A DNA stretch of 30,312 nucleotides from Pyrinomonadaceae bacterium. GTDB lineage: Bacteria > Acidobacteriota > Blastocatellia > Pyrinomonadales > Pyrinomonadaceae. The notes under the pieces are model-generated. The model was given only the letters and a program-made list of their open reading frames with translations, did not search any database and had not been told where the DNA came from. Location of the stretch: contig DATNDM010000210.1 in NCBI GenBank assembly GCA_035553235.1, positions 1 through 30,312 on the forward strand, given 5' to 3'. Within the stretch, counting starts at the first letter, position 1, and the number at the start of each line of letters is the position of its first letter. Made by a program: the position numbers and the translations under genes. Of this stretch, positions 1 through 30,312 are shown in pieces.

Positions 1-2523
1 CAGCGGCTGCAATGCACCGAAGACGTAGTGCTGCTGAGTTGTTGGCAGGGGCTGTTGTCGCAACTAACCGGCGAAACTGCTGTAACAACCACGCACGTCC
101 ACAATGGCCGCAAGTATGACGAATTAGCGGATGCGTTCGGCTTGTTTGCCCGGTCTCTACCGCTGGGCGTCACCTTCGATGAAGGAATGACCTTCGCCGC
201 GCTGGTGCAGGACGTAAATGAGCGAGTCACGGAAGGCGGCCAGTGGCAGGAATATTTTGTGCCGGACGAATTAGCACTTGGCCGGTGCTACGGCGGCGGC
301 ATTGGCTATGAGTACGAGCTGCGTCCGCATTCATTTGCAGGACCAGATGTGCGGCTCGAGATAGTGGCGCAGCAAGTCGAGTGTCAAAGCGAGACAGTGA
401 AACTGCAGTGTGTCCGTGCGGACGGAGAATTGACGGCCACAGTTGATTATGACCCGACGGTGTACGAGTCAACGTGGATGCAAATCGTCGCCGAGCAGAT
501 GAAGGAAATCGTCGACAGCGCAGTAGAGAAGGGAGAGCATGCCCCGATATCGGATTTGAACATGGTCTCTGAAACTCAGCGCCAGGTGAACTTGATCGAA
601 TCGAACAGAACGAGCAAGGAGTACCCGAACTCGAAGAGTATTCACGAGTTGATCGAGGAGCAGGTTGCGCGCACGCCCGAACAGATCGCGCTGGTTAGCG
701 GCATTGAGCAGTTTAACTATCGCGAATTGAACGAGCGCGCGAACCAGTTGGCCCATCACCTCCGTTCTCTCGGCGTTGGACCAGAAGTATTTGTCGCAGT
801 TTACATGGATCGATCTGTCGACATGGTCGTGTCCCTGCTCGCAGTTCTCAAGGCGGGCGGAGCCTATGTGCCGCTCGATACCACATACCCATACGAGCGT
901 CTCTCTTTCATGATCGCGGACGCTCAAGTGCCGGTACTCCTGACCCAGGAAAGCATGATGGCGCGCTTGCCTGAGCACGAGGCGAAGGTGATCTACGTCG
1001 ATTCTGAATGGTCGACTGTGGCAACGCAGAGCAGCGCCAATCCGGTCCGCAATGTCGACGCGGACAATGCCGCTTACGTTATCTATACGTCCGGCTCAAC
1101 CGGTATGCCCAAAGGCGTCGTCGTTCCGCACAAGGGACTCGTCAACTATCTGAGCTGGTGCACGGAGACCTACAGAGTGGCTGAAGGTGTCGGGGCGCTG
1201 GTGCATTCGCCGCTGGGATTTGACTTGACGGTCACGAGTATTTTCTCGCCGCTGCTGGCTGGAAAAAGTTTGTTCCTCATTCCTGAAGAAGACGGAATTG
1301 ATGGGCTGACAACTGCGCTGCGCAACGGCAGAAATTTCAGTTTGCTCAAAGTTACGCCGTCTCACCTGGAAATGCTGAACCAGATGCTGACCGGTGACGA
1401 GCTCCGCGGCAGGGTCAACGCTCTGATCATCGGAGGCGAAGCATTGTCAGGTGAAACCGTCGCTTTCTGGAGAGAGCATGCACCCGAGACAAGAATCATC
1501 AACGAATATGGACCAACCGAGACTGTCGTGGGCTGCTGCGTTTACGAGATACCGGATGGAGACACGAACGCCGGCCCGGTGCCTATCGGTCGGCCCATTG
1601 CCAACACAAACATTTACCTGCTCGACAAGAACCTGCGGCCCGTCGCGACGGGTGTCCCCGGCGAACTCTACATCGGCGGTGACGGGTTGGCGCGCGGCTA
1701 CCTGGCGCAGCCGCAGATAACCGCCGAAAGATTCATCCCACATCCATTCAGCGAGAAAGCCGGCGAGCGGATTTATCGCACCGGAGACATGGCACGCTAT
1801 CGGGACAACGGCGAGATCGAATATCTCGGCAGGGTGGACCACCAGGTCAAGGTTCGAGGTTTTCGTGTGGAACTGGGCGAGATTGAAGCTGTGCTCAGAC
1901 AACATCCCCAAATCAACGAAGTCGTTGTCATGACTCGTGAAGAGGTGCTCGGCGACAGGCGCATAGTCGCTTACGTCGTGTCCCCCGAGGGTGCAGATGT
2001 TTCCGTTAACGATATTCGCCGCTTCCTGAGTGTCAAACTACCTGAATACATGATGCCGTCGTCGTTCGTCACACTCAGTGCACTCCCACTGACACCGAAC
2101 GGCAAAGTTGATCGAGAAGCATTGCCCGCGCCCGGACTCGGACGCGCTGGTATGGAAGAGGCCTATGTTGCGCCACGCACTGTTCTCGAAGAGGCGGTCG
2201 CTCGGATATGGGCCGAGACTATCGGCATCGAGTTGCTGGGCGTGCATGACAACTTTTTCGAACTGGGTGGGCACTCGTTATTGGCTACGCAAGTGATCTC
2301 CCGAATCAGAGAGGAATTTGAGGTCGAGCTGCCGGTACGCATGATGTTCGAAGGCATGACGGTCGCAGAGATGGCTGCCGCGATCGTGAGTCGAGAGATG
2401 CATCCGGGTCAGAGTGAGAAGATCGCACAAACGATGAAGGCCGTCGAAGAGATGAGTGAAGGAGAGTTTGTGCAAATGCTGGAACTCAAGAGGGAGTCGC
2501 ATGACATCCAAAGACTTAGTTAA
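1..2523 (+). CDS. NRPS, 5'-truncated: C-terminal part of an atypical condensation-like domain, A domain (predicted Asn), PCP, C-terminal docking helix
   Basis: Frame is open from base 1 (CAG CGG CTG...). A motifs [41 protein letters not shown]. Manually extracted code DLTKIGEVGK matches the Asn-type code. [14 protein letters not shown]. Stop TAA at 2521-2523. Confidence 0.93.
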
Positions 2524-5500
2524 GAAGCGTGAACTGGTAACTTATCTACTCGAGGCTGAAGGCTTCCGGTTCTCATCCAAAGCTAAGATTACGCGCCGGG
2601 CCAACCCCGAAGAGCTGCCGCTCTCATACGCGCAGCAGCGCTTGTGGTTCCTTGAGCAACTCGGCGATACATCTTCAGCTTACAATATTCCGCTGCCGGT
2701 GCTTATCAGTGGACCTCTCGACGTCAAAGCGCTCACTCGAGCTCTCAACGAAATCATTCGTCGTCATGAAGTCCTGCGTGCCTCGTTTGGCTCGCTCTAC
2801 GGTCAAACGCTGCAATTGATCGCACCGAAGGTGGAGTTATCTATCCCGCTCACCGACTTGTCGGCAGTACCTGCCGAACAGCGGCAGCAGGAACTGCGGC
2901 GTCTGATCCAGCTCGACGCTTCCCGCCCGTTTGATCTGACTACCGGCCCATTGATGCGCGCCTCGCTGCTGCAACTGGACGTTGAAGAGTATGCCGCGCT
3001 GCTGACCATGCACCACATCGTTTCGGACGGCTGGTCCACTTCCGTGCTGCTCAAGGAACTGGGCATTCTTTATGAGGCGTTTGCGGAAGGACGTCGCTCG
3101 CCACTGCCGGAGTTGTCAATCCAGTATGCGGATTATGCGAGTTGGCAACGAGAGCGATTAACCGGCGACGTTTTGCAGGCGCAACTGGGTTATTGGAAAC
3201 AACAATTGGCCCACGCGCCGGCCATGATAGAGCTGCCGACCGACCGCCCGCGCCCGCCGATCAAGAGTTTTCGAGGCAGCCGCGAGGGCATTGTGTTGCC
3301 GGCCTCGTTGGGTGAAGCGCTGAGAAGCCTGAGCCAGCGCGAAGGCGTCACTCTGTTCATGACGCTGCTCTCTGCCTTCTACATTCTGTTATGGCGCTAC
3401 AGCGGGCAAGCCGACATCGTCGTCGGGACACCGATTGCCGGACGAAATCGCGCGGAGCTCGAACCCTTAATCGGCTTCTTTGTGAACACCCTGGCCTTGC
3501 GCACCGAGGTGCGCGGTGCTGAAAACTTCAGAGAGTTGCTCGGACGCGTGAAGGAAACCTGTCTCGGAGCGTATGCCCATGAAGATCTGCCGTTCGAAAA
3601 GTTAGTCGAAGAGTTGCAGCCGGAACGTAGCCTCGATCACACGCCGCTGTTCCAGGTGATGTTCATGTTGCAGCAAGGTGGCGGTGCGACCATTGAGTTG
3701 AAAAAACTTCGTCTCTCTCCGTTGGAGATCGAAGACGACACGGAAAAATTTGACCTGACACTGCTTGCAGACGAGAGCGAACCGCTAATGCAGTTAGTAG
3801 TGGGTTACAACACCGACCTGTTTGACGCTGAGACGATCAGGCGGATGCTGAATCATTACCGGCAGGTGTTACAGGCGGTCGTGACTAACCCACGCGAGCG
3901 GCTTTCTGAGTTGCGCCTGCTGACAGAGCCTGAGCGGCGGCAGATCGTCATGGAGTGGAATGACACAGCAGTGCAGTGGCCGGCTGCGGAAGACGCTAAG
4001 ATCGGCATGCTGCATGAGCTGTTCGAACGACAAGTTGAACGCACGCCTTCAGCGATCGCATTGAGCTTCGAAGGCCAGGAACTCAGCTATCAAGAATTAA
4101 ACAGGCGTGCTAACCAACTGGCCCATCATCTGCGTGGGCTCGACGTCGGCCCAGAGATTCAGGTAGGCGTAATGATGGAGCGTTCGCTGGAGATGGTCAT
4201 CAGCCTGCTGGCGATCCTGAAAGCGGGCGGCGCGTATGTACCTTTCGATCCGAGTTATCCGGAAGAACGACTGGCCTTCATGTTGAAGGATGCAGCCGTC
4301 AAAGTTTTGCTTACGCAGGCGGGGCTGCTTGCGCGACTGCCGGAATCAGAACGAGACAACTCAACTGTCAAAGTGCTGGCCGTGGATCGGCTGCGGGAGC
4401 AATTGCGGGAGCAAGCGAGCACTAACCCGCAAGTGCGGCTGACGGGCGCAAACCTGGCGTACATGATCTACACCTCAGGTTCGACCGGGTCACCGAAAGG
4501 AGTACTCAACACTCATGGCGGCATCGTCAACCGCTTGTTGTGGATGCAGCAACGTTACCAGTTGCAGTCCGATGATGTGGTCTTACAGAAAACTCCATTC
4601 AGCTTCGATGTTTCGGTGTGGGAATTCTTTTGGCCGTTGCTCGCGGGAGCGCGGTTAGTAGTAGCGCGGCCCGAAGGTCATCGTGATCCCGAGTATCTGG
4701 TCGAAGTCATCAACAGAGAAAAAGTCACGACGGTCCACTTTGTGCCGGCGATGTTGCAAGCGTTCCTCACCAATGAATCGGTAAGCGCGGGTTGTGGGAG
4801 CGTGCGTCGTATTATCTGTAGCGGCGAAGCCTTAAGTGTCGAATTAGCCGAGCAATGCATGGAGCGATTGCCGCACGCCGAGCTGCACAACTTGTATGGT
4901 CCAACTGAAGCAGCGGTCGACGTGACCGCCTGGCATTGCAAGCCGGGAGAGCAACGCGCGTCAGTGCCCATCGGCCGGCCGATCTCCAACACGCAAATCT
5001 ACATTCTCAACCGCGAAATGCAGCCGGTCCCGATCGGCGTCAGCGGAGAGCTTTACATCGGCGGCGCCGGTTTAGCGAGAGGCTATCATGGCCGGCCGGG
5101 CCTGACCGCCGAACGTTTCATTGCACATCCGCTGGGTCAAAGGCCGGGCGAGCGTTTATATCGCACGGGAGACATCGCGCGCTTTCGTGCGGACGGCGCG
5201 ATCGAGTACATGGGCCGCGAGGACCATCAAGTCAAGATCAGAGGCTATCGGATTGAGTTGGGAGAGATCGAAACAGTGCTGCGGGAGCACGAGCAGGTGC
5301 AAGACGCAGTGGTTATCGCCGACGTCGACGCCACGGGAGACAAACGTCTCGTCGCGTATCTGACCGTGGCAAATCATGATGTGCTGAAGACGACAGAGCT
5401 GAGAACATATCTAAGTCAACGCTTACCGGATTACATGGTGCCGCACGGTTTTGTGCAGCTTACCGAATGGCCACTGACGCCGAGCGGAAAGCTGGACCGG

Positions 5501-8500
5501 CGCGCCTTGCCGGCTCCCAACTTGAAACGGTCGCAAATGGACGGCGCTTATGTCGCCCCGCGCACGAGCGCGGAGGAAGTGCTGGCGGCCGTGTGGTCGC
5601 AGGTGTTGTCAATCGAGCAAGTCGGCGCCTTCGACAATTTCTTCTCTCTGGGTGGTGATTCGATCCGCAGCCTGCAGATAGTGGCCTTGGCCCGCCAACG
5701 CGGCTTGCATTTCACTCTTCAACAATTGTTCCAGCATCAGACCGTGGCGACGCTGGCGGCGGCTGCAACACAGCCTGAGAGTCAGACGGAAGCTCGTCAG
5801 GAAACAGCCAGTGAGCCCTTTGGCCTGATCAGTGCGGCAGACCGTGCCAGGTTGCCGGAAGGCGTGGAGGATGCCTATCCGTTAACAATGCTGCAGGGTG
5901 GCATGTTGTATCACATGCAGCTAACCCCGCAGACACCGCTTTATCACAACGTAAACAGTATGCAGCTCCGTGCTGCGCTGGACGTGGAACTACTCCGCGA
6001 GGCCGCCGCCATGGTGGTTGCCCGTCACGCCGCTCTGCGCACCGGCTTCGACTTGAGCCATTACAGCGAGCCCTTACAGTTGGTCCACCTGCATGCCGTC
6101 ATGGACGTCGGCTTTGACGACATCAGTTCACTGGATACGCAGGAACAGGAGACCCTGATTGATAAGTTCGTCGAGGCCGAAAAGCGACGCAGCTTTGATC
6201 TGAGTCAACCGCCGTTGATGCGTTTCTTCATTCATCGCCGCAGTGATGAGACTTTCCAGTTCACGCTCACGGAATGTCACCCGATTCAGGATGGCTGGAG
6301 TTTGCATACAGTGCTGGCGGAGGCGTTCAGCTATTACTTCGCTCGGCTGAACGGCGAACCGGTTCCAGAGCTTGAACCAATCGCAATCAGCTACAGGGAG
6401 TTTGTGCGCATGGAGCGGGAGGCGCTGGCGAGCGAAGAGCACAAGCTGTTCTGGCGCCGTAAACTCGAAGGCAGTATGACGCTGACATTGCCGCGTTGGG
6501 AAAAATCGCAGCAAGTATCGGGGCGAGCAAATGTCGATGGGCCAACTGAGGTCAAATTCCGCAACGTAAAAATCCCTCCGAAATTGTCGGAAGACCTGAA
6601 GGCGTTAGCGCGCACCCTGGCGGTGCCAATCAAGAGCGTGATCCTCGCCGCGCACATGAAAGTCCTGAACATTCTCAGTGGCTCGACCGACATCCTTACC
6701 GGCGTGGTCAGCAATGGCCGATCTGAGGAGATTGGTGGTGAGCGAACGGTGGGCCTGTTCCTGAACACGCTGCCGTTTCGTCAGCAAGTCACGGGGGGAA
6801 CGTGGGAGGATTTGATACGGGGAACATTCGACACTGAATGGGAGTTGTTGCCATACCGGCGTTATCCGATGGCCGCGTTGCAACAGGGTCGCAGCGGGCA
6901 GTTGTATGAGACCGCTTTTAATTTCATACATTTTCACGTCGTCGATAGTGTGGTCCGCTCCGGTAACGTCGACGTGTTGGCGACTAAAGCATCGGAAGGT
7001 ACGAACTGGACGCTGCAAGCGCATTTTTCATTGGGCCTGGATGCACTGCATTTGGACCTACAGCTCGAGTACAACTCATTAGAGCTGGCTGATGAACAGA
7101 TGGAAGACATCGAGGGCTATTACCTGGGCGTACTGCAGGCAATGGCGCTGAACCCGCTGGCCAATCATCAATACCAGAGCTTCCTCTCAGCCGCGGAGCA
7201 ACAGAAACAGTTGACGGACGGCCGCGGAGTCATGGGTGAATATCCGGTGGACCGGAGCTTCGATGAGCTCTTCCGCGCTCAAGTGGAGCTGACGCCGGAC
7301 GCGGTCGCAGTAGTGAGTGACACCGGGGAGGTAAGTTACCGAGAGTTGAATGAGCGGGCGAATCAATTGGCCCACTGGCTGCGAGCAGCGGGAGTAGGAC
7401 CAGAAGCGGTAGTAGGGTTGCTGGCCGAACGCAGCGAGGGACTGCTGATCGGGATGCTGGGAGTGTTCAAGGTCGGGGCAGCGTATCTGCCGCTCGATCC
7501 GCGGCAGCCGGGCTGGCGACAACAGCAGGTGATAGAGCAGAGCGGGATGCGGCTGGTGCTGGCCAGTGGCCCGTATCAAGCTCAGCTGCGCGCAGCGCTG
7601 CAGGGCGTGCCCGCAGCAGCGCAGCCGGAAGTGCATGACCTGGAGGAACCGTGGCAACCGGGTTCGCAGTGGAGCAAAGCGGCGGTGGTGACTAAGGGCC
7701 AGCCGGACCAACTGGCCTATGTGATCTATACGTCGGGATCGACTGGTGTGCCCAAGGGCGCCATGATTACGCAAGCGGGAATGATCAATCACCTGTGTGC
7801 GAAGGTGGCGGAGTTGGGGTTGGGAAGTGCCGACCGCGTGGCGCAGACAGCGACGCAGAGCTTCGACATTTCAGTCTGGCAGTTTTTGGCCGCGTTGCTG
7901 GCCGGGGGACAAGTACGGATCGTGAGCGACGAAGTTGGCCTCGATCCGCGCGCGTTGCTGCGGTTGGTGTCCGAGAGCGGCGTGACAATCCTGGAGACGG
8001 TGCCGTCGATGCTGGGAGCGCTGCTCGAAGAGCTGGAATCCGGGAGTGACCAGGGAGTAATTGGAGCGGCACGGCTCGGGCAATTGCGCTGGCTGATTGT
8101 GACGGGCGAGGCCTTGCCGCCGGAGTTATGCCGGCGCTGGGCGGCTATTGGAGCGAGCGAGACGCGGTTGCTCAATGCGTATGGACCAACGGAATGCGCC
8201 GACGATGTAACGCATTTCGAAGTGCGCGGTGAAGTGGCGGCGGGGACGATGCGGATCCCGATCGGGCGGCCGTTGGGGAACACGCGTTTGTACGTCGTGA
8301 ATAAAGCTTTGACGCTGGTGCCGCGCGGAGTCGTCGGAGAGTTGTATGTGGGCGGCACGGGAGTCGGGCGCGGCTACTTGCAGGAGCCGAAGCAGACGGC
8401 GCTGAGCTTTGTGCCGGATCCGTTTAGTGGAGAGAGCGGCGCACGGTTGTACCGGACGGGAGACCTGGTCCGGCAGCGTGCTGACGGAGAGTTGGAGTAC

Positions 8501-9199
8501 GTCGGGCGGATAGACCAGCAGGTGAAGGTGCGAGGCTACCGCATTGAGTTAGGAGAGATCGAAGCAGTGCTGAGTGGGCACGTGGCAGTGCAGGAGGCGG
8601 TGGTAGTAGCGCGTGCCGATGCGGGCGGCGAGCAGCGGCTGGTGGGTTACGTAGTGCCGCAGGCAGCCGGCGAGGAGAATGGTCCGGTAACGGTGAGTGA
8701 CTTGCGGGCCTATCTGCGCGAGCGGTTGCCGGAGTATATGGTGCCGCAGGCGTTGGTGCTGCTCGCGCAACTTCCGTTAACGCCCAACGGCAAGATTGAT
8801 CGCAAGGCTTTACCCGCTCCCGAAGGACCAGAGACACAGGAAACTCTGACGTACGTAGCCCCGCGAACCGAGTTGGAGCAGCGGATTGCGGCTATCTGGC
8901 AATCGGTGTTGGGGGTCGAGAAGGTCGGAATGCATGATAACTTCTTCGACCTGGGAGGACATTCCATCCTTTTGATTGAAGCCAGCAGTAAACTCAGGGT
9001 CGCGCTGGAAAGGGAATTATCGGTGGTTGATATGTTTCGCCATCCGACGGTAAGTGCGATGGCTGAGTTCCTGAGCGCAGCACAACCGCAAGATCTGAAC
9101 TTTGCCGAGAATGTGGAACGAGCGAGTGTGCGTCGAGTTTCTGCAAACCGATTGCGTGAAAGAAAGCAGCAGCGTCAAAACGCAAACGCCGCAAAATAG
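2501..9199 (+). CDS. Two-module NRPS: C(LCL)-A(Ser)-PCP-C*(non-canonical)-A(diamino acid, Dap/Dab)-PCP
   Basis: ATG at 2501 follows AGGGAG (2491-2496) and overlaps the upstream gene by 23 nt, so it is preferred over the track start 2456. C1 HHIVSDG. A code DVWHISLVDK (Ser type). PCP GGDSI. C2 starts EDAYPL and has ECHPIQDG. A code DIWEITADDK (diamino-acid type). PCP GGHSI. Confidence 0.93.
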
Positions 9200-9211
9200 T
9201 TTATATTTGTC

Positions 9212-9378
9212 ATGGCTTTGCACAAAAGAGTCACGAAGGCCCTCTTCTCTGTGCAACCTCTGTGTTCTCTGTGTCTCTGTGGTTGATTAATTCCGAGCAA
9301 AACCACACCACAGAGACACAGAGAACACAGAGGTTGCACAGAGAAATCAAGATGTAGGGACTTTTCGTGCAAAGCCAT
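9212..9378. repeat. Family-1 hairpin repeat, copy 1 (REP/MITE-like)
   Basis: Perfect 39-bp inverted arms 9245-9283 and 9307-9345 (TTCTCTGTGCAACCTCTGTGTTCTCTGTGTCTCTGTGGT), 23-nt loop, nested inside a 12-bp perfect outer IR ATGGCTTTGCAC (9212-9223) / GTGCAAAGCCAT (9367-9378). Confidence 0.92.
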
Positions 9379-9464
9379 TTGTCGTTGAAACCTCCCGACC
9401 GGACGCCTCCCAGCGAAGACCAGAGCGAATAACGTTCAGAGCCCGAACTTCGAAAGGCAGGAAG

Positions 9465-11921
9465 ATGGAAACCTTCATCCAGGATCTCAAACACGGCGCC
9501 CGTATGTTGATAAAAACTCCGGGCTTTACTGCGGTGGCGGTGTTGACACTGGCGCTGGGTATCGGCGCTAACACGGCTATCTTCAGCGTGGTGAACGCTG
9601 TTTTGCTTCGGCCTTTACCTTTCACCGAGCCGCAGCGATTGATAATCATCGGCGAAGCCAACGCCAGTCAAAAGGGCGCCGAAGGAGAGATCGGCATTGC
9701 GCCAGCCAACTATGTGGACTATGCCAAAGAGAACAAAACATTCGAGCGCATGGGCCTATTCTCGATGACGGTGCGCACGGGCTTCAATCTCGGAGGCGCC
9801 GAGGATCCGGAACGCCTGACGGCCGCAAATATCTCGTCGCAACTCTTTCCCACGCTGGGCGTGAATCCGATTTACGGTCGACAGTTTTTCCCGGACGATG
9901 AGAAGCAGGGAAACAATCGCTCCGTCATCCTGAGTTACGACCTCTGGCAACGCCGCTTCGGCGCAGACCCGGGCATCATCAACAAACCGATCACGCTTAA
10001 TGGCGCCAGCTATCAGGTGGTCGGTGTTATGCCGCAGGGATTTCAGTTTCCCACGAAAGATTTACTGCCCGAGCTTCAGACTTTGGCGAAACCTGTTGAG
10101 TTGTGGGTCCCACTCTCGCTCAACGACGCCGCCTGGACCGCGCGCGGGTCACGTTTCCTGCATGCCATCGGACGTCTTAAACCAGGCGTCACGATTGAAC
10201 AAGCAAGGGCTGACTTGAACACTATCGCAGCTCGTCTCGCGCAGCAGTATGAACAGGACCAGGGCTGGACCGCGAAAGTTGTTTCCCTGCAGGCCCAGAT
10301 CGTCGGTTCGATCAGGCTGGCGCTGCTCGTTCTCTTCGGAGCCGTTGGCTTTGTATTGCTGATTGCGTGCTCGAACGTGGCAAACCTTCTGCTCGCACGA
10401 GCCGCCACGCGACAGAAGGAGATCGCCGTCCGCCTTGCGCTCGGTGCTAATCGATTACGGCTTGTGCGCCAGTTGTTGACGGAAGGCTTTCTACTCGTCT
10501 TGATCGGCGGGCCGCTCGGAATGTTGCTGGCGGTGGCCGGCGTCAATGTTCTCGTTTCAATCAGTCCGCAGAGTATTCCGTTGTCTTCGCAACTCGGACT
10601 CGATGCACGAGTCGTCGCGTTCACACTGGTAGTTTCTTTTCTCACGGTGATTATTTTCGGACTAGTGCCCGCGCTGCAGTCGTCGAAGGTGGACCTCAGC
10701 AACGCGATGAAGGAAGGCGGCTCGCGCGGGACCACGAGCAGCGGTCTGCGTGTGCGTAATATCCTCGTCGTCTCTGAACTTGTATTGGCAGCCGTGTTGC
10801 TGGTGGGAGCAGGGTTGATGGTGAAGAGTTTCATGCGGCTCCAGAATGTCGATCCCGGCTTTGACCCGAATAACGTACTGACTTTTCAGTACACCTTACC
10901 GGCCGCAAAATACCCGGATGATCCTCAGATCATTGCCTTCAATGGCCAGCTTATCGAACGTCTCAAAGCGTTGCCGGGTGTCGACTCAGTAAGCGGTGCT
11001 TCGGCGCTGCCGCTCGGTAAACAGAGCAACTACACTTCCTTCACCATTGACGGGCAGCCGCCCCTGCCACCGGGAGAATTCCTGCTGTCCGAACACATCG
11101 GAGTCTTTCCTGACTACTTCAAAACGATGCACGTACAACTGCGAAAGGGGCGTGACTTCACCGCGCATGACACGCAGCAGAGTGCTCCCGTCGTGATCAT
11201 CAATGAAGCCATGGCTAACCAGTTCTGGCCCAACGATAATCCCATCGGAAAGTCGATCAAGATTGACTACGATCAGGGTGTCTCGCGTGAAATCATCGGC
11301 ATCGTCAACAACATCAAGAACTTCAGTCTGGACACGCCGGCGAAGGCCGAGATGTATGTACCTCAATTCCAATTTCCTTTTTACTCGACGTTCCTGGTCG
11401 TGCATGGCAAGGGCGACCCGAAGGACATGGTGATGCCGGTCACCAGGACCGTCGCGGGATTGGACAAGGACCAACCGATCTACAACATCAAGCCGATGAC
11501 GGAAGTGCTGAATGCATCTGTGGCCCGGCAGCGTTTCACTATGTTGTTGATGAGTTGCTTTGCAGCGCTCGCGGCGATACTCGCGGCGATCGGGTTGTAT
11601 GGTGTGATGTCATATTCGGTGAGCCTGCGCTCGCAGGAAATGGGTATTCGCATGGCGCTCGGTTCGCAACGTAAGGACATCCTCAAACTGATTATCGGCC
11701 ACGGGTTGAAGTTGGCTATCATTGGCGTTGTCATTGGTCTAATCATCGCTTTGGGTCTGACGCGTCTCCTCCAAAGTCTTTTATTCGGAATCAGCGCAAA
11801 CGATCCGGTCACCTTTATCGCCATCGCCTTACTGTTGGCCGTCGTGGCGGTGTTGGCAAGCATAATTCCCGCCCGCCGGGCCATGAGAGTCGATCCGATG
11901 GTGGCTCTCAGATACGAATAG
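9465..11921 (+). CDS. ABC transporter permease, duplicated MacB/FtsX type (ADOP, acidobacterial duplicated orphan permease-like)
   Basis: N-terminus [47 protein letters not shown], internal [30 protein letters not shown]-terminus [17 protein letters not shown]. 818 aa, two periplasmic/FtsX halves, no ATPase motifs. Confidence 0.92.
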
Positions 11922-11924
11922 TTA

Positions 11925-12056
11925 GTGACCTGATTTGAACTGCTTCGCTGTGCAACCTCTGTGTTCTCTGTGTCTCTGTGGTGGTTTTTTTGAACGATTC
12001 TTAACCACAGAGGCACAGAGAACACAGAGGTTGCACAGAGAAATCTCTCTCAAACC
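11925..12056. repeat. Family-1 hairpin repeat, copy 2 (flank subtype shared with copy 5)
   Basis: Arms 11948-11982 and 12004-12038 with 1 mismatch. Flanks GTGACCTGATTTGAACTGCTTC and AAATCTCTCTCAAACC match copy 5 in reverse complement. Confidence 0.9.
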
Positions 12057-12111
12057 ATGGCACCACCCCTAGTCCCCAGCTTTTAAATCGTAGTTCCCGG
12101 GCCTTCCCGTG

Positions 12112-12131
12112 AGCAGAGGATCGCCTCTGCT
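12112..12131 (+). promoter_or_regulatory. Small stem-loop just upstream of the PEARL-like gene (possible translational or terminator element)
   Basis: AGCAGAGG-ATCG-CCTCTGCT: perfect 8-bp stem ending 13 nt before ATG 12145. Function not demonstrated. Confidence 0.3.
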
Positions 12132-12144
12132 TGAAGTGATACCC

Positions 12145-14817
12145 ATGTACAATCAGGCTTTCTTCAGAGCGAGTTGGGCCAACGCTGATAACGCCCCTGG
12201 CCACACCGCCACAATTTCCGGTTCAGCAGTTTCTAAACAAGAGCGCGCAGCGCTGCCGTCGCACCTGGTACGTCTGGATGCGGACTGGGCCGTGTGGAGA
12301 TGTGTGGGATTGCGCGGCGCCGGTTTTCCGGCGAACTCAGTGTTGTCGCTGACTGCACCGGAATGTGCGTTAGCGGCTGACAACCTGCTGGCGGGCGAAA
12401 AAGATGTGCAGCTCGAGCGCGAAGCCGCCCTCGAAGTATTTCGTGAATCGCTGGACGACCTCCGCAACGAGGGTCGTTGGGATGACAAGAAGCGCCGCAA
12501 CAGCTTGCTCGATGACGTGCGGCTCCTCAAGTCGGACAAGTTGCCGAAGGCGAAAGAGTCGACGCCGCGGCAACAAGCTGTGATTGAGAGGTTGCGTGCC
12601 GCGCTGGCAAGAGTGGAAGAACTCAAGACTGAATTTCATGACGCCTTCAAAACAGCTGCAGCCCAAAGCTCCGAAACGTTGCGTGAAGTGGCGAATGAAA
12701 AGCTCTTCCGCGAAGCCATCACATGGCAGAACCGAGCGGCGTTGCACGGAGGTGTAGAAAGGTTAGACGCGTCACCGAGTACTGCAGGTGAAGGCAAGCG
12801 CCGCAAGCATGAATCCATCGTTGCCAGCTACCTGCAACGATACTGCGTCAAGAACGATACGATTGGTTTCTTCGGCCCGGTTGGTTGGGCCAGATTCAAT
12901 GAAGACAATCCGGGTATACACGTAACCACATCATCGCACATGGTAGCCGCCCGTCATGTTTATTTTGAAGGGTGGGCCATGGATGCTCTGACCAATACGC
13001 TCAATAAGAATGCGTCGCTGCGCCGGTGGTGTGCGCCACGTCGTTTGCCGTTCATTTTTCTTGACGGCGATACCCTACACGTACCGATGCGCCGGCCATT
13101 GCGTTTAGCTGCGAAGCATGCGGCGGTGCTGCGACAGTGCAATGGAGATCTCACTGCGCACCAGATCGCGCAATCGTTGTTGTCTGGACGTGTCGAAGGC
13201 CTGAGCAACGAGCGAGAGGTCTACGCGATCCTGGACGGACTCTTAACGCAGAGACTGATCGTTTGGCAGTGGGAGTTGCCCCTGGAGGCTTTTTCTGAAC
13301 GGCGCTTGCGGCAGTTGCTCGAGCGAATCGAAGACAAACCTTTGCGCGAAACCACGCTGTCGTCGCTGAAACAATTAGAACACGCTCGAGACGACGTGGC
13401 CGCGGCCGCCGGAGATCCCGCGAAACTCGATGCTGCCTTGAATGTGCTGGAAGAAACGTTCACGACTCTGACTGGCGCCGCCCCGACACAGGCTGCCGGG
13501 CGAACTTACGGAGCGAGAACGATTGTTTACGAAGATTGCCGCCGCAGTACGCAGGTTGAGGTGGGCAGCGAAATCATTAACGAATTGCGCCAGCCATTGA
13601 GCCTGCTGTTGCAGAGTGCGCGCTGGTTCACGTTTGAAGCGGCAAAGGTCATGCGTGACGAGTTGCGCGGAATCTACCGTGAGCTGGTGAAGAAAAACGG
13701 CGGTAGTCGCGGCGTCGATGGTCTGTCTTTTTGGTTACAGGCGCAGGTGCAGATGTTTGGTCATAGCGTAAACGGGCAGAATAATTTTGAGGCGCCTATC
13801 CTGAACGAACTGCAAGGCATCTTTCAGCAACGTTGGCAAGATGTGCTCGGAATGTACGAGGGTCAGCAGCAGGTGAAGTGGCGCAGTAGTGAGCTACGTG
13901 AACGAGCGGAGAAGGCATTCGCAGCGCCGCACGCCGGCTGGAGCTTGGGCAGGTATCACAGTCCGGACATTATGATTGCCACCAGGGACGCTGAGAGTCT
14001 CAAACGCGGTGATTACGAGTTTGTAATGGGCGAGCTTCACCTCGCAAACAATACACTCGGAGCCTCACTCTTCGTCGAGCAGCATGAATCCCCGCAAGAG
14101 CTCATCGGCTTCTTCGAAAGTGATATGCCGGGCGTACGAGCTGTACCGATGACGCCGAAAGAGTGGCTGACGGCGCGCATCAATTATCGATTCATCTCGT
14201 CGCGGGATTATCGCATCGAGCTTACCGTCAACTCGTTTCATGGCCAGCGAGAACGCGCTCTTCCGATTGCCGCACTCGTCGTCGAAGAGAGCGAGGATGG
14301 TCTCGTGGCGCGCACCCGCGATGGCAGTTTGTGTTTCGACATGATCGAGCTCTTCGGCGGGATGTTCTCAGGATTTGTTGTTAACCAGTTTAAGCTGGTG
14401 CGAGACTTACCACACACACCGCGTATCACCATCGATCGTCTTATCGTCTCGCGAGAAACCTGGCGTTTTCCGCCCGCTGACATAACCTTTGCCACGATCA
14501 AAGACGATGCAGATCGATACGTCGCGGCACGTCGCTGGGTCCAGCAAAACTCGCTGCCCCGTTTCGTCTTCGTCAAAGCGCCGGTTGAGCCCAAACCGGT
14601 CTACGTGGACTTTGACAGTCCCATCTTCGTCCACCTGCTGGCGAAGATAGTCCGGCGCCAGGCTCAGGAAGGGAAAGAAGCAGCGACGATTGCATTCTCG
14701 GAGATGATGCCGACATTCGAACAACTTTGGTTGCCGGATGCTGAAGACAACCGTTACACGAGCGAATTCAGGATAGTTGCTCTGGATCTCGCGGAGACCA
14801 CAGAGGCGGGCAAATAG
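12145..14817 (+). CDS. Stand-alone lantibiotic dehydratase N-terminal-domain protein (PEARL / short LanB-like, aminoacyl-tRNA-dependent ligase family)
   Basis: Motifs WRCVGLRGAGFP, YLQRYCVKNDTIGFFGP (12829-12879), YHSPD, GELH and C-terminal LPRFVFVK..EPKPVYVDFDSP..SEMMP..RYTSEFR. The protein ends there, without an elimination domain. Start uncertain (GTG 12109 or ATG 12145). Confidence 0.88.
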   Translation: MYNQAFFRASWANADNAPGHTATISGSAVSKQERAALPSHLVRLDADWAVWRCVGLRGAGFPANSVLSLTAPECALAADNLLAGEKDVQLEREAALEVFRESLDDLRNEGRWDDKKRRNSLLDDVRLLKSDKLPKAKESTPRQQAVIERLRAALARVEELKTEFHDAFKTAAAQSSETLREVANEKLFREAITWQNRAALHGGVERLDASPSTAGEGKRRKHESIVASYLQRYCVKNDTIGFFGPVGWARFNEDNPGIHVTTSSHMVAARHVYFEGWAMDALTNTLNKNASLRRWCAPRRLPFIFLDGDTLHVPMRRPLRLAAKHAAVLRQCNGDLTAHQIAQSLLSGRVEGLSNEREVYAILDGLLTQRLIVWQWELPLEAFSERRLRQLLERIEDKPLRETTLSSLKQLEHARDDVAAAAGDPAKLDAALNVLEETFTTLTGAAPTQAAGRTYGARTIVYEDCRRSTQVEVGSEIINELRQPLSLLLQSARWFTFEAAKVMRDELRGIYRELVKKNGGSRGVDGLSFWLQAQVQMFGHSVNGQNNFEAPILNELQGIFQQRWQDVLGMYEGQQQVKWRSSELRERAEKAFAAPHAGWSLGRYHSPDIMIATRDAESLKRGDYEFVMGELHLANNTLGASLFVEQHESPQELIGFFESDMPGVRAVPMTPKEWLTARINYRFISSRDYRIELTVNSFHGQRERALPIAALVVEESEDGLVARTRDGSLCFDMIELFGGMFSGFVVNQFKLVRDLPHTPRITIDRLIVSRETWRFPPADITFATIKDDADRYVAARRWVQQNSLPRFVFVKAPVEPKPVYVDFDSPIFVHLLAKIVRRQAQEGKEAATIAFSEMMPTFEQLWLPDAEDNRYTSEFRIVALDLAETTEAGK

Positions 14818-14859
14818 ATAAGCCGTTCGTCCAGAGCGTAGTAAGGAGGGAGAGTTGCA

Positions 14860-15912
14860 ATGATCGACGCGACGTTTGCCGAAACTGTTTTGAAGAAACC
14901 GGGCGCCATCAAGCGAAAGGCGGTAGGTCTCTCGCCCACGAGCCTCGTCAAAACAAGCCGGCTACCTGGAAACAACTTGCTGCCGCTGGTCGTCGAGCCG
15001 GCTTTCAGAGACGTCAACCTCGTCGAGTGGGCGACCAACAATCGCGAGTTCGTAAAAAAGAATATTCACGAATCTGGTGGGATACTCTTCCGCAATTTCA
15101 ACGTCTCGAATGCAGATGATTTTGAAGATTTCGCCAAAGCTGCGTCGGGCAGCGAACTCCTCGAGTACCGCGAACGTTCTTCGCCACGCAGTCAGATCAG
15201 CGGCAACGTTTATACGTCAACAGACTATCCCGCGGACCACAACATCTTTCTGCATAACGAAAACTCGTACCAGCACACCTGGCCTCTCAGAATCTTTTTC
15301 TACTGCGCGCAGGCAGCCCTAACCGGAGGTGAGACCCCGATCGCCGACACACGCCGGATTAGAGTTCGCATCCCACAAGAAATCCAACAGCGCTTCATAG
15401 AGAAAAAATGGATGTACGTGCGCAACTTCAGCGAAAGGTTCGGACTTCCGTGGCAGACGGTCTTTCAAACGACGGACAAGAGCGTGGTGGAGGAATACTG
15501 TCGCCGGAACGGCATCATGGTCGAGTGGCGCGAAGATGATCGTCTGACGACTCGCGCGATCCGTCCGGTCATTACGAGGCATCCGGAAACGGGTGAAGAT
15601 GTTTGGTTCAATCACGCGACGTTTTTTCATGTCACTACGCTCGAACCCACTGTTCGCGACGTATTTCTAACCGCCTTCAAGGAAGAAGATCTGCCAACGA
15701 ATACGTATTACGGAGACGGGACGCCAATCGAATCAGCGGTGCTTGATGAGCTACGGGATATTTATCGTGCGGAGACGGTCAGCTTCCCATGGCAAGAGGG
15801 AGACGTCCTGATGTTGGACAACATGCTGGCCGCTCACGGCCGCTCGTCATACTCAGGTCCACGCAAGATATTCGTCGCCATGACTGACCCAATCAGCCGC
15901 GACGACGCATAG
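14860..15912 (+). CDS. TauD/TfdA-family Fe(II)/2-oxoglutarate dioxygenase, SyrP-like (probable PCP-bound Asp/Asn beta-hydroxylase)
   Basis: VYTSTDYP..IFLHNENSY (HxE iron motif), GGETPIAD, WFNHA, DNMLAAHGR (distal His/Arg). SD-like AAGGAGG upstream. Confidence 0.88.
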   Translation: MIDATFAETVLKKPGAIKRKAVGLSPTSLVKTSRLPGNNLLPLVVEPAFRDVNLVEWATNNREFVKKNIHESGGILFRNFNVSNADDFEDFAKAASGSELLEYRERSSPRSQISGNVYTSTDYPADHNIFLHNENSYQHTWPLRIFFYCAQAALTGGETPIADTRRIRVRIPQEIQQRFIEKKWMYVRNFSERFGLPWQTVFQTTDKSVVEEYCRRNGIMVEWREDDRLTTRAIRPVITRHPETGEDVWFNHATFFHVTTLEPTVRDVFLTAFKEEDLPTNTYYGDGTPIESAVLDELRDIYRAETVSFPWQEGDVLMLDNMLAAHGRSSYSGPRKIFVAMTDPISRDDA

Positions 15913-15938
15913 ACCACACTCTGATCCCTCGCGCCGCA

Positions 15939-16102
15939 GCTTTGACTCAAAAAGTTCTTACACAATGGATTTCTCTGTGCAACCTCTGTGTTCTCTGTGT
16001 CTTTGTGGTGGATCAATTCCGAGCAAAACACACACCACAGAGACACAGAGAACACAGAGGTTGCACAGAGAAGAGGGCGTTCGTGACTTTTTGTGCAAAG
16101 CC
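15939..16102. repeat. Family-1 hairpin repeat, copy 3
   Basis: Arms 15971-16009 and 16034-16072 (1 mismatch), loop GGATCAATTCCGAGCAAAACACAC, outer ends GCTTTGACTCAAAAAGT / ACTTTTTGTGCAAAGCC. Confidence 0.92.
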
Positions 16103-16148
16103 TCGCGCAGCCAGATAACTAATTAGACCAACTGAACGCGGCAATACC

Positions 16149-19100
16149 ATGAGTGATTTTGAAATTGCTGATCATCCTGAAGCGATCGCCATCATCGGCA
16201 TGGCTGGTCGGTTCCCGCAGGCGAAAAACGTCTCCCAGTTCTGGAAGAAGCTGTGCGATGGAGTCGAGCTCGTTACTTTCTTCACAGACGAAGAACTGCG
16301 CGCGGGCGGCGCAACTGAGGAGATGTTGAAAGATCCGGCGTTCGTCAAAGCAGGCGCAGTGATGCAGGACGTTGATCTATTTGACGCTGCCTTCTTCGGT
16401 TACAGCCCGCGCGAAGCGGAGATTCTCGATCCGCAGCATCGCAATTTTCTGGAATGCGCCTGGGAGGCGCTCGAGAATGCCGGCTACGATCCGGACAGAT
16501 CCACGGCCTTAACCGGCGTCTTCGCCGGCAGCAGTTTCAACGGCTATCTGTTGCGCAACATATGTTCCAACCCCGCCATCGTCGATGCGATGGGAACATT
16601 CCTGATCGGCATCAACAGCGATAAGGATTTTCTGGCGACGCGTGTCTCTTACGAGTTGAACCTCACTGGGCCAAGCATGACGATACAAACTGCGTGCTCG
16701 ACCTCTCTCGTGACGGTCCATGTTGCCTGCCAGAGTTTGCTCAACGGCGAGTGTGACATGGCGCTGGCGGGCGGCGTTTCGATCAGCCTTCAGGACAAGA
16801 TGGGTTACTACTATCGTCCGGGTGGCATATCGTCACCCGACGGTCATTGCCGTGCTTTCGATGCGAAAGGGCAAGGCATAGTCGGTGGCAATGGGTTGGG
16901 AGTAGTGGTCTTGAAGCGCTTGAGCGATGCCGTCGAGGCTGGCGATAACATTATCGCTGTCATCAAAGGCTCGACTGTAAACAACGATGGCTCGAGCAAA
17001 ATCGGATTCACGGCCCCGAGTATCGATGGTCAGTCGAAAGCGATCGCCGAGGCGTTGGCGGTGGCCGGGGTGGATGCTGAATCGATCACTTACATCGAAG
17101 CGCACGGAACAGCAACAGCGCTCGGCGATCCGGTTGAAGTTGCAGCTCTGACACAAACCTTTCGGGCGACGACACAGAAGAAAGGGTTCTGTGCTATTGG
17201 TTCGGTGAAGACTAATTTGGGTCATCTGGATGCCGCGGCCGGCGTCACCGGCGTCATCAAGACAGCGCTTTCACTGCAAAACAAAGTAATCCCGCCGAGC
17301 CTGCACTTTGAAGAGCCCAATCCACGTATCGACTTCGCCAGCAGTCCTTTCTATGTCAACGCCACGCTCAAGGCTTGGGAGGGTGGCCCAACTCCGCGTC
17401 GAGCAGGAGTGAGTTCGTTCGGCATCGGTGGCACAAACGTCCACGCCATCCTCGAGGAAGCTCCCGACATCGGGTTGTCCGGTGAAAGCCGATCGTCGCA
17501 ACTGCTGTTGCTTTCGGCAAAGACACCCACTGCGCTCGAAGCGATGACGGCGAACCTGGTCCAACATTTCAAACAAAGCCCAGATATCAATCTGGCCGAT
17601 GCCGCTTTCACGCTGCAGGTCGGGCGGAAGGTCTTTGGCCATCGCCGGGCAGTGGTTTGCCGTGACGTAGAGGATGCGATCAAGACGCTCGAAGTCGTGG
17701 ATCCGCGCAGGGTTTTGACCAGTTTTCAAGAAGAGGGAAGTCGCTCGATAGGTTTCATGTTTTCCGGGCAAGGTACGCAGTACCCGAACATGAGTCTGGG
17801 CCTGTATGAGCGCGAACCGGCATTTCGCAACTGGATAGACACTTGCTCAGAAATGCTGCGGCCACATCTCGGAATCGACTTGCGCACTGTGTTGTATTCG
17901 GACCAGGAAGAGGTCGCCGCGGCTGAAGCACTCAAGCAGACATCGCTGGCGCAACCTGCGTTGTTCGTCGTCGAGTATGCACTGGCGCGGTTGTTGATGG
18001 ATTGGGGGGTACAGCCTCAGGCGCTGATCGGCCATAGCATTGGTGAATACGTGGCTGCATGCCTCTCCAGAGTGTTTTCGCTCGCCGATGCTCTCACGCT
18101 GGTGGCGGAAAGAGGACGGTTGATGCAACAGATGCCCGCGGGCGCGATGCTCAGCATTCGGCTCGCCGAAGAGGATGTTGTTCCGTTCCTCAGTGCGGAG
18201 TTGAATCTCGCCGTTGTTAATGCTCCGGAGCAATGTGTCGTCGCCGGTCCCACCAGCGCGATTGATGCTTTACAGAACCGGTTGGCGGAACGGAAAGTTG
18301 ATTGCAGCCGCCTTCATACTTCGCATGCGTTTCATTCGGAGATGATGAAACCGGCGCTGGCGCCATTCATCGAAATGGTAAAGAAAGTGAAACGCAATCC
18401 ACCTCAAATCCCGTTCGTGTCAAACGTGAGCGGAACGTGGATTACCGAAGCTGAAGCGATTGATCCCGAATATTGGGCCAGGCACTTGCGACAAACGGTG
18501 CGCTTTGCGCAAGGCGCACGTGAGTTGTTGCAGGACCCAAAGCGGATCTTAGTGGAAATCGGACCGGGCCAAACGCTGACGACATTGACTAAACAACAAT
18601 TGAAAGGCCGGACCGATCAGCAGCTGGTAGTACCGACCTTACCGCCGCCAAATAACAACAAATCAGACGAAGAGGCCTTGTTGACCACTGTCGGTCGTCT
18701 TTGGTTGGGTGGTGTGCAGTTGGATTGGTCTGCGTTCTATGCAAACGAGCGTCGCCATCGCATACCGCTTCCTTCGTATCCCTTCGAACGGCAGCGGTAT
18801 TGGATCGAGCCAGGAAAAATCAGTTCAAACGGTGGGCGCCGCGTTGCGTCCGGCAAGTTATCGGATATTACACAGTGGTTCTATTCGCGCTTGTGGAAAC
18901 AAACGAACTTGCTCGAGTCTTCTGCGCCGGCTACGGCCGAAGAGCGGAACGATTGGCGGCTCGTGTTTGCCGCTGACAACGATTTCAGTCGCGCGCTGGT
19001 CCAGCGATTAAAGCAGGAGTGGCGCAACCTGGTTTGTGTGATGCCGGGGGACAACTTTGAGCGACTCGACGATCATACGTACAGAATCGATCCGCAAAAA

Positions 19101-20798
19101 CGTGCACACTACGAGGCGTTACTCAAAGCTTTGAAGGAGCAGAACAGCACTCCCACACAGATTATTCACCTTTGGAACGCGGCCTCGCCGGGTGTAACAG
19201 CAGAGTTGCTGCGGGATAATTTCGAGTCGACGCAGATACCCGGTCTCTACAGCCTCTTGTTTCTGGTCCAATCGCTTTCCAGGCTGAATCTCAACGATGC
19301 TCTGCGGCTCACCGTAATTTCAAGCGGGGTGGAAGAAATCACCGGAACGGAGTCTTTCTCTCCTGAAAAGACAACCATCAAAGCCGCCTGCAAAGTGATT
19401 CCGCAGGAGTATCCGCATATCACCTGCCGTAGCATCGATATCGATCTGCCTTCGCGCGACAGTATCGAGGGCAGGGAGCTACTGGACCAAGTGGTCGCGG
19501 AATGCATTGGGAAGTCACGTGATTTGGTAGTGGGTTATCGCGGCCGAAGACGTTGGGTCGAGACATTCGAGCCTTTGCAATTACATCAGGGCGCCGGTCG
19601 TTCGAGACTGCGCGAAGGCGGCGTCTATCTCATCACCGGAGGCTTCGGAGAACGAGGCTTAGTCGTCGCGACGCACCTCGCGAAGATTGCCCACGTGAAA
19701 CTGATTTTGACGGGTCGTTCACCTCTTCCGGAAAGAGCGGAATGGGACCAATGGCTTGCGTCGCACGATGCGCACGATGAAGTCAGTCGCAAGCTGCGAC
19801 GGCTGCGGGAAATGGAAGAACTCGGAGCAGAGATTCTCGTCGTTAGTGCGGATGTGGCCGATCGAGAACAGATGGAGCCGGTCATCCACCAAATCTATGA
19901 GCGTTTTGGACAGCTCAACGGAGTGATCCACGCAGCCGAGCAAAGGGATGGATTCATGCAGGCGATCCAGGAAACAGGGCTGGCACACTGTCGCAATCAG
20001 TTCCGCCCAAAGGTCCAGGGGCTGCTCGTTCTGGAAGAATTACTACGCGACAAGGAAATCGATTTTTGTCTTGTCATGTCGTCGCTGTCTACGGTGCTCG
20101 GCGGGCTGGGTTTCTTTGCTGCCGCGGCAGCGAGCACTTTTATGGACGCGTTCGCCAGCAAGGAAAATCGAAACGGATCGACACCCTGGTTCAGTATTGA
20201 CTGGGACGGTTGGTCGCTACGCGATGAGCTTGCAGGTGTCGAGTCGAATCCCGACGATACCGGCATCACCGCGGCTGAAGTCGTCGAGGTTCTGGACCGC
20301 GTGCTGTCGCACCGTTTGCCCACACCCGTCGTGATCTCGAGCAGTGATTTGCAAGCCCGGATTTCGCAGTGGGTGAAACTGGAGTTAATCCGCGACCAGG
20401 GACAGTCGGAAAAAGAGAACAAGTCCACTGGTTATCCGCGACCGAACTTGTCGAATGCCTACGTGGCTCCAACCAACGACATCGAGACGTCCATCGCTGA
20501 AATCTGGCAGGAACTGTTGGGAATCGAACAAGTGGGCATCCATGACAACTTATTCGATCTCGGCGGAGACTCGCTGCTGGTCATACAAATCGTTTCGCGC
20601 ATACGCGAGGTCTTACACATTGAAGTTCCGCTCCGCGCAATCTTTGAAACACCAACGATCGCCGAGTTGGCTGACAAGGTGGGCCAAACTGCGCTGGCGC
20701 TGCATGGTGACACTGAGGAGCTCGCCAACACGTTGGACCTCGTCGAACAGTTGTCGGATGAAGAGTTGATGGCCCTGCTTGCCGAACAAGAAGCATGA
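16149..20798 (+). CDS. Type I cis-AT PKS module KS-AT(malonyl)-KR(degenerate)-ACP
   Basis: KS IAIIGMAGRFP, QTACSTS, EAHGT, GHLDAAAG. AT GHSIG and HAFHS (malonyl type). No DH motif seen. KR region YLITGGFGERG..HAA..GFFAAAAAS lacks the catalytic Tyr/Asn. ACP DNLFDLGGDSL. Confidence 0.95.
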   Translation: MSDFEIADHPEAIAIIGMAGRFPQAKNVSQFWKKLCDGVELVTFFTDEELRAGGATEEMLKDPAFVKAGAVMQDVDLFDAAFFGYSPREAEILDPQHRNFLECAWEALENAGYDPDRSTALTGVFAGSSFNGYLLRNICSNPAIVDAMGTFLIGINSDKDFLATRVSYELNLTGPSMTIQTACSTSLVTVHVACQSLLNGECDMALAGGVSISLQDKMGYYYRPGGISSPDGHCRAFDAKGQGIVGGNGLGVVVLKRLSDAVEAGDNIIAVIKGSTVNNDGSSKIGFTAPSIDGQSKAIAEALAVAGVDAESITYIEAHGTATALGDPVEVAALTQTFRATTQKKGFCAIGSVKTNLGHLDAAAGVTGVIKTALSLQNKVIPPSLHFEEPNPRIDFASSPFYVNATLKAWEGGPTPRRAGVSSFGIGGTNVHAILEEAPDIGLSGESRSSQLLLLSAKTPTALEAMTANLVQHFKQSPDINLADAAFTLQVGRKVFGHRRAVVCRDVEDAIKTLEVVDPRRVLTSFQEEGSRSIGFMFSGQGTQYPNMSLGLYEREPAFRNWIDTCSEMLRPHLGIDLRTVLYSDQEEVAAAEALKQTSLAQPALFVVEYALARLLMDWGVQPQALIGHSIGEYVAACLSRVFSLADALTLVAERGRLMQQMPAGAMLSIRLAEEDVVPFLSAELNLAVVNAPEQCVVAGPTSAIDALQNRLAERKVDCSRLHTSHAFHSEMMKPALAPFIEMVKKVKRNPPQIPFVSNVSGTWITEAEAIDPEYWARHLRQTVRFAQGARELLQDPKRILVEIGPGQTLTTLTKQQLKGRTDQQLVVPTLPPPNNNKSDEEALLTTVGRLWLGGVQLDWSAFYANERRHRIPLPSYPFERQRYWIEPGKISSNGGRRVASGKLSDITQWFYSRLWKQTNLLESSAPATAEERNDWRLVFAADNDFSRALVQRLKQEWRNLVCVMPGDNFERLDDHTYRIDPQKRAHYEALLKALKEQNSTPTQIIHLWNAASPGVTAELLRDNFESTQIPGLYSLLFLVQSLSRLNLNDALRLTVISSGVEEITGTESFSPEKTTIKAACKVIPQEYPHITCRSIDIDLPSRDSIEGRELLDQVVAECIGKSRDLVVGYRGRRRWVETFEPLQLHQGAGRSRLREGGVYLITGGFGERGLVVATHLAKIAHVKLILTGRSPLPERAEWDQWLASHDAHDEVSRKLRRLREMEELGAEILVVSADVADREQMEPVIHQIYERFGQLNGVIHAAEQRDGFMQAIQETGLAHCRNQFRPKVQGLLVLEELLRDKEIDFCLVMSSLSTVLGGLGFFAAAAASTFMDAFASKENRNGSTPWFSIDWDGWSLRDELAGVESNPDDTGITAAEVVEVLDRVLSHRLPTPVVISSSDLQARISQWVKLELIRDQGQSEKENKSTGYPRPNLSNAYVAPTNDIETSIAEIWQELLGIEQVGIHDNLFDLGGDSLLVIQIVSRIREVLHIEVPLRAIFETPTIAELADKVGQTALALHGDTEELANTLDLVEQLSDEELMALLAEQEA

Positions 20799-20828
20799 GA
20801 TAAGTTCAACCGCATTACCCGAAACCTA

Positions 20829-20987
20829 AACTTCGCGCAACCTGCACGAACGCCTCTTCTCTGTGCAACCTCTGTGTTCTCTGTGTCTTTGTGGTGGATC
20901 AATTCCGAGCAAAACACACCACAGAAACACAGAGAACACAGAGGTTGCACAGAGAAATCCATTGTGTAGGAACTCTTGTGCAAAGTT
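20829..20987. repeat. Family-1 hairpin repeat, copy 4
   Basis: Arms 20857-20895 and 20918-20956 (2 mismatches), loop GGATCAATTCCGAGCAAAACAC, degenerate outer IR AACTTCGCGCAA / TTGTGCAAAGTT. Confidence 0.9.
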
Positions 20988-21031
20988 GCTCGGCAGGGGT
21001 CTTATTCCCGTATTCATTGGAAAGAGATTTC

Positions 21032-24000
21032 ATGAGCACCAATCACAATGTCGAATCGCTGAGTAGACGAATCGAAGAACTTTCACCGGTAAGACGTGCG
21101 CTGCTCGACAAACTGCTGAAGGCTAAGGGTGTAGGAACCACACCCGAGTCAACCAGGATTCAGCGGCGCGTGAAAGCAGACTTCACTCCTCTCTCTTTCG
21201 CGCAACAGCGAATGTGGGTCTTGTACCAACTCGACCCGACAAATCCTTCGTACGTCATGCCTGATGCAGTTCGGCTGCAGGGACCGCTCGATATCTCTGC
21301 CTTACAGCAGGGTTTTGAAGAGATCGTGCGTCGTCATGACATCTTGCGTACTACTTACCACATTACAGAACGCGGCCCTTCGCAAGTGATAGCACCCGAG
21401 CAGGCAGTCTCGGAGTTCCTTGACTTCGCCTTCGTTGATTACAGCGAGATGCCCGCGGACGAAGCTGAAGACGCAGCACGTCGATTAACCTTAAAAGAAG
21501 CCGTAACCGTATTTGATTTAGCGCAAGGAAAGCAGTTGCGCATCAGAGTGATCCGGCTCAACGAAGAAGAGCACATCATTCTGTTTGCGCTGCACCACAT
21601 CGCTTCTGATGTTTGGTCTCTCAACATCTTCGCACGCGAAATTGCCACACTGTATGACGCTTTCTCGCAGGGTAAGCCGTCGCCTTTACCCGATCTCGAG
21701 ATTCAATACGCAGACTTTGCCGTTTGGCAGCGTGAGTTCCTGCAGGGCGAGACTTATGAAAAGCAGTTGTCTTACTGGAAGGAGCATTTGAAAGATGCTC
21801 CGCCGCTGTTGGAATTGCCCACCGATCGGCCTCGTCCCGCAATTCAGAGTTTTAACGGATCATCTCGATCGTTCGGGCTGAACAAAGCCCTTTCGCAGCA
21901 GTTGCTGACGTTGACGCGCCAGGAAGATGCGACGTTGTTCATGGTGTTGTTGACCGCCTTCTATATCTTGCTGCATCGCTATACGGGTGAGAAAGACATC
22001 GTCGTCGGCACTCCGATGGCCGGTCGAAATCAGTCTGAAACTGAAGCACTGATTGGGTTCTTTATCAACACGCTGGGCTTGCGCACTAAGTTGTCGGGCG
22101 AGCTTAGTTTTCGGGAACTTCTGAAGAGTGTGCGCGAAGTTGTGTTGGGAGCGTCCGAGCATCAGGACTTCCCGTTCGAGCAGTTGGTCGAGGAACTGCA
22201 ACCGGAACGAAGTCTCAGCTATTCACCGATCTTTCAGGCGATGTTTGCGTTGCAGAATGTGCGTGGAGCGGGACTCGAACTGCCGGGCCTGAAATTGGTT
22301 CCCGTGCTCAGGGATGCGCTTGTCGCGAAGTTCGATTTGACTCTGTTCATGGCAGAGAGTGGCGGCGATATCGACGGCACTTTCGAATACAACACAGACC
22401 TCTTTGATCGCTCCACCATCGAAAGGATGACTGGACACCTCGAGCGCTTGTTGGAAGGGATTGTTGCCGACCCGGACCAGCGCATTTCGGAATTACCATT
22501 TCTCTCGCCCGCGGAAGAGGAGCAACAGATATCCGCGTGGAATCAAACTGCGCGTGAGTTCCCAGCAAACGCATGTGTGCATCACCTGTTTGAAGAACAA
22601 GTGAAGCGAACTCCGCAAGCTATCGCTCTTCGCTGTGGTTCAGTCGAGCTTTCCTACACCGAGTTGGACCAAAGGGCGAATGAGCTCGCTCGATATTTAA
22701 TGTCACACGGCGTTTCAGGAGAAGCACTCGTTGCAGTCTGCTTGCCGCGTTCGGCCGAAATGGTCATCAGCTTGCTGGCAGTCTTGAAAGCGGGTGGCGC
22801 TTATTTGCCGCTCGACCTGTCGTCTCCGCCGCGGCGTTTGAACGCGATCCTCACGGAAGCGCAGCCGCGCGTGTTGCTCACCGTTTCCGAATGGCGAGAG
22901 CGGTTGCCCGTCGGAACAGAAACGATCGTTTTAGAGCTTGATGGTGCATGGGAAGACCACGAGTGGTCCATGTCGGGCGCGACAGTTCACGATACGCCGG
23001 CGATCGATCCGGACAATCTGGCATACGTCATCTACACGTCGGGTTCTACGGGACAACCGAAGGGCGCAATGATCACGCACAGGGGCGTCGTCAACTATCT
23101 GACTTTCTGTCAGAACGCCTATCCGTTAACTGAAGGCAGCGGCGCGGTCGTGCATTCACCGATTGGTTTTGACCTGACGGTGACGAGCTTGTACGGGCCG
23201 TTGGTCAGCGGCGGCTGTGTGTATCTGCTTGAAGAAAACGAAGGGGTAGAAGGTTTGGCGAAAGCGTTGCAGCAGCCGGGCCGGCCTTACAGTCTGATTA
23301 AGTTGACGCCCGCACACCTCGAGATGCTGAGCCGGTTGATCAGCCCGGACAGCCCGGTGCAGACCCGCTCGTTCGTGATTGGTGGTGAGGCGTTGTACGG
23401 CAATGATGTGAAGACCTGGCAAGAGCGAGCGCCTGAGGTGCGCTTGATCAACGAGTACGGGCCGACCGAGACGGTGGTCGGATGTTGCGTGTTTGAAGTG
23501 GAAGCGCAAAGCGATGTGACGCCGTTGGTGCCCATCGGACGCCCGATAGCTAACACGAGGTTGTACATACTGAATGACGACATGACGGTGTTGCCGGCGG
23601 GAGGCAAGGGCGAGTTGTACATCGGCGGCGAAGGCGTGGGCCGCGGTTATCTGCGTAACCCGGTGGTAACTGCGGAGCGGTTTGTGCCGGATCCTTTTAG
23701 CGAAGACGGTGGCGGGCGCCTCTATCGAACCGGCGACCTCGCTCGTTATCGCAAGGATGGGTCGATCGAGTATCTCGGACGCAAAGACAGTCAGGTAAAG
23801 GTGAGAGGCTACCGGATCGAGCTAGGTGAGATTGAAGCCGTGCTCAAAACATTCGAACTGGTCCAGGATGCCATCGTCCTGCAAAAAGGCGAATCGAGGG
23901 AAGAGCAGCGGCTGGTGGCCTATGTTGTGCCGAAGGCAAATACCGATCTGACGATCGCCGCTGTTCGTGATTACCTCAAATCCGAGTTACCGCCTTACAT

Positions 24001-25195
24001 GATCCCTGCCGCGATCATGATCATCGATGCCTTGCCGTTGACGCTGAATGGAAAGATCGACTACCGCGAGCTGCCGGCCTGGGACGCTGAGCAAGCGCCG
24101 GTGCGCACGTCATATGTGGCGCCGCGCAATCTTATCGAACTCCACGTCGCGGAGATTTGGCAAGAGGTGTTGAATGTGCCGCGCGTCGGAGCTACCGATA
24201 ACTTTTTTGAGCTGGGTGGCCATTCGATGTTGGGCATGCGCGTCTCCGCCCGAGTGTTTGAAAAATTTGGATACGAGTTGCCGCTTTCCGTGTTTTTCGA
24301 GGGCGGCACGGTCGAACACGTCGCCTCACTGATTCGGAACCAGACAAACATGTCGTCGTCGCATCTGGTCATGCTGCAAAGCGGCACTTCAGGACCACCG
24401 ATTTTCCTGGTCCACCCGATCGGCGGCGGCATCGTTTGTTACGTATACCTGGCACGACATCTTGGTGCGGACCAACGTGTTTACGCGTTCCAGGCGCTCG
24501 AGAAAGACGATCCGCACACGCAGGTTGAAGAGATGGCTGCCAGTTACATCGAGGCCATGCGCGAGGCTGAACCGAACGGGCCTTATCTTCTTGGCGGTTA
24601 TTCTTTCGGATCGTACGTAGCGTTTGAGATGGCATGTCAGTTAAAGCGAGCGGGACAGAACGTCGAGCTGCTTGCGATCTTCGACAACGGAAAACCGGGC
24701 TTGATCGATCAGGCGCCCGAAGATGATCCGGCCACCGGAGAGGATCCGGTTGCGCTGGCTCGAATTCTCGAAAACTTCGCGAACCTGAAAGAGCCTCTGC
24801 CGATCGATGAAGATTACCTGCGGCAACTCGGACCGGATGAACAACTGCTGTACATCATGGAGCAGGCGAAGAAGGCTCGGATCATGCCGCAGGAACTCAC
24901 GCTGCATCAGGTGAAGCGTTCGCTACACAATTTCAAGAGCAGAGTAGAGGCAGCGCGCACTTATGTGCCGCCGCTGTATCCGGGCAAGGTCACCCTCTTC
25001 AAGGGTGTCGAAATACAACCCTGGGACCAGGATTACTTAGCGGCCGATCCCACCTGGGGTTGGGGCGGAATTTCTACGGAGCCTGTCGAATTGCACAGTG
25101 TCGCAGGCTCTCACGAGACTGTGATCGCGGAGCCGGCTGTTATTGATCTAGCGGCAAAGCTCAAACAATGTATCGCTCGAATCGAGAGGAAGTAA
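21032..25195 (+). CDS. Terminal NRPS module C-A(Asn)-PCP-TE
   Basis: ATG 21032 preferred because the track extension from 20891 runs through the repeat. N-terminal docking helix LSPVRRALLDKLL. C HHIASDV. A code DLTKVGEVGK (Asn type). PCP GGHSM. TE LVHP, GYSFG (GxSxG), SH near the C-terminus. Confidence 0.94.
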   Translation: MSTNHNVESLSRRIEELSPVRRALLDKLLKAKGVGTTPESTRIQRRVKADFTPLSFAQQRMWVLYQLDPTNPSYVMPDAVRLQGPLDISALQQGFEEIVRRHDILRTTYHITERGPSQVIAPEQAVSEFLDFAFVDYSEMPADEAEDAARRLTLKEAVTVFDLAQGKQLRIRVIRLNEEEHIILFALHHIASDVWSLNIFAREIATLYDAFSQGKPSPLPDLEIQYADFAVWQREFLQGETYEKQLSYWKEHLKDAPPLLELPTDRPRPAIQSFNGSSRSFGLNKALSQQLLTLTRQEDATLFMVLLTAFYILLHRYTGEKDIVVGTPMAGRNQSETEALIGFFINTLGLRTKLSGELSFRELLKSVREVVLGASEHQDFPFEQLVEELQPERSLSYSPIFQAMFALQNVRGAGLELPGLKLVPVLRDALVAKFDLTLFMAESGGDIDGTFEYNTDLFDRSTIERMTGHLERLLEGIVADPDQRISELPFLSPAEEEQQISAWNQTAREFPANACVHHLFEEQVKRTPQAIALRCGSVELSYTELDQRANELARYLMSHGVSGEALVAVCLPRSAEMVISLLAVLKAGGAYLPLDLSSPPRRLNAILTEAQPRVLLTVSEWRERLPVGTETIVLELDGAWEDHEWSMSGATVHDTPAIDPDNLAYVIYTSGSTGQPKGAMITHRGVVNYLTFCQNAYPLTEGSGAVVHSPIGFDLTVTSLYGPLVSGGCVYLLEENEGVEGLAKALQQPGRPYSLIKLTPAHLEMLSRLISPDSPVQTRSFVIGGEALYGNDVKTWQERAPEVRLINEYGPTETVVGCCVFEVEAQSDVTPLVPIGRPIANTRLYILNDDMTVLPAGGKGELYIGGEGVGRGYLRNPVVTAERFVPDPFSEDGGGRLYRTGDLARYRKDGSIEYLGRKDSQVKVRGYRIELGEIEAVLKTFELVQDAIVLQKGESREEQRLVAYVVPKANTDLTIAAVRDYLKSELPPYMIPAAIMIIDALPLTLNGKIDYRELPAWDAEQAPVRTSYVAPRNLIELHVAEIWQEVLNVPRVGATDNFFELGGHSMLGMRVSARVFEKFGYELPLSVFFEGGTVEHVASLIRNQTNMSSSHLVMLQSGTSGPPIFLVHPIGGGIVCYVYLARHLGADQRVYAFQALEKDDPHTQVEEMAASYIEAMREAEPNGPYLLGGYSFGSYVAFEMACQLKRAGQNVELLAIFDNGKPGLIDQAPEDDPATGEDPVALARILENFANLKEPLPIDEDYLRQLGPDEQLLYIMEQAKKARIMPQELTLHQVKRSLHNFKSRVEAARTYVPPLYPGKVTLFKGVEIQPWDQDYLAADPTWGWGGISTEPVELHSVAGSHETVIAEPAVIDLAAKLKQCIARIERK

Positions 25196-25198
25196 GTT

Positions 25199-26869
25199 AT
25201 GAAGATCATCTATTTCATGATGCGGTATTCGCGGCGGCTGCTGCTGCTGGCCGTAATCGCAGGCATCGTTAGTGGCGCCGCAAACACGGCATTGCTGGCC
25301 GTCATCAACAACGCCTTAAACAAAACACCAACGCGCGAAATGACTTTGGCTATGGTGTTCGTCGGGCTTTGCATCGTGGTGCCAGTGACTCGAATAGTAG
25401 CGGAATTGTTGCTGGCCCACCTGGGCCAGGGTGCGCTCTACCAGTTGCGCATGGATCTGAGCCGCCAGATTCTCGGTGTACCGTTGCGGCATCTCGAAGA
25501 GGTCGGGGTGCATCGGCTCATGGCAGCGCTGACGGACGATGTGCCTACCATCACGAACATCGTCACTGTAATTCCGATTCTGTGTATCAACATTGCGGTG
25601 GCATTGAGTTGCCTGATCTACATGGCCTGGCTCTCATGGCCGTTGTTTTTCGCAGTCATCGCGATCATCGTCCTCGGAATTATCAGCTACCAATTGCCGG
25701 TGGTGAAGTCCTTCCATTACATGACGCTCGCGCGGCGGGAAGGCGACAATCTTTTCAGTCACTTCAGAGCTCTCACTGAAGGAATCAAGGAGCTCAAGAT
25801 TCATGCTGCCCGGCGCAAGGCTTTCCTCTCGGATACGTTGGAGACCACGGCATCGACCTTCCGCCGTCATAACATCGTCGCGCTGACGATCTACTCCATC
25901 GCTTCGAGTTGGGGGCAGATGCTGGTTTTCGTTGTGATTGGTTTGCTGCTCTTTGTGCTGTCCGGCTGGTTCGGCATCAACGCGCTGGTCATGACAGGCT
26001 TCACGCTGACAATCCTCTACCTGATGACACCGTTGCAGGTGATCATGAATACGCTGCCAAACATGGGGCGGGCCAACGTCGCGTTGAATAACGTCGAACA
26101 GCTCGGCCTGTCGCTTGTCCCCAGCACGACTGAAGAGGAATCGCCGAAGCTGCTCGCGGAAGGAAGTTCATGGTCCAGCCTGGAACTATCCGGAGTGACT
26201 CACAACTACCAGCGAGAAGGCGAAGAAAGTCTTTTCGTGCTTGGACCTATCAACCTGCAGATGTCTCCCGGTGAGTTGATCTTCGTGACGGGCGGCAACG
26301 GCAGCGGCAAGACGACACTGGCAAAGCTAATCCTCGGACTTTACACACCTGAAAGCGGCGAAATCAGTCTTAACGGCCAAACCATTACCGCCGATCTGAC
26401 GGATTACTATCGCCAACACTTTTCCGTAGTGTTCTCTGACTACTTTCTCTTCGATACGCTGCTTGGCCTGAACTCAGAAGAACTCGACGGGAAAGCGCGC
26501 CAGTATTTGGCCCAACTGCAACTTGCTCACAAGGTCAACGTTAAGGACGGCAACTTTTCGACGACAGACCTTTCACAGGGCCAACGCAAACGACTGGCGC
26601 TGCTGACCGCCTACCTTGAAGATCGGCCCATCTATCTGTTTGACGAGTGGGCCGCTGATCAGGATCCGCTTTTCAAGGAAATCTTCTATTACCAGATCCT
26701 GCCGGAGTTGAAAGCGAGAGGAAAGACCGTCATCGCCATCACGCACGATGACCGGTATTACCACGTCGGCGATCGCGTGATTAAGTTGGACAACGGCCAG
26801 ATCGTTTACGACAAGCCCGCCTCGGAGCTGGCCGGCGTCTTCGACGAGCTAACAGCAATGGCAGTCTAA
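25199..26869 (+). CDS. Cyclic peptide export ABC transporter (SyrD/PvdE/YojI family, fused TMD-NBD)
   Basis: Hydrophobic N-terminal half. Walker A GGNGSGKTT, signature LSQGQRKRLAL, family motif FDEWAADQDP, THDDRY. Starts 3 nt after the TE gene stop. Confidence 0.95.
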   Translation: MKIIYFMMRYSRRLLLLAVIAGIVSGAANTALLAVINNALNKTPTREMTLAMVFVGLCIVVPVTRIVAELLLAHLGQGALYQLRMDLSRQILGVPLRHLEEVGVHRLMAALTDDVPTITNIVTVIPILCINIAVALSCLIYMAWLSWPLFFAVIAIIVLGIISYQLPVVKSFHYMTLARREGDNLFSHFRALTEGIKELKIHAARRKAFLSDTLETTASTFRRHNIVALTIYSIASSWGQMLVFVVIGLLLFVLSGWFGINALVMTGFTLTILYLMTPLQVIMNTLPNMGRANVALNNVEQLGLSLVPSTTEEESPKLLAEGSSWSSLELSGVTHNYQREGEESLFVLGPINLQMSPGELIFVTGGNGSGKTTLAKLILGLYTPESGEISLNGQTITADLTDYYRQHFSVVFSDYFLFDTLLGLNSEELDGKARQYLAQLQLAHKVNVKDGNFSTTDLSQGQRKRLALLTAYLEDRPIYLFDEWAADQDPLFKEIFYYQILPELKARGKTVIAITHDDRYYHVGDRVIKLDNGQIVYDKPASELAGVFDELTAMAV

Positions 26870-26947
26870 CCCACTTTAATTTCCAGTTAACCAGACCTGT
26901 ACAACGGGCCCCACGCCCGGCTGTCCAAGTCTTTCCACAAACAAGCG

Positions 26948-27125
26948 TTGCCTCAAAAGTCCAAAATGATTCTTGGATCGGGTCAGTACAGGGAGCGGTA
27001 GCGACCTGGTCAAACGATGGTAGTCAGAAATCGTTAGCAAATCTCGCATGCTAATCACGGACCAGGTCGCTACCGCTCCCTGTACTGACCCGATCCAAGT
27101 TGCCATTCCCACTTTGAGGCAAAGC
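26948..27125. repeat. Family-2 hairpin repeat (REP-like), complete copy
   Basis: Perfect 40-bp inverted arms 26972-27011 and 27060-27099 (CTTGGATCGGGTCAGTACAGGGAGCGGTAGCGACCTGGTC), 48-nt loop, outer IR TTGCCTCAAAAGT / ACTTTGAGGCAA. Confidence 0.92.
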
Positions 27126-27167
27126 TCCACAAACAACTACTTCAATCAATAAACAGAGGAGACTCAA

Positions 27168-27392
27168 ATGAACAGAGACGAACAAGAAGACAACACCATT
27201 TACCAGGTGGTTGTTAACCATGAAGAACAATACTCAATCTGGCCTGCCGATCGGGAAAATGCGCTCGGTTGGAATAACGCCGGAAAGAGCGGCACGAAAG
27301 AGGAGTGTCTGGCCTTTATTAAAGAAGTGTGGACGGACATGAGACCTTTGAGCCTGAGGAAAAAGATGGACCAGGACGCAGCCGCGGCTTAA
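27168..27392 (+). CDS. mbtH: MbtH-like protein (A-domain activator)
   Basis: [35 protein letters not shown], 74 aa, SD GAGGAG upstream. Confidence 0.97.
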
Positions 27393-27402
27393 GCGGCTGC
27401 GT
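27376..27402 (+). terminator. Stem-loop overlapping the mbtH stop codon (possible terminator or mRNA stabiliser)
   Basis: ACGCAGCCGC-GGCTTAA-GCGGCTGCGT: perfect 10-bp stem. No poly-U tract follows. Confidence 0.3.
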
Positions 27403-27458
27403 GCTGGTTCAATTCCAGCGCAGGTTGCACAGAAACATACGGAAGTGAGGTGTTACCC

Positions 27459-28592
27459 GTGAGATCGTTTTTAGGAAGAGCTTTTCGTGTGACCATTCTG
27501 TTACTCAGCATTGCCTGTGTAGCGGTTGTGCATTCGCACGAAAACGGCCCTCGCAGAAAAATTTTCCCGACGAAGACGAACGGCGTCTTCGCCAACCAAA
27601 TGAAGGAGCAGACTAAAATGACCGAGACGATTAAGAAATCATTTCCGGTCAGTCCCGGCGGTTCGCTGACTGTGAAATCGACTATCGGAACGGTGAAGGT
27701 GCAAGCGGCCGATACTAACAACGTCGACATCGAACTTGTCCGTCAAATAAAAGCCGCCAACGAGCAGGAACGCGAGCAGGTCATCAAAGACTTGCAACTC
27801 GAATTTGTGCACAAAGGCAGCGACGTTGAAGTTCTTGTCAAGCAGCCTGAAGACTGGGACTGGAAAAGGATCAAGCGAGTTACGTTGGACATGAACATCA
27901 CCGTGCCGCTCACATACAACGTTAAAGTGCGGACGATTGGCGTCATCGAGACGAACGACCTGCAAGGCAAGGTCGAACTCGCCAGCTCCGGGTTTCCTCT
28001 GACCACAGGGAACGTCCGTGGCAGCGTCAATCTTTCAAGCTCAGGCGGTCAAATCAATGCGGGTGACGTTCACGGACCGGCGACAGTGTCGAGTGATGGC
28101 GGCGCCATTCGCATCGGCGATATCGACGGAGATCTTAACGTCCAGAGCAGCGGCGGCTCGATCAACGCCGGGCGCGTCGACGGCTCGGTGACGGCCCATT
28201 CAGCCGGTGGGCCCATACGCATCAGGGAAGTAACGAATTCGATCAAGGCGATCACGCAGGGCGGCGGGTTCAGCACCTATATCTCACGTCAACCGCAGTC
28301 TGATTTGAGCTTTGTGACTGACGGCGGCAGTGTACAGCTGCGGCTGGCCGATAATGTCGGGCTGAATCTGTATGCTGACGTTGGTGCGGGTTCGGTGCTC
28401 AGCGATTACCCACTTCCAGAGCGCGAACCGTCCAGTTCAATTGTCGAAGGCGTTATCAACGGCGGCGGACCAAAGATGACTGTACGTACCGCCGCCGGCA
28501 GTCTGACGCTGCGCAAATGTGATCCTGCGAATCCCGAAACAGAGTCAGAAAAAAAACCATCCACTAGACATGCATGTGGTCACAGCCATTAG
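27459..28592 (+). CDS. DUF4097-like beta-strand repeat protein with probable N-terminal signal/TM segment
   Basis: Repeated (S/T)xGGxIxxGxVxGx(L/V)xxx units (e.g. SSGGQINAGDVHG, SDGGAIRIGDIDG, SSGGSINAGRVDG) and C-terminal INGGGPKMTVRT. Hydrophobic VTILLLSIACVAVV near the N-terminus. GTG 27459 follows GAGGTG; GTG 27450 is the alternative start. Confidence 0.75.
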   Translation: MRSFLGRAFRVTILLLSIACVAVVHSHENGPRRKIFPTKTNGVFANQMKEQTKMTETIKKSFPVSPGGSLTVKSTIGTVKVQAADTNNVDIELVRQIKAANEQEREQVIKDLQLEFVHKGSDVEVLVKQPEDWDWKRIKRVTLDMNITVPLTYNVKVRTIGVIETNDLQGKVELASSGFPLTTGNVRGSVNLSSSGGQINAGDVHGPATVSSDGGAIRIGDIDGDLNVQSSGGSINAGRVDGSVTAHSAGGPIRIREVTNSIKAITQGGGFSTYISRQPQSDLSFVTDGGSVQLRLADNVGLNLYADVGAGSVLSDYPLPEREPSSSIVEGVINGGGPKMTVRTAAGSLTLRKCDPANPETESEKKPSTRHACGHSH

Positions 28593-28626
28593 GCGAAAGT
28601 CGATCAGCTACGATAAGTAAAACCCT

Positions 28627-28752
28627 GGTTTGAGAGATTTCTCTGTGCGACCTCTGTGTTCTCTGTGTCTCTGTGGTTGTAGTGGCCGGAAAATCACCAC
28701 CGAGACACAGAGAACACAGAGGTTGCACAGAGAAGCAGTTCAATCAGGTCAC
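28627..28752. repeat. Family-1 hairpin repeat, copy 5 (reverse orientation of the copy 2 subtype)
   Basis: Arms 28639-28677 and 28696-28734 (2 mismatches). Flanks GGTTTGAGAGAT and GCAGTTCAATCAGGTCAC are reverse complements of the copy 2 flanks apart from small indels. Confidence 0.9.
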
Positions 28753-28851
28753 CATTTAAAACCCACATCTCTTCAATTGTGGAAGACACAATACCGGAAC
28801 TGTCCTTCACCAATTAATCTTGTGAACAGGAGCACTGACGTTCTCTCAATC

Positions 28852-28874
28852 CATCACATCGTCAAGATGTGATG
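28852..28874. promoter_or_regulatory. Candidate operator-like palindrome upstream of the sbnA-like gene
   Basis: CATCACATC-GTCAA-GATGTGATG: perfect 9-bp inverted repeat about 65 nt before ATG 28940. Confidence 0.3.
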
Positions 28875-28939
28875 AGCGTCGCTCCCGTCATTTGTGTCAT
28901 TCCCCTTTAGAGAAACAACAGCTCGGAGGGCGGAAACCA

Positions 28940-29977
28940 ATGCTGGCAGAAGAAAGTATCTCGAGCCGTGCGCGTGACGGCGTTTTATCAGCTATCGGAA
29001 ACACACCACTGGTCAGGTTGCAAAACGTTCTGGGCGACATAACGTTCAATTTGTATGGCAAGCTGGAGATGCTAAATCCCGGCGGTAGTATCAAAGACAG
29101 AACGGCGATCAGTATCCTGCAACATGGTCTTGACACCGGTGAAATCAACGTCGGGACCGTTATCGTTGAGTCCAGTTCAGGCAACATGGGGATCGGTCTC
29201 GCCCAGGCCTGCTTGCAACTCGGGTTGAGGTTCGTCTGTGTCGTGGATCCAAAGACCACGCAACAGAACATTCGCATACTCGAGGCCTACGGGGCAGAGT
29301 TAGATTACGTTAGTGAGCCTGATCCGGTGACGGGCGAATACCTTCAGGCTCGTCTCAACCGGGTGAAATACAAGTTGGGCACTATCAGCAACAGCTTTTG
29401 GCCCAATCAATACGCCAATCTTTACAACCCAAAAGCCCATAGCCATACGATGCATGAGATCGTGACGCAATTGGACGGAAAGCTTGACTATCTATTTTGC
29501 GCGACGAGCACGTGTGGAACGATGCGTGGGTGTGCTGAATACGTGCGCGAGCATCACTTGCCCACAAGGATCATGGCTGTTGACGCGGTCGGCAGTGTCA
29601 TCTTTGGAGGCCCGCGCAAGAAACGCCTGATTCCCGGGCATGGCGCCGCCGTGACGCCGGCGTTATTCGCACCGAACCTGGCCCACCAGGCGATTCATGT
29701 TACCGATGTTGATTGCATAGTGGGCTGTCGCCGCCTGGCGCGAAAGGAAGCGATTCTGGCCGGTGGTTCATCGGGCGCCGTGATCATGGCGGTGGAGAAG
29801 ATCCGGGATTCGATCGAGCCCGATGCCAACTGCGTCGTTATCTTTCCGGATCGAGGGGAACGGTATCTTGACACCATCTATTCCAACGATTGGGTCGAGA
29901 CGCATTTTGGTTCCCTTGAGTACTTGTACGAGAGTTCTGATTACCCGGAACTGATGGAAGTTGCGGAAACTGCTTAA
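28940..29977 (+). CDS. sbnA: PLP-dependent 2,3-diaminopropionate biosynthesis enzyme SbnA-like (cysteine synthase fold)
   Basis: IGNTPLV, KLEMLNPGGSIKDR (PLP Lys), VESSSGNMG, WPNQYAN, STCGT, RLIPGHGA, PDRGERYLDTIY. The WxNQYAN and STxG motifs fit SbnA better than CysK. ATG 28940 follows GGAGG. Confidence 0.85.
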   Translation: MLAEESISSRARDGVLSAIGNTPLVRLQNVLGDITFNLYGKLEMLNPGGSIKDRTAISILQHGLDTGEINVGTVIVESSSGNMGIGLAQACLQLGLRFVCVVDPKTTQQNIRILEAYGAELDYVSEPDPVTGEYLQARLNRVKYKLGTISNSFWPNQYANLYNPKAHSHTMHEIVTQLDGKLDYLFCATSTCGTMRGCAEYVREHHLPTRIMAVDAVGSVIFGGPRKKRLIPGHGAAVTPALFAPNLAHQAIHVTDVDCIVGCRRLARKEAILAGGSSGAVIMAVEKIRDSIEPDANCVVIFPDRGERYLDTIYSNDWVETHFGSLEYLYESSDYPELMEVAETA

Positions 29978-30083
29978 CGAAACTCCGCGACGGCAGCATC
30001 TGAATCTCACCCCACGACCCACACTTACAGCGTCTTACGATCGAGCATCGGTTGTGATTTCAAGAAATATCCGTTGTGACTGA

Positions 30084-30312
30084 GCTTTGCCTCAGAAATC
30101 ATTGTTGGATCGGGTCAGTACAGGGGAGCGGTAGCGACCTGGTCAGTGATCGGCATGCGATATTTCTAATGATAGCTTTGCCTCAAAAGTCAGAAAATCA
30201 TTGTTGGATCGGGTCAGTACAGGGAGCGGTAGCGACCTGGTCAGTGATCAGCATGCGATATTTCTAATGGTTCTTGATTCCGATGGTTTCACCAGGTCGC
30301 TACCGCTCCCTG
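30084..30312. repeat. Family-2 repeat cluster: tandem duplication of flank+arm+half-loop, then an inverted arm cut by the window end
   Basis: Direct units about 30084-30171 and 30175-30269, with arms at 30105-30144 and 30204-30242. The inverted arm ACCAGGTCGCTACCGCTCCCTG occupies 30291-30312. Confidence 0.9.

Follow-up and report, generated by a model that had tools for sequence, protein, structure and literature searches.

Stackebrandtia nassauensis has an NRPS-PKS cluster, sna (threopeptin), with a PEARL-like enzyme, SnaE (Yu and van der Donk 2024, PMC11212132). Within that cluster an A-T-Curea-A-T line carries the EHHxxHDG motif and the ligase extends the urea-derived carboxylate, as an earlier note on the DNA examined here had rightly stated; SnaE puts Thr on the carboxylate left by the ureido-forming C domain (PMC11212132). 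The ATP site of PEARLs comprises, in TglB numbering, Asp542, Arg803, Glu801, Glu564 and the conserved His of E564-x-H566, and split LanBs have Tyr and Leu at the positions of Asp542 and Arg803 (PMC11117183).

The stretch of DNA analysed in the present study (the window, 30,312 nucleotides) is a complete contig of a Pyrinomonadaceae MAG; the organism is an uncultured acidobacterium from soil. The contig comprises most of a hybrid NRPS-PKS cluster of ~35 kb, which is real and uncharacterised. In common with sna, the window has a hybrid NRPS-PKS, a stand-alone LanB-N-only enzyme with neither an elimination domain nor a precursor peptide, a ketone-leaving PKS module, transporters and an MbtH gene. 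It differs from sna in having no Curea, a longer line, a likely CmodAA domain, Dap supply, TauD hydroxylases and an integrated TE, and the acceptor carboxylate must come about in another way. Domain by domain the line reads A(Asn)-T, C-A(Ser)-T-C*-A(Dap-like)-T, KS-AT(malonyl)-dead KR-ACP, C-A(Asn)-T-TE (Pfam and motifs), and besides these synthetases the window encodes a LanB-N-only protein, a TauD hydroxylase, SbnA, MbtH and two exporters:

1..2523, + strand, NRPS1, 5'-truncated: C0 tail ~1-570, A1 ~649-2130, T ~2173-2376 (Pfam)
2501..9199, + strand, NRPS2: C1 2606-3892, A2 4019-5515, T2 5558-5737, C* 5843-7180, A3 7256-8800, T3 8861-9085 (Pfam, motifs)
5843..7180, + strand, condensation domain C* of NRPS2, most likely CmodAA-type: ECHPIQDG 6272-6295, KSVILAAH 6632-6655, RRYP 6857-6868 (PDB search, motifs)
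9465..11921, + strand, ADOP-family duplicated MacB-like permease (TIGR03434, 1014 bits)
12145..14817, + strand, LanB glutamylation-domain homologue that looks like a PEARL-type ligase, 890 aa (PF04738 only)
14860..15912, + strand, TauD/TfdA-family Fe(II)/2-oxoglutarate oxygenase (PF02668, 3.6e-51)
16149..20798, + strand, PKS: KS 16149-17498, AT 17739-18698, KR 19479-20348, ACP 20469-20675 (Pfam, motifs)
21032..25195, + strand, NRPS3: C 21176-22525, A4 22586-24070, T 24122-24334, TE 24386-25192 (Pfam, motifs)
25199..26869, + strand, ABC exporter, SyrD-like cyclic peptide export family (TIGR01194, 546.8 bits)
27168..27392, + strand, MbtH-like protein, A-domain helper (PF03621, 3.5e-22)
28940..29977, + strand, SbnA-family PLP enzyme, first step of L-2,3-diaminopropionate synthesis (TIGR03945)

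The order Asn-Ser-[odd C]-Dap/Dab-malonyl-Asn-TE proposed in the earlier note is borne out by the Pfam domains, the hand-read codes and the motifs, and the PEARL-like, beta-hydroxylase and Dap-pathway genes it described were each found where it had placed them (Pfam, TIGR03945). Three genes are additional to its list, namely the ADOP permease, the cyclic-peptide-type ABC exporter and MbtH. By Pfam, a C fragment-A-T spanned 1-2523, C-A-T-C-A-T 2456-9199, Lant_dehydr_N alone 12109-14817, TauD 14860-15912, KS-AT-KR-ACP 16149-20798, C-A-T-TE 20891-25195 and a PALP enzyme 28892-29977, and A-domain specificity codes were read by hand. The ATG of NRPS2 lies at 2501, its Pfam span opening at 2456; the ligase length of 890 aa is that of the database gene call, the Pfam span starting from 12109. 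A longer NRPS3 ORF from 20891 begins in a dispersed repeat, its first 29 residues matching many contigs, and the ATG lies at 21032.

We consider it probable, if well short of certain, that the locus encodes a collinear assembly line with C0, a CmodAA domain (C*) and a dead KR, to which a PEARL ligase acting on the TE-released carboxylate is added. What the sequence shows directly is the order of the domains, their motifs, the families and the conservation; the chemistry, the acceptor and the added amino acid we infer. According to this proposal, C0 of the loading module would recruit the stand-alone TauD hydroxylase to carrier-bound Asn, and C* would join Asn-Ser to Dap, dehydrating Ser to dehydroalanine without any ureido link. 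The PKS module would add malonate, the dead KR leaving the beta-keto group, after which NRPS3 would add the final Asn and the TE would release the chain, giving a predicted core of (3-OH?)Asn-Dha-Dap-CO-CH2-CO-(3-OH?)Asn. The ligase would phosphorylate a free carboxylate with ATP and join it to an aminoacyl-tRNA through the amine of the latter. As acceptor, the C-terminal carboxylate from hydrolytic TE release would be the most economical choice, placing one residue beyond the assembly line.

The A1 code of NRPS1, DLTKIGEVGK, is of Asn type and is listed as an Asn code in PMC12283262. The upstream part that the earlier note had reported missing lies for the most part on contig C321, the reverse complement of which overlaps window positions 1-386 (96.6% nucleotide identity). 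The missing start of C0 comes from C321, which holds ~250 N-terminal residues of NRPS1. C0 belongs to PF00668 (4.4e-38) and reads SMPAVCAD at the HHxxxDG position, and thus has no His there; the C0-like domain of the related locus L012 reads LPAMQADA, and no starter-C structure was found among the matches of C0 in the PDB search. Upstream of C0, C321 also carries a second TauD gene and two methyltransferase genes. TauD genes are directly upstream of C0-like domains in the relatives G059 and L012, and one or two methyltransferase genes stand between TauD and the C0-like domain in C321 and G151. The NRPS1 module most likely starts the line, because the genes upstream of TauD-MT-NRPS1 in G151 are not synthetases. 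Interface (I) domains, as Reitz et al. reportedly described in 2019, are the partners of stand-alone beta-hydroxylases of the TauD type in the NRPSs of siderophores. C0 resembles them in being C-like, lacking the catalytic His and preceding an Asx-type A domain, and the immediate pairing with TauD genes in several relatives is likewise as in I-domain systems. Unlike the siderophore I domains, C0 opens a loading module and its predicted substrate is Asn, not Asp. On the His loss and the TauD pairing, C0 may be termed interface-like. The best solved relative of the TauD protein in the window is the clavaminate-synthase-like At3g21360, and the protein is predicted to beta-hydroxylate carrier-bound Asn.

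The ligase matches PF04738 with both ends of the model covered (1.6e-44), and a profile of 42 ligase homologues matches TbtB (6EC7, 4.4e-9). Its motifs include NDTIGFFGP (12853-12879), SPD (13960-13968), GELH (14029-14040) and E-F-R (14764-14772), and it has a weak PqqD-like (RRE) stretch. No PF14028 elimination domain was found by Pfam in the ligase or elsewhere in the window, nor in the gene calls for six related contigs; the single PF14028 gene of the genome adjoins another LanB-N gene, on contig C561. Residues D608, E630, H632, R770, F809, E874 and R876 are invariant in 83/83 homologues from several phyla. The D-to-E spacing is 22 (22 in TglB) and the E-to-E spacing 244 (237 in TglB), residues being matched by position only, and R770 and F809 are 39 apart, compared with 40 for R743 and F783 of TbtB. 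D608, E630-x-H632 and E874-x-R876 are candidates for the TglB ATP-site positions D542, E564-x-H566 and E801-x-R803, identified from invariance and spacing only. The split LanB of the same genome (C561) has E-x-R at the aligned C-terminal position, without the ExH segment, and the E-x-R motif alone is therefore not discriminating. Given the missing elimination domain and the conserved candidate ATP-site residues, the LanB-like protein has the look of a PEARL and not of a dehydratase. It resembles the ribosomal-scaffold PEARLs (TglB, BhaB and AmmB enzymes) in fold family, in having no elimination domain, in the conservation and matching spacing of the candidate ATP-site residues and in its weak PqqD-like stretch. 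Unlike them, it is encoded within an NRPS-PKS cluster, with no scaffold or carrier peptide gene and intergenic gaps that are too short for one; in this setting it presumably acts on a small product of non-ribosomal origin.

The SbnA/SbnB pathway is that of staphyloferrin B, and homologues occur in monobactam and tuberactinomycin clusters. The window agrees with it in that SbnA scores above the curated cut-off (TIGR03945, 431.1 bits; cut-off 349.95), and SbnA and SbnB are found together in related clusters. It departs from the staphyloferrin B pathway in that no SbnB partner was found in the window, the only SbnB-like genes found in the genome (PF02423) being partial and on other contig ends, where C393 and C490 begin; the C393 fragment matches the SbnB of an orthologous cluster at 61%. 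The ligase and TauD genes are separated by a gap of 42 bases, and relatives carry SbnB between these two genes. The A3 code, DIWEITADDK, is of diamino-acid (Dap/Dab) type, an assignment based on DIWELTADDK, which we take to be a Dab/Dap code; the code alone leaves Dap versus Dab unsettled.

In the PKS, the KS retains the active Cys and two His, the AT motifs GHSIGE and HAFH indicate malonyl, and the KR is inactive, FFAAAAAS (20112-20135) standing in place of YAAAN with loss of Tyr and Asn. The C domain of NRPS3 is of LCL type (LHHIASDV), its PDB matches being Txo1/Txo2 C domains; the A4 code is DLTKVGEVGK (Asn type) and the TE motif is GYSFG.

Within NRPS2, C1 has the motif MHHIVSDG, T2 reads GGDSI, and the A2 code DVWHISLVDK is that of Ser, as also predicted for this code in PMC12964202. 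C* directly follows this Ser module, as expected of CmodAA domains, which stand behind Ser or Thr modules. In the PDB search it matched McyA at 3.9e-109 and AmbE at 4.7e-65, and other C types at 1e-43 to 1e-36 or weaker. CmodAA domains are recognised by a helix, [K/R]SVLLAAH, that precedes motif C5, by a C6 motif opening with R(R) and by conservation of the DG (PMC11342130); C* carries KSVILAAH, RRYP and the conserved DG (QDGWS), and its T-to-C1 spacing is 72 aa, modAA domains having 74 aa (PMC10212144). It thus shares with CmodAA domains the helix, the RR at C6, the DG, a GGDS-type upstream T and a long T-C linker, and with AmbE (PDB 7R9X), McyA module 2 (PDB 8JBR) and Crz1-C2 (PMC11342130) a preceding Ser module and strong sequence similarity. 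It differs from the latter three in its diamino acid acceptor and in the first His of HHxxxDG, which is replaced by Cys (Phe in one relative). Among known domains, FclJ-C2 and Zmn17-C2 are the only ones for which this change has been reported; C* keeps the second (catalytic) His. An orthologue with a ligase of 63% identity has exactly the same 11-residue C* motif. Four clusters have the variant as ECHPIQDG or ECHAIQDG, and a fifth has DFHAIQDG. Wherever an A domain comes next it is of Dap type, and in the window, L002 and L011 the variant stands directly before it. EHHxxHDG occurs in none of the C domains of the cluster (C* ECHPIQDG, C1 MHHIVSDG, NRPS3 LHHIASDV, C0 SMPAVCAD). To three genuine EHHxxHDG domains adjoining homologous ligases C* is only 27-29% identical, those domains being 41-44% identical to the LCL domains of the window, and in the tree C* falls apart from the EHHxxHDG clade with SH-aLRT support of 100 and 99. 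C* is most likely a CmodAA-type (dehydrating) condensation domain, not a ureido-forming one, and since no C domain has the ureido signature, Ser is most likely converted to dehydroalanine, a step that we would assign to C*. As the Cys for the first His is linked to 'side chain conjugation' in the CmodAA domains FclJ-C2 and Zmn17-C2 (PMC11342130), C* may do more than dehydrate.

The odd C domain had been taken in the earlier note for an internal catalyst of chain reversal with a variant active site, on the same logic as sna; that is, a variant Curea would reverse the chain after Asn-Ser and the ligase would extend the carboxylate, as SnaA and SnaE do. The PEARL-type ligase of that logic is supported by its missing elimination domain and conserved candidate residues, while the ureido chain reversal is not supported, given the lack of EHHxxHDG, the closeness to McyA and AmbE, the CmodAA marks, the position after a Ser module and the tree. 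We regard a variant Curea as very improbable, even though a homologous ligase acts in this way in sna (PMC11212132), a homologous ligase is paired with an EHHxxHDG domain in 3/80 related loci, and C* keeps the Glu preceding the motif (ECH...). The dehydrating domain of AmbE also reads EHH, so this Glu is not specific, and C* has lost the first His of the signature as well as the one preceding DG, two positions out of three. Curea domains should be close in sequence to LCL domains and to known Curea domains; the identity of C* to Curea-motif domains is low and its clade separate, and the CmodAA domains of McyA and AmbE match it far better than any other type. Moreover, a Curea acts as the first C domain and links two free amines (A-T-Curea-A-T, or SylC-like). 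Two C-type domains of the line precede C*, and its donor is Asn-Ser, in which the serine amine is already acylated by Asn; this would leave no free amine for a urea and make an internal ureido link chemically awkward. A different role for C*, in which Ser is dehydrated and the Dap amine then adds to the beta-carbon of Dha, would give a branched or ring-closed diamino linkage and, if the addition replaces amide formation, possibly free the Ser-derived carboxyl for the ligase. We think this unlikely, although the Cys-variant domains FclJ-C2 and Zmn17-C2 are associated with conjugation, bleomycin-type domains without both His carry out conjugate addition (PMC11342130), fabclavines hold a 2,3-diamino acid unexplained by their A domains (PMC5709968), and the variant motif is conserved in five clusters, in three of them before a Dap-type A domain. 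The kept catalytic His still allows ordinary amide formation, McyA C2, the nearest solved relative, is from a module giving simple backbone N-methyl-dehydroalanine, and G127 and G059 pair the same ligase and a Dap module with an ordinary LCL, which argues that the ligase is independent of C*. Were conjugation to take place, it would represent a second, non-ureido 'chain reversal' route in non-ribosomal peptides.

Other readings concern the ligase itself. The LanB-like enzyme might, in the way of the LanB glutamylation domain, transfer the aminoacyl group from aminoacyl-tRNA, without ATP, to the beta-amine of Dap or to a beta-hydroxyl, making a side-chain branch. Acidobacterial loci often combine the ligase gene with SbnA/SbnB and a Dap-type module, Dap would be an aza-analogue of serine, the natural LanB nucleophile, and the tRNA-adenosine contacts R770 and F809 are common to both enzyme classes. 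Outside Acidobacteria, however, most members of the ligase family have no nearby Dap genes, the PEARL-specific or ATP-site Asp, Glu-x-His and Glu-x-Arg (PMC11117183) are among the residues invariant in all 83 homologues, and SnaE, the only characterised NRPS-linked member, extends a carboxylate; such a transfer therefore seems to us distinctly unlikely. We give very little credence to the idea that the ligase puts an amino-acid nitrogen on the enolised beta-keto amide, a vinylogous carboxylate, in the manner of AmmB3 and BhaB5 on hydroxyquinone. The inactive KR would let a 1,3-dicarbonyl persist and PEARLs are reported to take vinylogous carboxylates (PMC11117183), but the nearest relatives, L001, L002, L011 and G151, have the ligase and no PKS module in the regions read.

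For the acceptor of the ligase we favour the C-terminal carboxylate released by the TE, judging from gene context across related loci. NRPS/PKS domains lie ≤10 kb from the ligase gene in 62/80 of these, and in ten the ligase genes form tandem sets of two or three. The Curea motif (EHHxxHDG) occurs in only the three loci already mentioned, and a TE-ending synthetase is present ≤6.5 kb upstream on the same strand in 14 of the 51 loci with enough upstream DNA; together these two counts favour a TE-released carboxylate. As a counterpoint, the ligase gene of the window is mid-cluster, not after the TE. The ABC exporter is of the cyclic-peptide type, and if the TE cyclises the chain there would be no C-terminal carboxylate for the ligase.

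The ADOP permease, for its part, probably serves in export or self-protection, and its gene adjoins the ligase gene in 21/80 related loci.

The window corresponds to the whole of contig C210. The genome is fragmented, with 726 contigs that total 3.76 Mb and an estimated completeness of about 70%, and public records for close homologues of its proteins name Pyrinomonadaceae or Acidobacteria. Every large gene is carried on the plus strand. In Pfam terms, the series begins with (C fragment)-A-T and C-A-T-C-A-T. A permease of the duplicated MacB-like kind comes next, then a protein whose sole domain is the LanB N-terminal (glutamylation) one, then TauD. KS-AT-KR-ACP and C-A-T-TE follow, and the series closes with an ABC exporter, a DUF4097 protein and a PLP enzyme. 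Features placed by coordinates include:

12145-14817, plus strand: LanB-like protein of 890 residues, the candidate PEARL-type ligase
27168-27392: MbtH gene
27450-28592: DUF4097 (LiaG-like) protein with an N-terminal hydrophobic stretch, between the MbtH and SbnA genes, with no obvious pathway role

Specificity codes of the adenylation domains (A1 in NRPS1, A2 and A3 in NRPS2, A4 in NRPS3) were read manually at the A4, A5 and A10 motifs, since insertions make fixed offsets unreliable. Both A1 (DLTKIGEVGK) and domain A4 (DLTKVGEVGK) are of the Asn type, the former code being listed for Asn (PMC12283262), and A2 (DVWHISLVDK) is a Ser domain, with the same code given as Ser in PMC12964202. The A3 code, DIWEITADDK, has an acidic pocket; a literature search found no mention of it or of its L variant. 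An acidic-pocket code of this kind points to the Dab/Dap type, a reading of A3 that also draws on SbnA/SbnB co-occurrence. With a score of 431 bits, above the cut-off of 350, the PLP enzyme counts as an SbnA equivalog, which favours Dap for A3. By motif reading, the Cys and both His of the KS are in place, the AT motifs GHSIGE and HAFH indicate malonyl, and the KR has FFAAAAAS in place of the catalytic YAAAN. The earlier note had listed an Asn, Ser, non-canonical C, Dap/Dab, malonyl, Asn and TE order with a PEARL-like enzyme, a beta-hydroxylase and a Dap-pathway gene, and all of these elements were found among the Pfam domains, codes and motifs, including ECHPIQDG and SbnA.

The same note also placed a ureido-mediated chain reversal at the second C domain of NRPS2 (hereafter C*), a reading that the evidence does not support. 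The ureido-forming (Curea) signature defined for the Stackebrandtia sna cluster is EHHxxHDG (PMC11212132). The C* motif, ECHPIQDG, has neither the first His of that signature nor the His preceding DG. Against all solved structures, C* matched McyA module 2 (E 3.9e-109) and AmbE (E 4.7e-65) by a wide margin, with other C types at 1e-43 or weaker in the same search. The McyA C domain comes after the Ser module responsible for N-methyl-dehydroalanine, and AmbE is the dehydrating (CmodAA) domain with a characterised structure. A Glu precedes the HH of AmbE too, so the Glu in the ECH of C* is no ureido mark. The published CmodAA marks are a [K/R]SVLLAAH helix, an RR opening motif C6 and a strictly kept DG (PMC11342130), and C* bears KSVILAAH, RRYP and DG. 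It is placed after the Ser module, whose donor T domain motif is GGDSI, with a T-to-C1 spacing of 72 residues; published values are 74 for modAA domains, which is close, and 60 for LCL domains, which is shorter (PMC10212144).

In a tree of 101 C domains drawn from loci encoding homologous ligases, C* and two orthologues formed one clade (support 100), and three genuine EHHxxHDG domains formed a separate clade (support 99) placed among the LCL domains. Identity of C* to these three domains is 27-29%, against 41-44% between the three and the LCL domains of the window. The variant motif, 11 residues long, is identical in an orthologous cluster with a 63%-identical ligase; two further clusters have TECHAIQDGWS and one other TDFHAIQDGWS. 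Together, these relatives, marks and tree position argue that C* is a CmodAA domain. It may be more than a dehydrating domain, given that Cys replaces the first His in FclJ-C2 and Zmn17-C2, where it is linked to 'side chain conjugation', and that bleomycin-type domains in which both His are missing carry out conjugate addition (PMC11342130). On contig C328 of the related genome G151 (reverse complement 26647-31737) and in locus L038, CmodAA is followed directly by T with no A domain (C-A-T-CmodAA-T), so loading of the acceptor carrier must there occur in trans, the arrangement also seen for AmbE.

The only Pfam domain of the ligase is PF04738, with no elimination domain. Published comparisons identify Arg743, Phe783 and Glu851 of TbtB as common to PEARLs and split LanBs, Asp542 and Arg803 of TglB as PEARL-specific, and Glu564 of TglB with a conserved His as completing an ATP-grasp-like site (PMC11117183). 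The candidate counterparts D608, E630-x-H632, R770, F809 and E874-x-R876, assigned by position only, from invariance and spacing, have spacings in agreement with the published numbering. They are invariant in 42 close homologues and in 83 of 83 family members, which span Acidobacteriota, Chloroflexota, Actinomycetota, Myxococcota, Cyanobacteria and Proteobacteria. As a single sequence the ligase matched no solved structure; only the 42-sequence profile reached TbtB, and weakly. When the C-terminal piece was used as query, the match to TbtB stopped short of the E-x-R position. Profile positions 292-364 show weak similarity to PqqD, a peptide-recognition domain. The missing elimination domain, the invariant candidate ATP-site residues and the matching spacings support the view, taken in the earlier note, that the enzyme is of the PEARL type.

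A lanthipeptide or thiopeptide dehydratase role for this gene was rejected: no elimination gene lies nearby and there is no room for a precursor gene, the intergenic gaps of the window being too short for one encoding a carrier peptide, and the putative CmodAA domain already accounts for dehydration. The only PF14028 gene of the genome is on contig C561, beside a separate LanB-N gene. There (locus L007, 684-3389 and 1-681, minus strand) a 901-residue LanB-N protein is followed by a Lant_dehydr_C (elimination) gene, and the pair is a split LanB, probably a RiPP dehydratase additional to the PEARL-type gene. This LanB-N protein likewise has E-x-R at the aligned C-terminal position and is without the ExH (GELH) segment.

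About two thousand NRPS/PKS clusters with LanB-like PEARL-type enzymes have been counted (PMC11212132). Relatives of the ligase are encoded at no fewer than 569 loci in species-representative genomes, and the best 80, with Stackebrandtia not among them, were surveyed. NRPS/PKS domains lie within 10 kb in 62 of the 80, and the Curea motif occurs in three, the other 77 lacking it in the flanking DNA covered (up to 10 kb each side). Upstream DNA spans 6 kb or more in 51 loci, 14 of which have a TE-ending synthetase at most 6.5 kb upstream on the same strand, and ten of the best 80 loci have more than one ligase gene. Distribution of the gene is patchy (13 of 150 genomes of the taxonomic family and none of four from the same genus).

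The nearest clusters, with ligases 63-84% identical, have the order NRPS1, NRPS2, ADOP permease, ligase, SbnB, TauD and large synthetase; in the window, by comparison, SbnB has been lost between ligase and TauD, and SbnA is at the end. Three tandem ligase genes are present in one relative, and in another SbnA and SbnB directly precede the ligase gene. An ordinary LCL domain precedes the Dap-type module in the related genomes G127 and G059, and the ligase is thus independent of C*. Two or three tandem ligase genes were seen in L011 (6812-14997), L055 and contig C24 of G059 (29157-34320), often directly after a Dap-type module with TE and ADOP permease, which suggests stepwise addition of several residues in such clusters. 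A single 697-residue protein of one orthologous cluster combines SbnB with TauD (L002, 12776-14869).

Contig C321 (reverse complement) overlaps window positions 1-386 at 96.6% nucleotide identity, a difference that is probably strain variation, and C321 may belong to a close strain relative that shares the bin. The contig adds the beginning of NRPS1 to the cluster, along with a pair of paralogous methyltransferase genes and, from a second TauD gene, the 3' end. The C-like domain opening NRPS1 (C0) has SMPAVCAD at the catalytic motif position. A lipo-initiating starter C was rejected for C0, which has no catalytic His and found no starter-C match among structures. Similar domains stand directly after TauD genes in G059 and L012, and after TauD and a methyltransferase gene in G151. 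This arrangement would fit the 'interface' domains that, reportedly in work by Reitz and colleagues from 2019, recruit stand-alone beta-hydroxylases. Upstream of TauD, methyltransferase and NRPS1, the syntenic contig of G151 carries a carbamoyltransferase-like gene, an M28 peptidase, a regulator and a subtilase. Given these non-synthetase genes in G151, further synthetase modules upstream were judged unlikely, and the C0-bearing NRPS1 module most likely starts the assembly line. The aspartate/ornithine carbamoyltransferase-like gene and the 803-residue M28 peptidase (C328 of G151; L118 6372-9777, minus strand) lie directly upstream of that block; if they belong to the pathway, diamino-acid carbamoylation and product maturation would be possible roles.

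The collinear order and family assignments are direct observations, on which a route can be proposed. Asn would be loaded and then beta-hydroxylated on its carrier, and C1 would add Ser. C* would condense the chain with Dap and dehydrate Ser to Dha, after which the KS would extend with malonate, the dead KR leaving a ketone. The last module would add (hydroxy)Asn, and the TE would release the chain. The ligase needs a carboxylate and there is no ureido domain, so the C-terminus after hydrolytic TE release is the simplest source, which agrees with how often a ligase gene follows a TE in the family. Alternatively, the acceptor carboxylate could be freed by conjugate addition at C*, or the ligase could transfer an acyl group onto the Dap amine or catalyse attack on an enolised beta-keto amide.

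Only one NRPS/PKS cluster of this PEARL-type kind, sna, has been characterised, and its ligase acts after ureido chain reversal (PMC11212132). Both clusters combine NRPS-PKS with a PEARL-type ligase, and what is new in the window is the absence of ureido logic. With no ureido domain here and none in the flanks of 77 of 80 loci, ureido reversal is not the general reason for ligase recruitment. The frequent post-TE placement, sometimes of two or three tandem ligases, suggests instead that these ligases extend released peptide acids in a tRNA-dependent manner. A further feature of the cluster is the conserved Cys-variant CmodAA domain beside a diamino-acid module, in a phylum, Acidobacteriota, that is hard to culture and from which, to our knowledge, very few natural products have been characterised.

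No contig of the genome overlaps the 5' end of C321, and the 3' end of the window falls within a repeat of roughly 140 bases that over 100 contigs carry. Further extension of the cluster in this genome was not possible. Partial SbnB-like genes lie on C393 and C490. Further NRPS fragments on C335, C46 and C393 are each preceded by their own TauD gene, about 47% identical to that of the window, and behind the partial SbnB gene of C393 come an adenylation-like domain and a C domain. The source of these contigs is a second related cluster or else a co-binned strain. Intergenic gaps of the window are filled with dispersed repeats of roughly 80-140 bases:

about 20800-21030: dispersed repeats
about 26944-27136: dispersed repeats
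about 28560-28880: dispersed repeats
30170-30312: dispersed repeat at the 3' end

Copies of the 3'-end repeat, 85-96% identical, occur on more than 100 other contigs, often right at the end of a contig, which probably accounts for the fragmented assembly. Translated repeat strings recur, one of them 12 residues long, and one such repeat is the source of a false 5' extension of the NRPS3 ORF.

Follow-up and report, generated by a model that had tools for sequence, protein, structure and literature searches.

A CmodAA-type condensation domain with an ECHPIQDG active site belongs to a distinct clade that appears to mark one family of soil-bacterial NRPS(-PKS) gene clusters

Condensation domains of the CmodAA family dehydrate an acyl-Ser or acyl-Thr residue on the donor PCP, after which condensation follows, as described for AmbE, AlbB and AzeB-C2 (PMC10880069; 10.64898/2026.07.17.738954). 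Dehydration has been proven biochemically for AmbE (PDB 7r9x), AlbB-C2/C3 and AzeB-C2, and in microcystin synthetase the McyA C domain, located between the N-methyl-Ser/Mdha and Ala modules, follows a Ser-activating module whose residue becomes dehydroalanine. The first His of the active-site motif is missing in seven of 50 published CmodAA domains, with Cys in its place in FclJ-C2 and Zmn17-C2 (PMC11342130). The Blm-type members of the family, which use a Ser-derived dehydroalanine for conjugate addition, have lost both His residues (Phe plus Gly/Ala, PMC11342130). The ureido-forming domains (C_urea) of SylC and SnaA carry the signature EHHxxHDG. They are related to LCL domains, use two free aminoacyl thioesters, occupy the first elongation module, behind the loading A-T, and need both the Glu and the +5 His, as seen for E744 and H749 of SnaA; the sna cluster encodes its NRPS together with a PEARL-like enzyme (PMC11212132).

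Here we describe a condensation domain, referred to as C*, in a 30,312-nucleotide stretch of DNA from a Pyrinomonadaceae bacterium (the window). The domain is encoded in a gene at 2456-9199, a single open frame whose 2247-aa product has the domain order C-A-T-C-A-T. The parts of this gene described below, like the permease and PEARL-like genes behind it, are located on the + strand. The first C domain (2609..3946) is a full-length Pfam Condensation match with the motif MHHIVSDG and falls with the LCL domains phylogenetically. It would acylate the Ser amine, and the preliminary description was right to regard the alpha-amine as blocked behind an intact LCL domain. It is followed by an adenylation domain (4022..5515, Pfam AMP-binding) with the Ser-type code DVWHISLVDK, extracted by alignment, and by the donor carrier domain (PCP; 5573..5770), recognized from the translation and Pfam, whose GGDSI at 5651-5665 opens the translation of 5651-7170. 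C* itself spans 5870..7170. Code extraction gave DIWEITADDK, a diamino-acid-like code, for the acceptor adenylation domain (7250..8830). Its likely substrate is a diamino acid, for instance Dap, an assignment that we infer because DIWE[LIV]TADDK yielded no match in the literature. The acceptor carrier domain (8879..9073; Pfam PP-binding, protein residues 2142-2206) contains GGHSI.

An Asn-type module is located upstream of the Ser module, and the order of modules in the window is Asn, Ser, C*, X and then PKS (KS-AT-KR-ACP). Like C*, FclJ-C2 and Zmn17-C2 have a C-H-x-x-x-D-G variant (PMC11342130) and follow a Ser/Thr module behind one or more Asn modules, with one amino acid and KS-AT-KR-ACP thereafter (PMC5811116). 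This comparison is made from published descriptions only; the two differ in their Thr donor, and neither the Gln nor a Lant_dehydr_N gene is reported there. Downstream of the NRPS gene are a MacB/FtsX-type permease (9465..11921), which is always the next gene in the C* clade, and a PEARL-like protein consisting of Lant_dehydr_N only (12109..14817), which lacks an elimination domain, is always linked to the C* clade and has a conserved C-terminal YTSE[FL]R motif. Pfam annotation revealed no elimination domain in the whole window. An SbnA equivalog is encoded at 28892-29977, and an SbnB-like gene of the OCD family was found in several relatives of the cluster.

The codons at 6272-6295 (GAA TGT CAC CCG ATT CAG GAT GGC) translate to the active-site motif E-C-H-P-I-Q-D-G, in which the second, catalytic His is kept, the first His is replaced by Cys and Gln precedes the DG. 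Contigs from four independent soil/rhizosphere runs span the motif with zero differences over 6137-6342, and orthologues with 79-86% identity retain both the Cys and the Gln. A sequencing error at a site originally encoding HH was considered and rejected: the change from TGT to a His codon takes two base changes, and the orthologues and the four runs agree. For these same reasons we regard the motif as genuine and set aside both sequencing error and chance variation; it and the GGDSI donor carrier, as first noted, are confirmed by translation, and the four soil metagenomes carry identical letters at the motif. Among 664 xxHxxxDG-type motifs from 260 retrieved NRPS proteins, Gln precedes DG in 15 cases, all of which fall in the C* clade, and it is invariant across the 17 rows of this clade.

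The best PDB match of C* was the McyA C domain (8jbr; 355 bits, E 3.5e-105), with an identity of about 50% along the full domain, and the second was the dehydrating domain of AmbE (7r9x; 210 bits, E 4e-61). Matches of DCL type reached at most 146 bits (E 1e-41 or weaker) and those of LCL type had E values of 1e-11 to 1e-15. In the trees, domains with ECHxxQDG formed a monophyletic clade (support 99) nested inside a 52-row CmodAA clade (99), which a branch of 1.41 (support 100) divides from the LCL domains. The clades were anchored by PDB best matches and one motif-defined C_urea proxy (P0149). The phylogeny that the preliminary description had proposed as a check places C* with McyA and AmbE, away from DCL, dual and LCL domains, and the dehydrating-type domain start recognized there was read correctly. 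Its reading of the motif as a variant of the ureido signature did not hold: C* is a D-clade CmodAA domain, C_urea is LCL-related (PMC11212132), and the EHHLVHDG domain of P0149, which has the ureido motif and is 48% identical to one LCL domain, falls among the LCL domains.

In a residue comparison, positions were considered discriminating if conserved in at least 80% of the CmodAA-like domains and in at most 25% of the DCL and LCL domains of the data set, and C* holds 28 of 28 such residues, including K255...H262, T277, E286, E323, R330/R331 and H356. These match the published CmodAA features, namely the [K/R]SVLLAAH helix before C5, T, E, RR at C6 and DG (PMC11342130). The helix motif is present as KSVILAAH at 6632..6655, where the Lys (K255) aligns with the essential R1605 of AmbE, and the two consecutive Arg residues that open C6 are encoded at 6857..6862. 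GGDSI precedes 239 of 257 CmodAA-like domains, and GGHSL precedes 157 of 217 LCL-type domains. A GGDSI carrier with no E domain behind it, which had been flagged as an anomaly, is therefore the norm before CmodAA domains. The pattern E-x-H-x-x-x-DG is common in the family, with N, C, F, H, L, P or S at x, and Cys at the first His was found in several separate sub-branches in unrelated contexts; the His-less domains of the data set form a separate, long-branched clade. On sequence grounds, C* belongs to the known dehydrating family and does not group with the ureido-forming domains.

Within the family, McyA and C* both have a D-A-Y-P-L-T start as well as the motifs KSV-LAAH and RRYP. The cyanobacterial McyA differs in its FHHSILDG motif, with both His residues, Phe for Glu and Leu for Gln, and no Lant_dehydr_N neighbours were found at any of about 15 loci of this SFHHSILDG type. 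AmbE, which belongs with AlbB-C2/C3 and AzeB-C2 to the same clade as C*, also has the Glu before the motif (EHHSVLDG), whereas C* has Cys at the first His, Gln before DG and G/N/H/S in place of D1726/D1728/D1734/E1736, and its donor is plain Ser as opposed to the hydroxylated Glu of AmbE. The residue comparison identified Gln140 (before DG), Gln383, Tyr346 and Trp380 as specific to the C* clade, and these could signal altered chemistry. Gln383 (7016..7018) aligns to the AmbE strand bearing the four acidic residues (PMC10880069), suggesting that it may be placed in the active site.

The CmodAA family itself is already known; the new element is the tight clade with Gln before DG, which comprises 16 protein clusters. 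The upstream A domain was of Ser type in all 15 clade members with a scorable one. The acceptor A domain is absent in 10 of the 16, giving the arrangement C-A-T-C*-T and hence the T-C-T order also seen in AmbE. MacB and one to three Lant_dehydr_N genes were present at 8/8 ECHxxQDG/DFHxxQDG loci with enough downstream sequence, as compared to 0/29 non-Gln CmodAA loci, but all eight belong to one syntenic cluster family and so count as one evolutionary event. The co-occurrence with LanB-N genes suggested at the outset was thus found, within a single cluster family. Its members contain an Asn-type module with TauD hydroxylases and one to three PEARL-like genes, without a ureido-forming domain. 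The ECHxxQDG motif, as far as the retrieved sequences indicate, marks one uncharacterised NRPS(-PKS) cluster family of soil bacteria, which is probably acidobacterial.

The Lant_dehydr_N protein had no match in a PDB sequence search, and homologues of it are also encoded in NRPS clusters that lack a CmodAA domain. A scan of genome contigs with this protein as the query returned two loci only, one of which is actinobacterial and combines A-T-C-A-T and PKS with an ordinary VHHLAIDG C domain, not a C_urea. A separate elimination partner elsewhere in the genome was considered and rejected. The sole Lant_dehydr_C match (contig C561) adjoins its own, very different Lant_dehydr_N and a nitroreductase, and this locus is an unrelated RiPP-type cluster.

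We consider it most likely, with reasonable though not high confidence, that C* converts the carrier-bound Ser to dehydroalanine and then forms an ordinary amide, which was one of three options put forward in the preliminary description. From these comparisons we infer dehydration, its timing, the identity of the acceptor and the part played by the Gln residues as follows. On the GGDSI carrier, the upstream LCL domain would assemble an Asn-type-aminoacyl-Ser dipeptide. C* would then abstract the Ser alpha-proton via the retained second His (the H of ECH), and the beta-hydroxyl would be eliminated in E1cB fashion to yield dehydroalanine on the donor carrier. Finally, C* would join the dehydroalanine by an ordinary amide to the residue loaded on the acceptor carrier, for which Dap or another diamino acid is the probable candidate. 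The exchange of the first, structural His for Cys would be one of many substitutions tolerated in the family, and the clade-invariant Gln140 together with Gln383 probably fits the pocket to the polar donor of this cluster family. In the relatives with C-A-T-C*-T, C* might condense with a residue loaded in trans or pass the chain on as AmbE does; since 10 of 16 clade members lack the acceptor A domain, it is not certain that every member forms an amide.

An alternative to which we give a small but appreciable chance is that C* makes the dehydroalanine and the amide and, in addition, promotes or permits aza-Michael addition of a nearby nitrogen, for which the Dap beta-amine, the Asn side chain and the free N-terminus are candidates. 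A similar conjugation has been proposed for FclJ-C2 and Zmn17-C2 (fabclavine, zeamine). The Cys at the first His is common to all three domains (PMC11342130), the order Asn, Ser/Thr, C*, X, PKS resembles that of Zmn16-18, where the Asn side chain joins the Thr-derived residue (PMC5811116), and the polar, clade-specific residues Q140 and Q383 are placed in the active site or its vicinity. However, Cys is not diagnostic, being scattered over separate sub-branches, the Dap-type A domain is absent in 10 of 16 clade members, such additions may be spontaneous or due to other enzymes, and the likeness to FclJ and Zmn17 is one of published descriptions. Conjugate addition of the Blm type in place of the amide, another of the early options, is unlikely; C* keeps the catalytic second His, which the Blm-type domains have lost.

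Simple dehydration and amide formation by C* does not explain the exclusive linkage of the clade to Lant_dehydr_N genes. It is conceivable, if improbable, that the Gln active site adapts the C* clade to a second task coupled to the adjacent PEARL-like enzyme(s). This task might be the elimination of an aminoacyl ester placed on Ser by the Lant_dehydr_N protein, or a directed dehydroalanine capture that prepares tRNA-dependent extension. In a stricter version, which we regard as quite unlikely, the Lant_dehydr_N protein would use an aminoacyl-tRNA (e.g. Glu) to form an ester at the Ser hydroxyl, leaving only the elimination to C*. The strict linkage (8/8 versus 0/29 non-Gln CmodAA loci) and the lack of an elimination domain in the window would be accounted for, but the eight loci represent one evolutionary event, and hydroxyl activation is not needed by characterised CmodAA domains (PMC10880069). 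One to three Lant_dehydr_N copies for a single Ser fit better with stepwise PEARL-type extension, and SnaE, the sole characterised NRPS-linked member, is a ligase (PMC11212132). Moreover, YTSE[FL]R resembles the E-x-R phosphorylation residues of PEARLs (PMC11962472), a mapping that is tentative, and the occurrence of homologues in NRPS clusters without a CmodAA domain also argues against this division of labor.

Slightly less probable again is an ordinary or partly degenerate condensation or transfer domain, which would keep the Ser and form an amide or shuttle the chain. The loss of the first His is consistent with such a function, and a role in transfer is suggested by the T-C*-T order of 10 of 16 relatives, which have no acceptor A domain. 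On the other hand, the 28 discriminating residues, like the catalytic His, stay conserved at an overall identity of 56-86%, the donor is invariably of Ser type, and all characterised members of the CmodAA clade dehydrate. Finally, a divergent C_urea that bridges Dap and either Ser or the Ser hydroxyl with CO2 is very improbable: C_urea domains resemble C* only superficially, in having Glu ahead of the motif and a polar residue next to DG (EHHxxHDG, PMC11212132), the Glu is also found in non-ureido CmodAA domains including AmbE, C* has Cys for the first His and Gln for the +5 His that C_urea requires, belongs to the D clade and not to the LCL-related domains, has a donor amine acylated by an intact LCL domain, and lies behind an upstream Asn-type module, whereas C_urea domains directly serve the first elongation step after loading (PMC11212132). 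The CO2-bridged carbamate through Ser-OH, the last of the early options, found no support, and neither it nor conjugate addition is needed as a source of a carboxylate for the PEARL-like enzyme.

For annotation, the combination of E-x-H-x-x-x-DG, a GGDSI donor and a D-A-Y-P-L start should be read as a dehydrating CmodAA domain and not as a ureido signature, and the published rule that EHHxxHDG indicates ureido formation stands. For discovery, ECHxxQDG would provide a clean marker of uncharacterised soil clusters that combine a putative Ser-to-dehydroalanine step, diaminopropionate supply and PEARL-like ligases. These clusters offer a good test case for PEARL-like enzymes in nonribosomal pathways without chain reversal. 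If the Gln active site does serve a second task, they would represent a second, ureido-independent mode of cooperation between an NRPS line and PEARL-like ligases.

The condensation domain studied here, C*, belongs to a non-ribosomal peptide synthetase (NRPS) gene at positions 2456-9199, a single open frame of 2247 amino acids with the architecture C-A-T-C-A-T; the window is an entire 30.3-kb contig from a 70% complete MAG. Translation of positions 5651-7170, which start with GGDSI, includes [22 protein letters not shown] and the active site [11 protein letters not shown], with the active-site codons GAA TGT CAC CCG ATT CAG GAT GGC at 6272-6295. The first C domain of the same protein carries MHHIVSDG, and the A domains preceding and following C* have the codes DVWHISLVDK (Ser-type) and DIWEITADDK, respectively. 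Contigs from four independent soil/rhizosphere runs cover the C* motif without any difference, and two changes would be required to turn TGT into a His codon. Thus, based on the translation, the codons, the identical independent contigs and the two changes needed, the preliminary description of the motif, GGDSI and domains was right in every detail. The feature is genuine and conserved.

When C* was searched against solved structures, the McyA C domain (8jbr; 355 bits, approximately 50% identity over the full domain) was the top match, followed by the dehydrating CmodAA domain of AmbE (7r9x; 210 bits). DCL-type domains (McyB, PvdL, TycB and SrfA-C) came next with at most 146 bits, and LCL-type domains scored far lower. 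Two trees of C domains, all taken from 260 retrieved homologous NRPS proteins, gave an identical picture (FastTree, 143 rows; IQ-TREE LG+C20, 72 rows). LCL-type domains were separated by a long branch (1.41, support 100) from a D-clade composed of a DCL-like group, anchored by best matches to McyB, PvdL, BacC, SrfA-C and TycB, and a CmodAA-like group (support 99), anchored by best matches to McyA and AmbE. In both trees, C* was located deep within the CmodAA-like group. It contains all 28 of 28 family-discriminating residues, which had to reach at least 80% conservation among CmodAA-like domains and no more than 25% among DCL/LCL domains. These include KSVILAAH, a Thr 15 residues after it, Glu286, Glu323 and the Arg-Arg pair opening C6, which are the published CmodAA features (PMC11342130). 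Lys255 aligns with the essential R1605 of AmbE. We conclude that C* is a member of the known CmodAA family and not a new kind of condensation chemistry.

Two more CmodAA-like domains were found in the same genome, on short contigs beside other NRPS modules (G000:C260, 4336-5619; G000:C662, 348-1631, minus strand). The first has the motif TEHHAILDG and 46% identity, the second NCHHVILDG and 42%. The first NRPS has a C-like domain at its N-terminus (locus L009, 6745-8060, residues 1-440 of protein P0249; window 1-250 plus contig G000:C321). This domain scores as Condensation but has SLPSLCADNRS in place of HHxxxDG, and its long branch is placed between the D-clade and the LCL-type domains. Relatives carry a TauD gene directly upstream of it, consistent with an interface-type domain. 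Contig G000:C321 (L034, 1-4906) overlaps window 1-386 at 97% identity and extends upstream to the first NRPS start and two genes of about 465 amino acids. These two match the pair of methyltransferase genes found at the equivalent position of the P0154 locus.

A tight monophyletic clade (support 99) comprised the 16 protein clusters with the best scores, 15 with ECH[A/P]IQDG and one with DFHAIQDG. All members have Gln before DG; among the 664 C-type motifs in the retrieved proteins, this residue occupies that position in this clade alone. Only five other positions are clade-specific: M31, F230, Y346, W380 and Q383. In the AmbE alignment, Q383 is on the strand bearing D1726, D1728, D1734 and E1736, on the same face (numbering from PMC10880069), which suggests a location in the active site. 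The upstream A code is Ser-type in all 15 members that have an upstream A domain. Six members have an acceptor A domain with DIWE[IV]TA[DN]DK; the other 10 of 16 (including L009, 10001-15034) have none, and their C-A(Ser)-T-C*-T arrangement resembles the T-C-T of AmbE. For 48 of 90 CmodAA-like domains sampled from the retrieved homologues, the upstream A code was readable, and about 23 of these 48 follow DLTK/DLTH-type (Asp/Asn) and 10 Ser-type A domains; these codes suggest that dehydration of beta-hydroxy-Asp/Asn may be common in the family.

The CmodAA placement and the Ser-type code make conversion of Ser to dehydroalanine on the carrier, followed by amide formation, the best-supported account of C*, as the preliminary description had offered among its options. 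The LCL domain would couple an Asn-type amino acid to Ser, giving a dipeptide on the GGDSI carrier, the retained His of C* would remove the alpha-proton, the hydroxyl would be lost by E1cB, and C* would then make the amide with the acceptor. For AmbE, AlbB and AzeB-C2, alpha-proton abstraction and E1cB elimination have been either established or proposed (PMC10880069; 10.64898/2026.07.17.738954). The acceptor is putatively diaminopropionate, based on the acidic specificity code and an SbnA gene. Aza-Michael capture after dehydration, as in zeamine and fabclavine, is an unlikely continuation.

All eight clade loci with sufficient downstream sequence (the window and L035, P0154, P0101, P0220/L009, P0224, L037, L038, L059) carry a MacB-type permease gene with one to three Lant_dehydr_N-only (PEARL-like) genes after it. 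At most of these loci the series continues with an OCD-family (SbnB-like) and a TauD gene. No Lant_dehydr_N gene was found within 10 kb of non-Gln CmodAA-like domains at 29 loci, among them three ECH-type control loci and about 15 McyA-like SFHHSILDG loci. The proposed co-occurrence of the motif variant with LanB-N genes was thus observed (8/8 versus 0/29), counted as a single evolutionary event since all eight belong to one syntenic cluster family. Only 4 of 400 other genomes in the phylum encode homologues of the Lant_dehydr_N protein; these homologues occur near CmodAA-like domains in genome G126, and in NRPS regions without one in genomes G139 and G001 and locus L011. The protein has no elimination domain, and its C-terminal end carries a conserved YTSE[FL]R, also present in distant homologues (L010, L011), which resembles, and may correspond to, the phosphorylation residues (E-x-R) in PEARLs (PMC11962472).

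It is improbable that C* and the Lant_dehydr_N protein form a split dehydratase. Tandem copies range from one to three across related clusters (window 12109-14817; L038 14551-19788; L059 6821-12115; the P0101 locus), a variation more in keeping with the stepwise lengthening of a carboxylate, such as the C-terminus released by the TE domain, than with dehydration of a single Ser. None of these four clusters contains a C_urea domain. A separate split LanB, unrelated to the window's Lant_dehydr_N gene, is encoded in the same genome on G000:C561 (L033, 1-4715), a RiPP-type cluster fragment with a nitroreductase-family protein, a 905-amino acid Lant_dehydr_N protein and a Lant_dehydr_C protein. In an actinobacterial MAG (G002:C18, 42842-78056; L013), two LanB-like genes are located 11 kb upstream of an ECHAILDG CmodAA-like domain; their open frames span about 1070-1090 amino acids and may represent full-length LanB.

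That C* is a transfer domain acting without dehydration is slightly less probable still. Its motif had also been read as a variant of the ureido signature. C_urea domains carry EHHxxHDG, in which the Glu as well as the +5 His is required in SnaA, and are LCL-related and located in the first elongation module (PMC11212132). Only one domain in our data has this motif: EHHLVHDG in protein P0149 (residues about 1160-1600), identical in its letters to that of SnaA. It clusters with LCL domains, with 48% identity to one of them, and is likely to be ureido-forming. The Glu before the motif is a CmodAA trait: AmbE itself has EHHSVLDG, and T-E-x-H-x-x-x-DGWS is common among the closest homologues of C*, with N, C, F, H, L, P or S as the first x. 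The first His is lost in 7 of 50 CmodAA domains, with Cys there in FclJ-C2 and Zmn17-C2 (PMC11342130). Nor is a GGDSI donor without an E domain an oddity, as GGDSI precedes 239 of 257 CmodAA-like domains; GGHSL is the dominant form before LCL-type domains (157 of 217). The ureido-variant reading was not borne out, and ureido or carbamate chemistry by C* is hardly credible.

The case of C* corrects a tempting mis-annotation, in which the motif is taken for a ureido signature. The ECHxxQDG clade flags a coherent, uncharacterised soil-bacterial cluster family in which Ser-to-dehydroalanine chemistry would be paired with PEARL-like enzymes, without a ureido-forming domain.

What the first reader, a model, noticed from the sequence alone, without database searches (positions are those of the whole stretch)
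12145..14817. PEARL/short-LanB-like enzyme inside an NRPS-PKS cluster with no RiPP machinery
Seen: an approximately 890-aa protein with the YLQRYCVKNDTIGFFGP, SPD and GELH motifs, ending at RYTSEFR without an elimination domain. No LanC, elimination protein or plausible precursor/scaffold peptide ORF is visible, and the flanking gaps are repeats or under 100 nt. Established: this fold uses aminoacyl-tRNA, either to glutamylate Ser/Thr (LanB) or to append residues to an ATP-activated C-terminal carboxylate (PEARL). Inference: it adds a residue not encoded by any A domain, at a reversed-chain carboxylate or at the TE-released Asn C-terminus. Alternatively it glutamylates the PCP-bound Ser so the odd C domain can eliminate it to dehydroalanine.
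Basis: partly seen in the sequence, partly recalled or inferred. Interest (0 to 1): 0.85.

Follow-up and report, generated by a model that had tools for sequence, protein, structure and literature searches.

The report
tRNA-dependent amide ligase in NRPS cluster
A stand-alone enzyme mis-annotated as a lantibiotic dehydratase sits in an acidobacterial peptide-polyketide gene cluster and most likely adds one extra amino acid from a charged tRNA, as the published enzyme SnaE does, though the cluster lacks the feature that explained SnaE's role.

Summary
Window 12145-14817 (+) encodes an 890-aa protein with PF04738 only, a confident LanB glutamylation-domain fold, no elimination domain, no LanC and no scaffold-peptide gene; the flanking gaps hold a dispersed palindromic repeat.

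It is not a dehydratase type. It has the PEARL/SnaE block QRYCVKNDTIGFF, invariant D608 and E630-x-H632, and the C-terminal YTSEFR (E-x-R), matching published alignments of TglB, BhaB, AmmB and SnaE. Four of five genomes carrying such enzymes have no PF14028 match.

The kind is already published: SnaE (Yu and van der Donk 2024), with about 2000 NRPS/PKS clusters noted. This one differs. The 'odd' C domain is a CmodAA-type dehydrating domain, which disfavours the glutamylation alternative.

[quoted passage not shown] The site and the amino acid added are unresolved.

Earlier scan notes on this window (odd C domain, Dap-type A domain, inactive KR) agree with my checks.

The parts
12145..14817 (+). 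SnaE-like PEARL gene (890 aa; an alternative GTG start lies at 12109)
   Evidence: PF04738 E 1.6e-44 with no PF14028 match listed; TbtB fold match E 2.6e-27; the 890-aa form is on record
12835..12879 (+). QRYCVKNDTIGFFGP: PEARL-type version of the block proposed to bind the aminoacyl-tRNA 5'-phosphate
   Evidence: Published alignment: PEARLs and SnaE read QRxxxK(N/C)(D/E)T, LanBs read RxxxR/K(S/T)(S/T)P(F/Y); coordinates
13006..13269 (+). Embedded PqqD-like winged-helix (RRE-like) domain, residues 288-375
   Evidence: Family profile matches PqqD at E 0.0036; the model matches PqqD proteins with TM by hit up to 0.79
13957..14040 (+). HSPD ... GELH: D608 and E630-x-H632, candidate ATP/Mg site
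   Evidence: Invariant in 94 of 94 family members; the 22-residue spacing equals TglB D542-E564, and an E-x-H is described as PEARL-typical. The mapping is inferred from spacing, not from a residue-level alignment.
14452..14571 (+). R770 and F809: adenine-pocket residues shared with TbtB (R743, F783)
   Evidence: HMM alignment to 6ec7, whose chain numbering is offset by 3; 93 of 94 conserved; roles
14755..14772 (+). YTSEFR: C-terminal E874-x-R876, the PEARL phosphorylation signature
   Evidence: SnaE reads YTSELR, TglB reads CCEIR, LanBs have E/D-x-V/L; E874 in 91 and R876 in 92 of 94
1..2523 (+). NRPS, 5'-truncated: tail of a C-like domain, then A(Asn-like)-T
   Evidence: Pfam; specificity residues DLTKIGEVGK read from the motifs; orthologs show the full 1099-1109-aa protein with a His-less C-like start
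2456..9199 (+). NRPS: C-A(Ser-like)-T-CmodAA-A(Dap/Dab-like)-T
   Evidence: Pfam; residues DVWHISLVDK and DIWEITADDK; ECHPIQDG at 6272-6295 and KSVILAAH at 6632-6655
9465..11921 (+). ADOP-family duplicated MacB-type permease
   Evidence: TIGR03434, 1014.5 bits; found beside the enzyme in 23 of 79 loci
14860..15912 (+). TauD-family dioxygenase, 42 nt downstream of the enzyme gene
   Evidence: PF02668 E 3.6e-51; syntenic in orthologs
16149..20798 (+). PKS module KS-AT-KR-ACP; the KR lacks the catalytic Tyr (GFFAAAAAS at 20109-20135)
   Evidence: Pfam; motif reading
20891..25195 (+). NRPS C-A(Asn-like)-T-TE; the real start is probably ATG 21032, since 20842-20956 is a repeat copy
   Evidence: Pfam; residues DLTKVGEVGK; repeat; alternative start
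25199..26869 (+). Cyclic-peptide-type ABC exporter
   Evidence: TIGR01194 E 5.4e-164
27168..27392 (+). MbtH-like protein
   Evidence: PF03621 E 3.5e-22
28892..29977 (+). SbnA-family PLP enzyme (first step of L-2,3-diaminopropionate synthesis)
   Evidence: TIGR03945, 431 bits against a cut-off of 350

Best explanation
The gene encodes a SnaE-like member of the PEARL branch of the LanB glutamylation-domain superfamily. [quoted passage not shown] ATP phosphorylates a free carboxylate of the nonribosomal product to an acyl phosphate. The alpha-amine of a specific aminoacyl-tRNA attacks it. The tRNA ester is then hydrolysed, leaving the product one residue longer than its A domains encode. In this cluster the chain reads (Asn)-(Ser, probably dehydrated by a CmodAA domain)-(Dap/Dab)-(malonyl unit with an inactive KR)-(Asn)-TE. 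No intermediate carries a free carboxylate until the thioesterase releases the chain, so the most likely acceptor is the C-terminal Asn carboxylate. Shown here: the fold, the absence of an elimination partner, the PEARL-type residues, and conserved NRPS synteny. Inferred: ATP and tRNA dependence, the acceptor site, and the identity of the added residue (unknown). I give about 0.75 that the enzyme has PEARL/SnaE-type chemistry, and about 0.4 that the site is the released C-terminus.
For: Fold and domain content: PF04738 only; TbtB, MadB, MibB, NisB and GodF are the structural matches. PEARL-type residues: QRYCVKNDTIGFF and YTSEFR line up with SnaE (QRYFTKNDTIGFF, YTSELR) and with TglB, BhaB and AmmB in the published alignment, against RxxxR(S/T)TPFG and E-x-V/L in NisB, MibB, SpaB, EpiB and TbtB. 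D608, E630 and H632 are invariant in 94 of 94 relatives and spaced as TglB D542/E564. The adenine-pocket residues R770 and F809 are conserved. No elimination partner: none in the window, no tblastn hit in 79 loci, and no PF14028 in 4 of 5 whole genomes that carry the enzyme. NRPS linkage: 60 of 79 loci have an A domain within 10 kb, and orthologs at 60% identity or more keep NRPS-NRPS-ADOP-enzyme-(SbnB)-TauD. Tandem arrays of 2-4 copies occur, as in multi-PEARL pathways. A Streptomyces plasmid operon has two copies with only a stand-alone A domain, an ACP and a PLP enzyme, and no C domain is listed, which leaves them as the only candidate bond formers there. No scaffold peptide: the gaps contain only repeat-derived ORFs.
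Against: No biochemical data exist for this clade. I could not obtain full sequences of SnaE or any characterised PEARL, so the comparison rests on two published alignment blocks and on spacing, not on a full alignment or tree. The Asp608 = TglB Asp542 mapping is inferred. My internal control, the C561 split LanB, aligns poorly (20% identity) and also has Arg at the E-x-R position, so that position is not a clean discriminator. The relatives were fetched through the KNDTIGFF pattern, which makes conservation of block 1 circular. If the TE cyclises the product, no carboxylate would remain. A PqqD-like RRE domain is retained, which hints at a peptide or protein partner that I did not find. The close orthologs have a different downstream half (a FAAL-initiated multi-module NRPS rather than PKS plus Asn-TE), yet keep the enzyme, so the acceptor may be something common to both variants rather than the C-terminal Asn.
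Confidence: 0.6

Rival explanations
1. ATP-independent aminoacyl transfer: a nucleophile of the nonribosomal peptide, such as the free second amine of Dap or a hydroxyl, attacks the ester of an aminoacyl-tRNA. This is the LanB glutamylation chemistry, giving a side-chain amide or ester branch.
For: It is the ancestral chemistry of the fold. SbnA/SbnB genes lie beside the enzyme in many separate branches of the family tree and in three phyla, in places as SbnA-enzyme-SbnB. G137 has two copies 1.5 kb upstream of SbnA.
Against: The residues tied to ATP-dependent phosphorylation in PEARLs are invariant in this family. The Dap link is partial: no match to P0001 was found in four of six other SbnA-bearing acidobacterial genomes, and most family loci lack SbnA/B.
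Confidence: 0.12
2. A true glutamylase: it glutamylates the carrier-bound Ser (or another Ser/Thr or beta-hydroxy residue) with Glu-tRNA, and the CmodAA domain or another protein eliminates glutamate to give a dehydro residue.
For: A Ser module is followed by a dehydrating-type C domain with a non-canonical ECHPIQDG motif. This clade shares that domain (L008, L015, L019).
Against: The LanB-type RxxxR(S/T)TPFG block is replaced by the PEARL-type block, and an E-x-R is present. CmodAA domains were shown experimentally to dehydrate in two pathways, and I know of no report of a LanB-type helper. CmodAA-like domains occur in only 6 of 87 sources. PF14028 is absent from most genomes that hold the enzyme.
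Confidence: 0.08
3. A canonical PEARL acting on a ribosomal scaffold peptide encoded elsewhere in the genome, so that its place in the NRPS cluster is coincidental or regulatory.
For: A PqqD-like RRE fold is retained. The MAG is 70% complete and the contig is cut at both ends. About a fifth of family members have no NRPS gene within 10 kb.
Against: Synteny with NRPS genes is conserved from 45% to 88% identity and across phyla. There is no conserved small ORF next to the gene in any ortholog; the upstream gap is only 101 nt in L007. Other LanB-fold enzymes also contain leader-binding regions, so an RRE-like fold alone proves little (my own knowledge).
Confidence: 0.07
4. Amination of a vinylogous carboxylate: the enzyme phosphorylates the enol of the beta-keto amide left by the inactive KR, and an aminoacyl-tRNA amine adds and eliminates, as AmmB3 and BhaB5 do on hydroxyquinones.
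For: The KR lacks its catalytic Tyr, so a 1,3-dicarbonyl should persist. PEARLs of this type are described.
Against: The close orthologs keep the enzyme but have no PKS module. No oxidase of the kind used after Gly addition is visible.
Confidence: 0.05

Closest known systems
SnaE of Stackebrandtia nassauensis (threopeptin pathway; Yu and van der Donk, ACS Cent Sci 2024, PMC11212132)
   Same: Stand-alone enzyme of about 850-890 aa with PF04738 only, encoded in an NRPS-PKS cluster with no precursor peptide. The diagnostic blocks are nearly identical (FREA(V/I)xWQN, QRYxxKNDTIGFF, WLPxxxxxxYTSE(L/F)R(F/I)VA). Actinomycete relatives of the same family are 38-41% identical to this protein.
   Different: SnaE extends the carboxylate freed by a ureido-forming C domain (EHHxxHDG) in an A-T-C-A-T module. 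No such domain or loading didomain exists here or in the orthologous clusters. Only 4 of 79 family loci show the ureido motif within 10 kb. Host phylum and cluster content differ (CmodAA, Dap genes, TauD, ADOP permease). I could not compute a full-length identity to SnaE itself.
Canonical PEARLs: TglB, AmmB1-4, BhaB1/4/5/7
   Same: Same fold; the same QRxxxK(N/C)(D/E)T and E-x-R blocks; Asp and E-x-H at the same spacing; no elimination partner; a tendency to occur as several paralogs.
   Different: They act on ribosomal scaffold peptides of about 5-10 kDa, and none is visible here. Sequence similarity is too low for a pairwise hit. No PEARL structure is available for comparison.
Split LanB glutamylation proteins (TbtB, PDB 6EC7/6EC8) and full LanBs (NisB, MibB, MadB)
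   Same: Best structural matches (TM 0.5-0.7); shared adenine-pocket Arg and Phe and the C-terminal Glu; an embedded leader-binding-type winged helix.
   Different: The LanB-type tRNA-phosphate block is replaced; there is no elimination domain or partner, no LanC and no precursor. The genome's own split LanB (C561) is only about 20% identical and lacks an alignable E-x-H.

Membership tests
PEARL / LanB-like aminoacyl-tRNA ligases | LanB glutamylation-domain fold (PF04738) | tested here: met
   PF04738 E 1.6e-44; Foldseek match to TbtB E 2.6e-27, TM 0.62-0.70
PEARL / LanB-like aminoacyl-tRNA ligases | No PF14028 elimination domain in the protein or its neighbourhood | tested here: met
   The only PF14028 above cut-off in the genome lies on another contig, next to its own LanB-type partner.
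PEARL / LanB-like aminoacyl-tRNA ligases | PEARL-type tRNA 5'-phosphate block QRxxxK(N/C)(D/E)(T/S) | tested here: met
   QRYCVKNDT compared with the published alignment
PEARL / LanB-like aminoacyl-tRNA ligases | C-terminal E-x-R needed for ATP-dependent phosphorylation (TglB E801/R803) | tested here: met
   YTSEFR compared with SnaE YTSELR and TglB CCEIR; E874 in 91 and R876 in 92 of 94 relatives
PEARL / LanB-like aminoacyl-tRNA ligases | Asp equivalent to TglB D542 (Tyr in split LanBs) and the E-x-H | tested here: inconclusive
   D608 and E630-x-H632 are invariant and spaced 22 residues apart as in TglB, but no residue-level alignment with TglB was possible
PEARL / LanB-like aminoacyl-tRNA ligases | Ribosomal scaffold or carrier peptide as substrate | tested here: not met
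   No candidate ORF in the window or conserved in orthologs. This places it in the SnaE-like, non-RiPP subgroup.
PEARL / LanB-like aminoacyl-tRNA ligases | ATP- and aminoacyl-tRNA-dependent amide formation | not testable with these tools
   Needs an enzyme assay
SnaE-type system (PEARL after ureido chain reversal) | Enzyme encoded within an NRPS/PKS cluster | tested here: met
SnaE-type system (PEARL after ureido chain reversal) | Ureido-forming C domain with EHHxxHDG in an A-T-C-A-T arrangement | tested here: not met
   The window's C motifs are [15 protein letters not shown] and HHIASDV. There is none in the complete upstream regions of orthologs L096 and L097, whose first domain reads LALCSDT.
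Class I lanthipeptide / split LanB dehydratase | RxxxR/K(S/T)(S/T)P(F/Y)G block, an elimination domain or partner, a precursor peptide | tested here: not met
CmodAA dehydrating condensation domain (the 'odd' C domain, 5843-7165) | [K/R]SVLLAAH helix before motif C5, conserved DG, position after a Ser/Thr module; Cys for the first His is known in FclJ-C2 and Zmn17-C2 | tested here: met
   KSVILAAH and ECHPIQDG after the Ser-type module. Phylogenetic placement among C-domain subtypes was not tested.

The most novel reading that the evidence does not exclude
The nonribosomal peptide may serve as a scaffold, in a nonribosomal version of the thiaglutamate/ammosamide logic. The PEARL-like enzyme would append a tRNA-borne amino acid to the NRPS-PKS product. 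Cluster-encoded tailoring enzymes (two TauD dioxygenases and one or two methyltransferases) would modify that residue. The conserved 788-aa M28 peptidase at the head of the orthologous clusters would then release an amino-acid-derived end product or activate a prodrug. A related variant is that the enzyme's retained RRE-like domain docks on the synthetase, so that tRNA-dependent and thiotemplate chemistry act on one tethered intermediate.
Probability: 0.07. Interest if true: 0.85.

Novelty: new variant of a known kind. Interest (0 to 1): 0.45.

Why it matters
Only one NRPS-associated PEARL-like enzyme (SnaE) has been characterised, and its role was explained by a ureido chain reversal that exposes a carboxylate. 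This locus, and most of the 79 related loci sampled here, have no ureido-type C domain within reach. So the published rationale probably does not cover most of this large family: more than 2000 proteins were found in the first search, and at least 575 coding stretches in species genomes. The family is spread over Acidobacteriota, Chloroflexota, Actinomycetota and other phyla. Working out the acceptor here would show how tRNA-dependent peptide extension is joined to thiotemplate assembly in general. It would also improve structure prediction for such clusters, whose products carry one or more residues that no A domain predicts, and would correct a widespread 'lantibiotic dehydratase' mis-annotation. 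The cluster is also a compact target from a poorly explored phylum.

Tried and rejected
- A single-sequence search of PDB sequences found nothing. The family profile reached only TbtB and PqqD.
- NCBIfam has no model for the protein.
- I could not get full sequences of SnaE, TglB, AmmB or BhaB. They are not in the PDB or among the reviewed-UniProt matches, the mechanistic paper PMC6927032 is not held, and the single genome-contig scan returned only the best 80 loci, without Stackebrandtia. So there is no SSN or tree with characterised enzymes.
- The record behind L008 could not be searched. I reached its upstream part through the ortholog of the first NRPS instead.
- The C561 split LanB gave an ambiguous answer at the Asp position (L in one alignment, S next to a D in another) and has Arg at the E-x-R position. 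I therefore do not lean on it.
- A general enzyme-CmodAA partnership is rejected: 6 of 87 sources.
- An obligatory enzyme-Dap partnership is rejected: 1 of 6 other SbnA genomes shows adjacency, and no match to P0001 was found in 4.
- The PLP enzyme beside the Streptomyces copies is a Ser/Thr-dehydratase type, not SbnA.
- The window holds no tRNA gene.
Full report
**Observation.** The window is contig C210 of a fragmented MAG (726 contigs, 70% complete). The names of the closest homologs (Pyrinomonadaceae, Acidobacteria) and an ADOP-family permease point to Acidobacteriota. All large genes lie on the + strand. The ORF at 12109/12145-14817 encodes 902/890 aa; the 890-aa form from ATG 12145 is the one on record. 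Pfam finds only PF04738 (E 1.6e-44) and lists no PF14028 match. An AlphaFold2 model built on 31 relatives is confident (pLDDT 84.9, pTM 0.83). Its best structural matches are TbtB (E 2.6e-27, TM 0.62-0.70), then MadB, MibB, NisB and GodF. The flanking gaps contain copies of a roughly 100-nt palindromic repeat, five in the window, and every small ORF there is a reading of that repeat. There is no tRNA gene and no LanC in the genome.

**Is an elimination partner hidden elsewhere?** The genome has one PF14028 ORF above cut-off, on the 4.4-kb contig C561. It directly follows its own 901-aa PF04738 gene. That gene is only about 20% identical to the window's protein and carries the LanB-type block RMSLRTSPFG. 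This is a separate split-LanB system, not a partner. Four of five other genomes that carry relatives of the window's enzyme have no PF14028 match anywhere, including one that is 100% complete. In the fifth, the PF14028 genes lie on contigs other than the enzyme array.

**What type of LanB-fold enzyme is it?**
- The literature separates PEARLs from glutamylation domains by a few residues. Arg743, Phe783 and Glu851 (TbtB numbering) line the adenine pocket in both groups. [quoted passage not shown] A Glu564 with a conserved His is also described (PMC11117183).
- Figure S12 of the SnaE paper, held as text, shows that PEARLs and SnaE read QRxxxK(N/C)(D/E)T where LanBs read RxxxR/K(S/T)(S/T)P(F/Y). 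It also shows E-(I/L)-R where LanBs have E/D-x-V/L.
- The window's protein reads FREAITWQN...YLQRYCVKNDTIGFF and WLPDAEDNRYTSEFRIVA. SnaE reads FREAVAWQN...YAQRYFTKNDTIGFF and WLPGPDG--EMYTSELRFVA.
- In 94 relatives taken from fetched loci, D608, E630 and H632 are invariant, R770 and F809 are kept in 93, E874 in 91 and R876 in 92. The D608-E630 distance of 22 residues equals TglB D542-E564.
- The HMM alignment to TbtB places R770 and F809 on TbtB R743 and F783 (the PDB chain is offset by 3).
- Caveats: the loci were fetched through the KNDTIGFF pattern, so conservation of block 1 is circular. The Asp mapping rests on spacing. The C561 control aligns poorly and also has Arg at the E-x-R position.
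- On balance the enzyme is of the PEARL/SnaE type.

**Family and context.**
- The first search returned over 2000 homologs of about 860-900 aa. The species-genome collection held at least 575 coding stretches, from Acidobacteriota, Chloroflexota, Cyanobacteria, Gemmatimonadota, Proteobacteria and Actinomycetota.
- Of 79 loci, 60 have an NRPS A domain within 10 kb, none gave an elimination-domain hit, and only 4 carry the ureido motif EHHxxHDG.
- Orthologs at 60% identity or more share NRPS-NRPS-ADOP permease-enzyme-SbnB-TauD and form a supported clade with the window (SH-aLRT 99).
- Tandem arrays of two to four copies recur.
- Streptomyces plasmids hold homologs at about 40% identity with the same blocks. 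One operon reads enzyme - stand-alone A domain - PLP enzyme - ACP - enzyme, with no C domain listed in the stretch.
- About a fifth of members have no NRPS gene nearby. One follows an aspartate/ornithine carbamoyltransferase-like gene.

**The assembly line.**
- I read the A-domain specificity residues from the core motifs, taking the positions from my memory of the PheA numbering. They give Asn-like, Ser-like, Dap/Dab-like and Asn-like, and the cluster ends in a TE.
- An SbnA gene (431 bits against a cut-off of 350) fits Dap. SbnB is not in the window, but two contigs begin inside OCD-family genes.
- The C domain after the Ser module reads ECHPIQDG. It carries KSVILAAH, the [K/R]SVLLAAH mark of dehydrating CmodAA domains, for which Cys in place of the first His is documented (PMC11342130).
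- The KR lacks its catalytic Tyr.
- Walking upstream in two orthologous clusters shows NusG-like regulator - M28 peptidase - a second TauD - methyltransferase(s) - NRPS. That NRPS starts with a C-like domain that has LALCSDT in place of HHxxxDG, followed by A(Asn)-T. There is no loading didomain and no EHHxxHDG.
- The chain therefore starts with a free-amine Asn and offers no reversed-chain carboxylate.
- The close orthologs replace the window's PKS plus Asn-TE with a FAAL-ACP-C-initiated multi-module NRPS. The window's cluster is thus a variant within its clade.

**Interpretation.** The enzyme is most likely a SnaE-like ligase dependent on ATP and aminoacyl-tRNA. In this cluster no intermediate has a free carboxylate before release, so the TE-released C-terminal Asn is the simplest acceptor. 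This is inference, and it is weakened by the fact that orthologs with a different downstream half keep the enzyme. The glutamylation-plus-CmodAA alternative is disfavoured by the residue pattern, by the experimentally confirmed dehydrating function of CmodAA domains, for which I know of no report of a LanB-type helper, and by their rarity next to the enzyme (6 of 87 sources). A link to Dap is suggestive but not obligatory. True SbnA occurs in 7 of 301 sampled acidobacterial genomes. That sample includes one unpublished genome, G024, which was not among the seven and on which no other claim rests. Of the six other SbnA genomes, one has two enzyme copies 1.5 kb upstream of SbnA, one has four copies on another contig, and in four no match to P0001 was found. 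The retained PqqD-like winged helix at residues 288-375 is unexplained.

**Comparison with what is known, and novelty.** The kind is published. SnaE adds Thr to the carboxylate exposed by a ureido-forming C domain. [quoted passage not shown] I found no paper on acidobacterial or non-ureido examples, and a 2026 review lists no further NRPS-linked case and no PEARL crystal structure. I therefore rate this a new variant of a known kind: the same enzyme type and the same NRPS-PKS setting, but without the chain-reversal element that explains the known case. Interest is moderate.

**Earlier scan notes.** Notes on this window had already flagged the odd C domain, the Dap-type A domain, the inactive KR and the atypical first C-like domain. 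My checks agree with them.

Noticed in passing
window 5843-7165 (motifs at 6272-6295 and 6632-6655): The C domain after the Ser-type module reads ECHPIQDG and carries KSVILAAH, the CmodAA (dehydrating) signature. The same E-C-H-(A/P)-I-Q-D-G motif is conserved in L008, L015 and L019. In L015 and L019 this domain is the last domain of its NRPS, with no A domain after it.
   Followed up: partly
window 20109-20135: The KR of the PKS module reads GFFAAAAAS where the catalytic YAAAN segment is expected, so it is probably redox-inactive. The NADPH loop GGFGERG still fits GxGxxG.
   Followed up: partly
window 9230-9345, 11929-12042, 15956-16072, 20842-20956, 28624-28734: Five copies of a roughly 100-nt palindromic repeat (arms ...CTCTGTGTTCTCTGTG... 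/ ...CACAGAGAACACAGAG...) occupy the intergenic gaps of the cluster. One copy overlaps the first listed start of the last NRPS gene, whose real start is probably ATG 21032.
   Followed up: partly
window 26963-27038 and 30095-30269: A second repeat family (...GGATCGGGTCAGTACAGGGAGCGGTAGCGACCTGGTCA...) occurs three times. Two copies lie at the contig end, which probably explains the assembly break before SbnB.
   Followed up: no
window 27168-27392: A 74-aa MbtH-like gene (PF03621 E 3.5e-22) lies in what looks like a 580-nt gap between the larger ORFs.
   Followed up: yes
L001 (G000 contig C561) 1-3389, minus strand: The same genome has a classic split LanB: a 901-aa glutamylation protein with RMSLRTSPFG followed by a PF14028 ORF cut by the contig end. 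Its C-terminus reads IEMRL, that is Arg where published split LanBs have Leu. No precursor gene was looked for.
   Followed up: partly
L097 9767-11116 and L096 10016-11368; window 1-250: The first NRPS of the orthologous clusters opens with a C-like domain without catalytic histidines (LALCSDT), next to a second TauD gene. This may be an interface-type domain that recruits the hydroxylase.
   Followed up: partly
L096 4990-9892 and L097 3045-9638: Orthologous clusters begin with a NusG-like gene, a 788-aa M28/M20 peptidase, a second TauD and one or two SAM methyltransferases. In this MAG that part would lie on another contig and was not searched for.
   Followed up: no
L098 (Streptomyces fungicidicus plasmid p1) 9055-18044: A minimal operon: MbtH | enzyme (774 aa) - stand-alone A domain - Ser/Thr-dehydratase-type PLP enzyme - ACP - enzyme (760 aa) | methyltransferase, with a PPTase nearby and no C domain listed in the stretch. 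It would be a compact system for testing what these enzymes do.
   Followed up: partly
L037 9126-12607: A family member with no NRPS gene within 10 kb directly follows an aspartate/ornithine carbamoyltransferase-like gene that is split into two ORFs. An MFS gene and a B12-radical SAM gene lie nearby.
   Followed up: no
G176 contig C9 118588-128769; L038; G137 contig C24 29157-34320: Tandem arrays of four, three and two paralogs of the enzyme, reminiscent of the multi-PEARL amm and bha clusters.
   Followed up: no
L093 (G000 C490 7-462) and L094 (G000 C393 9-689): Two contigs of this MAG begin inside OCD/SbnB-family genes. One of them may be the missing SbnB partner of the window's SbnA.
   Followed up: no
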